Shown here piece after piece: positions 1 to 64,000 of a stretch of 64,000 nt of DNA; within the stretch, counting starts at the first letter, position 1, and every line of letters starts with the position of its first letter. The stretch lies in the NCBI GenBank assembly GCA_963745835.1, contig CAVUZH010000001.1:1-64000 (forward strand). Reading direction: 5' to 3'. The position numbers and the translations under genes were made by a program. The notes beneath the pieces are model-generated. The model was not told where the DNA came from. It did no database searches and worked only from the letters and a program-made list of their open reading frames with translations. The stretch comes from an uncultured delta proteobacterium (lineage in GTDB: Bacteria; Desulfobacterota; Binatia; UBA9968).

Positions 1-119
1 AGAACTGTCCAATACTTTCTTTGAATGCCAGCCATTGACTTTCCTTATAGCGACTCGTAATAAAGAATTAGATTGTTCGTGTTGACCTTGCACCGCGATT
101 TCCAGGGAGGTGAGGGCTC

Positions 120-1070
120 ATGACGCTCCATCAGCTGAAAATTTTTCAATCTGTTGGAACACTTCTGAACATCACGAAAGCTTCTGAAATTCTGCATATA
201 AGCCAGCCATCGGTTTCCCAACAGCTAAAACTTTTGGAAGAAGAATTTGGCACCAGGTTCTTCGCCAGACTCAGTCAAGGGGTGGAGCTGACCCACGAGG
301 GCAAACAGTTTCTTGACGCAGTGAGTCCTATTCTTGCGCAAGCTGAACTCGTCGAAAAGACGTTCAAAAGAAACACGAATCGAGCGGTGCTTTTAAAGAT
401 CGGCGGAAGCCATAACGTCTCATTTGATGTTCTTCCAGAACTCCTCATGACCTTTAAGCAGAGCCACCCTTTAGTTCAGTTCATCCTCGAAACAAACGAT
501 AGCTCAGTGATCGAAAGGCGGGTGCTCAACTCGGAAGTGGAGATAGCTCTAATTACCAATCCATCGTACCGCTCTGAAATCGTTTATGAGCCTTATGAGG
601 AAATGCAGGTCGTGGCGTTTTGCCTGCCGACAAATCCTGTCGCCGGGAAAACCCTCAGCTTGAGAGAACTGTCACAGTTGCCACTTGTGGTTAGAACTGG
701 CGGTAGAATAGAACACGCGCTCAGGAGCCACAGGCAGACGGTGAATATTGCAGTCCGCTGCGAAGCATCGGCAGCGGTGAAGGCTGCAGTAGGGCTCGGA
801 ATGGGTGTGGGAATTTTGTATCGCGACGCGGTTGTCAGCCGGATGGCCAGGGGCACTTTAAAAGTGATCGATGTGCCTGAGTTGAAGGAAATGGGGGTTC
901 AATCGTTTATCATTTTTGACAAGCGGAAGCCGCTACCACCGATCGCCGCGGAGTTCTTGGAGATGCTCCGGAAACGCGACTCGGTATTTCGGAATGATAA
1001 CAAAAAAGTCCGAAGCGCTGCTTTGTCACTACCGGAGAAAAAAGCCCACTCGACGAAGATGAGCTTGTAA
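120..1070 (+). CDS. LysR-family transcriptional regulator
   Basis: N-terminal LysR HTH (MTLHQLKIF...ITKASEILHISQPSVSQQLKLLEEEFG) plus substrate-binding domain; GGGAGG upstream. Confidence 0.93.
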   Translation: MTLHQLKIFQSVGTLLNITKASEILHISQPSVSQQLKLLEEEFGTRFFARLSQGVELTHEGKQFLDAVSPILAQAELVEKTFKRNTNRAVLLKIGGSHNVSFDVLPELLMTFKQSHPLVQFILETNDSSVIERRVLNSEVEIALITNPSYRSEIVYEPYEEMQVVAFCLPTNPVAGKTLSLRELSQLPLVVRTGGRIEHALRSHRQTVNIAVRCEASAAVKAAVGLGMGVGILYRDAVVSRMARGTLKVIDVPELKEMGVQSFIIFDKRKPLPPIAAEFLEMLRKRDSVFRNDNKKVRSAALSLPEKKAHSTKMSL

Positions 1071-1111
1071 ATCCTGCATCGACCCACTCAGCGAAAAATC
1101 CTGTAAAAAAG

Positions 1112-1711
1112 ATGAGTAAAATTTCTGGTTTGTTTGCGGGGCTCGCCATCCTGGTGGGCGCTCTTGGGCTTGGCTGGCCAGAAAATCGAGACGCGGTGCT
1201 TCACGCCGACGATAACCACTCGGACTTAGCCCACATCGCTCCGTTCGTGTCCACGCCGCCGGAGGTGGTGAGTCGAATGCTAGAGCTAGCCGAGATCAAG
1301 CAAGGGGATGTGCTTTATGATCTTGGATCGGGCGATGGAAGAATCGTTGTAGCTGCGGCGAAAAAGTTTGGAATAAGAGCGGTTGGCTTCGAGATCGATC
1401 CGGGCTTGGTCAAAGATTCGCGGCAATTCGTCAAACAAGCCGGTCTGGAAGAATTGGTCGAAATTCGCGAGCAGGACATCCGAACTGTCGATTTTTCACC
1501 TGCAAGCGTGGTTACCATGTACCTCTATCCTGCAGCCAACCTGCGTCTCAGGCCGGTGCTGATGCGCGAGTTGAAGCCCGGTTCCAGGGTGATATCCCAC
1601 GATTTCGGCATGGGCAATTGGAAGCCTGATCACGTGGAGCGTATGCGAGATACAGCCGGGCTCTCCCGAACGATCTACCGGTGGCGCATCGCCGAGTCTT
1701 TCGGGCGCTGA
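1112..1711 (+). CDS. Class I SAM-dependent methyltransferase (FAM173/ATPSCKMT-like) with N-terminal hydrophobic leader
   Basis: APFVSTP, YDLGSGDGR motif I, VVTMYL, LKPGSRVISHDF; paralog of 9019..9600. Confidence 0.88.
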   Translation: MSKISGLFAGLAILVGALGLGWPENRDAVLHADDNHSDLAHIAPFVSTPPEVVSRMLELAEIKQGDVLYDLGSGDGRIVVAAAKKFGIRAVGFEIDPGLVKDSRQFVKQAGLEELVEIREQDIRTVDFSPASVVTMYLYPAANLRLRPVLMRELKPGSRVISHDFGMGNWKPDHVERMRDTAGLSRTIYRWRIAESFGR

Positions 1712-1947
1712 GCCCATGCTGGCTGCAGAGACGGCGATCGATAGAATGATTCTAGATCACGCTGCTTTAACGCGGCGGGCATAACCAATCGGGATCCAGC
1801 ATTGGCGGCGTTCGCGGTTCTCTTAGTCGAACCGAATGCTGCCACCTTGTTCATCTTAATCCTGCGCTGAGATCCAAACTCCTTCCATGTTCGGATCTCG
1901 CTTCACCTCCGAACAATTGATCGCGGACTTTTTTTATAGACCTCGAG

Positions 1948-1977
1948 TTGACACTATCGAATGGTATCGGCTACTCT
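1948..1977 (+). promoter_or_regulatory. Putative sigma70 promoter of thrC-metB
   Basis: TTGACA (1948-1953), 18 nt, TACTCT (1972-1977). Confidence 0.5.
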
Positions 1978-2116
1978 TTAGACTCTCATAAAGCTGACGG
2001 TTGTCTCACTAGTAACTGCTTGATTCTCTCGAACATGAGTTGGCTGGCATAACTGTTCTTACGTTTCGGAATTGACCGTTCCGATTGCCGCTCAAGCGGG
2101 GAAGGCTCTTATTATC

Positions 2117-3472
2117 ATGAGTTACAATGCGTGGTTTCAGTGCATCAACGGCTGTCCGGGCCAGTTTAGTCTGCTCGAGATCATGTATCGCTGTCCCTCG
2201 TGCGGCGACTTGCTGGAAGTGCGTCACGATATGGACGCCCTAAAAACCAGGGCGGCGGCGGCATGGATCAAGCTGTTTGATGATCGTTACCGCCAAAATC
2301 TTTACCCTTACGGCTCCGGTGTTTGGGCAAAAAAAGAATGGGTCGTACCATTCATCGACAACGAGAACATCGTCTCAACCTTCGAGGGCAATACCAACCT
2401 ATTTTGGGCGGAGCGTTACGGCAAGCAGCTGCACCTGGAAGACCTCTGGGTCAAGCAATGCGGTAACTCCCATACCGGTTCTTTCAAAGACCTCGGCATG
2501 ACCGTTCTGGTTTCAGTGGTAAAGCAGATGATGGCCGACGGAATGCCGATTGACGCAGTTGCCTGCGCCTCAACCGGCGATACTTCCGCGGCCCTAGCAG
2601 CCTACGGCGCCGCAGCCGGCATTCCCACAGTCGTTTTCCTGCCGCGTAACAAGGTTTCTCCCGCGCAACTGGTTCAACCGCTGGCCAACGGCGCATTGGT
2701 GCTATCGCTGGACACCGATTTTGATGGCTGCATGGCTGCCGTCCAGAAAGTGACAAAGCATAAACACATCTACCTGGCTAATTCGATGAACAGCCTGCGC
2801 ATCGAGGGGCAAAAGACCATCGCCATCGAAATCGTGCAGCAGTGCGACTGGGAAGTGCCCGATTGGGTGGTGCTGCCGGGCGGAAACCTAGGCAATGTCA
2901 GCGCGCTCGGCAAGGGATTTTTAATGATGCACGAGCTCGGCCTGATCTCTAAGCTGCCGCGCATTTGTGTCGCGCAGGCGGAGAACGCGAATCCGTTTTA
3001 CCGAGCCTTCTTGACCAATTTCGAGCGCTTTGAGCCTATCACCGCCAAAGAGACCCTCGCCAGCGCGATTCAGATCGGTAATCCCGTCAGTATCCGTAAG
3101 GCGATTGCAACTCTGCAACGTTTCGAGGGCGTGGTCGAACAGGCTTCCGAGTCGGAGCTTGCTGAAGAAACCGCGCGCGCCGACCGCACCGGAATGTTCA
3201 ACTGTCCGCACACCGGCGTTGCCTTGGCGGCGCTGCGCAAGCTCGTTGAACGCAAAGTGATCCGCTCGCATGAACGGGTGGTGGTCATTTCGACCGCTAA
3301 CGGACTTAAGTTCGCCGACCAAAAGATTGCTTATCATGCGGGCACTCTCGCCGGAGTCAAACCAGGACATCAGAATCGGCCGGTGGAGTTGAGTGCCGAT
3401 CCCAAGCAAATTGCCGCCGCGATATCGCACTATGTCGAGCGCATGCGGCTGCTAGATGGCGTTAATGGCTGA
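2117..3472 (+). CDS. thrC: Threonine synthase (plant-like subtype)
   Basis: [14 protein letters not shown] lysine motif, [25 protein letters not shown]; ATG at 2117 preferred over TTG 2072. Confidence 0.93.
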
Positions 3473-4718
3473 TCGCGGATCTAAGGACAGCGACAAAGCT
3501 GCTATCTTGCCACTGCAAGCCCAGTCAGAGTCGAACCCTGGCGCAGCACCCCGAGGCATCGGCACTATCGCCGTCCATGGCGGTGAGGCTCGGCCAAAGC
3601 TCGGCAATGCGTTGGCGACACCGATCGTGCAGACCGCCACCTACACCTTTGCAAATACCGATGAGCTTCGCGACCATTTTGAGCGACGTATCGAGCGCCA
3701 GGAGTACGGCCGTTACGGCAACCCAACGCAACGTATCGCCGAGCAGAAGCTGGCGCAGCTCGAAGGGGCCGAGGATTGCTTGCTGTTTGCCAGCGGTATG
3801 GCCGCAATTACAACCACGCTCTTTGCCGTTCTCTCGCACGGATCGCATGTGGTTGTCACAGACGACTCTTATCGCCGGACTCGTCAGTTTCTCACGCAGG
3901 TGCTGCACCGTTATGGCATCGAAGTCTCGGTGGCTCGAGCCGGCGACTATGAGGCTATAGAAGGAGCGATCCGTCCGACCACGCGCGTGCTCGTAAGCGA
4001 ATCGCCGACTAATCCGTACAACTACATCGTCGATCTCGAGCGCTTCGGTGAAATCGGCCGTCGTCATCGGATCAAGACGATCATCGATGCGACGTTTGCC
4101 ACGCCGTTTAACCAGCGGCCGCTCGACTTCGGCATTGATCTGGTTTTGCATTCCGCGACCAAATACTTGGGCGGACATAACGATCTCCTCGCCGGCGCGG
4201 TGCTTGGATCTGCGGATCTGATTGACGGGATTCGCGGCTTGCAGGCGGTGACCGGAGCCATCGCAGATCCATTTACCGCATACCTGCTTATTCGGGGGCT
4301 AAAAACATTTGCTCTGCGGATCGCGCAGCAGAATACGACGGCGCAAGCTCTCGCCGAATTTCTCCAGTCGCACCCGCGGGTTACTGCCGTTTATTACGCC
4401 GGCCTCCCGTCGCACCCGCAGCACAATGTCGCGCGCCGCCAGATGCGCGGCTTCGGCGGCGTTGTCTCGTTTGAGGTTGCCGGCGACCTCGATGCGACGT
4501 CGCGCGTCGTCGATGCCTGCCGTATCCCGCAGATCGCGCCCTCGTTAGGCGGGGTGGAAAGTCTGATCGAGCAGCCTGCATTGATGAGCTTCTACGAGCT
4601 TACGACGGAAGAGCGTCTGCTCGTCGGCATCAAAGATAATCTGATCCGCTACTCGGTTGGCATCGAAGATTCGGATGATCTTATCGCCGATTTGACCGCG
4701 GCACTCGAACGCCCGTGA
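3456..4718 (+). CDS. metB: Cystathionine gamma-synthase (Cys/Met PLP family, plant-like)
   Basis: [43 protein letters not shown]; overlaps thrC stop. Confidence 0.85.
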
Positions 4719-4778
4719 ATCAGATCCGCTGATTTCAGATCGTACTTGATCGACTCAACTCATGCTCAAGGAGGGGTG

Positions 4779-4997
4779 ATGGCGATATTCGATTCGTTGG
4801 TAAACGCGCTAAGGACGCTTGCGATTGGTGATCGGGTAAGGATTACGGTTCGGCCGGAAACCGGAGTTTTTCCCAATCCAGTGGACGGAGAGATCACCGC
4901 CAAGGATGACAGAGGTAATCTTTCCTTGAAGTCGCAGCAGGGAGTGATTCAGGTGAGTGCCGATGACGTTCTATCGATTACTAAACTAAGATTGTGA
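4779..4997 (+). CDS. Small SH3-like protein resembling the BirA C-terminal (BPL_C) domain
   Basis: AAGGAGGGG SD before ATG 4779; GDRVRIT...GEITAKDDRGNLSLK...QVSADDV pattern. Confidence 0.6.
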   Translation: MAIFDSLVNALRTLAIGDRVRITVRPETGVFPNPVDGEITAKDDRGNLSLKSQQGVIQVSADDVLSITKLRL

Positions 4998-5135
4998 TTG
5001 CCGATTACTAAAGCGATCGATTTGTTCTACTTCACCACCAACCGTTGCAGCATTGGGCCTGCCATCCCGCGTCCCGATAACAGCATTCGCATATCGTAGA
5101 AAAAGATCCGGAGGTGATAGACTGAGCGTAAGTCT

Positions 5136-5849
5136 ATGAACTTCCGTTGGCTCCTTTTCCGGATACCGATGCGCTCGATGTTGGAGGCGCGAACCTTGAT
5201 TGCGCTGTTCCTAATCGTCGGCGCGATGCTCCTTTTCGCTGAATTCGTCGATCGCGTCGTTGAAGGCGATACCCGCGCTTTTGACGAGAGAGTATTACTG
5301 GCTTTCCGTGATCCAAACAACCCTTCTTACCCTATTGGTCCAGCATGGCTCCAGATCATGTTTCGCGACATCACCACACTCGGCGGCTATGCGGTGGTGA
5401 TGCTGATATCCTTCGCTGTGATCGGTTTTCTGGTCATGGACGGTAAACGTGGCGCTGCATTTTGGGTGCTGGCCTCGGTTAGCGGGGGTGCCGTGCTTAG
5501 CAATTTGCTTAAGCTCGCTATAGAGCGGCCGCGGCCTGATCTCGTGGCTCGCCTGGTCGAGGTGAATACCCCAAGTTTCCCAAGCGGCCACGCCACACTT
5601 GCGGCCGTGACTTATCTCACGTTGGGAGCGCTGCTCTCCCGAGTGGAGGCGCGTCGCCGTGCCAAAATCTACGTCCTTACTGTGGCAGTGGTCCTGACGT
5701 TCTTGATCGGCGTAAGCCGCATTTACCTTGGCGTTCACTGGCCAACAGATGTACTGGCGGGCTGGTGCGTTGGTGCCGCTTGGGCGATGTTATGCTGGCG
5801 CATAGCGCTTTCGTTGCAGCGAAGTGGCAGGATTGAAAGCGACGTCTAA
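5136..5849 (+). CDS. PAP2-family membrane phosphatase
   Basis: K-x4-RPRP, SFPSGHA, SRIYLGVHWPTDV motifs; multiple TM segments. Confidence 0.93.
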   Translation: MNFRWLLFRIPMRSMLEARTLIALFLIVGAMLLFAEFVDRVVEGDTRAFDERVLLAFRDPNNPSYPIGPAWLQIMFRDITTLGGYAVVMLISFAVIGFLVMDGKRGAAFWVLASVSGGAVLSNLLKLAIERPRPDLVARLVEVNTPSFPSGHATLAAVTYLTLGALLSRVEARRRAKIYVLTVAVVLTFLIGVSRIYLGVHWPTDVLAGWCVGAAWAMLCWRIALSLQRSGRIESDV

Positions 5850-5910
5850 GTAAAAATCCAGTCGACCTAACCAGAGTCGGACTTGTCCGACGAGAAAAGA
5901 TTTAGCGATC

Positions 5911-6471
5911 TTACCCGGGTGGGATCTTGTCAACTAGTTTGCCATTGCTATAAAGCTCATAGCCTTTGACGCTCAATTCGTATCCACGCGGCGGATGGTC
6001 AGAGAAGTCAATGACGGTTAAGTCGAGCACCAGGACAGTTTCTCCGCGCGCTGCAATATCGAACGACAGCTTGACCGGCCCGATGGTATTTTTCACCGGT
6101 ACGCTACGTCGGTTTTTCTTGAGGAGACCGTCCACCGATTTGATTTTCAGATGGAATGCATCAAATGCTCCGGCATCGATGTCCGCCCGGAATATTTTGG
6201 CGCTTTGTTTGCCGACATATTTCGTAAGATCGAGAGAGGCTTGAGAAGGACTAAATTCCTTCCAACTAGTCTGCCAAAATCTCAATCCCGGTTTGGTACT
6301 GATGGCAATGCTGTTAATCGTTAGGAGCAACCGAGAAAAATCGTCGATTGCCTCGCGGTGATCCTTGATGCGGACTTCGAATGCGCCTTGCTCCGGTTGA
6401 CCAGCCAAACCGGGGGCAACCCAAAGCACCAGCAGAAGGAGGGTGTTAAGGAAACGCGAGTATGTCCTCAT
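5911..6471 (-). CDS. Exported DUF4382-like beta-sandwich protein
   Basis: Signal peptide (…APGLA/G); FEVRIKDH…FSRLLLTINSI…LDLTKY pattern resembles DUF4382; start overlaps the stop of the upstream SCO gene by 4 nt. Confidence 0.55.
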   Translation of the reverse strand: MRTYSRFLNTLLLLVLWVAPGLAGQPEQGAFEVRIKDHREAIDDFSRLLLTINSIAISTKPGLRFWQTSWKEFSPSQASLDLTKYVGKQSAKIFRADIDAGAFDAFHLKIKSVDGLLKKNRRSVPVKNTIGPVKLSFDIAARGETVLVLDLTVIDFSDHPPRGYELSVKGYELYSNGKLVDKIPPG

Positions 6472-7094
6472 TGCGGCCTAGGCTGACGGAGCCGCGCTAG
6501 ATCCTTCAGGACTTCTTTCTCCTGCCATTTGTCGCCGTAATAATCGACACGGCGAATCCCTCTTGAATCGATGAGTGTGGTAAGGTTGGTGTGCTGAATT
6601 TGTCCGTTGCCCAAATCTTTGACCGTCACGCCGAATTCTTTCCACACTTGCGCCAGCGCCTCGCGAGTGCCGCTGAGAAAATGCCAGCGCTCAAAGCCCG
6701 CATGGAAAGCCTGTGCGTAGGCTTTCATTTTTGCCGGAGTGTCTCGCGCCGGATCCGTCGTGATGGTCAAAAGAAGGTAATCGTCACGATTTTCCTCCTC
6801 TAGGATGCGCTGCATGGATGCCAATTTTGCTGTGAACAGAGGACAAACATCAGGACACGTGGTGTAAACAAACGTGACCAAGACGAGTTTCCCGCTGCCA
6901 GGGGTGAACTTAAAGGGCTTGCTGAATTGATCGATGAGGACAAAGCTCGGTGCCGGCGTGCTCGACTCCCTGCGGCCTATTTCGCCTTTTTTCGGTGGAA
7001 TCGGAATATGTGAAAAGACAGACGTCGACGACAGCAGGCCCACGCCCAAAAAAACCGCGGCAATCCACAGGCTAATGCGCAACTTGAAAGTCAT
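6468..7094 (-). CDS. SCO/SenC-family metallochaperone (copy 2)
   Basis: YTTCPDVCP (CxxxC), TTDPARDTP, QHTNLTTLID His ligand; signal peptide; ATG 7094 (alternative 7103). Confidence 0.9.
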   Translation of the reverse strand: MTFKLRISLWIAAVFLGVGLLSSTSVFSHIPIPPKKGEIGRRESSTPAPSFVLIDQFSKPFKFTPGSGKLVLVTFVYTTCPDVCPLFTAKLASMQRILEEENRDDYLLLTITTDPARDTPAKMKAYAQAFHAGFERWHFLSGTREALAQVWKEFGVTVKDLGNGQIQHTNLTTLIDSRGIRRVDYYGDKWQEKEVLKDLARLRQPRPQ

Positions 7095-7977
7095 AGGTGA
7101 CATTTAACTCTTTTATTCCTTCGGGAAGGTCGCCGCGCACCATATAAGTGGTCGAAAACTCCGACTCCTCACCGGGACGTAGTTCGACCGGAAGCAGCAA
7201 GGCGCACTCGATGATATCCAGATGCTCGCTGAGCTCGTCGGGCTCAATTCGATGAGTGATCCGAGTCGAGATCGTCTGCGTCGTTCGATTCTTGACTCGG
7301 TAGGCGATGGTGAAAAGTTCGCTTGGGCGGATTGTCGTGGCTTTGTTGACAGGCACCGCTTCGATGGATTGTGTCGGAGGCACTACCGCGTCATAACTCA
7401 CCCTGATCCCGGCAGCCCAATCGAGATAAACCCGCCAGCTCGTGCCTTCCTTCACCAAGGTAAATTCTTCTTCCCCCTCGATTGTTTTAATTTCACCGGC
7501 GCGATTCATTTGATCGAGCGTGGATAAAATTTCGCGCTGCATGGATGATGGCAAAGCGTTCAGCCGCTCTTCGTCCCATTCCAGCAGGATAGCCGACAAG
7601 CTATTCGCGTCGGGGTATTTAGCTTCAACTTTGACCCGCAATTGGCCGTTCTGTTCTCTTACGGTTTCCAGCGGTCGCAGTTCGATGAATTGCGCTAGCT
7701 TGCGTGTCACGGCAAGCGGAAAACCGCTGAAGGATCCTTTTTCGCGAACGTATATGCGCTCGGCCTTGAGCTGTCGATCGCCGAGGGAGATATACCGATA
7801 GGCTTTCTTGAAATCGCGCGCGTAGGAATTCTTGAGAAAAGCCTCGACGGTGTTGAACGCCTCTGTCTGGGGGCTGTGCTGCGGCGAGCTGCTCTTACTA
7901 TAGAGAAAAGCGGCCGGCAGAATCAGTATGAATGCCGCCGCCACACCTAAAAACCAACTTGTAGTTCGTGAGTTCAT
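7072..7977 (-). CDS. Membrane-anchored protein: NTF2-like domain + degenerate Cox11/CtaG-like C-terminal domain (paralog C)
   Basis: N-terminal TM; YARDFKKAYRYIS; C-terminal RPSELF…VKN…ITHRIEP…IIECALLLPVELRPGEE…VTYDF. Confidence 0.7.
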   Translation of the reverse strand: MNSRTTSWFLGVAAAFILILPAAFLYSKSSSPQHSPQTEAFNTVEAFLKNSYARDFKKAYRYISLGDRQLKAERIYVREKGSFSGFPLAVTRKLAQFIELRPLETVREQNGQLRVKVEAKYPDANSLSAILLEWDEERLNALPSSMQREILSTLDQMNRAGEIKTIEGEEEFTLVKEGTSWRVYLDWAAGIRVSYDAVVPPTQSIEAVPVNKATTIRPSELFTIAYRVKNRTTQTISTRITHRIEPDELSEHLDIIECALLLPVELRPGEESEFSTTYMVRGDLPEGIKELNVTYDFQVAH

Positions 7978-8060
7978 CCAATGTTTCTTGTTGAATCAGG
8001 CCTCCATTCGTTAATTCTGCGCTGAGAACTCGCGGACCCATAATCGGGCAGTGAGCTGGT

Positions 8061-8960
8061 TCAGTTACTGCCGAGAGTGACCGCATAGGTGACGTTTAGC
8101 TGACGCACTCCCTCCGGAAGGTTTCTTCTGAGAAGATAAGTGCTGACGAACTCTTCGTCTTTTCCAGGCGCTAATCGCACTGGCAAAAGAAAACCGCACT
8201 CAACGAGGTCTAGATAATCGCGAACTCCATGGGGATCGACTAAATGGCCTATGCGAGCGAAAAGCTGTTCCTGACTGGTATTTTTCACGTTGAGCACGAC
8301 TTTGAAGATTTCACCCGGTCGGGTTACCACATCCGAATGCGCGAGACGCGCTTCGACAGGAACTGAACTCGGAACCGAGGTTTGAAATCCGACGTTCACC
8401 GGCGATGCCCAATTCAGAAGAATCTTCCAGAAAGCCCCTTCTTTGGCCAATTCGAAAACATCCTCTCCTTGAATCATCTCAATTGCATGATTTCGACGCA
8501 GCTTGTCGATGCCGGCCAGCAGCGCTTTCCGCTCGGTCTCTGACAGCGCTTCCAGCTGGTCGATATCCCAATTGTGCAGCATCGGACCTAGCTTTTCGGC
8601 GTCCGGCACTTCGAACTTGATTTTTATTGTCGCTCGACCGTCAACGATCCGGGTCTCGACAGGCTTCAGTTCTATATAGCTCGCAAGGATTCTGGCGATC
8701 TCCAGTGTAAACCCGGTAAACGCGCCCCGGTCTCTGACATAGCTGGCGCGATCTTTTAGGCGCTGGTCGGGAGCGGCGATATGGGAGTAAGCTTCCTCAT
8801 AGTCTCTGGCGTAGGTTGCCCGAACATAGCGGTCCAACGTGCTGACCGCGTCCTGTTGGTCGGCAGCGACGGCGGAACGCATATCGAAGCTAGATAGCGC
8901 CAAGAGCGCGATTACAAACAAACCCGAACAGGAGCTTCGAGTCGATAAATCTCTTTTCAT
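8061..8960 (-). CDS. Exported protein: NTF2-like domain + degenerate Cox11/CtaG-like domain (paralog B)
   Basis: Signal peptide; YARDYEEAYSHIA; RPGEIF…VKN…IGHLVDP…LVECGFLLPVRLAPGKD…VTYAV. Confidence 0.7.
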   Translation of the reverse strand: MKRDLSTRSSCSGLFVIALLALSSFDMRSAVAADQQDAVSTLDRYVRATYARDYEEAYSHIAAPDQRLKDRASYVRDRGAFTGFTLEIARILASYIELKPVETRIVDGRATIKIKFEVPDAEKLGPMLHNWDIDQLEALSETERKALLAGIDKLRRNHAIEMIQGEDVFELAKEGAFWKILLNWASPVNVGFQTSVPSSVPVEARLAHSDVVTRPGEIFKVVLNVKNTSQEQLFARIGHLVDPHGVRDYLDLVECGFLLPVRLAPGKDEEFVSTYLLRRNLPEGVRQLNVTYAVTLGSN

Positions 8961-9018
8961 GCAACAGTAAATCCGAAGTAGCTGTACAACGAGGTTGTCA
9001 CCATTAACTTGTGTTTAA

Positions 9019-9600
9019 TTAAGGCGCTTTGGCTGGAATAATCCAAAGATAAATCGTGCGACCATTGACTCGCTCGGTCTTATCGGGTTTCCAATCACCC
9101 ATATCGAACGCGTGAGAGACCACCCGGGAACCTGGTTTGAGCTGTTTTAGGAGATTCGGTTTAAGCTTCAAGTTAACATCCGGCAAAAGGTACATCGTCA
9201 CCACTGTGGCCGGCGAGAGATCTACAGTTAGGATGTCCTGTTGCTTAATCTCAGCCAATTTTTCCAAACCCGCTTTGCGAATGCTCTCCCGCGACTCTTT
9301 GACGAGGTCGCCGTCGACGTCGAATCCTACCGCGCGGGCGCCCTTCTTGGCGGCGGTGATGACGATTCTGCCGTCGCCAGAGCCAAGATCGTAGACCACG
9401 TCGCCTTTCTTTACACCGCCAAGCTCAATCATTTTGTCGACGACCTCTTGCGGCGTGGGCACAAACGGCACGATTTTCTTAGATTCAAGATCCTGTGCGT
9501 GGGCAGTGCCCGGGAAGATTCCGAAACGGGCATACTGAAAGGATGAGAGGGCAAACACAACCAGAATTGCAGCCAGTGAAAGGCGATGTAGCGGTTTCAT
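9019..9600 (-). CDS. Exported class I SAM-dependent methyltransferase (FAM173-like)
   Basis: Signal peptide ending TAHA/Q; VPFVPTP, YDLGSGDGR, VVTMYLLP, LKPGSRVVSHAF; GGAGG SD. Confidence 0.88.
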   Translation of the reverse strand: MKPLHRLSLAAILVVFALSSFQYARFGIFPGTAHAQDLESKKIVPFVPTPQEVVDKMIELGGVKKGDVVYDLGSGDGRIVITAAKKGARAVGFDVDGDLVKESRESIRKAGLEKLAEIKQQDILTVDLSPATVVTMYLLPDVNLKLKPNLLKQLKPGSRVVSHAFDMGDWKPDKTERVNGRTIYLWIIPAKAP

Positions 9601-9672
9601 TTTCTAGCCTCCCTTTTGGTAATCAATGGTGTCCGAACCAATTAACCATAAAAAAAATCTAGTCGCCACTAT

Positions 9673-10311
9673 TTAGCTAACGCGGATCAAGGAGGGCTCG
9701 AGGCTCAATGCCCGCATATCTTTCAAAAAATCGCTGAACTGCCATTGCGGACCCAAAAAATTGATCCTGCGTGCGCCTTGGGCATCAATCAAGGTCGTTA
9801 AATTCGTGTGTTGCACCAACCCACGCCCTCTCCGGATCACTTGAACACCGAATCCTTTCCAGACATCTTTCAGGCGTGACTCATCGCCGGTTAAGAATGC
9901 CCAGTTTTGAAAGTCGGCGCCGAACCGTTGTGCATACGCCTTCAATACTTTCGGCGAATCAATTTCCGGGTCGGTGGTAATGCTCAAAAGAAAAGAATTC
10001 AGTTGAGTTTGGGTGCGAAGCGCTTGTTGCAGCCGGGCAAATTCCACCGTGAATAGCGGGCAAACGTCGGAGCAGGTGGTATAAATGAAATTCACCGCGA
10101 TGATTTTGCCGCGCAGTTTGATGTCGGCATCAAATGGATTACCTTCTTGATCTATCAACGTGAAAGAAGGCATCTTCGCGTTCGAGGTAACTCGACGGGA
10201 CGCTTCTGTTTTCGTCTTATCAGGCTCATGGGCTGTGACGGTGCTCGCAAACCACCCGGCAGTGAAGACGAGTAGCGTTACAAACCAGCTATTTTTTAAC
10301 TTCAAACGCAT
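9673..10311 (-). CDS. SCO/SenC-family metallochaperone (copy 1)
   Basis: YTTCSDVCP, TTDPEIDSP, QHTNLTTLID; signal peptide. Confidence 0.9.
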   Translation of the reverse strand: MRLKLKNSWFVTLLVFTAGWFASTVTAHEPDKTKTEASRRVTSNAKMPSFTLIDQEGNPFDADIKLRGKIIAVNFIYTTCSDVCPLFTVEFARLQQALRTQTQLNSFLLSITTDPEIDSPKVLKAYAQRFGADFQNWAFLTGDESRLKDVWKGFGVQVIRRGRGLVQHTNLTTLIDAQGARRINFLGPQWQFSDFLKDMRALSLEPSLIRVS

Positions 10312-11233
10312 AGGTGAGCGCCAGGTCTCGGAAGTTCTTCCGAACTGATTTTTCCAGCAGATAAGCCATCGAGAACTCTTGCTGGGTTCCCGGTTCGAGC
10401 ACCACGCGTTGGCCGAGACCGCAGTCGATCATCTCCAGATAATCGGCGGCTTGTGGCGGTTCGATCAAGTGGCGCATGGCCAGAACCACTCGTTGCCTGC
10501 CGCGATTATTAATTTTCAAGTTGACCTGAAAAGGCTCTTCCCCTCGGGTGATAATTTCTTGCTGTAAAAGTTTGATCTCAACGTCTGATCTTTCGGCCAA
10601 GACCGTATGCACTTTGACCTTCGTTCCGCCGGCCCAATCGTTAAAGATTTTCCAGGCATTTCCCTCTCGAATGAGCTCGAATGTCTCATGTCCCTGAATC
10701 CTCGGCAGATTGCCGCTTCGCTTTCGCTCAGCCAGCGCATCAAGCAATAGGGCTTGCTCCCCGGTCGAGAGTGAATTGAGCTTTTCTGAATTCCAGTCCC
10801 ATACCAGCGCCGAAACATCTTCGGACGCCGGTACAGAGTACTCGACTTTGATTTTTGACCGATCGCCCTCGGAGGATTCATCGATGAGATTCAAGTCCAT
10901 GAAATCAGCGAGTTTTCCGGCTAGCCGAGCTGTAAAGCCGGTAAACTCTCCTTGCCCTTGAACATAACTATCTTCATCGCGAACTCTTTGATCCGCCGCT
11001 GAGATATAGCCGTAAGCAGCCCGATAATCGCGCACATAAGTCGCCTTTAGATAAGAGCGGATTACCGCTAGCGGGTCGTTCGCTTCGGTTTGTTGACGCA
11101 CTCGGTCATGTAAGTGGACTGTAATTAAAGCCGTCGGAGCAAACAGGATCAATACGAGAAGAGTCTTGCGCAGTAGAGTAAGAACCGTAGGAAAGAAACG
11201 CGAAATTTGTCTTGCGTGCAATTTTGATCTCAC
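10289..11233 (-). CDS. Membrane-anchored protein: NTF2-like domain + degenerate Cox11/CtaG-like domain (paralog A)
   Basis: N-terminal TM; YVRDYRAAYGYIS; RGEEPF…INN…MRHLIEP…MIDCGLGQRVVLEPGTQ…LTYAF. Confidence 0.7.
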   Translation of the reverse strand: MRSKLHARQISRFFPTVLTLLRKTLLVLILFAPTALITVHLHDRVRQQTEANDPLAVIRSYLKATYVRDYRAAYGYISAADQRVRDEDSYVQGQGEFTGFTARLAGKLADFMDLNLIDESSEGDRSKIKVEYSVPASEDVSALVWDWNSEKLNSLSTGEQALLLDALAERKRSGNLPRIQGHETFELIREGNAWKIFNDWAGGTKVKVHTVLAERSDVEIKLLQQEIITRGEEPFQVNLKINNRGRQRVVLAMRHLIEPPQAADYLEMIDCGLGQRVVLEPGTQQEFSMAYLLEKSVRKNFRDLALTYAFEVKK

Positions 11234-11242
11234 TCGGAAAGC

Positions 11243-11683
11243 CTATTTGACGATAAAGGAGACTTGATCAATCGCGTCCAACTCGCTTTTATGATCCTCT
11301 GCAACGACACGTAGTTCCAAAATGTATTTCCCAGGCTTAATCCCGGTGAGCGTCCCTGTTTGGCTGTTGAACATTCCCATCAATTCGCCATTCACATAAG
11401 CATGCACATGGTGGCCCCGTTTTCCTTTGACTAGTTTAAACTCCAGGGGAATTTGGTCTTTGCGAAAAATCTGGTCTTTTGTCGGGGACAATATTTTCAC
11501 GCTGGCGCCATCGGCCGGCAATAGCTTGCCGCCTTGGCTGGCTCTGTCCGACTGGTTTGTCCGCCCGTCTTGATGCTGGTGACCCGACTGGGCTGCGACG
11601 GAATCATCACCAAAAAAAAGATTTGCCATAATGATGGCGCCGGCAATCAACGCTCTCAAAGTACGGTCAATTGATTGTTGCAT
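11243..11683 (-). CDS. Exported His-rich Ig-like protein (DUF4399-like)
   Basis: Signal peptide; GHQHQ, VKILSP, GHHVHAYVNGELMGM, KPGKYILEL, EDH. Confidence 0.6.
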   Translation of the reverse strand: MQQSIDRTLRALIAGAIIMANLFFGDDSVAAQSGHQHQDGRTNQSDRASQGGKLLPADGASVKILSPTKDQIFRKDQIPLEFKLVKGKRGHHVHAYVNGELMGMFNSQTGTLTGIKPGKYILELRVVAEDHKSELDAIDQVSFIVK

Positions 11684-11757
11684 TCATGCTCCCTCAGCTC
11701 ATCACTTCCCAACCTGGACAACCGCTCCAAGTTGGAGCAGCCGGTGCTCATAAAGAA

Positions 11758-12318
11758 TCATCTTCGTATACCGGCATTCATGAGCGCTGTCGATAACCGT
11801 TCCGGCGTGAGTGGGCCGATGATGATGTCGCGGATGATGCCTTGGCCGTCAATAAAAAAGGTCGCCGGCGGGCCAAAGATCCGATAGGCCCGCTTCACCT
11901 TGCTATTCAAGTCCAGCGCAATAGGAAGAGTAAGTTTAGACTCTTTAGCGTATTCTGTCACTGCGGCACGGCTGTCTTCGACGGCAATCGCAAGCACGCT
12001 GTAAACTTTGTTCCCCGATTGAGCCGCGAGTTCGTTGATAAGCGGCATCTCTTCCCGGCATGGATCGCACCAGCTAGCAAAGAAATTCATCACCAATGGC
12101 TTGCCACGGTAGCTGTCGAGGCTAATCGCCTTTCCATCGAGTGTTCGCAATTCAAAAGGAATACCCGGCATGCCGACCGTAGGCCCAACGTTTTGGACAG
12201 AAGGGTGAGCGTGCTGTGCTCGTCCGACGTCCGGCATCAGTGCAAATGCAAGAACGACTGCGCATAACCATGCTCTACCGGCACGCAGCCTCATAGCGGA
12301 TAGCTTTTTCTTGTTCAT
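11758..12318 (-). CDS. TlpA/ResA-family thiol-disulfide oxidoreductase
   Basis: NFFASWCDPCREEMP, GPPATFFID; signal peptide then QHAHP; 4-nt overlap with upstream gene. Confidence 0.92.
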   Translation of the reverse strand: MNKKKLSAMRLRAGRAWLCAVVLAFALMPDVGRAQHAHPSVQNVGPTVGMPGIPFELRTLDGKAISLDSYRGKPLVMNFFASWCDPCREEMPLINELAAQSGNKVYSVLAIAVEDSRAAVTEYAKESKLTLPIALDLNSKVKRAYRIFGPPATFFIDGQGIIRDIIIGPLTPERLSTALMNAGIRR

Positions 12319-13685
12319 CGTTCCACCGTCGCGCTTCGAAGCGCCACCCGGGAGTTCTCGCCGTCGGTTTCAGTCCAGGCAACATGCAGCCGATCTCTTA
12401 AAAGCGCCAGGACAGGACGGCTGGCGTTGCCTTCGGCGTTACTCACCTGCTGGATAGGTCCCCAAGAACGGCCATCAGGTGATAAAGTGCGAAGAAAAAT
12501 CTGCGCTCGGTTGTTGCTGTCGAGATTGCTCCAGGCCAGGTAGACTGTGTCGTCGTTGCCCAGTATTAAAGTTGAGTAGAGAATTTCCGGAGCGGTGTTT
12601 GCCTGCACTAGCCGCCGTGCTTGAAAGCTCTTACCGCCATCAGTAGAAACGCTGTAATAAATTCCTGCCTCACGTTCCGTCCGACCAAGCGTGAACCATG
12701 TCACGTGCAGCCACCCGCGAGAGTCTCGTCCGATGCTCGGACCCGAGTGCGGGCAGGAGGGAACTTGCCAGCCATCATTGCTGATCATTACAGGCGCGGC
12801 GAAGGTTTTGCCGCCATCTATCGACTTGCGCAACACATGGTTGCGAATTTGATTATCGTCTACTTGCCGATCAACTAGGTAAACTGTCTTGCCCCCATCC
12901 GCAAAAGCAACACCGAGCTTGCAACATTCGCACAGTCCTTTGCCCACCGAGTAATTCTTCGTGAGCTCTTTTCCATCCGAGTCGAGCTTCATCAGATATA
13001 GCTGGCGTGGGTTGGGATTATCTATTCGACGGTCGATCCAGGCCAGCAATACGCTACCATCGGGCGATACTTCAATGATCGGAAAACGCGCGGCATCTCC
13101 AACCTCATTGAGAGTTCGGGCCGGGCTGAAGCCGCCTTTTTCCTCTTCCATTGCGAAGCGGATGTTTGCGCGAGTTTTGTCGCCTTTTCCACCGGGGATG
13201 GACCACACGACATAAGCTTTGTTGTTCGCCCCGAATGCGACTTTGGGGCCGTTCTCTTCTTCTTGGATGGCCTCCACCGAGCGGTTCACCTGTTCGACCC
13301 AAGACCAAGTCTTGCCGCCGTCGATCGACGCCGCCAACAGCGTGTTACGCATGGGCGACGGCGCTATCCTGCCGGATTGGTGGTGTTGATGCATGGCGGA
13401 CTGAGTTTTCTGCGAGCTCGAGGTGTAGTCAGCTTCGGTCCAGATGGCGAACAATCGGCCATCCGGACTATAGCGGAGAAATGGAGTCGAAGGGTTGTTG
13501 TCGCTTTGTCCCAGGCGTTGCTCCGGGCCGAAGGCTAGAGTTACAGTGCGCCGGGAACTGCCGGGCGTGCTCCTATGACCGCTGCAAGCCGCTAAGAGTA
13601 GATACAGGGACAGCGCAAAAATCAGTGGCCCCGCCCGGAATGTCACAAAATCGATCCGAGGCGGAAAATGAGTTTTCCTGTTCAT
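12315..13685 (-). CDS. BNR/Asp-box beta-propeller lipoprotein (sialidase-fold) with CECCK and CPHSGP motifs
   Basis: Lipobox LAAC; Asp-boxes SIDGGKTW, SIDGGKTF, STDGGKSF; GGGAGG SD. Confidence 0.8.
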   Translation of the reverse strand: MNRKTHFPPRIDFVTFRAGPLIFALSLYLLLAACSGHRSTPGSSRRTVTLAFGPEQRLGQSDNNPSTPFLRYSPDGRLFAIWTEADYTSSSQKTQSAMHQHHQSGRIAPSPMRNTLLAASIDGGKTWSWVEQVNRSVEAIQEEENGPKVAFGANNKAYVVWSIPGGKGDKTRANIRFAMEEEKGGFSPARTLNEVGDAARFPIIEVSPDGSVLLAWIDRRIDNPNPRQLYLMKLDSDGKELTKNYSVGKGLCECCKLGVAFADGGKTVYLVDRQVDDNQIRNHVLRKSIDGGKTFAAPVMISNDGWQVPSCPHSGPSIGRDSRGWLHVTWFTLGRTEREAGIYYSVSTDGGKSFQARRLVQANTAPEILYSTLILGNDDTVYLAWSNLDSNNRAQIFLRTLSPDGRSWGPIQQVSNAEGNASRPVLALLRDRLHVAWTETDGENSRVALRSATVER

Positions 13686-13799
13686 TTGACCTCCCTAATT
13701 AGACGCATAGCTCCGCGGTTCCAACGCAATGCCGAGGAATTTGCGAGCTGTTGTTGCCGCGGTGAAAACTCCGGGCATTCTGCCGAGAGATAGCTAAGT

Positions 13800-14210
13800 C
13801 TAGGCTTGCGGAGGCGCTCGCTGGGAGGACGGAGAGCGGCTGACCTGGTAGGGCGCTGAAACCGGAGAATCAGTCTGGGCTTTAATCTCAGGCCCGTGAT
13901 AGGCAATTTCTAGGGGCTGATAAAAGGATAAATGCGAATTCTGCGCAACCGTTTGCGCGACGCAGTCGGATTTGCTGGAGCTTTGGCCACGATCTGAACT
14001 TGCCGGGCCGCCGTGATGATCGTGCCCGTGTTCATGACCCTCGCTAGCGGTTGCAACTGGCGCCGTTTCATGATCGCCGGCTTGCGATGATGGTAGATTC
14101 TCAAATAGGTGATGAACCCGATGCGGTGCCGAAGAGGCGAGCAGTAGAAAAAAGAAGCTGACTACGGCCAGAGTTAGGCTCCGGCTCGGATTAACGATTC
14201 TCTTTCTCAC
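13800..14210 (-). CDS. DUF2946-like His-rich leader protein with C-terminal RAPP motif
   Basis: N-terminal hydrophobic segment, PHRVHH, HEHGHDHH, single Cys, ends SSQRAPPQA*. Confidence 0.7.
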   Translation of the reverse strand: MRKRIVNPSRSLTLAVVSFFFLLLASSAPHRVHHLFENLPSSQAGDHETAPVATASEGHEHGHDHHGGPASSDRGQSSSKSDCVAQTVAQNSHLSFYQPLEIAYHGPEIKAQTDSPVSAPYQVSRSPSSQRAPPQA

Positions 14211-14446
14211 AGTCTAAACCATTTATCAGTGATACCGTGATACGGCAATGTCGAGCGACCCGCATCATTATTAAGGTTTGAGCATGGAAGATCAATCAGG
14301 CTCGGCGAAAGCACAACGTTAAGCCGCCCTTTAGACGAGCCCGCCGCGCAAACTCTAAGTGATAGCAACCATCCCGCGCTGAAGAGAGATGATGGAGAAA
14401 GCTAGCGCGGAGCGCGTTACCCTCCATATAAAACGTTCTTCTGAGA

Positions 14447-15283
14447 CTAGTCGATCCAAGAGGTCTTCGAAGGTCCTCTGCGCAGCAGCATGGTCGATTC
14501 CAAGATAATAAACAACGCGGCGGCGGTGAGCACTATGGTCGCGGCCGATGAAATGTCCAAGTAAAAACTTAGATACATGCCGACGGCGCTGCAAAATATC
14601 CCGATCAGAGGCGAGACGAACAGCAGGGTCTGAAAGCGTTTCGTGAGATAGCGGCCGATGACCGGTGGAATCACCATGGCCGCGGCAACCAAAGTGACGC
14701 CGAGGATCTGAGTCGAGGCCAGCACCGTAATTGCCAGCAAGATAACAAAGAATAAGTCGGTTCTTCCGGTGGCGATGCCATAAGCCGAGGCCACCTCGGG
14801 ATCAAAGGTCAGAAACAGCAACTGCCGGCGCATCACAATGAGCGCCACGAAAACTACGATCGAAATGGAGGCAACGATCCAGAGGTCTCTTGGAGTTATG
14901 CCGAGAATATTGCCGAAAAGGGCGGCTTCGATGTTGCGTGTGAAACTGCGGTAAGTGGATACAATGGCAACCCCCAAAGCAAAGCTGGAAGTGGTGACCA
15001 CGCCGATGGCCGCGTCAGCGCCGACCCAGCGACGATGACTAATCCGATGAATTAAAAACGCCGCTAACAGCGACCATAGACCGGCGCCAAAAAAAAAGTT
15101 GATGTTGACCACATAGCTCAATACCGCGCCGCCGAAGATAGCATGGGACAGTCCGTGGCCGATGTAACTCATGCGGCGCAACACAACGTAAACCCCGATG
15201 AAGCCACATAGCGCGCCGACCAAGACGGCTGCGATGAAACCGTTGCGAAAAAATTCGTATTCAAAGGGAGCTAAAAGGGGCAT
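14447..15283 (-). CDS. Metal ABC transporter permease (ZnuB/MntB type)
   Basis: VVLRRMSYIGHGLSH, LFGNILGI, TFDPEVA…GI; multiple TM. Confidence 0.92.
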   Translation of the reverse strand: MPLLAPFEYEFFRNGFIAAVLVGALCGFIGVYVVLRRMSYIGHGLSHAIFGGAVLSYVVNINFFFGAGLWSLLAAFLIHRISHRRWVGADAAIGVVTTSSFALGVAIVSTYRSFTRNIEAALFGNILGITPRDLWIVASISIVVFVALIVMRRQLLFLTFDPEVASAYGIATGRTDLFFVILLAITVLASTQILGVTLVAAAMVIPPVIGRYLTKRFQTLLFVSPLIGIFCSAVGMYLSFYLDISSAATIVLTAAALFIILESTMLLRRGPSKTSWID

Positions 15284-15287
15284 TGAA

Positions 15288-15362
15288 GTTCAAATCGTTC
15301 AAAAAGTTCAATTGTTCAAGCCGTGTTCGGAAATTTTGAAGGCTTGAACGGCTGAAACGGTT
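15288..15362. repeat. GTTCAA-unit intergenic repeat/imperfect palindrome
   Basis: Four GTTCAA units at 8-9 nt spacing followed by inverted TTGAA/TGAAAC units; related element at 36071-36147. Confidence 0.55.
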
Positions 15363-16223
15363 CTAAGTATGCGGCGCGTGCGGGCGCTCGCCGATCATGA
15401 CCATGCCGTCATGATGAAACACGACCATTTCGCCTCGATAAGTCTCTTTAAGCACGGCGGCATTGAAGACTCGGTGCGGACGGCCTTCGGCGATCAAGCG
15501 CCGGTTCAGACAAACGGCCCAGGGAAGGTGGGCGGCCACCCAATTCAAATCGTGGGCGGTAATGACGATGGCAACCCCGCTGTGGTTGATCTCGTGCAGG
15601 AAGTGAATCACATCGTCGCGCGAGCGAATATCGAGTCCAGCGGTGGGCTCGTCGAGCAGGATCAGCTTCGGATTGCCTAAAAGGGCGCGTCCCAGGAATA
15701 CGGCCTGTTGCTGACCTCCGGAGAGTTCTCGGATATGGCGATTGCCGAGCCCGCTAAGATTCAGCCGTGCCATGACCTCCTTGAGTTTTTGCTTTTCTTC
15801 AGCACCGGGACCGCGAAACCAGCGATTGTTATTATAAAAGCCCATGGCAATCACTTCTTCGACGGTGATGGGAAAGTTCCAATCAATGGTCTCCAACTGC
15901 GGCACATAGCCGATCCGTTCCAATGAAGCTCGTCGCAGCTTCTCGCCATGCATCAGAATCTCGCCTTGCGTTAACGGGACCATCTTCAGGATTGTTCGCA
16001 GCAGTGTGGTTTTCCCGCCGCCGTTGGGCCCGACGATCGCCATGAATTGTCCCGGCCAGATCTTGAGCGAGAGGTTTTCCAGCGCGATGGTAGACCCATA
16101 GGCACTGCTGACATCGACCAATTCAATCAATGGGACTGTACTGGACGATGGCGCAACGCGTTCCTCAACGCCTGGAGGATGAAGACTCTGCGGGTCCCCA
16201 GGCCGGTGATCGTGCGGGTTCAT
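15363..16223 (-). CDS. Metal ABC transporter ATP-binding protein (ZnuC/MntA type)
   Basis: GPNGGGKTT Walker A, YVPQ, LSGGQ signature, LLDEPT; His-containing termini. Confidence 0.93.
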   Translation of the reverse strand: MNPHDHRPGDPQSLHPPGVEERVAPSSSTVPLIELVDVSSAYGSTIALENLSLKIWPGQFMAIVGPNGGGKTTLLRTILKMVPLTQGEILMHGEKLRRASLERIGYVPQLETIDWNFPITVEEVIAMGFYNNNRWFRGPGAEEKQKLKEVMARLNLSGLGNRHIRELSGGQQQAVFLGRALLGNPKLILLDEPTAGLDIRSRDDVIHFLHEINHSGVAIVITAHDLNWVAAHLPWAVCLNRRLIAEGRPHRVFNAAVLKETYRGEMVVFHHDGMVMIGERPHAPHT

Positions 16224-16236
16224 GCGTCGACCTGTT

Positions 16237-17250
16237 CTAATCCTTCCGCCGGTAATTGGCGTGGGAGCCTGCCACGGGTGAGGGATCGACCTTCCTTAAT
16301 GCTTCGGCAGAACCTCCGAGCGCTTCAAGCATAATGGAGAGATTTTCAAGCATCATACCTGTATAGGAGTGCTGCGCATCGCCGGGCTTGCCGGGCAGTT
16401 CATCGTCCCGGAGCTTATCGATGTAGCGGGTTTTCCCTTCCCGGGCTATCTGTTCGAGAACCGGACTGGGAAAAACTTCTGATCCGAAGACGGCAGGGAC
16501 TTTTTCTTTTCTGATCTGATCGATGAGCCTTTTTACCTCCCTAGGGCTTGGATCGGAGAAATCCGACGGCTGGACAGCGCCGATAATCTGAAAGCCATAA
16601 CGGCGTGCGAAATACGGCCACGAATCATGATACGTGAGCAGGCGCCGGTTACTTTCGGGTATCGTCCTAACCGATTCCTCTATTGCGCTGTCGAGCGCCT
16701 CGAGCTTCTTCAAGAACGTAGCCGCGTTTGCTTCATAGGCGCTCTTATTGTTGAAATCGAGGCGAATCAACTCGTCGCGAATCAGAGTAGCGTAACGCAT
16801 GGCGTGCTGGGGGTTGAGCCACAGGTGCGGATTTGGATGGCCATGCTCTTTGGGGAAACTGAAATCGTAAATATATTCCTTTTCGCCGATCGTCTTCTCG
16901 CCGAGAAGAAGCAGCGCGACGCCTTTTTTCATATTCGCCCGCGTTAGATTCAGCGTCGGAATCTCGAGATCCAGCCCATTGCCGATGAGCAGGTCCGCCT
17001 GCGCAAGTAACTTGACGTCTGACGGCACCGGCTCAAACGTATGAGAATTGATTCCTTCGGGAATGATTCCGGTGAGACCAATTTTATCACCTCCGATATT
17101 CTCGACGATGCTGGTGATCGGCGCGACGGTGCTGACCACGTTTAGCCTTTCAGCCTTGATGGATTGTTTATCTTCCTGTCGGCTGCAGGCATTGATAACG
17201 CATGCTAAGACGACAACAACCAGGTAAAAGAACTTGCCTTTATATTTCAT
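16237..17250 (-). CDS. Cluster A-I metal-binding lipoprotein (ZnuA/TroA family)
   Basis: Lipobox INAC; SHTFEP, PNPHLW, YHDSW ligands. Confidence 0.92.
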   Translation of the reverse strand: MKYKGKFFYLVVVVLACVINACSRQEDKQSIKAERLNVVSTVAPITSIVENIGGDKIGLTGIIPEGINSHTFEPVPSDVKLLAQADLLIGNGLDLEIPTLNLTRANMKKGVALLLLGEKTIGEKEYIYDFSFPKEHGHPNPHLWLNPQHAMRYATLIRDELIRLDFNNKSAYEANAATFLKKLEALDSAIEESVRTIPESNRRLLTYHDSWPYFARRYGFQIIGAVQPSDFSDPSPREVKRLIDQIRKEKVPAVFGSEVFPSPVLEQIAREGKTRYIDKLRDDELPGKPGDAQHSYTGMMLENLSIMLEALGGSAEALRKVDPSPVAGSHANYRRKD

Positions 17251-17261
17251 GGGAAGCTTGT

Positions 17262-18095
17262 CTATCTCCGAAGCCGGAATCGGTAAACGTAGGTGAACTC
17301 GGCCGGGACATTCTTGCCGTCGTTCTGGGCAGGCTCGAAACGGGCCTGCTTCACTGCCTTCAGGGCCTCATCGTCGAAACCGGCGCCGCCGCTTTTGATG
17401 ATTTCTGCATCGGTTACGGTTCCTCTGCTGTCGATTGTGATTCTTAAGGTAACGTCGCTTTCTAGTCCCATGCGCAGAGCCATGGGTGGATAGGTCGCCC
17501 GAACAGTTTGCACTGGCTTGGCTTCGCGTCCGGTGCGAACCGGACTTGTCGGTGTCGGCAGACCCGATGTTCCTGAATCTCGCCCTAACCCGGAAGACGC
17601 AGTGCCACCACCTCCTGCTGATCCGGGAATGTTCCCCAACTCTCCCTTGCCGAAAAGGTTCTCCGCCCCGGCCTCGGCGCCACCAACTTCGGTCGGAGCG
17701 GTCGGATATTGTGGCACTGCATTCTTTCCCAAAGTGGTGTGAGACTGGCGCGATTCCACAGCTTCCTCTGTCGGAGGCGACGTAACTCCTAAGGGGGGAG
17801 CTTGCTCAGCGGGTGGTTTCTTGGCTACGAGCGCGTCTCTTTCGGGTTTCGGTAATTTAGGTTTAGGAGCAGCCAGCGACGGTTTCTTAACCGGGTTTGG
17901 TGTCTCTTCTCGTCGGGGGGGCGTTTCTTGCTTTACAAGGGGCAATTCAAGAAGTCCGACCGGAATCAACTCCCGATGGCGCCGAGTGCTGTCGTCGTTC
18001 TTAAACGCCGTCGGCGCCACAATCACGACGACCGCGTGGATCAGGCATGAAGCAACCAGGGAGAAAGCCAGCCTGGAATCATCTATCAAAATCAT
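17262..18095 (-). CDS. tonB: TonB energy transducer
   Basis: TM with SCLIH (SxxxH), Pro-rich spacer, C-terminal YPPMALRMG…FDDEALKAVKQARFEPA. Confidence 0.88.
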   Translation of the reverse strand: MILIDDSRLAFSLVASCLIHAVVVIVAPTAFKNDDSTRRHRELIPVGLLELPLVKQETPPRREETPNPVKKPSLAAPKPKLPKPERDALVAKKPPAEQAPPLGVTSPPTEEAVESRQSHTTLGKNAVPQYPTAPTEVGGAEAGAENLFGKGELGNIPGSAGGGGTASSGLGRDSGTSGLPTPTSPVRTGREAKPVQTVRATYPPMALRMGLESDVTLRITIDSRGTVTDAEIIKSGGAGFDDEALKAVKQARFEPAQNDGKNVPAEFTYVYRFRLRR

Positions 18096-18223
18096 AATGT
18101 AGCTTTACAGCGGGACCATGACCTCGCCGACTTTGAGAATAAGATCGATTAACCGCAACATATAAAACTTTTATTCCTTACTTGCGCGAGCGGTCGTTTT
18201 CAATGCTGACTGACGTCTCAGCC

Positions 18224-20263
18224 TTACCAGAAGTGAATCGTTATACCCCCCTTGACGGTGAAGGGATCGCCGGGAGTGAAATGTGAATCAAGAGTTCCAA
18301 CCCCGGATGGTTCCGTGGAAAGTCTCGACTCAAATACGTGCTCCGCCGAACGCCATTTAGTGTTGGCCAGGTTTTGAAACTCCACGAAAAATTCATAGCG
18401 CTGCCAAACGTATTTCAAAAAAAAATCGAAGATAGTCGAAGACGGGGTTTTGATGCTGCCGTCTTCGATACCGTAGCGGGAGCCGACATGGCGCATTTGC
18501 AAGCGGCCCTGAACGCCGGATTCATGGCGCGCGGTGATTCCCGTGAACGCCAGAAAGCGCGGCGCCAGGGGAACTTTGTCGCCGTTGGTAAATTTTGCCC
18601 AGGTATACGAAAGGTCGAGATCGTAGGACAGCCACGGCAGAATATCGTAACGGACCTCGCTCTCAATCCCATGGCGGTTGCTGGGCCCCGCCGGCTCGAA
18701 GGTTCCTTCGTCGCCAACGAAGACGAGCTCGCTTTCCAGGTATGAACGCCAGTAGGCGAACGTGACGTCCAGGCGATCGAAAAGCCGCGTTTTGGAACCC
18801 AGCTCGCCGCCCCAAAACCGCGGGATTTTTTCGTCGGGATCCTGGACGAAAACACGCGCGTCGTTACTGTGAAAACCGCCGCCAAAGTTTAAAAACAAAT
18901 TAGTTCCTTTGACGGCATTGGTATCTTGAAACGGCGTGAAAATAAAATTGAGCTTGGGATTAATGATGGAGGCAGAACCGTTGCCGGAAATCGGGTTGCT
19001 CATACTGCCCGAATCGCCGATCTGGTCCACATCGTACCAGAAATTATCTAGCCGAACTCCGAGTTGGGTGCGTAGCCAGGAGGTGGGCTTGATTTCCTGT
19101 TGAGCGAACCAGCCCAGATTGGTTTGACGTACTAAATTGTTGCTTCTGGTCTCGAGACGCTCGCGCTCCCTTTGATCAAATAGACCCACACGGATGTGGT
19201 CGAACCGGCTTTGAAAACCGACGAACGTCTCCATCGGCAAACCCCAAACGTTATAGCTCCGTCGATAATTAATGTTATTGCCGATTAAAAAACGTTTGTC
19301 CTTTTGCTCGATGCCGTCGCCATTCACCTCGTCATTGAGAAATAGTGTAAAGTTCGACCAAAGTTGGAGCGTGTACCATGAAGCCCAGGTCTGAGCATTG
19401 AAGCTCTGATTGGCGTCCGTATAGTTGTAAAGCAGACTCAGATTTTGCCGTTCCGACTTTCCTCCCTCACTCGGATCGAACGATCCGAAGCGACCGATCT
19501 CGCCGCTACGAACCGCGCGTGCGGGCAGCTCGCCGGACGCATCCCAAGCGGTCTTGAAGAACGTGCCGAGGAAGTTCAAATTTGAATTCGCCGTCGACAG
19601 CAGACCAAACTTGGCGAGCAGGTTATATCGGTTGTAATTGTTTTCACTCTTGAAGGGTCCGTCATTATGATAAAACTCGCCGGCGATAAAGGGACGCAAG
19701 GGGGTTCCTTCGGGCGGTGATAGGATGCCTACGTAACGCTGCGTGTTATAACTTCCGCCGCTCAAAGTGAGCGTGCTGTCTTTGTCACTTTTTTTGGTGA
19801 TGATGTTCATGGCGCCCGATGTGGCGAAGTCGCCGAGATGCGCAAAATACGGTCCCTTGTATATCTCCACTCGATCGATGGTCTCGGGAATGAGCCAGTG
19901 CATATCGGCGTATCCCTGACCATGCGCATGGCTCACCATGTTTACCGGCATGCCGTCGATAAAAACCGCATAGTCGGTGCCGTGATCGGAATCGAAACCG
20001 CGAAATAGAATCTGGTCCGCTTTGCCGCCACCATGATGCTGGCCGATAGTCAAGCTGGGAGTCAGGCGCATGACGTCGCTCGGGGTATTCGATGGTCGTA
20101 GCTGCAGGTCGCGCTGCCATCGGGTCTGCTCCGTTGCCGCGGAGGTGGGCTGCTGGCCCCAGATATAGACCTCTTCAACCGAAGAATCCGCTTCTGCCGT
20201 ATGGGCGTTGGCATAGCTCCAGGCCGATACGAGCGCGAGCAAAAGCAAAGCTGCAACGGGCAT
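18224..20263 (-). CDS. TonB-dependent outer-membrane receptor (probable metal uptake)
   Basis: Plug QHHGGGKADQ…RGFDSDHGTD…SHAHGQGYAD…KGPYFA; beta-barrel ending in aromatic residues (IHFW). Confidence 0.9.
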   Translation of the reverse strand: MPVAALLLLALVSAWSYANAHTAEADSSVEEVYIWGQQPTSAATEQTRWQRDLQLRPSNTPSDVMRLTPSLTIGQHHGGGKADQILFRGFDSDHGTDYAVFIDGMPVNMVSHAHGQGYADMHWLIPETIDRVEIYKGPYFAHLGDFATSGAMNIITKKSDKDSTLTLSGGSYNTQRYVGILSPPEGTPLRPFIAGEFYHNDGPFKSENNYNRYNLLAKFGLLSTANSNLNFLGTFFKTAWDASGELPARAVRSGEIGRFGSFDPSEGGKSERQNLSLLYNYTDANQSFNAQTWASWYTLQLWSNFTLFLNDEVNGDGIEQKDKRFLIGNNINYRRSYNVWGLPMETFVGFQSRFDHIRVGLFDQRERERLETRSNNLVRQTNLGWFAQQEIKPTSWLRTQLGVRLDNFWYDVDQIGDSGSMSNPISGNGSASIINPKLNFIFTPFQDTNAVKGTNLFLNFGGGFHSNDARVFVQDPDEKIPRFWGGELGSKTRLFDRLDVTFAYWRSYLESELVFVGDEGTFEPAGPSNRHGIESEVRYDILPWLSYDLDLSYTWAKFTNGDKVPLAPRFLAFTGITARHESGVQGRLQMRHVGSRYGIEDGSIKTPSSTIFDFFLKYVWQRYEFFVEFQNLANTKWRSAEHVFESRLSTEPSGVGTLDSHFTPGDPFTVKGGITIHFW

Positions 20264-20305
20264 CGTGAAGGTTTCTCCCGCTACGCACGATTTTTCGTTT
20301 TCTGC

Positions 20306-21574
20306 TTAATGATGGCTCTGAGCGACAGCGCCGGGTTGTTGACCGGTGGCGATTCTATGGAAGCGGCCGAACAGCACGCAGGCACTAGCCAAAATGAACG
20401 AGGCTGCCATCGCGACAAAAGCGACGGTCAGTCCTAACCACTCGCTCAGGTAACCAACCGCGGGTGACCAGAAGGCGCCGGCGAGGAAAGTTGCGGTATA
20501 GAACCAGGCAAAGCCGGTGTCGCGACTGCTATCCGAGGTGGTATGGGTGACCAACGTTTGCAGAATTGGGTGGGTCCCAAATGCCGTCACGCCCAGTACT
20601 AATGAAGCGATGGCGACACCTACATAACTGCTGCCCAAGGCAGGAATGATCAAAGTTGTGAGTGCTGAAAGCAGATAGGCGGTCAACAAGACTCGTTGGG
20701 GGTGGTAACGATCGGCTAGTTTACCGCCGAGCATGGGGCCGAAAATGCTGCCGATGTTCATCAAGGTAAAAACAACCCCGATGGCGGTGGCATCCATACC
20801 GAGATTGTGGCTCAAGTACAATGGAAGAAAGCTGGAGATAATGCCGTGACCGGATCCGCCGGCTGCGACGATCGCTGCAATCAAAATCCAGCGTAGGTTT
20901 CGGTTGGCGATCACCTGGCCGCTGTCCTGCCAAAATGTCGATGTCCTGGCCTCGTGGCGGATTTGGCTAGTCGCGGGATCCTTCAGCCACAGCGACATGG
21001 CGACACCGACCAAAATCGCCGGAACCGCGAAAAGAATGACCGTGCCGCGCCAGCCCCAGAGAGAAATCAGGATCGCGGCACACAGCGGGATCATCGCTGT
21101 TCCGATATTGCCGGCGGTGAAGTGAGTGGCCAGCGCGGTGCCGAGTTTTCGCTTCTTAAAGTGATGCGACAACAAGGAGGCCCCGACGGGGTGTTGGGCG
21201 GCTCCGCCGACCCTGGACATGACCGTCCAGAAGAAGAACTGAAAATAGCTCTGCGCGAGGCCGACAAAAACAAAGCAGACTCCGACACTGGCGTTCCCGA
21301 TGCCGAGGATTTGATGGCGCGGCAGGATTCGTCCCAGCGCGCCGGCACCAAGTTGCAGCAGTCCGCCGACGGCGCTTGCCACTCCGAGCATGATGCCGAG
21401 TTCACCATAGCCAAAGTTGAGATCGCGCAGCACGAGGGGAAATACCAGCGGCTTAAGCGCCCCCTGCGCATGATTGATTCCGTGTGCCAAGCTGACGAGG
21501 GTCAGCGCGGCCGACGAGCGCGCGCTCGCATCATCTGCGACGGCGATGTCGTGAACGTGCTCTGGTGATTTCAT
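20306..21574 (-). CDS. MFS transporter (Fsr-like)
   Basis: About 12 TM; LAHGINH, QHP, GGKLADRY motif. Confidence 0.88.
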   Translation of the reverse strand: MKSPEHVHDIAVADDASARSSAALTLVSLAHGINHAQGALKPLVFPLVLRDLNFGYGELGIMLGVASAVGGLLQLGAGALGRILPRHQILGIGNASVGVCFVFVGLAQSYFQFFFWTVMSRVGGAAQHPVGASLLSHHFKKRKLGTALATHFTAGNIGTAMIPLCAAILISLWGWRGTVILFAVPAILVGVAMSLWLKDPATSQIRHEARTSTFWQDSGQVIANRNLRWILIAAIVAAGGSGHGIISSFLPLYLSHNLGMDATAIGVVFTLMNIGSIFGPMLGGKLADRYHPQRVLLTAYLLSALTTLIIPALGSSYVGVAIASLVLGVTAFGTHPILQTLVTHTTSDSSRDTGFAWFYTATFLAGAFWSPAVGYLSEWLGLTVAFVAMAASFILASACVLFGRFHRIATGQQPGAVAQSHH

Positions 21575-21592
21575 TTCAAAGCTCCGCTTATC

Positions 21593-21619
21593 GTAGCAAC
21601 AATTTGAAAAAGGTGTTAC
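21593..21619. promoter_or_regulatory. Putative NikR operator overlapping the MFS/TBDT promoter
   Basis: GTAGCAA-N13-GTGTTAC; overlaps a minus-strand extended -10 TG-C-TACGAT. Confidence 0.65.
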
Positions 21620-21635
21620 CCGTAAATAAAATTTT

Positions 21636-22052
21636 TTAATGCTTCAGTTCCGGCGAAGTCGTCACCAGCTTGCCGTTTTGCACCCCTTTGGTCGCTATCA
21701 GTTTACCCGCAATCTCGTGCACCTTATCGCCGCGTCCGCGGATGACAATCACCTCCAGACAATTATGCTCGTCCAGATGAATGTGCAGGCTGGCATTCAC
21801 TGTAACCTCGGCTTTGTGCTGCATATCGGCGAGAACATCACTGAGTCTGTGGATCCGATGGTCATAGACTAGCGTCACTACGCCGATGACCTCAGAGTCG
21901 CCCTGACCCACTCGCTTCTGGATTAGGTGATCGCGAATCAAATCGCGAATTGCTTCCGAGCGGTTTTGGTAGCCTAGGCCGTCGATGCTATGATCGAAAG
22001 CACTCAGAAGATCTTCTTCGAGCGAAACGCCAAAGCGGGAAAGATGGTGCAT
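21636..22052 (-). CDS. nikR: Nickel-responsive regulator NikR
   Basis: RHH MHHLSRFGVSLEEDLL…GYQNRSEAIRDLIR; Ni site QH…HIH…C (MQHKAE…LHIHLDEHNCLE); ATG 22052. Confidence 0.95.
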   Translation of the reverse strand: MHHLSRFGVSLEEDLLSAFDHSIDGLGYQNRSEAIRDLIRDHLIQKRVGQGDSEVIGVVTLVYDHRIHRLSDVLADMQHKAEVTVNASLHIHLDEHNCLEVIVIRGRGDKVHEIAGKLIATKGVQNGKLVTTSPELKH

Positions 22053-22073
22053 TGATTTTCCTGAATATGTGGC

Positions 22074-22100
22074 GTAACACGTTTTTTTTATTTGTGTCAA
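22074..22100. promoter_or_regulatory. Putative NikR autoregulatory operator overlapping nikR -35
   Basis: GTAACAC-N13-GTGTCAA; right half is TTGACA on the minus strand. Confidence 0.65.
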
Positions 22101-22220
22101 GCATCCTTTGAAGCTTAGGATGCTGGAAAAGCAGATCTGTGACTTGGCACGCTCCATTACGGGTCATGCTGGAACCGTGGACGGCTTAGCCATCGAGTCC
22201 TATCAGAGTAGGCGATAATC

Positions 22221-22988
22221 ATGTCAAAAAAATGGCTGAGGCAGGTCTGCTCGATTGCCGCTCTTTTTCTGATGACTGCTCCGCCCGCAGCTATCGCCAA
22301 TGAAATTGTGGTTTCTGCGGCGGCGAGCCTGACAGATGCTCTCAAAGAGATCGGTCGTGCGTACCAGTCCAAATCCAAAACCAAAGTAACGTTCGTCTTC
22401 GCTTCCTCCAGCACTCTCGCTCGCCAGATCGAAGCAGGAGCGCCAGCTGATGTTTTCTTTTCCGCCGATGTCCAAACCATGGACGCCTTAGAAAAGAACG
22501 GACGATTGGAACCAGGCACGCGAAAGCAGCTGTTGTCGAACCAGCTAGTGATTATCGTCTCGGCTGATAAGCCGATCGTAGTCAACTCGCCGGAGGATTT
22601 GCTGGACCCGCGAGTTAGAAAGATAGCTTTGGCTGAACCGTCCTCAGTGCCGGCCGGTGTATATAGCAAAGCGTACCTTGAGAGCTTGGGGTTGTGGGAC
22701 AAAATCAAACCGAAAGTTGTTCCTGTACTGGACGTTCGGGCGACGCTAGCTTCGATAGAATCAGGCAACGTCGAAGTGGGCTTTGTTTACAAAACTGACG
22801 CGGCGAGTTCTAAAAGGGTAAAGACCGTGTTTGAAGTGCCCATTGGCAAAGGCCCAAAGATCACCTATCCGGTGGCGATTCTGAAAGAATCAAAAAGTAA
22901 AGCCGCAGCCAAGGAGTTCTTGAATGTGATGGTGAGTCCCTCCGGAGTGGACGTTTTCAAACGGTATGGCTTCGTTGTCTTGCAATAA
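22221..22988 (+). CDS. modA: Molybdate ABC transporter substrate-binding protein
   Basis: SAAASLTDA, ASSSTLARQIEAGAPADVFFSA, VPAGVY, VYKTDA. Confidence 0.93.
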   Translation: MSKKWLRQVCSIAALFLMTAPPAAIANEIVVSAAASLTDALKEIGRAYQSKSKTKVTFVFASSSTLARQIEAGAPADVFFSADVQTMDALEKNGRLEPGTRKQLLSNQLVIIVSADKPIVVNSPEDLLDPRVRKIALAEPSSVPAGVYSKAYLESLGLWDKIKPKVVPVLDVRATLASIESGNVEVGFVYKTDAASSKRVKTVFEVPIGKGPKITYPVAILKESKSKAAAKEFLNVMVSPSGVDVFKRYGFVVLQ

Positions 22989-23011
22989 ATCTCTAGGAAC
23001 ACGGTTTAGTC

Positions 23012-23686
23012 TTGTTCGTCACCATAGAAACCTGGCAAATCACACTCTTTAGTGTCGCGGTTGCCCTGGGTAGTACGTTAGTCATCCTGCCTTTTGGGGT
23101 TGCGCTAGCGTGGATCTTTGCCCGCAAGGAATGGCCGTTAAAGGCGGTAATCGAGACGGTGGTGCTTTTACCATTGGTAATGCCGCCGGTCTCGACCGGG
23201 TTGATACTGCTTGAGATCTTTGGACGCCGGAGTCCTGTGGGGGAGTGGCTCTACAATCGAGGAGTAGAAATCGTATTCAATTGGAAAGGCGTTCTGATAG
23301 CCATGGCGGTAATGTCTTTTCCGCTTCTTGTCAGGGCGGCGAGAACATCCTTCTCAGAGGTCAATCCCCGTTTTGAGCAAATCGCGGCGACGTTGGGGGC
23401 CTCGCGGTGGAGGATCTTCTTCGTGATCACCATTCCTCTGGCGTTTAGAGGCGTTATCGCCGGATCGCTGCTGGCGTTTTCGCGCGCGTTGGGAGAGTTT
23501 GGCGCGACGATTTTGTTAGCCGGCAATATACCCGGCAGGACTCAAACTCTTTCACTGGCCATATTCAATTATGTGCAAACGGGCAGAGAGCATGAAGCGT
23601 ATATCCTTCTAAGCATTACCGTGTTGATCGCATTCGCGTCCGTTTGGTGTTCCGAGTGGCTGCTGCATTCCACTAAACGGACGTGA
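23012..23686 (+). CDS. modB: Molybdate ABC transporter permease
   Basis: LPLVMPPV, FSRALGEFGAT…AGNIPGRTQT. Confidence 0.93.
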   Translation: MFVTIETWQITLFSVAVALGSTLVILPFGVALAWIFARKEWPLKAVIETVVLLPLVMPPVSTGLILLEIFGRRSPVGEWLYNRGVEIVFNWKGVLIAMAVMSFPLLVRAARTSFSEVNPRFEQIAATLGASRWRIFFVITIPLAFRGVIAGSLLAFSRALGEFGATILLAGNIPGRTQTLSLAIFNYVQTGREHEAYILLSITVLIAFASVWCSEWLLHSTKRT

Positions 23687-24762
23687 TCATGCTATTGCGC
23701 TGTCGGATCCCGTTGCCGGATTTTGCTGTGGATCTTGATGCATCGTTCGATGCACGAGTTACGTCGATCTTTGGGCCTTCCGGGTCCGGCAAGACCACGA
23801 TTCTCGACGCCATCGCCGGATTGATCGATGTTACCGAGGGAGAAATCGAGATCGACGGAAGAATCCTGTTCTCATCGACGCGCGGTATCAATCTTTCACC
23901 GCAGCAGCGGTTTATCGGTTATGTGCCCCAAGAAGCGGCGCTGTTCCCGCATCTATCGGTTCAGCAAAACGTTCTGTTCGGTTCGAATCGTGCCAGTGGC
24001 ATAACCCCAAGGGCAAAAATAGAGACCGCTCACGTATTGGCTGTGCTTGAGATTGCAAATCTCCTGGATCGTCCCATCGCCAAGCTCTCCGGCGGAGAGG
24101 CGCAGAGAGTTGCTTTAGCGCGCGCGGTGCTGTCGCGCCCACAACTGCTCCTTTTGGATGAACCTCTAGCCGCATTGGACATCGCGCTTAGGGAAAAAAT
24201 ACTTCCCTATCTCAGCCGCGTGCGGGATGAGTTCTCGATTCCGGTGATCTATGTGACGCATAACCTGTCTGAAGTACTGGCTCTGGCGGATTGGATTTTG
24301 ATGATCCATAAAGGTCGATTGTTGGCCCAGGGAGTTCCGAAAGACGTGCTGAGATCACCGGATACAATCGCACAACTCGCAGAGGAGCAACTGCAAAATG
24401 TCTTCGCTGTAATGATTATAAACGCAGATCGAGTTGCCGGTCGGACCCGAGTTCAACTCGAGTCCGGCCAGGAGCTTTTCGTTCCGTATGTTGCACAGGC
24501 CGCGGGCCAGTCAATGCAGGTGCGCATAAGCCCCGGCGATATCCTTATAAGTACAGAGCGGCCCGAAGGGATCTCTGCCGGCAACATCATTCCTGGATTT
24601 ATTCGACGCATTGTGCGATCCGATGGGCAGGCAATGGTGGTGGTAGACGCCGGCGCTGAATTTTACGTGCGCCTAACAGCTTCCGCGGTCGATAAGCTCG
24701 AGCTGGTCGAAGACCACCCGGTATTTCTAATCATGAAGACTCACTCGTTTCGAATCTTGTAA
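23683..24762 (+). CDS. modC: Molybdate ABC transporter ATP-binding protein
   Basis: GPSGSGKTT, LSGGEAQRVA, C-terminal TOBE (ISAGNI). Confidence 0.92.
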   Translation: MIMLLRCRIPLPDFAVDLDASFDARVTSIFGPSGSGKTTILDAIAGLIDVTEGEIEIDGRILFSSTRGINLSPQQRFIGYVPQEAALFPHLSVQQNVLFGSNRASGITPRAKIETAHVLAVLEIANLLDRPIAKLSGGEAQRVALARAVLSRPQLLLLDEPLAALDIALREKILPYLSRVRDEFSIPVIYVTHNLSEVLALADWILMIHKGRLLAQGVPKDVLRSPDTIAQLAEEQLQNVFAVMIINADRVAGRTRVQLESGQELFVPYVAQAAGQSMQVRISPGDILISTERPEGISAGNIIPGFIRRIVRSDGQAMVVVDAGAEFYVRLTASAVDKLELVEDHPVFLIMKTHSFRIL

Positions 24763-24874
24763 GCCAACCGGCCTTGCTGATCTTCCTTTGGTATCCGAAC
24801 AGTCGAGGTCTGCCTCTGATTTTGCTAAAGTCGCCTTTGTTCATATCCACAATAGCCGATCGGCCCCGTACGCG

Positions 24875-25306
24875 ATGATTGTAATGAAGCAAACTCTCTG
24901 GCTTATGTTCCTCCTAAGCACAGTTGCGTGTGGACGCAGCGAACGGATGGATGCGCTCTACGCGCAACGCTGCCTCGGCTGTCATGGCCAAGCTGGAAAT
25001 GGGGATGGCCCGTTGGCGCAGTCGTTACCGATTCGGCCTCCTGACTTCAGGGATACCGTTGAGCGCAGAACCAACGGCCAAATACGTAAAGCAATTGCCG
25101 AAGGGCAAGGCACGATGCCCGCGTTTAGCCCGGCGCTTCGTCAGTCCGAAATTTCGGACATGCTGCAAATGGTAAGATTTCTCAGCCGTGAGGGCCGGGA
25201 TACTCGCTGGTGGGAAAAATTCGATACCCTGGTGGTTGCTCACTGCAGTCTTCCATGGGAAACGATTCTCGGTTACGACGACCCAGCTGAACAATCGAAG
25301 CGGTGA
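24875..25306 (+). CDS. Monoheme cytochrome c lipoprotein
   Basis: Lipobox TVAC, CLGCH heme motif, GTMPAF distal Met; start 24875 or 24884. Confidence 0.82.
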   Translation: MIVMKQTLWLMFLLSTVACGRSERMDALYAQRCLGCHGQAGNGDGPLAQSLPIRPPDFRDTVERRTNGQIRKAIAEGQGTMPAFSPALRQSEISDMLQMVRFLSREGRDTRWWEKFDTLVVAHCSLPWETILGYDDPAEQSKR

Positions 25307-25369
25307 TGCTTCACGCATAAACCAACAGACCTCGCAACTTGAGCGAGGATCGTGAGTCCGACAATGAAC

Positions 25370-25398
25370 TTGACAAGGGTAAGCCTTAAAACTAAACT
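25370..25398 (+). promoter_or_regulatory. Putative sigma70 promoter of the zapB-like/zapA operon
   Basis: TTGACA-N17-TAAACT. Confidence 0.6.
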
Positions 25399-25428
25399 CA
25401 AACATGAAGTTTGAAAGAAACAAAAGTC

Positions 25429-25659
25429 ATGGCTGTCGATGCAATTGAACAACTCGAAGTGAAGATCAATCGGCTGATCGAGCAGCATGAGAAAGCTAAA
25501 AGAGAAAAGGAATTAGTTGAAAAAAAGCTTCAGCAAAAAGAGAGCGAGTGGCACCACCTCAAAGGGCAGATTCGTCAATATGAGCGTGAACGTCTCGAGC
25601 TACGGGAGAAGCTCGATAAAATTATCGGTCAGTTCTCAACCCTCGACGTCTCAGAATGA
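25429..25659 (+). CDS. ZapB-like coiled-coil cell-division protein
   Basis: Short heptad coiled coil (IEQLEVKINRLI) directly upstream of zapA. Confidence 0.65.
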   Translation: MAVDAIEQLEVKINRLIEQHEKAKREKELVEKKLQQKESEWHHLKGQIRQYERERLELREKLDKIIGQFSTLDVSE

Positions 25660-25674
25660 GCTGGAGTAAGCGGT

Positions 25675-25953
25675 ATGAAGAGATCGCTAAATGTGGAGAT
25701 TCTCGGTCAAAGTTTTACCGTTAGCAGCGATGCGGAAGAAAGCTACATATTGAGAGTGGCGAGTTATGTCAATGAGAAAATGCAGGAACTGTCTCGCGCT
25801 TCAAAGCCGGCAGCCAAATCGAACGTTGCGATGTTAACAGCCCTCAATATCGCCGACGAGTATCACCGGCTAAAAGAAACTCATGAAACGATGGTAAAAC
25901 GAGTGAATCAGCTTTCAAAAGAATTGTCAGCTCGATTAAGTGAGGAAGCTTAA
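25675..25953 (+). CDS. zapA: Cell division protein ZapA
   Basis: VEILGQSF…VASYVNEKM…AMLTALNIADE. Confidence 0.9.
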   Translation: MKRSLNVEILGQSFTVSSDAEESYILRVASYVNEKMQELSRASKPAAKSNVAMLTALNIADEYHRLKETHETMVKRVNQLSKELSARLSEEA

Positions 25954-26044
25954 GGAGCTTAGATTGGCTGTGATGTTCATCGACGATGCACCTTGGAACC
26001 TAGAGTGGAGTCGTTTGCAACAGCCAAACGGCGGATCCTTAAGT

Positions 26045-26330
26045 GGGCGGCTGGGAAAGATGATGAGAATTAGGGGAGCAAAGATCTTTCAAAATCTGAT
26101 GTGTTGGGTGCTCGAGTGTTTGGGGTATCTCCGCGCACGCGGAATACGACTGGAGCGGTTTAGGTTTAATAGAGTTGATGAATTGGCGCCAAGTACGGCA
26201 GAATACACGCCTGTGGTTATTTTAGCCGGGGGGCGACTCTCTCGAGGACCCACCTTCTCGATCCGACGTTCAGATCTTTAGAATACAATCCTCCTCCCGC
26301 AACTTCTCCTCGCTTTCGATTCCCCGCCGC
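26045..26330 (+). ncRNA. ssrS: 6S RNA (probable, unusually long)
   Basis: Canonical zapA-ssrS-5-FTHF cyclo-ligase position; stems 26080-87/26272-79 and 26106-16/26241-51 flank a central bubble with CCCACCT…GTTCA; ends approximate. Confidence 0.65.
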
Positions 26331-26351
26331 GGACTGACCGTAGGGGATTAA

Positions 26352-26954
26352 ATGTCCGAGAGCAAAACCGCCTTACGGGTTGCGCTAATGTCTCAGCGGA
26401 GTTCGCTCGCCAACGAAACAGCCGAGTGCTGGAGTCGCTCGATTCAGGCACGGCTTCTCGAAACATCTTTATACCGGTCGGCAAATGCGGTCGCTCTTTA
26501 CAGCTCAGTGCAAAATGAGGCGGCTACTGAGAAGATAAGAGATCACTCATTGCGCGATGGCAAAAGAGTCGTTTATCCACGTTTGCTTCCAAATCGCAGT
26601 GTAGAGTTTGTCGAGATTGAATCCGCTACCGAATTGGTCTGCGGTAAATCAGGTATTCCCGAGCCCATTGGCGATAAGGTCTTGAGCCAATGTGCCGACG
26701 TTGATCTCTTGCTGATTGTGCCCGGGGTCGCGTTTGACCGCAGAGGAAATCGGTTAGGTCGGGGTCAAGCCTGGTACGACCGCGTGATTCGTCAATGGGG
26801 TTCACGGGCAACGCCGGTAGGGTTGGCCTACGAATTTCAAGTTATTGATCGCGTGCCGGTGGATCCATGGGACGAGAGGGTTCTTTTTGTTTTAACTCAG
26901 GAGAGGTTTATTGATTGTCAGAAAATGCCCGAGCAGACCAAGCAGGTTTGTTAA
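26352..26954 (+). CDS. 5-formyltetrahydrofolate cyclo-ligase
   Basis: IVPGVAFDRRGNRLGRGQAWYDR, GIPEP. Confidence 0.92.
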   Translation: MSESKTALRVALMSQRSSLANETAECWSRSIQARLLETSLYRSANAVALYSSVQNEAATEKIRDHSLRDGKRVVYPRLLPNRSVEFVEIESATELVCGKSGIPEPIGDKVLSQCADVDLLLIVPGVAFDRRGNRLGRGQAWYDRVIRQWGSRATPVGLAYEFQVIDRVPVDPWDERVLFVLTQERFIDCQKMPEQTKQVC

Positions 26955-26975
26955 AATCACATCACCAGAAAGGGG

Positions 26976-42632: not shown

Positions 42633-42841
42633 GATATTAGACGGAAGAAATTCTGGCAAATTTGCAGTTGTAGAGCATTGGCGTCGGCCCGGGCTCGAAG
42701 CTTGCGGCTTTCACTCGGCCGAGCGACACGAACTGAACAACGGTTTGACGGCGTACCCACGCCTAACACCGCCTGCTCGCATTCTTAACTCAGTGGTTCC
42801 TGCAAGGCGGAAGACAGCCGCTCACCGGTGAGACGCGGATA

Positions 42842-44311
42842 TTACGGCCGGTTGGGCTTACCAACAAATCCCGGACCGAAGCCCGCTTCATGTGCCGCCC
42901 AAGCACCTGCTACCCGGCCGCTAAAAACTGAGGGGCCGAGCATCGTCCCTTCGAGTCCATTGCGTCCATTGATATGACCGCCCGCCATACCGGAAACCTC
43001 ACCTGCCGCATACAACCCGGGGATCGGCTCGAAGTGCTTGTTCAGCACGCGGCAGCGCAAGTCCGTTTTGACGCCGCCGAAATTTTTTCGTGCCAGCGGA
43101 AACAATTGGATCGCATAGTAGGGAGCCGTGTCGAATTTCTTGGAAAGCTTCAAGGATTTGCCGAACTTTGGTTCGGTTTCTAGCCCCCTGTCAAAGGCAT
43201 CATTGTAGTCTTTGACTTCAGAAAGAAACGAAGCTAAATCAACTTCGATCTTCTTGCCTAAATCCTCCAGGCTATCGGCTTTGCGAATATAGGGCGAATT
43301 ATCCAGAAGCTCCTGCACTTTGGCGTGGTCGATTACATCGCCGCGCCGATAATAGGGATCGGCCACGTCCATTTTTGCTGTCATTGGATGATCGAGAATG
43401 GCCCATGCGTGCGGCGGATTTTGCGCTAGCAGGGCGGGAGTCGCCGATGCGCCGCCGGTAATGGATTCGTTATGGAACCGCCTCCCTTGCTGATTGAACC
43501 AGATGTAACCTGGGGTCATGCGGAAGACCAGACCGCGTCTTTGTTGGGGATCGCGATAATCTGGGGTGGCATACACATAAAACCAGATGTGATCCATATG
43601 GGTGAGGTAGCCGCCTAGTTCTTTAATCATCTTATGACCGATACCTTTTGCGCCAAAACCAGAGCCTTCCATGACCCTGAATTTCTGGAATTCTGGCCGA
43701 ACCTCTAAGACCATGTCGAGATTCGAGTTGAAACCTCCGGTAGCAACCACAACTGCCTTGCTGAAGATTTCGATGGTTTCATTGTTGCTGATGGCGGTGA
43801 CGCCCACCACACGGCCATTTTTGGTGAGTAGTTTGCCCGCTCCGGTACCCGTCATAATTTTGATATTCGGCATCGACTCGGCAGTTTTGATTAGTGCGGT
43901 CATTAACCCGAGCCCATTGTTCTCCGGGCGATGCCAGCGCAGCACCCGGTTTCCTTCCTGGAATTTCATATCAACCCACTTGGCGCCGCAATTCTCGGCC
44001 CAGTGGTAAAGGTCATGCAGCGTATGTTCGAGATAGTATCGCGCCCAGACCTCATCCGCCGATCCGCCGCCCCATTTAACCCAGTCTTCAAACGCCAGAT
44101 CCGGAGTGTCTTCGATCCCGTGCGACTTTTGTAGCGGCGTACCGACTATACAACAGCCGCCTCCGGAGATCGCCGCAGTGCCGCCACACTCCTCGGCTTG
44201 CTCTAACACAGCGGCGGTACCGCCAGCCCGGCCAACCTCGATCGCTGCGGGTATCCCTGCGCCGCCGCCGCCGATAATTGCAACATCAAACTCCAAGATT
44301 GAATTGACCAT
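42842..44311 (-). CDS. FAD-dependent oxidoreductase (flavocytochrome c flavin subunit / 3-ketosteroid dehydrogenase-like)
   Basis: IIGGGGAG, GGTAAISGG, ATGGF, IPGLYAAGE. Confidence 0.85.
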   Translation of the reverse strand: MVNSILEFDVAIIGGGGAGIPAAIEVGRAGGTAAVLEQAEECGGTAAISGGGCCIVGTPLQKSHGIEDTPDLAFEDWVKWGGGSADEVWARYYLEHTLHDLYHWAENCGAKWVDMKFQEGNRVLRWHRPENNGLGLMTALIKTAESMPNIKIMTGTGAGKLLTKNGRVVGVTAISNNETIEIFSKAVVVATGGFNSNLDMVLEVRPEFQKFRVMEGSGFGAKGIGHKMIKELGGYLTHMDHIWFYVYATPDYRDPQQRRGLVFRMTPGYIWFNQQGRRFHNESITGGASATPALLAQNPPHAWAILDHPMTAKMDVADPYYRRGDVIDHAKVQELLDNSPYIRKADSLEDLGKKIEVDLASFLSEVKDYNDAFDRGLETEPKFGKSLKLSKKFDTAPYYAIQLFPLARKNFGGVKTDLRCRVLNKHFEPIPGLYAAGEVSGMAGGHINGRNGLEGTMLGPSVFSGRVAGAWAAHEAGFGPGFVGKPNRP

Positions 44312-44576
44312 CGCGATCTCCTTTATACGCCTGCATTGCCGACGATTATCACCGTTTTTGTCTTGGGGTCAAATATCCTGGGATTAACGTCGATTTATGT
44401 TGCAATCTCATGAGCGGGCCAATAGCTCCCCGTAACATCAACCCTTGGCTGCTGAAACCATTTCGCTCAGGTAAATCAGGTTGCGACACACTGAGTTTCT
44501 CGCTTGCCAATCCTCTAATTTTTCTATAAGCGAGAGAAAAGCCGTTCGGCTCATGAAGGCTAGGAGGGATCTGACG

Positions 44577-45560
44577 ATGCTCTCTGTTAAAGCACCTCAG
44601 CTTTGGTGGCTGATTTTCCCCCTTTTCCTTTTCACTCGGAGTCCTGCCGCTGGCGCAGAAAATATGCGCGTTGCGCACCCGTCGCTTTCTTCATCGGTCA
44701 TTTGCCTGCTCATCGCTAACAAAGAGGGCTACTTCAAAGAAGAGGGCCTCAATGTCGAGTTCCTGAGTATACGTGGCGAGATCGCCATCCGAACGGCGCT
44801 TGCTGGCGAAGTGGACTTCTTCACTAATGCGGGAAGCGCGATGGCGGCGGCAGCGCGCAATGTACCGGTGAAGATACTTGCCGTATTTCAAGACAGACCT
44901 GGTTGGGATTTGATTGCCCAGCCGAATATTAAATCCATCTCTCAATTGCGGGGTAGTACCATTGCTATAATGTCGCCCGAAGGATCGTTAGCGGTTGTGA
45001 CTCGGGAAATTCTCAAAAAGAATGGTATGGATCCCGCGAAAGACGCCAATTTGGTCGTCATGGGCGGCGACGACGTTCGTCTGCCGGCGATGAAGGCGAA
45101 AGCGATCCAAGCCTCATTGTTCAATGCTGCTGCCAGTGTTCGGGCGCAAAAAGATGGATTCGTTAAGTTAGCATCGGCCAGCGAATACGCCACCACCCTG
45201 CAGGGCGGTCTGGCGACCACGGAAGAGAAGATCAGGCAGCATCCGGCGCGCATGGCAAAGTTCATTCGTGGCAGTCTGAAGGGATTGCAGTTCTTCATCA
45301 ATAAGCGGGATGCGTCGGTGAAGTACATGATGGAGTTTCTGAAGACGAACGACCGTGAAATGGCTGCGGCAATTTATGATATCGAAACAAAGCTTATTGT
45401 GCGTGACGGTGTCAGCGAAGAAAAAGTTTTGCAGCCGATGATTGATGAGATGAAAAGGGCGACAAAAACTCAGCGCGACATGAAAGTAAACGATGTTTTT
45501 GACTTTAGTTTAGTGCATAAAGCGAACGAAGAACTGAAGATGAGCGGCTGGCGCCCGTAA
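44577..45560 (+). CDS. NMT1/SsuA-type ABC substrate-binding protein (orphan)
   Basis: AGGAGG SD before ATG 44577; signal peptide; EGYFKEEGLNVE, ALAGEVDF. Confidence 0.85.
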   Translation: MLSVKAPQLWWLIFPLFLFTRSPAAGAENMRVAHPSLSSSVICLLIANKEGYFKEEGLNVEFLSIRGEIAIRTALAGEVDFFTNAGSAMAAAARNVPVKILAVFQDRPGWDLIAQPNIKSISQLRGSTIAIMSPEGSLAVVTREILKKNGMDPAKDANLVVMGGDDVRLPAMKAKAIQASLFNAAASVRAQKDGFVKLASASEYATTLQGGLATTEEKIRQHPARMAKFIRGSLKGLQFFINKRDASVKYMMEFLKTNDREMAAAIYDIETKLIVRDGVSEEKVLQPMIDEMKRATKTQRDMKVNDVFDFSLVHKANEELKMSGWRP

Positions 45561-45857
45561 ATACGATGTTTCTCATTGGATCTGAGTTTTTGTTGCCGCG
45601 GCACGTGACCATTATGGCCGCGCGGTCTTTTGTCTATTCCTCTACAGGCAAAGAGGGACAAAGAGAGTCTGAATTGGAACTCCGGCCATGCTGCTTTTTG
45701 GTCATTTCTGGTCCTCGTACTTGTTAGACATCGCGTTCTGCACACATTCGCTTTTACTGATCTACTGAAAATTGGGCGATAGAATCCTTCGGCCTGCCCG
45801 CGTCTCAACTTGTGGCTGACCTTCCACTTTGCTACAAGACAGGACTCACCTAACGTC

Positions 45858-47105
45858 ATGCGTTTGTCTCCCACTCCCTGGTTAGTTGCTGCTCTTGCCT
45901 TCGTCGTTCTCGGGTTTTCGCGCGGGCTGCATTCCTCATTTGGAGTTTTCAACGTCGCATTGCTTGATTCCTTCAACTGGAGCCGAGGCGCGACCGCCGG
46001 TATTTTCTCCGTTGTTCTTACGATTGACGCGATGTTGTCGCCGGTTGCCGGATATCTTCTCGACCGTTATGGAGCAAAAAAAATTGTGCTCGCCGGATGC
46101 CTTACTTTGGCATTGGGGCTTTTTTTAAGCAGCCAGGTAAGCGAGCTTTGGCACTTGTATATCTGCTTTGGTCTTATTACTGCTTTTGGCTTTACCTTTG
46201 TCGGCATGGTGCCGCACGTCTTTCTGATTTCCGAATGGTTCTCCTCAAATCGGGCCTCCGCTATAGGCGTCGTCTACGCCGGCTCCGGCGTAGGAATCAT
46301 GATTCTCGCGCCGCTCAGCGCATGGCTGATCGCGGCTTATGGTTGGGCGCGAGCTTTGGAGATTTACGCGGCAGTGGTTTTGATTTCACTCTTGCCGTTG
46401 GTGTGGATCTTTTATCAGCACGGACCGTTCGGCGAAAAGTTCCGCCATCATGGACAGAAAAGGAGTCAGCAAAAGCAATGGACGGCAAAGCTCGCGTTGA
46501 AAAGCCTTCAGTTTTGGCTGCTTTTCTTCGCGCGCATCTGCGCCGCGGCCGGTACGACCGTCATTGTGACTCATCAAGTCGCTCACGTTGTGGAGGTTGG
46601 CTATAGTCAATTGCTGGCTGCGTCCATTTTTGGTTTCGCGGGTATCACGAGCAGCTTTGGTCGGGTGGTTTTCGGTTTCATCGCCGATCGGTTGTCGAGA
46701 CAAGCCGCCTATACGCTCAACATCGCGATGACGTTGGTCGGTGTTGGCGCTCTAATGATCCTGCAGGATCCCAGCCAAACCTGGTTACTTTACGTCTACG
46801 TGATCTTCTTTGGCATAGGTTTCGGTTCCCGGGCGGTCATTTTCTCAGCTTTGACCGCAGACATCTTTTCCGGAAAAGGCTTTGGTTCGATTCTCGGTTA
46901 CTCGACAGTGGCCGTTGGCGTTGGCGGTGCGCTGGGCTCCTGGTTGGGTGGCGTATATTACGACTGGACCGGCAGTTATCTTGTTTCGTTTGGGTTATCG
47001 GGTTTGGTGCTGTCCTTATCTGACATTTGCATCTGGTTGGCTGCGGTTCCATCTGTGGCTAACTACGACAAGCGACTTTGGCGAGAGAGTCCAACGGCGC
47101 GATAA
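45858..47105 (+). CDS. MFS transporter (OFA/MCT-like)
   Basis: About 12 TM; FNWSRG, GYLLDRYG, GFIADRLS. Confidence 0.88.
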   Translation: MRLSPTPWLVAALAFVVLGFSRGLHSSFGVFNVALLDSFNWSRGATAGIFSVVLTIDAMLSPVAGYLLDRYGAKKIVLAGCLTLALGLFLSSQVSELWHLYICFGLITAFGFTFVGMVPHVFLISEWFSSNRASAIGVVYAGSGVGIMILAPLSAWLIAAYGWARALEIYAAVVLISLLPLVWIFYQHGPFGEKFRHHGQKRSQQKQWTAKLALKSLQFWLLFFARICAAAGTTVIVTHQVAHVVEVGYSQLLAASIFGFAGITSSFGRVVFGFIADRLSRQAAYTLNIAMTLVGVGALMILQDPSQTWLLYVYVIFFGIGFGSRAVIFSALTADIFSGKGFGSILGYSTVAVGVGGALGSWLGGVYYDWTGSYLVSFGLSGLVLSLSDICIWLAAVPSVANYDKRLWRESPTAR

Positions 47106-47276
47106 CCAGGCTCTCCCGGCGCACCTGAGCATTGCTCATCAGTGCATTCGCCGCCGCATGTGCTATCTTGGTCCCCGCTAACTCTTGGTTCAACAAAACG
47201 CCAACCTGCTTAGCCTCGCCTAGCGCGATCACCGCTGCGTCAACCTTGAGGGTGTGACGAGAAGTTGTTATTTTGA

Positions 47277-47654
47277 ATGTCTCGGATTCCCATGGATGCC
47301 CGCTTGCGCGAAGGGATAAATCTTTTCAATCAGGGTCGTTTTTTTGAGGCTCACGAAAACTGGGAGATGCTCTACCAGAGCGCCGAGATAAACGACAAAT
47401 CATTTCTCGAGGGATTGATCCAACTATCTGCGGCTTGCCGGTTGATCGACGATTTCGGCGAGATCAGAGGACCGGTTAAGTTAATCTACCAAGCGCTTAT
47501 CCGCTTTGAGAATTATCAACCCACCTATTTGGACGTCAAGGTGGCCGACCTGGCTGTGGCGATGGAGGCCTGGGCCAAAGAGCTCGAGGCTAGCGGTGTT
47601 AGAGGACGGAAGCCTGTACCAACTATCGCCGTGCGGCGCTTCGGGTTTTTCTAA
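47277..47654 (+). CDS. DUF309-family protein
   Basis: LFNQGRFFEAHENWE…LEGLIQ. Confidence 0.85.
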   Translation: MSRIPMDARLREGINLFNQGRFFEAHENWEMLYQSAEINDKSFLEGLIQLSAACRLIDDFGEIRGPVKLIYQALIRFENYQPTYLDVKVADLAVAMEAWAKELEASGVRGRKPVPTIAVRRFGFF

Positions 47655-50600
47655 ATGAGCCTTTCACAATTGGAAGAGACACTGCGTCGCTTTCTCAATG
47701 GGCGGTGGGCAGGAGCCAAGCGACTTCAGGGTCTCCAGGGCGGTGCGCTTGCCTATGTGTTGGGGCTGGCTGCGGAACAAAACAACCGCCCAATGCTGGT
47801 CATCGCCGCTAGCGCTCAGAGTGCCGAAAACTTGCATCGCGATCTTAGCTTCTTTATCGGTGAGGAGCCCTCGTTAGCTCCATTCCGTAAAAGGCTTCAT
47901 CTGTTCCCATCGTGGGAGGTTCTTCCGTTCGAGAAGTTATCTCCTCATCCCGACAATCTCGCTGGACGACTAGAGGGACTCTATAAGCTCGTTGAAGAGC
48001 CGGCGCCTATCTTAATATCAACCCCTGCCGCGCTGATGCAGAAAGTCATCCCGCGAGATGCCCTAAAACGATCTTACCTCTACATTGTTGCCGGTCAGGA
48101 TCTGTCCCGTGAAGTGTTAACTGAGCATCTGGCGCAGTGGGGCTTTCAGAACGTTCCGCTGGTGGAAGAATATGGTGACTTCAGCGTGCGTGGCGGCATC
48201 ATCGATCTATTTTCCCCGGGTTACAAGTTGCCGATCCGCTTGGAGTTCGATGGCGATCGTTTGGAATCCATCCGCGAATTCAATCCCTCGAGTCAACGCT
48301 CGGAGGGAGTCTTAGAAGACCTTCTTTTGTTGCCGGTGAAGGAATTTTCGCTCAAGCGAGTTGGCACCGATCACATCGTCAGGAAACTGGACCAGCGCGG
48401 GATCGAGTTGGATATGGACAGGCGCGAGAAAAATGCTTTGCTGGATTCGATCAAGGAAGGCATTCCTTTTCCCGGCATCGAATTCTTACTTCCATATTTC
48501 TATCACGAACTGACATCGGTGTTTTCTTACCTGCCATTCGATACGTTGGTTTGTCTGGCGGGGGCGGATCGGGTCGAAGCAGAGGTTGAGCGATTTGCGA
48601 AACTGGCCTGGGATCGCAATGCCAAAGCAAAAGAAGAAGGACGCTTGGTGGCACCCGCGGAAGGGCTCTTTCTCCACGAGCATGAATGGCGCGCGGCCAT
48701 GGAACCTTTGGCTCAAGTCAATTGCGAAGCATTGACCATCATGGCTGCCTCGGAGCGCTTGCAGGAATCGACCTTAACGATTGATTCGTTCCTTACCAAC
48801 GACATCCAGCACGAAAGTCTCATTAAGCACGGCAAAGAGCCGTCGTTGGCGCCGCTCGTCGAACGACTCGGTAGATGGCAGGACCAAAAAGTAATTTTTG
48901 TTGCGCCAACCAGAGGCGATGCTGGTCGATTGCGAGAGTTACTGGGCCATTACGAAATCGACGTTCCGGTGATGGAGCAACCGGTTAATGCGCTGCTGAG
49001 CACGGCTAAGCTCCCCCGGGCAATCGTCCTGGGTCATCTCAATCAAGGATTCCGTCTGCCGGCCGCGGGCTTGGTCGCCATGACTTTCGACGAGATTTTC
49101 GGAACTCACAAGCGCCATTCCACGACGTTGGCCAAAAAGCACCCGAGCCATTTTCTCACCAGCTTGAGCGAACTGAAGCAGGATGATTTCGTGGTTCATC
49201 TCGATCATGGCATCGGCGTTTACCGCGGCCTGAAATTTCTGACGGTGGCCGGCGTCCAAGGCGAGTTTCTGCACTTGGAGTATGAGGCCGGGGATCGGCT
49301 TTACCTGCCGGTAGACCGCATCAATGTCGTGCAGAAGTACATCGGTGGCGATGGTGCGCAGCCTTCGCTCGACAAGCTCGGCGGCACCTCCTGGGAACGG
49401 GTCAAGGCCAAAGCCCGCAAATCGATTTTCGCAATGGCGGAGGAACTGATTCAGCTCTATGCGGTGCGTGAAGCTCGCCAAGGCAATGCTTTTGCGCCGC
49501 CGGATGCGCTTTACCGCGAGTTCGAAGCCGGTTTTGAATTTGAAGAAACGCACGATCAACAGCGCGCCATCGACGAATCTCTTACCGATATGCAGCGACC
49601 AAAGCCGATGGATCGATTGGTGTGCGGCGATGTCGGTTTCGGCAAGACCGAGGTGGCGATGCGCGCTGCCTTTCTAGCAGTGGAGGGCGGCAAGCAGGTG
49701 GGGGTGCTGGCGCCGACGACGATTCTGGCGCAACAGCACCTACAAACTTTTCGCCATCGCTTTCGCAATCATCCCGTGCGCATCGAAATGGTCAGCCGTT
49801 TTTTGACAAGTAAGGAGATCGAACAGGTTCTCAAGGATGCGGCGAGAGGGATCGTCGATATCGTCATCGGCACACATCGGCTGCTGCAAAAAGATGTCGA
49901 GTTCAAGGATCTAGGCCTGGTAATTATCGATGAGGAGCATCGATTCGGGGTGGCGCATAAGGAGCGCCTTAAAAAGTTGCGTCAGATGGTCGACGTCATG
50001 AGCCTTACGGCGACGCCGATCCCGCGCACGCTCCATATGTCGATTATCGGTATACGCGATTTGAGCATTATCGAAACTCCGCCGGTTGACCGCCTGGCAA
50101 TCCAAACCTATGTTACTCGCTACGATGAGCGGCTGATTCGCGATGCGATCTTGCGCGAATTGGAACGTGGCGGACAGGTATTTTTTTTACACAACCGAGT
50201 TGAAACAATCGATCGGATCGCCATGAAACTTGCCGACCTGATTCCCGAAGCCAAGCTGGCTGTGGCACATGGTCAAATGAAACCCAAAGATCTGGAAAGA
50301 GTGATGCTCAAGTTTCTCAACAATGAGACCCAAGTCCTGGTCTGCTCGGCGATTATCGAGTCGGGCCTGGATTTTCCCAACGCCAACACCATCATTATCA
50401 ACCGCGCCGATCGGTTTGGCTTGGCGCAACTGTACCAGTTAAGAGGGCGGGTTGGCCGCTCGCACCGGCATGCTTATGCTTATCTCCTCATTCCCGGCGA
50501 ACAGGCGATTACTCCAGACGCGGAGAAGAGACTGCGGGCGCTTCAAGAGATCGATGGGCTGGGTGGCGGGTTCAAATTAGCGCTGCACGATCTGGAAATC

Positions 50601-51215
50601 CGCGGCGCGGGTAATCTTTTGGGGCAGCAGCAGTCCGGTAATATTACCGCGGTTGGATTTGAGCTTTACACCGAAATGATGGAAAATGCCGTCCGTGAAC
50701 TTAGAGGCGAAGAAGTGACGCCCAACGTCGAACCGGAAATCCGTTTAGGCATCTCCGCTTATTTTCCCGATGATTATATTCCCGATGTGAATCAGCGTTT
50801 GTTTTTCTACAAGCGGCTGGCGAGCTTGCGTAGTCCGCTTGAGCTGGAGGAGATCAAGGAAGAGATCCGGGATCGGTTTGGTCCTTATGGCGCCGCAGTG
50901 GAAAATCTCTTTTTGGTTATGAATCTGCGCCGCGTGCTCAAAGAATTTCTGGTGCAGCAGATCAGCGTGTCTGACGGGAGAGTCTTTTTGCTGTTTCACC
51001 CGCAATCACCGGTGAAAATCGAAAAACTCCTGGAATTGATCAACAAACCGAAGAGCCGCTTCAGGCTAGCACCGGACGGCCGGCTGTCGTTCTCACCGAA
51101 GAACCAAGAATGGGAAATCTTGGTTAGTGAAGTGGAAGAGTTGCTCTATAGCATTCATGAGCCTGCGGTGAATATGGCGCCCAGTTCCATACCCCTGCAT
51201 GATAGTGCGATGTAG
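47655..51215 (+). CDS. mfd: Transcription-repair coupling factor
   Basis: UvrB-homology region, RID (VVHLDHGIG), CGDVGFGKTE, DEEH, TRG motif, TRCF domain. Confidence 0.97.
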   Translation: MSLSQLEETLRRFLNGRWAGAKRLQGLQGGALAYVLGLAAEQNNRPMLVIAASAQSAENLHRDLSFFIGEEPSLAPFRKRLHLFPSWEVLPFEKLSPHPDNLAGRLEGLYKLVEEPAPILISTPAALMQKVIPRDALKRSYLYIVAGQDLSREVLTEHLAQWGFQNVPLVEEYGDFSVRGGIIDLFSPGYKLPIRLEFDGDRLESIREFNPSSQRSEGVLEDLLLLPVKEFSLKRVGTDHIVRKLDQRGIELDMDRREKNALLDSIKEGIPFPGIEFLLPYFYHELTSVFSYLPFDTLVCLAGADRVEAEVERFAKLAWDRNAKAKEEGRLVAPAEGLFLHEHEWRAAMEPLAQVNCEALTIMAASERLQESTLTIDSFLTNDIQHESLIKHGKEPSLAPLVERLGRWQDQKVIFVAPTRGDAGRLRELLGHYEIDVPVMEQPVNALLSTAKLPRAIVLGHLNQGFRLPAAGLVAMTFDEIFGTHKRHSTTLAKKHPSHFLTSLSELKQDDFVVHLDHGIGVYRGLKFLTVAGVQGEFLHLEYEAGDRLYLPVDRINVVQKYIGGDGAQPSLDKLGGTSWERVKAKARKSIFAMAEELIQLYAVREARQGNAFAPPDALYREFEAGFEFEETHDQQRAIDESLTDMQRPKPMDRLVCGDVGFGKTEVAMRAAFLAVEGGKQVGVLAPTTILAQQHLQTFRHRFRNHPVRIEMVSRFLTSKEIEQVLKDAARGIVDIVIGTHRLLQKDVEFKDLGLVIIDEEHRFGVAHKERLKKLRQMVDVMSLTATPIPRTLHMSIIGIRDLSIIETPPVDRLAIQTYVTRYDERLIRDAILRELERGGQVFFLHNRVETIDRIAMKLADLIPEAKLAVAHGQMKPKDLERVMLKFLNNETQVLVCSAIIESGLDFPNANTIIINRADRFGLAQLYQLRGRVGRSHRHAYAYLLIPGEQAITPDAEKRLRALQEIDGLGGGFKLALHDLEIRGAGNLLGQQQSGNITAVGFELYTEMMENAVRELRGEEVTPNVEPEIRLGISAYFPDDYIPDVNQRLFFYKRLASLRSPLELEEIKEEIRDRFGPYGAAVENLFLVMNLRRVLKEFLVQQISVSDGRVFLLFHPQSPVKIEKLLELINKPKSRFRLAPDGRLSFSPKNQEWEILVSEVEELLYSIHEPAVNMAPSSIPLHDSAM

Positions 51216-51329
51216 TGACCCTTACATGGATCACATTTTGACGCGGCGAGGTTTGGCTTTTTTCGACCATCGTGTTACGCCTAAACAAGTCTATATACCC
51301 AACACATCATCTGCCGGGGTAAGATTCTT

Positions 51330-52649
51330 ATGCTGAGGCATGCCTTTAGAAACAGCTTTTTGATCATATCTTTTCTGCTTCTTATTCCCTTGTCACTGCA
51401 GGGCCGAGTCGTTGAACAGATTGTTACGGTGATCGATGGGGAGCCGTACACTCTCACAAATATTGCCGCCTACGCGAAGAGCAAGATGGGGCGAGAGTTC
51501 CCCGTCGGGTCACTGGAAAAAATCAACGGCAGCGATCGAGAAGTACTGGAGCAGTTTATTACGGAAAAGCTGCTCGACGCGGAAATACGCGAGGCTGGAA
51601 TCAAAGTTACCGACCAGGATATCGAAGTCTACATAGATCAGATCAAGCAGAAGAATCGTCTCACGGACGCGGATTTGAAAACTGCCTTGAGCCGTGAGGG
51701 ACAAACCTTGCAGGGCTACAAGGCTTCAGTCCGAGCCGAGCTTGAGAAAGGTGAGTTGATCAATCGTCAGGTGCGAAAGAAAGTCAATATCACCGATGAG
51801 GACGTCGAACGATACTACAAGCTGAATTCGAAGAACTATAGGGCCGATGATCGCGCTCGGATTCGTCATATCTTGCTGCCGCTGTCCGAGAAAGCTTCGC
51901 CAGAAGAAGTACAAGCGGCGGTCGCAAAGGGCAACGGGTTGTACGATCAAATTGCCGCGGGCGAAGATTTCGCCAGGTTGGCGCAAAAATATTCCGACGG
52001 GGCTGGCCGGGAATCAGGTGGCGATATTGGCTGGGTAAATCGTGGAACCTTGTTGAAGCCCATCGAGGATGCTGCGTTCGACAAGCTTTCGGTCGGCGAA
52101 GTCAGCCGCCCGATCCGGAGCAGCATGGGTTTGCACTTGGTTAAACTGGAGAGCCGGAATCTCGGCGCGGTTCTTCCATTATCTTCAGTGGCTTCCAGGA
52201 TCAAGGAAGAGCTCTACACCAAAGCGATGGAGGAGCGTTACTCTAAATGGCTCAAAACCGAGCTGCGTCGCAAGCATACTGTCGATGTAAAAATTGCCGG
52301 GGTCGTATTCAAGCCGGAAGATTCGAAGGAAGATACCATGGGTTCCCTGATGGCCAAGTCTCCTCGGCTTAACCGAAAAGAGGAGCGTGGGTTTTTAGGT
52401 TATTTGAATCCACTTTCGTATGTGATCAAGGAAACCGCGTCTGATGAACAAGATCAGAAAACGGGACCGCTAGCCGGCAAGAATGTCGTTAGCGTCTTCG
52501 GCGTGCCGCTTTTTACTACGGATCGAGTCGATGATGTTCCCGATATACTCTCTCCACCCGTGCAGTCTGAAAAAAATTCGGAACCACAAGAATCAGACAG
52601 CGGCTTTTTCTCCTCCATTGTAAACCGGTTGAACCCCTTCAAGCGCTAG
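51330..52649 (+). CDS. surA: SurA-like periplasmic chaperone/parvulin PPIase
   Basis: Signal peptide, SurA N-domain, RIRHILL…FARLAQKYSD…GGDIGW; mfd-surA-pdxA order. Confidence 0.82.
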   Translation: MLRHAFRNSFLIISFLLLIPLSLQGRVVEQIVTVIDGEPYTLTNIAAYAKSKMGREFPVGSLEKINGSDREVLEQFITEKLLDAEIREAGIKVTDQDIEVYIDQIKQKNRLTDADLKTALSREGQTLQGYKASVRAELEKGELINRQVRKKVNITDEDVERYYKLNSKNYRADDRARIRHILLPLSEKASPEEVQAAVAKGNGLYDQIAAGEDFARLAQKYSDGAGRESGGDIGWVNRGTLLKPIEDAAFDKLSVGEVSRPIRSSMGLHLVKLESRNLGAVLPLSSVASRIKEELYTKAMEERYSKWLKTELRRKHTVDVKIAGVVFKPEDSKEDTMGSLMAKSPRLNRKEERGFLGYLNPLSYVIKETASDEQDQKTGPLAGKNVVSVFGVPLFTTDRVDDVPDILSPPVQSEKNSEPQESDSGFFSSIVNRLNPFKR

Positions 52650-52697
52650 CCCTCCGGTTCTCTGTTAAGCTGCCCGATCTCGGATCCATCTAAGCTT

Positions 52698-53723
52698 ATG
52701 TCGCGTAAACCGATAGTTGCCGTAACTATGGGCGATCCTGCAGGGGTAGGCCCCGAAGTCATTCTGAAGGCGCTCAACCATCGGGCGGTGGGGCGGGCGT
52801 GCAATCCGCTGATTCTTGGGGATTGGGGAGTTCTCCAACGCGTCCGTGCCAGAAGTAAACGGCTTCCCAAGTTAATTTCCTGGCAATCCGGGATGCCGTT
52901 GTTGCCTCTATTACGTGGCAGTGGCGGCTTTGTCGTATGTCCTCTCTCGACCTTGCGTGAAAATGAATCGCGCCCGGGCCGGCCGGTAAAAGCGGGCGGG
53001 CATGCGGCCTATCGCTATATAACCGTGGCGGCTCGACTGGCCCTGTCGAGTGTAGCCGATGCGATTGCGACGGCACCTATCAGCAAGAGTATCTTGATCG
53101 ATGCAGGCTATAACTATCCGGGGCATACCGAACTTCTTGCGGAGCTCAGCCGGACGCCGGAATGTCGCATGATGTTGATCGGCAAAAAACTGCGAGTTGT
53201 CCTGGTGACCGGACATGTAGGTTATACCAAGGTGGTGCGCTCGTTGACGTGTGATGGCATTCGGACGACCCTGGAGCTGACCCATCGGGCTCTGAAAAAT
53301 TCGTTCGGGATCGCGCGGCCGCGCATCGCTGTAGCGGCTTTGAATCCGCACGGCGGTGAAGAAGGGATTTTCGGAAGTGAAGAAAAAGAGATAATCGTGC
53401 CCGGAGTTCAAGCCGCAAAACGCAAGGGAATTCCAGCATCCGGGCCGTTTCCGGCCGATAGTCTTTTTCACAAAGCCGCGCGCGGAGAATATGACGCGGT
53501 AGTCTGCATGTATCACGATCAGGGGTTGATCCCTCTCAAGCTGCATCATTTTTTTGGCGGAGTGGCGCTCACCTTAGGGCCGCCCTTCATTCGAACCTCG
53601 GTCGATCACGGCACAGCCTATGACATCGCCGGCTCCGGCAGAGCCGATGAAACCAGCATGGCGCAAGCGATCTTGCTTGCGGCAGAATTAGCCAGGCTAA
53701 GAATGAAGAGCAAAAATCATTGA
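52698..53723 (+). CDS. pdxA: 4-hydroxythreonine-4-phosphate dehydrogenase
   Basis: TMGDPAGVGPE, GHTELL, LNPHGGE, MYHDQG, RTSVDHGTA. Confidence 0.95.
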   Translation: MSRKPIVAVTMGDPAGVGPEVILKALNHRAVGRACNPLILGDWGVLQRVRARSKRLPKLISWQSGMPLLPLLRGSGGFVVCPLSTLRENESRPGRPVKAGGHAAYRYITVAARLALSSVADAIATAPISKSILIDAGYNYPGHTELLAELSRTPECRMMLIGKKLRVVLVTGHVGYTKVVRSLTCDGIRTTLELTHRALKNSFGIARPRIAVAALNPHGGEEGIFGSEEKEIIVPGVQAAKRKGIPASGPFPADSLFHKAARGEYDAVVCMYHDQGLIPLKLHHFFGGVALTLGPPFIRTSVDHGTAYDIAGSGRADETSMAQAILLAAELARLRMKSKNH

Positions 53724-55074
53724 ATCCATCGATCTTTCGCGAATACGATATCCGGGGGCTGGCAGAGAAAGAGTTCGATGAAGATTTTGCTCTCCTGCTT
53801 GGCAAAGTGCACGGCACGATCATCAATGAGGCGGGCGGTGCTCGCGTTAGTGTAGGCCGCGATTGCCGTGCTACTTCCTATCGTTACACTCAGGCTGTCA
53901 TAGCCGGGCTGGTTTCGACGGGTCTCCAAGTCACTGATATTGGTGTCTGTCCGACACCGTTGCTTTATTTCTCGCTGTTCCATCTCGACACCGACGGTGG
54001 TATCGAGGTCACCGCGAGCCACAATCCCTCAGAGTATAATGGATTCAAGCTTTGCCTTGGTAAGGACACGCTTTACGGCGCGCAAATCCAGGACATCAAA
54101 ACTAGAATCGAGCAAAATCATTTCGTCGAGAAGCCCGGCGGCACGGTCGAACACTATGACATCGCTGTGCCTTACCAAGAGCATCTGTTGCGCGACGTTC
54201 CTAAGTTAAAACGCTCTCTCAAGGTGGTCGTCGACGCCGGTAGCGGCGTTGGCGGACCCGTGGCGCCGCCTATTTTCCGTCATTTAGGCTGCACGGTTTG
54301 GGAGATCGCCTGTACACCCGACGGTAATTTTCCAATCCATCATCCCGACCCCACCGTCCCCGAAAATCTCGAGCTTCTTATTGAAAAAGTTCGCGCGGAA
54401 GGGGCCGACTTAGGAATAGCTTACGATGGAGATGCTGATCGTATCGGCGCTGTGGATGAACAGGGCAGGATCGTCTGGGGGGATGAATTGATAGTGATTT
54501 TTGCCCGCGATATTCTCCAGCGTAACCCCAGACGCGACGATCATTTCTGAAGTCAAATGCTCGCAACGGCTTTACGACGATATCGTCGCCCGCGGTGGCG
54601 TACCGATCATGTGGAAAGCGGGCCACTCGCTGTTAAAGGCTAAGTTGAAGGAAACTAATGCCCTGTTGGCCGGTGAGATGAGCGGCCATATGTTCTTCAA
54701 AGAGCGTTACTTCGGTTATGACGATGCGATTTATGCTTCGCTGCGGTTGCTGGAGATTATTGCCAATTCCGGATAGACCTTTCTCGGCCTTGCTTGCGGA
54801 CCTGCCTCGGACTGTATCGACACCCGAAATCAGAATCGACTGCCCGGATGATAGGAAATTTATCATCGCCGAAAGGGCAAAAGAGTATTTTCGTCAGCAC
54901 TACGATATCATTGACATCGACGGCGTGCGCGTGCAGTTCCCCGAAGGCTGGGGGCTGATTCGCGCATCGAATACGCAGCCGGCACTGGTGCTTCGTTTTG
55001 AGGCTCAAACTGCGGAGAAAATGAACGAATATCGCGCCTTGGTCGAAGGCAAGCTTAAGGAACTGGAGATCTGA
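53720..55074 (+). pseudogene. Phosphomannomutase/phosphoglucomutase split by two +1 frameshifts (probably sequencing errors)
   Basis: TASHNP, DGDADR, GEMSGH, RASNTQ motifs over three frames; shifts near 54527 and 54770. Confidence 0.85.
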
Positions 55075-55083
55075 CAACCGATA

Positions 55084-57598
55084 ATGCGCGGCGAGATTGT
55101 TGTCAGCGGAGCGCGAGTCCATAACCTTCAAAATGTCGACCTTAAGATTCCGCGTGAGCAATTAGTCGTTATCACCGGAGTTTCCGGTTCAGGAAAATCG
55201 TCCTTAGCCTTCGATACACTTTACGCTGAGGGCCAGCGCCGCTACATCGAATCGCTACCTGTCAACCATCGTCAATTACTTCAGCAGCTCGACAAGCCCG
55301 ACGTCGACTTTATCGACGGACTTTCTCCCGCCATCGCGCTTCAACAAAGACCATCAAGCTTTGGCCCGCGCTCGACGGTAGGAACAATGAGCGAGGTGCA
55401 AGATTTTTTGCGGCTGCTGTTCACTCGTGTCGGCCAGCCGTTTTGCATTCAGTGCGGCGCACGAATCTCGGTGCAGACTACAGAGCAAATAGTCGATCAA
55501 CTTCTGGCCCTCCCGCCGGGCGCGCGCATCGTTCTGATGGCGCCGATTGCCGGCGCAAGAAAACTGAATGCCAACAAACTGCTTCGCGAGTTTGCCCGTC
55601 AGGGCTTCACCCGCGTCAAGATTGACGGCCGATTGCACGAGCTTGAAGAAGAGACTCACCTGGAAGCAGGCCGGGCTTACCAGATCGACTTGGTGATTGA
55701 CCGCTTGACGATTAAAGAAGGCGATGGAAAAGCGCCTAGCGGATTCGCTTGAAATAGCTTCTCGTGTCGGCCAGCACGTTATAAAGATCGAAGTGCAGGC
55801 AGGAGACGGCGCCGATCAAAGAATTACGTTTCAGCCAAAAGTTTGCCTGTGCTGAATGCGGCAGTTCTTTTCCGGAGATTGTTCCGAGCCTGTTTTCATT
55901 TAATAGTCCTAATGGCGCCTGTCCGGTCTGTGCGTGGGTTGGGTAGTTTGGAGCAGACGGGTCGAAAATCAAAAGCCGCTCCTGAGGCCAGTGATATTGT
56001 GATGTGTAAAGCATGCAACGGCGCTCGTCTGAAGAAAGAAAGCTTGGCGGTCCGGATTGACGGCAAAAATATCGCTCAGTTGGCCGCATTGCCCATAAAC
56101 GAGGCGATCCAGTATTTCGATGCCCTCCAGTTCCCAACCCCGGGAGCAGATCACTGCCGGCAAAATACTCGCGGAGATCATCCCGCGGCTTCGGCTTTTG
56201 GCGCAACTCGGACTTGATTACCTGACCTTGGATCGCTCATCGACCACCCTGTCGGGCGGCGAATTGCAAAGGGTCCGCTTGGCCAAGCAAATTGGCTCAA
56301 AGTTGTCAGGGGTCCTCTATATCTTTGACGAGCCGAGCATTGGGCTGCACCAAAAAGACAATGCACAACTGCTGCAGCTTTTACAGGAGCTTCGTGGTGC
56401 CGGCAATTCCATCTTGATCGTGGAGCATGATCCGGAAACTATTCTCAGCGCCGACTATGTCATCGATATGGGACCGGGCGCGGGAACTAAAGGCGGCCGG
56501 ATCGTCGCGACTGGATCACCCGAGGAGCTCATGGCCCAGCCGCACTCGCTCACCGGTCAGTATTTATCCGGACGTCGAAAAATCACCATTCCAGCTTTGC
56601 GCCGAAAAGGTTCAGGCGAGTTTGTAATCTTAAAAGGGGCGCGACAAAACAATCTGCAGGACATTACGGTTGAAATCCCGCTGGGCGTGGTGACTTGTGT
56701 CACCGGAGTTTCGGGTTCCGGGAAGAGCACCTTAGTGATGGATGTCCTTTATCATGAAGTTTCCCGACGCTTGCGGCGATTGCGCGTGAGGACCGGAGCC
56801 TTGGATGATTTGATCGGCTGGCAGCATTTCGATCGGGTGATCGGCGTCGATCAAGCTCCGATAGGCAGGACCTCACGCTCCAATCCAGCCACGTACGCGG
56901 GAATCTATGATCCGATTCGCGATCTTTTCGCGCAACTGCCAGAGTCGCGAGTAAGAGGTTATCAGCCTAACCGGTTCTCATTTAACACCATCGGAGGCCG
57001 ATGCGAAGCTTGTGGCGGCGAAGGCCTGATGCGCATCGAGATGTATTTTCTGGCCGATGTTTTTGCTACCTGCGATATCTGCAAAGGCCGTCGCTTTAAC
57101 CGAGAAACCCTCGAGATTAAATACAAAGGGCATAGCATTGCGGATGTTCTGGAATTAACGGTAATTCAGGCTCTGGATTTATTCGCTCACATACCGGCTA
57201 TCGCCGAGCGGCTTCATACATTAGTTGGCGTGGGCTTGGGTTATATTCAGCTCGGCCAGGCAGCTCAGACCCTTTCGGGTGGCGAGTCGCAGCGTCTCAA
57301 GCTGGCTAAGGAGCTGGCGCGACGGTCGAGCGGCCGATCTCTCTACGTTCTGGATGAACCCACTTCGGGACTTCATTTTGCGGATATCGAGCAACTCTTA
57401 GAACTACTGCATCGTTTGACCGACGCGGGTAACACTTTGGTGGTGATTGAACACAATCTGGAAGTCATCAAAAACGCCGATTACGTCATCGATCTAGGGC
57501 CGGGAGCCGGGAAGAGCGGCGGTAGGGTTATAGCGCGTGGGACGCCAGAAGATGTTGCCGCGGTATCCTCATCGCACACCGGCCGCTATTTGGCGTAA
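55084..57598 (+). pseudogene. uvrA: UvrA (excinuclease ABC subunit A), frameshifted in this sequence
   Basis: GARVHNL, two GVSGSGKS Walker A, two LSGGE signatures, Zn fingers; shifts at about 55720-55930 and 56135. Confidence 0.85.
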
Positions 57599-57681
57599 GC
57601 TGCTAACCAGCTAGAACTTCCGCGCCATTTAACGAGCCTCCCGGCGGGTTTCTGCTCGAGCTAAAATCCCCGATCACTCCA

Positions 57682-57737
57682 TTGACTGAGAGTACCCGAT
57701 TAGTTATCTTTAAATCAGACCAAACTAGTGGGATAAG
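57682..57737 (+). promoter_or_regulatory. iscS promoter with putative Rrf2/IscR-type operator
   Basis: TTGACT-N17-TATCTT followed by AAATCAGACCAAACTAGTGGGATAA, resembling IscR type-1 sites. Confidence 0.55.
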
Positions 57738-57763
57738 CTGACTACTGGGCCCCGTGATTTCCT

Positions 57764-58990
57764 ATGAAACTGCCTATTTACATGGACAATCATGCCACGA
57801 CACCGGTGGACCCAAGGGTCATCGAGACGATGTTGCCGTTTTTCACAGAGAAGTTCGGCAACGCTTCAAGCCGTAATCACGTGTTCGGTTGGGACAGTGA
57901 AGCGGCAGTAGACCGGGCGCGCGAACAGGTCGCCTCTTTGATTCATGCGGCATCGCCACGGGAGATAGTTTTTACCAGCGGTGCCACGGAGTCGGACAAT
58001 ATTGCGATCAAAGGGATCGCCGAAGCATATGCCGGGAAGGGCAACCACATCGTTACCTGTGCAATCGAACACAAGGCGGTGCTGGACAGTTGCAAGAGTC
58101 TGGAGAGAAAAGGTTATCGAGTGACCTATTTGCCGGTGCGGGTAAACGGCTTGATCGATCTGGATAGACTGCGGAATGCTCTTACCGATAAGACGATTCT
58201 CATCTCGATAATGGCTGCCAATAATGAGATCGGCACTATTGAACCGGTGAGGGAGATCGGCCAAATAGCTAAGGAAAAGGGAATTTTGTTTCATACGGAT
58301 GCGACTCAGGCGGTGGGCAAGATTCCACTGAATGTCGAAGAGATGGGCATCGATCTGCTTTCGCTTACCGGGCACAAGATCTACGGCCCCAAGGGCGTCG
58401 GAGCACTGTACGTCCGATCATCGAAGCCGCGGGTTAAGCTCAATCCGCTGATCGAAGGCGGCGGGCAGGAACGGGGTCTCCGGTCAGGCACCCTCAATGT
58501 TCCGGGGATTGTCGGGCTTGGTAAGGCTTGTGAGATTGCGCAAGAAGATATGAAGGCCGACGGTGAGCGTCTGACCGGATTGGGTCAGCGATTGAAGGCC
58601 CAGATCATCGGCCAGCTCAACGAGGTAAGTGTCAATGGTGATTCGCTAAAGCGACTGCCTGGGAACTTGCACTTGAGCTTTGCCTATATAGAGGGTGAAT
58701 CGTTGTTGATGGGGCTTAAGGATATTGCGGTCTCAACCGGTTCCGCGTGCACTTCAGCAAGCCTGGAACCTTCCCACGTCTTGCGTGCGATTGGCTTGGA
58801 GGAGCATTTGGCCCATTCTTCGATTCGTTTTGGTTTAGGCCGGTTTAATACCGAAGAAGAAGTAGATTACACGGCGCGCCGGGTGGTTGAGGAAGTGCGC
58901 CGGTTGCGGGAGCTATCGCCAATTCTCCGCGCCAGAAAAGCGAAAATGAAAGGCCAGGCGAATTCCCACTCACAGGAGAGTGCCTCCTAG
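57764..58990 (+). CDS. iscS: Cysteine desulfurase IscS
   Basis: [27 protein letters not shown]. Confidence 0.95.
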
Positions 58991-59016
58991 TCGATCTAGA
59001 GAGGAGAAATGGATGT

Positions 59017-59346
59017 ATGGCTGCAGGAATTAGTGTTACCGATCGTGCAGCGGCACGTATTAAAGAATTGGTCAGTGCCGAAAACCGTCAAGGGCAAGGG
59101 CTCAGAGTCAAAGTCGTTGGCGGCGGCTGCTCCGGACTTCAATATAAGGTAGATTTCGATATCCCCAAGGGCTCCGATAAGATCTTTGAGAAAGATGGAG
59201 CAAAGGTGCTGGTCGACATGAAGAGCCTGCTTTACCTCACCGGCACAGAGCTCGACTATAAAGAAGAATTGATGCAATCAGGATTTGTTTTTCAAAATCC
59301 CAATGTCAAAAAGGCCTGCGGTTGCGGCGCCTCTTTTACAGTTTGA
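59017..59346 (+). CDS. iscA: A-type Fe-S carrier (IscA/SufA/ErpA)
   Basis: GGGCSG…NPN…CGCGASF. Confidence 0.9.
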   Translation: MAAGISVTDRAAARIKELVSAENRQGQGLRVKVVGGGCSGLQYKVDFDIPKGSDKIFEKDGAKVLVDMKSLLYLTGTELDYKEELMQSGFVFQNPNVKKACGCGASFTV

Positions 59347-59382
59347 AGCGTAAATAATGGTGGTTGTACAGGAAATTCTATT

Positions 59383-60845
59383 ATGAAAAGCGCTAACGAC
59401 ACGCTAGAGGAACTAGCCGGGCGCGAGTATAAGTACGGGTTCATCACCGACATCGAGTCCGATACCGTACCACCAGGTTTAAATGAAGATATCATCCGGG
59501 TAATTTCGGCAAAGAAAAATGAACCCGAATTCATGTTGGAGTGGCGCCTAAAAGCATACCGGCACTGGGCTAAATTAGAGAAAACACAGGCCGAACCGAA
59601 ATGGGCGATGGTTCATTACCCGTCCATAGATTATCAGTCGATAAGCTATTATTCAGCGCCAAAAAACAAAGGCGATGCTCCGAAGAGTTTGGCGGAAGTG
59701 GATCCCGAGCTTCTGAATACTTATGAAAAACTCGGTATTCCGCTGCGGGAGCAGGAGCGTCTTGCCGGGGTTGCAGTGGACGCAGTGTTTGACAGTGTTT
59801 CTGTGGCGACGACTTTCAAGGGAAAATTGGCCGAGATGGGGGTGATCTTCTGCTCTTTCTCAGAGGCTCTGCAGAACCACCCGGACTTGGTTCAGAAGTA
59901 TCTAGGGTCGGTGGTTCCCTACACAGACAACTTTTTTGCCGCTCTGAATTCCGCCGTTTTCAGCGATGGTTCATTTTGTTATATCCCGAAGGGCGTGCGC
60001 TGCCCGATGGAACTGTCGACCTACTTCCGAATTAACGCCGCCGAGACCGGGCAGTTCGAGCGGACTCTGATCATTGCCGAGGAGCGAGCGTCAGTGAGCT
60101 ATCTTGAAGGTTGCACGGCGCCCATGCGCGATAAAAATCAATTCCACGCAGCGGTGGTTGAGTTAGTGGCTCACGATGATGCTCAGATCAAATATTCAAC
60201 AGTTCAGAACTGGTATCCGGGCGATGCGCAAGGGCCGCGGCGGTATTTACAATTTCGTCACTAAGCGTGGCAAATGCCTTGGGAAGCGTTCGAAAATTTC
60301 ATGGACTCAGGTGGAGACGGGATCGGCGATTACCTGGAAATATCCAAGCTGCTTGCTTCAGGGCGATGATTCGGTAGGGGAATTTTATTCCGTCGCCTTG
60401 ACCAATAACTATCAGCAAGCCGATACCGGCACCAAGATGATTCACATCGGTAAAAACACCAAGAGCACAATCGTATCAAAAGGTATTTCCGCGGGCCACG
60501 GACAAAATACCTACCGCGGGCTTGGTTAAGATAATGAAAGGAGCGACCGGCGCGCGGAACTATTCGCAATGTGATTCGTTATTGCTCGGGGATAAATGCG
60601 GCGCGCATACCTTTCCTTACTTGGAAGTTCTGAATAGCACGTCGCAAGTGGAGCATGAAGCATCCACCTCAAAAATCGGCGAGGATCAGCTTTTTTATTG
60701 CCGGCAGCGAGGGATCTCTACCGAAGATGCGGTCAATTTGATTGTCAGCGGATTTTGCAAGCAGGTATTCCGCGAATTGCCGATGGAGTTTGCGGTAGAA
60801 GCTCAAAAGCTTCTGGGCGTCAGCCTGGAAGGAAGCGTTGGTTGA
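59383..60845 (+). pseudogene. sufB: Fe-S scaffold SufB, split by two frameshifts (probably errors)
   Basis: [64 protein letters not shown]; shifts near 60235 and 60522. Confidence 0.88.
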
Positions 60846-60869
60846 TAGCAGCCGCTCGGTGGGTGAACG

Positions 60870-62101
60870 ATGACGAGCGAGATATACTTCGATAATAACG
60901 CGACGACCCGGGTAAGGCCCGAGGTCTTTGAGGCGATGGCGCCGTATTATGCGGAGTCTCTATGGCAACCCTTCGAGCATCCATCGTTTCGGCAGCCAAG
61001 TCAGCCAGCGCCTTAGCGAAGCCCGAGTACAAGTCGCAAGTTTGATCGGCGCCGCCGATCCTGTGGAGGTGATTTTCACCAGCTGCGGTACTGAGGGGGA
61101 TAATGCTGCAATTCGCGGCTTGCTTGAGATGCGGCCCGAAAAGCGCCAGATCATCACTACTCATGTCGAACATCCGGCGATTCTGGGTCTGTGCCAGCAC
61201 CTCGAGAAGAAAGGCTACCGAGTCACTTGGCTTGGTGTGGACCAGGACGGAATGCTGGATTTGGATGAACTGCGCCAGGCCTTAACCGACGAGACCGCGC
61301 TGGTCTCGATAATGTTTGCCAACAACGAAACCGGCGTAATCTTTCCGATTGAGCAAATCGGCGAGATCGTAAAGAGCAAGGGAGTTCCGTTTCACGTCGA
61401 TGCCGTGCAGGCGGCGGGCAAGCTGGCTATCGATGTAAAGAATAGTCCTGTCGATCTTATGACCCTATCGGCGCATAAATTTCATGGGCCCAAGGGCGTT
61501 GGTGCTCTTTACGTTCGGCGCGGCATGACCTTTCCGCCGTTTATCATCGGTGGACATCAGGAGCGCAGCCGGCGGGCCGGAACGGAAAATGTTGCCGGTA
61601 TTGTCGGCATGGGCAAAGCGGCGGAATTGGCTCTGAGAAATCAGAAGGAAGATTACGGCAACGGATTGGCGCTTTGCGCGATCATCTTGCAGAATTCGTT
61701 GCTCGAGTCCTGTCCCAGCGCCCGGGTCAATGGCGACAAAGTAAAACGAGCTGCCCAATACCTTGAACATCAGTTTCCGGTATTTGGAAGGGGAATCCAT
61801 TTTGGTTCTGCTCGATCAACATGGTATTTGCGCCTCAACCGGTTCTGCCTGTACCGCCGGCTCCTCCGAGCCGTCACATGTTCTGCGTGCGATGAGGACT
61901 TCCGGCCGACTGGCTGCAAGGCGCGATTCGGTTTAGCCTTAGCCGGTTTAATACAGCAGACGAGGTTCGATTTGTCAATGAAAAGATGCCTCCATCGTCA
62001 AAAGGTTAGAGGGACTGTCTGCATTGGGTAAATTGGCCGTCGAACAACGGAATCAGACGCCAGGCTCAGACAACTCCAGCGGCATCGGAGCAAGGGGGTA
62101 G
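60870..62101 (+). pseudogene. Second cysteine desulfurase (NifS-type), multiply frameshifted
   Basis: ATG 60870 MTSEIYFDNNATT; YGNPSSIH, TSCGTEGDN, SAHKFHGPKG; STGSACTA in another frame; 3' end approximate. Confidence 0.8.
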
Positions 62102-62114
62102 CCGATGAGCTCTG

Positions 62115-62528
62115 ATGCAGATTCCTCGACGAGTGGACTATGGGTTGCGCGCGATTATTTATCTCTCCACCCAGGATCCAGAGAAATGCTGCTCAATTGC
62201 GGAGATTGCCCGGCAACAGAATGTGCCCAAAAAGTTTTTGGAGAAAATCATTCAAGATCTTATGCGCCGCGGGTTGATCAGATCTAAACGTGGCGCGTGC
62301 GGTGGATATACACTCGCCCGGTTGCCGGATCAGATATCGTTTTATGACGTGATTGAGGCGCTTGAAGGGCCAATCGCCGTCAATGCATGTATGAATGAGG
62401 AGCTCAGCTGCGATCAGCTGCCCCGCTGCGCTATGGTGGGAGTTTGGAGCGAAATTCAACAGAAGGTGACGGAGGTGTTTACCCGAACAACTTTAGCGGA
62501 TTTGACGGCGTACTCCGTGTCGGGATAA
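62115..62528 (+). CDS. Rrf2-family regulator (IscR-like, three Cys)
   Basis: DYGLRA, SIAEIA…VPKKFLEKI, SKRGACGGY, C-x7-C-x5-C. Confidence 0.88.
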   Translation: MQIPRRVDYGLRAIIYLSTQDPEKCCSIAEIARQQNVPKKFLEKIIQDLMRRGLIRSKRGACGGYTLARLPDQISFYDVIEALEGPIAVNACMNEELSCDQLPRCAMVGVWSEIQQKVTEVFTRTTLADLTAYSVSG

Positions 62529-62620
62529 TCCTGAGCGTCTCTTCTCTCTCAAGCGCGGCGTAATCAGGATCCCAAACTTGGACATGGCGGCAGGCCGTAA
62601 CCTAAAGGGAGGTGATAGTT

Positions 62621-63079
62621 ATGAGCTATGATACCGGACTGAGCATGGAGGAAAGGGTGACTTCGCTGTTCCAGCCGGACACACTGATGCCAGAACAGTA
62701 TCTGGAAACTTTCCGCCGGAAGCTTCATCTCGAGCCCGAGAAGAAACTCTTGCTCGCGGTTCTTGAGGACGCCATTGCTTGTTTTCAGAAGTACCTCTTA
62801 GCCAAGGACGGTAAGGGGAGAGTTCTATTTCTCGAAGCCGAGGAATGGATCTTGGACGAAGATACCGATTGGCTTTTCTCATTTGCAAACGTTTGCGAGA
62901 TGCTCGGTTTCGAGCCTAGTTATCTTCGCGACGGGCTGATGCACTGGAAAGCCGACAAGCTCGAGAGTCATTCCAAGGCCAAAATCTATCAAATCGCCGC
63001 ACGAACAACTCGTCGAAAAAGAGAAGTTTCAGCCTCGCGCAGATCGACTCAGCGAATGCGTAAAGCCGCAAGCCGTTAG
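62621..63079 (+). CDS. Conserved hypothetical protein with basic C-terminal tail
   Basis: GGGAGG SD; PEKKLLLAVLEDA…AEEWI…FSFANVCEMLG. Confidence 0.75.
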   Translation: MSYDTGLSMEERVTSLFQPDTLMPEQYLETFRRKLHLEPEKKLLLAVLEDAIACFQKYLLAKDGKGRVLFLEAEEWILDEDTDWLFSFANVCEMLGFEPSYLRDGLMHWKADKLESHSKAKIYQIAARTTRRKREVSASRRSTQRMRKAASR

Positions 63080-63102
63080 CGGCTTCAATAAGTTGGTATT
63101 TT

Positions 63103-63140
63103 AAGGCGGTGAATGCCTGGGGCGTTCACCGCCTTTTTTT
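63103..63140 (+). terminator. Intrinsic terminator
   Basis: AAGGCGGTGAATGCC…GGCGTTCACCGCC followed by a T-run. Confidence 0.85.
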
Positions 63141-63179
63141 GGCTTGCAAAGCTGTGAAAACGCATTCATAACTCTTCCC

Positions 63180-64000
63180 ATGAAGGGGCGACGATCAAAA
63201 AACAGTTCGGCTCTAAACCGATTTTTCCATCGCCTGAGATATGGACTTGGCGCTTATGCTTTGCGTGTCTTCATTCTCGTACTCGGTCGGTTGCCGGATC
63301 ATATGGTGGTTTCCGCTGCAACTTTTTGGGCTTGGATCACGCATAAGCTTCTGTGGAGATATCGGATTCGGATGGAGGAGAATATTGCTACTGTGGCCGG
63401 CGATCGTTTTCCCGACGGAGCGCAACGGAAGGCAATGGTGTGGCGCATTTGGAAGAACTTTTTGCTCGGGCTCTTTGAAGCCGGTGCCTCAATTGTTTCT
63501 CCAAAGGAAGCAATCATTGCAAAAATCCGAGTTGAAGGCGAACAACATTTGCGCGATGCTCTGGTGCGAAGAAAAGGCGTGCTTGCTTTAAGTGCCCACT
63601 TGGGCAATTTCGCTATGATCGGTGCCCGATTGGCTGCGGCGGGTTATCCGTTCAGTGTTGTAGTGAAACACCCCAGCGACGAGCAATTCGCACAGCTAAT
63701 CACCAAATACCGGGCGCAAGTAGGAATTGACACGATCTCGGCCAAGCCACGGCGGGAAGCGGCGCGTCGCATTCTCCAAGCGCTGCGCGACAATCGGATC
63801 GTACTGGTCGTTGCCGATGAGTTCAAATCCGGCGACATCACGGTTGAATTTATGGGGCAAAACTTACCCGCGCCGCGAGGTCCGGCGACTCTGGCATTGC
63901 GCACCGGCGCGGTAACCTTGCCTATGTTTGCCGCCCGCCAGCCCGATGGCTCTATCGTTCTTGCGATTGGCCGCGCCATTAAAGCAGTGCATGGAGAGAG
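63180..64000 (+). CDS. Lipid A/phosphatidylinositol-mannoside-type acyltransferase (LpxL/HtrB family), partial at window edge
   Basis: Open frame from ATG 63180 to the window end, read manually and absent from the ORF track: GVLALSAHLGNF, VVADE, VEFMG…GPATLAL. Confidence 0.82.
   Translation, partial: MKGRRSKNSSALNRFFHRLRYGLGAYALRVFILVLGRLPDHMVVSAATFWAWITHKLLWRYRIRMEENIATVAGDRFPDGAQRKAMVWRIWKNFLLGLFEAGASIVSPKEAIIAKIRVEGEQHLRDALVRRKGVLALSAHLGNFAMIGARLAAAGYPFSVVVKHPSDEQFAQLITKYRAQVGIDTISAKPRREAARRILQALRDNRIVLVVADEFKSGDITVEFMGQNLPAPRGPATLALRTGAVTLPMFAARQPDGSIVLAIGRAIKAVHGE

What the first reader, a model, noticed from the sequence alone, without database searches (positions are those of the whole stretch)
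5911..22100. Candidate undescribed system: NikR-controlled uptake operon coupled to a periplasmic module of modified 'copper' chaperones
Seen: 18 co-oriented genes with short gaps or overlaps: nikR, MFS, TBDT, tonB, ZnuA-type ABC (3 genes), RAPP leader, Cys-motif BNR lipoprotein, TlpA, His-rich Ig protein, Cox11-like A, SCO, exported methyltransferase, Cox11-like B, Cox11-like C, SCO, DUF4382-like. Two matching palindromic operators precede nikR and the MFS gene. Known: SCO, Cox11/CtaG and TlpA normally deliver copper to cytochrome oxidase, NikR represses Ni uptake genes, and DUF2946/RAPP leaders are known from Cu-responsive operons. No oxidase, urease, hydrogenase or NiSOD gene is in the window. 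Inference: a copper-handling toolkit, with Cys ligands partly swapped for His, may have been redeployed to capture, sort or deliver nickel (or to discriminate Ni from Cu) for an unknown periplasmic client.
Basis: partly seen in the sequence, partly recalled or inferred. Interest (0 to 1): 0.85.

Follow-up and report, generated by a model that had tools for sequence, protein, structure and literature searches.

The report
NikR-headed metal uptake and chaperone operon
A conserved 18-gene cluster of uncultured soil bacteria joins a nickel-sensing repressor and a metal import route to periplasmic proteins that look like modified copper chaperones, which points to an undescribed way of handling nickel or copper outside the cytoplasm.

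Summary

Two NikR boxes of the published delta-proteobacterial type flank nikR. The upstream box recurs in 20 of 21 orthologous nikR loci.

The cluster is two separable units:
- **Unit 1:** nikR-MFS-TBDT-tonB-ZnuABC-like.
- **Unit 2:** an exported RAPP arrest-peptide leader, then a BNR propeller, TlpA, a His-site domain, three Cox11-like proteins, two SCO, an exported methyltransferase and DUF4382.

The leader has lost the copper-sensing CXXC.

The units are adjacent and co-directional in 15 of 26 module genomes and in 26 of 28 informative metagenome contigs. Each also occurs alone.

cox genes adjoin the module in 1 of 39 loci. Classical nickel enzymes are missing or rare in these genomes.

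Unit 1 is most likely a new NikR-controlled nickel importer built on a ZnuA-type binding protein. Which metal Unit 2 carries is unresolved. Canonical SCO and CopC copper sites argue for copper. NikR linkage, the altered leader and Cox11 motifs, and interleaved nickel-binding DUF4198 genes argue for nickel.

I rate it a new variant of known kinds; I found no paper describing it.

The parts
22074..22100 (.). NikR box 1. On the gene strand it reads TTGACAC-N13-GTGTTAC, 22 nt upstream of the nikR ATG. It lies in the 168-bp region shared with the divergent ModA-like gene and overlaps a TTGACA -35-like hexamer.
   Evidence: It matches the reversed delta-proteobacterial NikR signal in PMC545781. The same box lies 37-52 nt upstream of nikR in 20 of 21 orthologous loci.
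21636..22052 (-). nikR, the nickel-responsive ribbon-helix-helix repressor. It is the only copy in the genome.
   Evidence: Best solved relative is P. horikoshii NikR 2bj1, E 1e-36, with the H..HxH..C columns identical.
21593..21619 (.). NikR box 2. On the gene strand it reads GTAACAC-N13-TTGCTAC, 17 nt after the nikR stop and 19 nt before the MFS start.
   Evidence: A box at +19 to +24 after the nikR stop occurs in 8 of 21 orthologous loci.
20306..21574 (-). MFS transporter with four conserved His (H31, H35, H128, H151). Substrate unknown.
   Evidence: MFS_1 9e-47; 7 of 7 orthologs.
18224..20263 (-). TonB-dependent outer-membrane transporter.
   Evidence: Only the plug region resembles solved TBDTs (BtuB, E 1.4e-11).
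17262..18095 (-). TonB. It is the only tblastn match to itself in the genome.
16237..17250 (-). Cluster A-I (ZnuA/AztC/PsaA-type) substrate-binding lipoprotein. Ligand columns are His70, His142, His208 and Asp, with extra invariant His138, His294 and His330.
15363..16223 (-). ABC ATPase of the ZnuC type.
14447..15283 (-). ABC-3 permease of the ZnuB type.
14211..14446 (-). 236-nt gap between Unit 1 and Unit 2. It holds a promoter-like site at 14295-14267 and no terminator-like site on the gene strand.
   Evidence: The same junction is -4 to 132 nt in 10 of 17 orthologous loci.
13800..14210 (-). Exported CruR/CutF-like arrest-peptide leader. After the N-terminal hydrophobic segment it carries PHRVHH, then a His-rich stretch and a single Cys (CxxQ), and it ends RAPP-Q-A-stop.
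   Evidence: Family properties come from PMC9426467 and bioRxiv 10.1101/2025.02.05.636593.
12315..13685 (-). BNR/sialidase-like beta-propeller lipoprotein with invariant C252-x-C254-C255 and C311-P-H313.
   Evidence: One homolog (P0136) is fused to a TlpA-like thioredoxin domain.
11758..12318 (-). TlpA/ResA-type periplasmic thiol-disulfide oxidoreductase (WCDPC). Its start overlaps the BNR stop by 4 nt.
11243..11683 (-). Exported His-site domain protein with invariant H92-x-H94, M104 and D130-H131. It is the stand-alone form of the C-terminal domain fused to CopD in orthologous clusters.
   Evidence: No solved relative was found by sequence.
10289..11233 (-). Cox11-like A: an unknown N-terminal domain plus a Cox11 fold with His and Cys.
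9673..10311 (-). SCO1 (CxxxC + His). Its start overlaps the end of Cox11-like A by 23 nt.
9019..9600 (-). Class I SAM-methyltransferase fold with an N-terminal signal-like segment. It belongs to a family of at least 12 paralogs in this genome.
8061..8960 (-). Cox11-like B.
7072..7977 (-). Cox11-like C. Its invariant Cys aligns with the first Cys of the CFCF motif of S. meliloti Cox11.
6468..7103 (-). SCO2 (CxxxC + His, plus an invariant His32 near the predicted mature N-terminus). It overlaps Cox11-like C by 32 nt.
5911..6471 (-). DUF4382 protein with conserved K-D-H38-R and H159. It overlaps SCO2 by 4 nt and is the last gene.
5863..5879 (-). Terminator-like hairpin with a T run, 32 nt after the last gene.
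   Evidence: consensus scan only.
22221..25306 (+). Context: divergent ModABC-like transporter genes followed by a c-type cytochrome. In other genomes a cytochrome c-SCO pair occupies this divergent position.

Best explanation
One nickel-responsive, two-tier metal acquisition operon.

**Tier 1 (22052-14447).** This is nikR, an MFS transporter, a TonB-dependent outer-membrane transporter with its own TonB, and a ZnuA-type ABC importer. When cytoplasmic Ni is low, apo-NikR leaves the two boxes that flank nikR and the operon is transcribed. The TBDT brings the metal, most likely Ni(II), into the periplasm. The His-rich cluster A-I binding protein passes it to the ABC permease.

**Tier 2 (14210-5911).** It opens with an exported arrest peptide of the CruR/CutF kind (RAPP-x-x-stop). 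Its copper-sensing CXXC has become CxxQ, with PHRVHH and a His-rich stretch added. By analogy, ribosome stalling on RAPP, modulated by metal binding to the nascent chain, sets how much of the downstream genes is expressed.

Those downstream genes encode a periplasmic relay:
- Cox11-like/SCO pairs, whose genes overlap.
- A His-site domain protein and DUF4382.
- TlpA and the CxCC/CPH propeller, which would keep the Cys ligands reduced.

The relay would capture the incoming metal and pass it to the binding protein or to an extracytoplasmic client not yet identified.

**Shown:** gene content, motifs, the boxes and their conservation, and the synteny.

**Inferred:** Ni as the Tier 1 substrate (about 0.7), co-transcription of the tiers, the leader mechanism, and the relay. 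I lean to Ni or a Ni-limitation role for Tier 2 (about 0.45), against Cu (about 0.35).
For: - **NikR.** It scores above the NCBIfam equivalog cut-off. The four metal-ligand columns are identical to P. horikoshii NikR and conserved in 5 of 5 orthologs.
- **Boxes.** They match a published NikR signal. Box 1 is conserved in 20 of 21 nikR loci. Of 7 reversed-N13 hits with at most 2 mismatches in 7.28 Mb, 2 flank nikR.
- **Single NikR.** Each of the 21 NikR-bearing module genomes has one NikR match.
- **Synteny.** NikR is on the same contig and strand in 15 of 26 genomes. A Unit 2 gene lies within 4 kb downstream of ZnuB in 26 of 28 informative metagenome contigs, and NikR lies upstream in 4 of 4 with enough sequence.
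- **Junction.** The ZnuB-to-Unit 2 gap is -4 to 132 nt in 10 of 17 loci. L141 is a compact NikR-ZnuABC-His domain-Cox11-like-DUF4382-SCO-VKOR form.
- **Leader.** RAPP-x-x-stop is present in 19 of 21 orthologs and CXXC is lost. His-only CutF-like leaders have been linked to Ni/Co genes.
- **Cox11-like.** CFCF is lost and an invariant His gained.
- **DUF4198.** A family shown to bind Ni at 18 nM, with NikR and TonB receptors as neighbours, is interleaved in Unit 2 of orthologous clusters.
- **Ni enzymes.** No classical Ni enzyme was found in this genome, and they are few in the other 24.
- **cox genes.** Absent from 38 of 39 module loci.
- **Expression.** Soil RNA-library contigs cover pieces of genes from both tiers (weak evidence, since DNA can be present in such libraries).
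Against: - SCO keeps the canonical copper ligands in 62 of 62 sequences.
- CopC in orthologous clusters has the canonical His1 and D-x-H Cu(II) site, and CopD is present.
- The His-site domain has an invariant Met, as Cu(I) sites often do.
- Every Unit 2 family is known from copper biology.
- No NikR box lies before Unit 2.
- In this window the junction is 236 nt with a promoter-like site.
- No RNA contig bridges that junction.
- Unit 2 exists without NikR or Unit 1: G406 and G419 have no NikR in the whole assembly, and L020 and L031 are laid out the same way.
- Unit 1 exists without Unit 2: L110 and L116.
- 23 of 24 other module genomes have no canonical Cox11, and this genome has five heme-copper oxidases. 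The Cox11-like proteins could therefore simply be the oxidase CuB chaperones.
- The binding protein's His3Asp site is the type known for Zn.
- No client was identified.
- The genome bin has 9.3% contamination.
Confidence: 0.45

Rival explanations
1. Two independent systems sit side by side. Unit 1 is a NikR-repressed nickel importer. Unit 2 is a copper-starvation acquisition and delivery set of the PcuC/ScoI/TlpA/Cox11/CopCD kind, gated by its own CruR/CutF-like leader. It serves the organism's heme-copper oxidases or other cuproenzymes. On this reading the adjacency reflects shared ancestry in one clade or shared use of TonB, not a common metal.
For: - Each unit occurs without the other.
- Each has its own regulatory device.
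- SCO has canonical sites in 62 of 62 sequences, and CopC has canonical sites.
- DUF2946-headed operons with Sco, PCuAC, CopC and AhpC_TSA genes are described.
- TlpA-ScoI-PcuC is the known CuA assembly route.
- No canonical Cox11 was found in this genome or in 23 of 24 other module genomes, while five COX1 genes exist here.
- The distant homolog in L053 lies near cbb3 oxidase genes.
- A promoter-like site lies in the 236-nt gap.
Against: - Adjacency and co-orientation hold in 26 of 28 informative contigs and 15 of 26 genomes, with junctions down to -4 nt, despite much rearrangement inside Unit 2.
- The leader has lost CXXC and Cox11-like has lost CFCF.
- Ni-binding-family DUF4198 genes lie between the CopC genes.
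- The module is not next to cox genes in 38 of 39 loci.
Confidence: 0.33
2. The whole cluster serves copper or zinc. The NikR homolog has been recruited to sense that metal, or senses Ni only as an interfering ion.
For: - The binding protein's ligand set His3Asp is the Zn/TroA/AztC type.
- Unit 2 families are copper families.
- No classical Ni enzyme was found in this genome.
Against: - The NikR ligand columns and the operator half-sites are those of Ni-responsive NikRs.
- A second ZnuA/ZnuC pair exists on the same contig, at C1:158544-160039.
- Related NikR-ZnuA units occur with a bicupin or a porin, not with copper genes (L116, L153).
Confidence: 0.08
3. Unit 2 is a selectivity guard. Under Ni limitation it binds periplasmic Cu(II) and Zn(II), which would otherwise outcompete Ni at the binding protein. 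The copper-type sites are kept on purpose.
For: - Canonical Cu sites sit beside a Ni-regulated importer.
- There is precedent for periplasmic capture proteins that buffer one metal and ease import of another (discussion of Zcp and FutA2).
Against: - There is no direct evidence.
- It is a costly solution, with up to 11 genes.
- Unit 2 also exists without Unit 1.
Confidence: 0.07

Closest known systems
NikR regulons of delta-proteobacteria and Helicobacter pylori (Ni-repressed uptake genes, including TonB-dependent receptors)
   Same: - A NikR with intact ligand columns.
- An inverted-repeat operator with GTGTTAC half-sites and a 13-nt spacer, including the reversed form reported for Desulfotalea (PMC545781, passages read).
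- A box over its own promoter, with a TBDT and TonB downstream.

Ni-active TBDTs are mentioned in PMC11247825 (passages). The H. pylori papers were seen only as listings and abstracts.
   Different: - The inner-membrane importer is a cluster A-I ZnuA-type ABC system, not NikABCDE, NikMNQO or NiCoT.
- No Ni enzyme or Ni-enzyme accessory gene is nearby, or found in the genome.
- Eleven periplasmic copper-toolkit-like genes follow.
CruR (Bordetella bp2923-bfrG-bp2921) and CutF (Rhodobacter cutFOG): DUF2946 arrest-peptide sensors
   Same: A small exported protein with RAPP a few residues before the stop codon. It stands first in a set of periplasmic metal genes, with a 114-nt spacer to the next gene. 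The Cys lies 47 residues before RAPP, my count on the sequence. CruR has 45 residues between CXXC and RAPP, which is 48 after its first Cys.
   Different: - The Pfam score is below threshold.
- CXXC is replaced by CxxQ/L.
- An invariant PHRVHH and a His-rich stretch are added.
- It sits inside a longer co-directional cluster, behind a NikR-controlled unit.
- The metal and the direction of the response are unknown.
TlpA-ScoI-PcuC-CoxB CuA assembly, the pcuABCDE copper-starvation operon, and Cox11 (Bradyrhizobium, Sinorhizobium)
   Same: - A TlpA-type reductase.
- SCO with CxxxC+His.
- A Cox11-fold domain (PDB 1SO9, E 2e-13 with the family profile).
- CopC and CopD in orthologous clusters.

The pathway was read in PMC6669012 (passages). 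The gene content of pcuABCDE is recalled, not read.
   Different: - Cox11-like has an extra N-terminal domain of about 150 residues, and C-x-L/F plus a new His instead of CFCF.
- It comes in 1-3 copies whose genes overlap SCO genes.
- No PCuAC Pfam match was found.
- It is not next to cox genes.
- It is linked to NikR.
Periplasmic metal capture proteins that work beside ABC importers (DUF4198: Ni-binding IsDUF4198 and Zn-binding Zcp)
   Same: The idea of a periplasmic protein that holds a metal for delivery to an importer or to extracytoplasmic clients. DUF4198 genes occur in Unit 2 of orthologous clusters. The family's neighbours include NikR and TonB receptors (PMC12537917; also PMC12663993; passages read).
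   Different: The window itself has no DUF4198 gene. Here the candidate capture proteins are of SCO, Cox11 and other folds.
Periplasmic nickel cofactor of cable bacteria (conceptual precedent only)
   Same: It shows that a bacterium can need nickel in the periplasm (PMC11247825, passages).
   Different: No homology or shared genes were shown. That lineage is proposed to use RcnA export, not this cluster.

Membership tests
NikR | N-terminal ribbon-helix-helix plus C-terminal NikR_C domain, scoring above curated cut-offs | tested here: met
   RHH_1 32.7 bits, NikR_C 94.5 bits, NF003381 174.4 bits against a cut-off of 105.
NikR | High-affinity site residues (His, His-x-His, Cys) | tested here: met
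   the columns are identical to 2bj1. H79, H90, H92 and C98 are present in 5 of 5 orthologs. Which residues are ligands is recalled from the literature, not taken from a call.
NikR | Inverted-repeat operator at regulated promoters | tested here: met
NikR | Ni-dependent DNA binding | not testable with these tools
   Needs EMSA or footprinting with and without Ni.
Cox11/CtaG | Pfam PF04442 above the gathering score | tested here: met
   42.8, 31.3 and 27.3 bits against 25. Only profile positions of about 30-146 are covered.
Cox11/CtaG | NCBIfam equivalog score (full-length orthology) | tested here: not met
   43.8, 34.9 and 28.2 bits against a cut-off of 162.
Cox11/CtaG | CFCF copper-binding motif | tested here: not met
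   only the first Cys is kept. The second position is Leu or Phe in the three window copies and in the family profile consensus. An invariant His is added in 77 of 77 sequences, and the Cys is present in 75 of 77.
Cox11/CtaG | Genomic association with cytochrome oxidase genes | tested here: not met
   1 of 39 loci.
SCO1/SenC | Thioredoxin fold with CxxxC and a distal His | tested here: met
   (62 of 62).
SCO1/SenC | Copper binding and delivery to CuA | not testable with these tools
   Needs biochemistry.
DUF2946 (CruR/CutF) | Pfam PF11162 above the gathering score | tested here: not met
   16.7 bits against 23.7.
DUF2946 (CruR/CutF) | Export signal and a C-terminal RAPP or proline arrest motif a few residues before the stop | tested here: met
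   19 of 21 orthologs end in RAPP-x-x.
DUF2946 (CruR/CutF) | CXXC or CxxxC metal motif | tested here: not met
   a single Cys in CxxQ/L. Leaders before CopC-type genes in other loci have a second Cys ten residues on.
DUF2946 (CruR/CutF) | Metal-dependent stalling that controls the next gene | tested here: inconclusive
   The leader 3' end (CCUCCC) pairs with the BNR Shine-Dalgarno sequence in the predicted fold. This is not better than shuffled sequence: z -0.39, and mean z -0.43 over 16 leaders.
Cluster A-I substrate-binding proteins (ZnuA/PsaA/AztC) | Pfam ZnuA domain and four ligand positions | tested here: met
   H70, H142, H208 and Asp. His stands where PsaA has Glu. The identity of the PsaA ligand positions is recalled.
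Cluster A-I substrate-binding proteins (ZnuA/PsaA/AztC) | Orthology to a named Zn or Mn binding protein | tested here: not met
   the best match, AztC, scores 178.6 bits against a cut-off of 350.
TlpA/ResA thiol-disulfide oxidoreductases | Exported thioredoxin fold with CxxC | tested here: met
   C84 and C87 in 14 of 14. Scores are below the equivalog cut-offs.
Sialidase/BNR propeller | BNR repeats and a propeller profile | tested here: met
   Sialidase catalytic residues were not examined. The CxCC and CPH motifs mark a large subfamily.

The most novel reading that the evidence does not exclude
Soil bacteria that lack every classical nickel enzyme run a dedicated periplasmic nickel-trafficking pathway. 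It is built from re-tooled copper-chaperone folds: Cox11-like with a Cys/His site, SCO, and a His-site domain, kept reduced by TlpA and a CxCC propeller. It is fed by a NikR-controlled TBDT and a ZnuA-type importer, tuned by a nickel-sensing RAPP arrest peptide, and serves an extracytoplasmic nickel client that has not been described.
Probability: 0.25. Interest if true: 0.85.

Novelty: new variant of a known kind. Interest (0 to 1): 0.62.

Why it matters
**Periplasmic nickel delivery.** Dedicated periplasmic chaperones are defined for copper. PMC12663993 notes that none had been defined for zinc. I know of none for nickel, from recall rather than a search. If Unit 2 handles nickel, this cluster would be the first multi-protein candidate, and it would imply an unknown extracytoplasmic nickel use in abundant soil bacteria.

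**A new importer type on the cautious reading.** Even then the locus offers three things:
- A probable new type of nickel importer: a NikR-controlled cluster A-I ABC system with its own TBDT and TonB.
- A natural variant of the CruR/CutF arrest-peptide sensor that has lost CXXC.
- A Cox11-fold family with a Cys/His site. It is the only Cox11 relative found in this genome and in 21 of the 24 other module genomes searched. Two of those gave no match, and G426 also has a canonical Cox11.

**Abundance.** Near-identical DNA occurs in soil and rhizosphere runs of six studies.

**In print.** I found no paper on the association. The library held 0 papers with both 'Cox11' and 'NikR'. The searches turned up nothing on this cluster.

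Tried and rejected
- **Structure and complex prediction.** No fold, and no fold search of the N-terminal domain, the His-site domain or DUF4382, could be made. Complex prediction for Cox11-like C with SCO2 was not available.
- **Anchoring the genome scan.** The search for related loci with the BNR alignments A1 and A2 gave 'no conserved stretch'. I used the Cox11-like alignment A3 instead.
- **Other NikR targets in the genome.** A genome-wide scan gave 41 hits with at most 2 mismatches. Of the 8 examined, 6 lie inside ORFs and one lies at a gene junction. The only intergenic one (C3:1115685) precedes PPK2-PhoX and is taken as chance. No second NikR target was found.
- **A stem-loop that hides the BNR ribosome-binding site.** The pairing appears in the predicted fold but is not better than shuffled sequence.
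- **RNA families.** Rfam shows no riboswitch in the cluster.
- **RNA evidence for co-transcription.** The four soil RNA-library runs give only short contigs. None of the listed pieces spans 14211-14446. This says nothing either way.
- **Solved relatives of the small proteins.** Profiles of the His-site domain and DUF4382 have no solved relative by sequence.
- **A canonical Ni client.** NiFe hydrogenase, urease, CODH/prismane, LarA, ARD and NiSOD were sought. The NiSOD family search had no positive control, and the motif used is recalled. Glyoxalase I was not examined.
- **The idea that the BNR propeller is an AztD-like chaperone.** It was considered. No NCBIfam AztD match appeared at E 0.01 or better, so it remains an analogy only.
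- **Material not seen.** Supplementary tables of the CruR, CutF and DUF4198 papers could list leaders or neighbourhoods like this one.

Full report
**What is there**

The stretch 5911-22157 holds 18 minus-strand genes.
- NikR, an MFS transporter, a TonB-dependent transporter and TonB.
- A ZnuA-type binding protein with its ATPase and permease.
- A small exported protein with a weak DUF2946 match.
- A BNR propeller lipoprotein and a TlpA/ResA-type thioredoxin.
- A 146-residue exported protein without a family.
- Three proteins whose C-terminal 110 residues match CtaG_Cox11.
- Two SCO proteins, a signal-bearing class I methyltransferase fold, and DUF4382.

Spacers, read from the coordinates, run from -32 to +128 nt. 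The exceptions are 236 nt before the small exported protein and 114 nt after it. Three junctions are overlaps: Cox11-like A/SCO1, Cox11-like C/SCO2 and SCO2/DUF4382. BNR/TlpA also overlaps, by 4 nt.

A terminator-like hairpin follows the last gene, and a promoter-like site lies in the 236-nt gap. Both are consensus matches only.

**The regulator and its boxes**

NikR scores above the NCBIfam equivalog cut-off. It aligns over its whole length with P. horikoshii NikR (E 1e-36), and the His, His-x-His and Cys columns are identical. That these are the nickel ligands is recalled, not taken from a call. It is the only NikR in the 7.28-Mb assembly.

On the gene strand, TTGACAC-N13-GTGTTAC lies 22 nt before the likely start at 22052. 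GTAACAC-N13-TTGCTAC lies between the nikR stop and the MFS start. These are the half-sites, spacer and 'reversed' orientation that Rodionov and colleagues derived for delta-proteobacterial NikR sites (PMC545781, passages and Table 4 read).

In the whole genome only 7 reversed-N13 sites have at most 2 mismatches, and 2 of them flank nikR. Box 1 recurs 37-52 nt upstream of nikR in 20 of 21 orthologous loci. A box follows the nikR stop in 8 of 21. Without the two unpublished genomes these are 18 of 19 and 6 of 19.

No box precedes the second half of the cluster, here or in the 39 related loci. No convincing second target exists in this genome.

**How widespread and how linked**

The Cox11-like family has 405 relatives at E 0.001 or better among the candidates scored. 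The 120 best are at least 48% identical. The few that carry organism names are labelled Candidatus Binatia or Polarisedimenticolaceae.

A scan of one genome per species found 39 loci. Their records are titled Binatia, Deltaproteobacteria, Syntrophobacteraceae or Thermodesulfobacteriota MAGs, plus one each from Chloroflexota and Burkholderiales. In a 401-genome sample of the window's own GTDB phylum only the window's genome had the family.

I annotated the loci by BLASTP against the window's proteins. The same genes recur in the same order, with variation:
- One to three Cox11-like copies per locus: 12, 13 and 12 loci respectively.
- BNR-TlpA present or absent.
- In many loci, extra genes that Pfam and NCBIfam name as DUF4198, two CopC, a CopD fused to the His-site domain, a second methyltransferase, and a third SCO followed by VKOR and a rhodanese. 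A cytochrome c-SCO pair is transcribed divergently.

NikR is present in 21 of 26 of these genomes, one match each. It lies on the same contig and strand upstream of the module in 15. In 7 a contig end intervenes. Four lack it on long contigs.

A second, independent sample was anchored on the binding protein in metagenome contigs. It gave 28 informative contigs of 80, of which 26 have a Unit 2 gene within 4 kb after ZnuB. All 4 contigs with at least 6.5 kb upstream have NikR.

The junction between the two halves is -4 to 132 nt in 10 of 17 genome loci. ORF starts there were called mechanically.

cox genes appear in 1 of 39 loci, the 29%-identical Burkholderiales homolog.

**Two separable units**

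Unit 2 occurs directly after the divergent cytochrome c-SCO pair, with no NikR or uptake genes, in L020, L024, L031 and L043. The assemblies behind L024 and L043 have no NikR at all.

Unit 1 occurs without Unit 2 in two contigs:
- L110, where RND efflux genes follow.
- L116, where NikR-MFS-AAA ATPase-bicupin-methyltransferase-ZnuABC is followed by unrelated genes.

A more distant NikR-porin-ZnuA locus also exists (L153).

The nikR-uptake block therefore behaves as a cassette. In most members of this clade it sits between the divergent promoter region and the leader of Unit 2.

**The leader**

The small exported protein is conserved in 21 copies. It has an N-terminal hydrophobic segment, an invariant PHRVHH, a variable His-rich stretch, and one invariant Cys. 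In 19 of 21 it ends R-A-P-P, two residues, stop.

RAPP close to the C-terminus, an export signal and first place in an operon of periplasmic metal genes are the marks of CruR and CutF. These are arrest peptides through which copper controls the downstream genes (PMC9426467; bioRxiv 10.1101/2025.02.05.636593; passages read).

The Cys lies 47 residues before RAPP (my count on the sequence). CruR has 45 residues between CXXC and RAPP, which is 48 after its first Cys. The partner position here is Gln or Leu, so the copper motif CXXC is lost. Leaders with only His-rich motifs have been noted next to HupE/UreJ genes and proposed to sense nickel or cobalt (bioRxiv 10.1101/2022.11.11.516240, passages).

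A predicted pairing between the leader's last codons and the BNR ribosome-binding site is no better than chance.

**Metal sites: evidence pointing each way**

Toward an altered, non-copper chemistry:
- Cox11-like aligns with S. meliloti Cox11 (1SO9). Its invariant Cys falls on the first Cys of CFCF, a hydrophobic residue replaces the second, and a new invariant His sits one strand earlier. The His is present in 77 of 77 sequences and the Cys in 75 of 77.
- The binding protein has His at all three His positions and at the position where PsaA has Glu, plus Asp. It also has three further invariant His.
- The MFS has four conserved His.
- DUF4198 was shown to bind Ni with Kd 18 nM and to have NikR and TonB receptors as neighbours (PMC12537917). 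A Neisseria member captures Zn (PMC12663993). DUF4198 genes lie between the two CopC genes in many orthologous clusters, but not in this window.

Toward ordinary copper chemistry:
- SCO keeps CxxxC and His in 62 of 62 sequences.
- The CopC proteins of orthologous clusters have a predicted N-terminal His and D-x-H, as in Cu(II) CopC. The meaning of that motif is recalled, with support.
- The His-site domain has an invariant Met beside H-x-H and D-H.
- TlpA, SCO, CopC and PCuAC-type genes are the usual cargo of DUF2946-headed copper operons and of CuA assembly (PMC6669012).

**Possible clients**

Searches of this genome for known nickel enzymes:
- No NiFe hydrogenase was found.
- Urease alpha gave only a marginal partial match.
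- No NiSOD was found. The family search had no positive control, and the recalled motif was absent.
- No CODH/prismane or LarA was found.
- ARD gave only a sub-threshold match.

Over 25 module genomes, hydrogenase matches occur in 5, urease in 5, and LarA and prismane in 0.

The genome does have five heme-copper oxidase subunit I genes on other contigs, and an SCO next to one of them. It has no canonical Cox11. Of the 24 other module genomes, only the Burkholderiales one has a canonical Cox11.

The bin is 97% complete with 9.3% contamination, so genome-wide absences carry that caveat. Contig C1 itself carries an rRNA operon.

**Expression and habitat**

Near-identical DNA (at least 0.63 of the sampled words) is held by 14 runs of six soil or rhizosphere studies.

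Contigs from four soil RNA libraries, at 90% identity or more, fall in 19 to 26 of 30 bins along the cluster. Some cross gene junctions inside Unit 2: 6698-7733 and 9237-10283. None of the listed pieces crosses 14211-14446. Such libraries can contain DNA, so this is only a weak sign of expression.

**Reading**

Unit 1 is best read as a NikR-repressed nickel uptake route of a type not yet characterised, with a ZnuA-family binding protein. I put this at about 0.7.

Unit 2 is a leader-gated periplasmic chaperone and thiol-redox set that descends from copper toolkits.

Tight and repeatedly re-established adjacency argues that the two act together under nickel limitation. So do the loss of CXXC and CFCF, the interleaved DUF4198 genes, and the lack of known nickel enzymes. 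The canonical SCO and CopC sites, the separability of the units and the missing canonical Cox11 argue that Unit 2 still serves copper.

I give the unified nickel-responsive reading 0.45. Two neighbouring systems get 0.33. Smaller shares go to a non-nickel NikR (0.08) and a selectivity-guard role (0.07).

**Known or new**

Each part has a known relative: NikR regulons, CruR/CutF leaders, TlpA-Sco-Cox11, and periplasmic capture proteins. I found no paper on the combination (supplements not seen).

It is a new variant of known kinds. It would be categorically new only if a periplasmic nickel pathway and client were demonstrated.

Noticed in passing
window 30921-36409: A complete rRNA operon lies 9 kb from the cluster on the same contig: 16S at 30921-32478, two tRNAs at 32663-32840, 23S at 33005-36008 and 5S at 36294-36409. 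It explains the ORF-free, GC-skewed stretch and could anchor the contig's taxonomy.
   Followed up: partly
window 22221-25306 (+): ModABC-like transporter genes (SBP_bac_11, permease, ATPase) followed by a c-type cytochrome run divergently from nikR. They share the 168-bp region that holds NikR box 1. In other genomes a cytochrome c-SCO pair sits in this divergent position, so NikR may act on both directions.
   Followed up: partly
window 1112-1711 (+) and at least 11 other places in G000: The signal-bearing methyltransferase of the cluster belongs to a family with at least 12 paralogs (38-67% identity) in this genome. The nearest NCBIfam model is an archaeal protein-lysine N-methyltransferase, matched below its cut-off. 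An exported SAM-methyltransferase fold is odd and remains unexplained.
   Followed up: partly
G000:C4:24127-25822: An SCO-VKOR-rhodanese trio ends Unit 2 in many related genomes. In this genome it lies on another contig.
   Followed up: partly
protein P0136: One homolog of the CxCC/CPH BNR propeller is fused at its C-terminus to a TlpA-like thioredoxin domain (WCEPC). This supports a functional BNR-TlpA pair.
   Followed up: partly
L116:7173-9158: In one metagenome contig the NikR-MFS...ZnuABC unit carries an AAA ATPase and a two-cupin protein in place of the TBDT and TonB. This may be a nickel-dependent cupin enzyme with a helper.
   Followed up: no
G000:C1:158544-160039: A second, distant ZnuA/ZnuC pair (27% and 35% identity) lies on the same contig. 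It may be the ordinary zinc importer.
   Followed up: no
L028, L030, L031, L033, L035, L043, L052 leaders: Leaders that precede CopC/DUF4198/CopD genes, or a reduced module, have a second Cys ten residues after the first (C-x9-C-H/Y/L/Q). Leaders that precede BNR-TlpA, as in the window, have Ser, Ala or Thr there. These are two leader subtypes with different likely ligand sets.
   Followed up: partly
window 6468-7103 and 9673-10311: In both SCO proteins a His follows directly after a signal-peptide-like A/S-x-A/S site (VFS-H, VTA-H). In SCO2 this His is invariant in 23 of 23 orthologs. An N-terminal His would add a ligand that is not part of canonical SCO.
   Followed up: no
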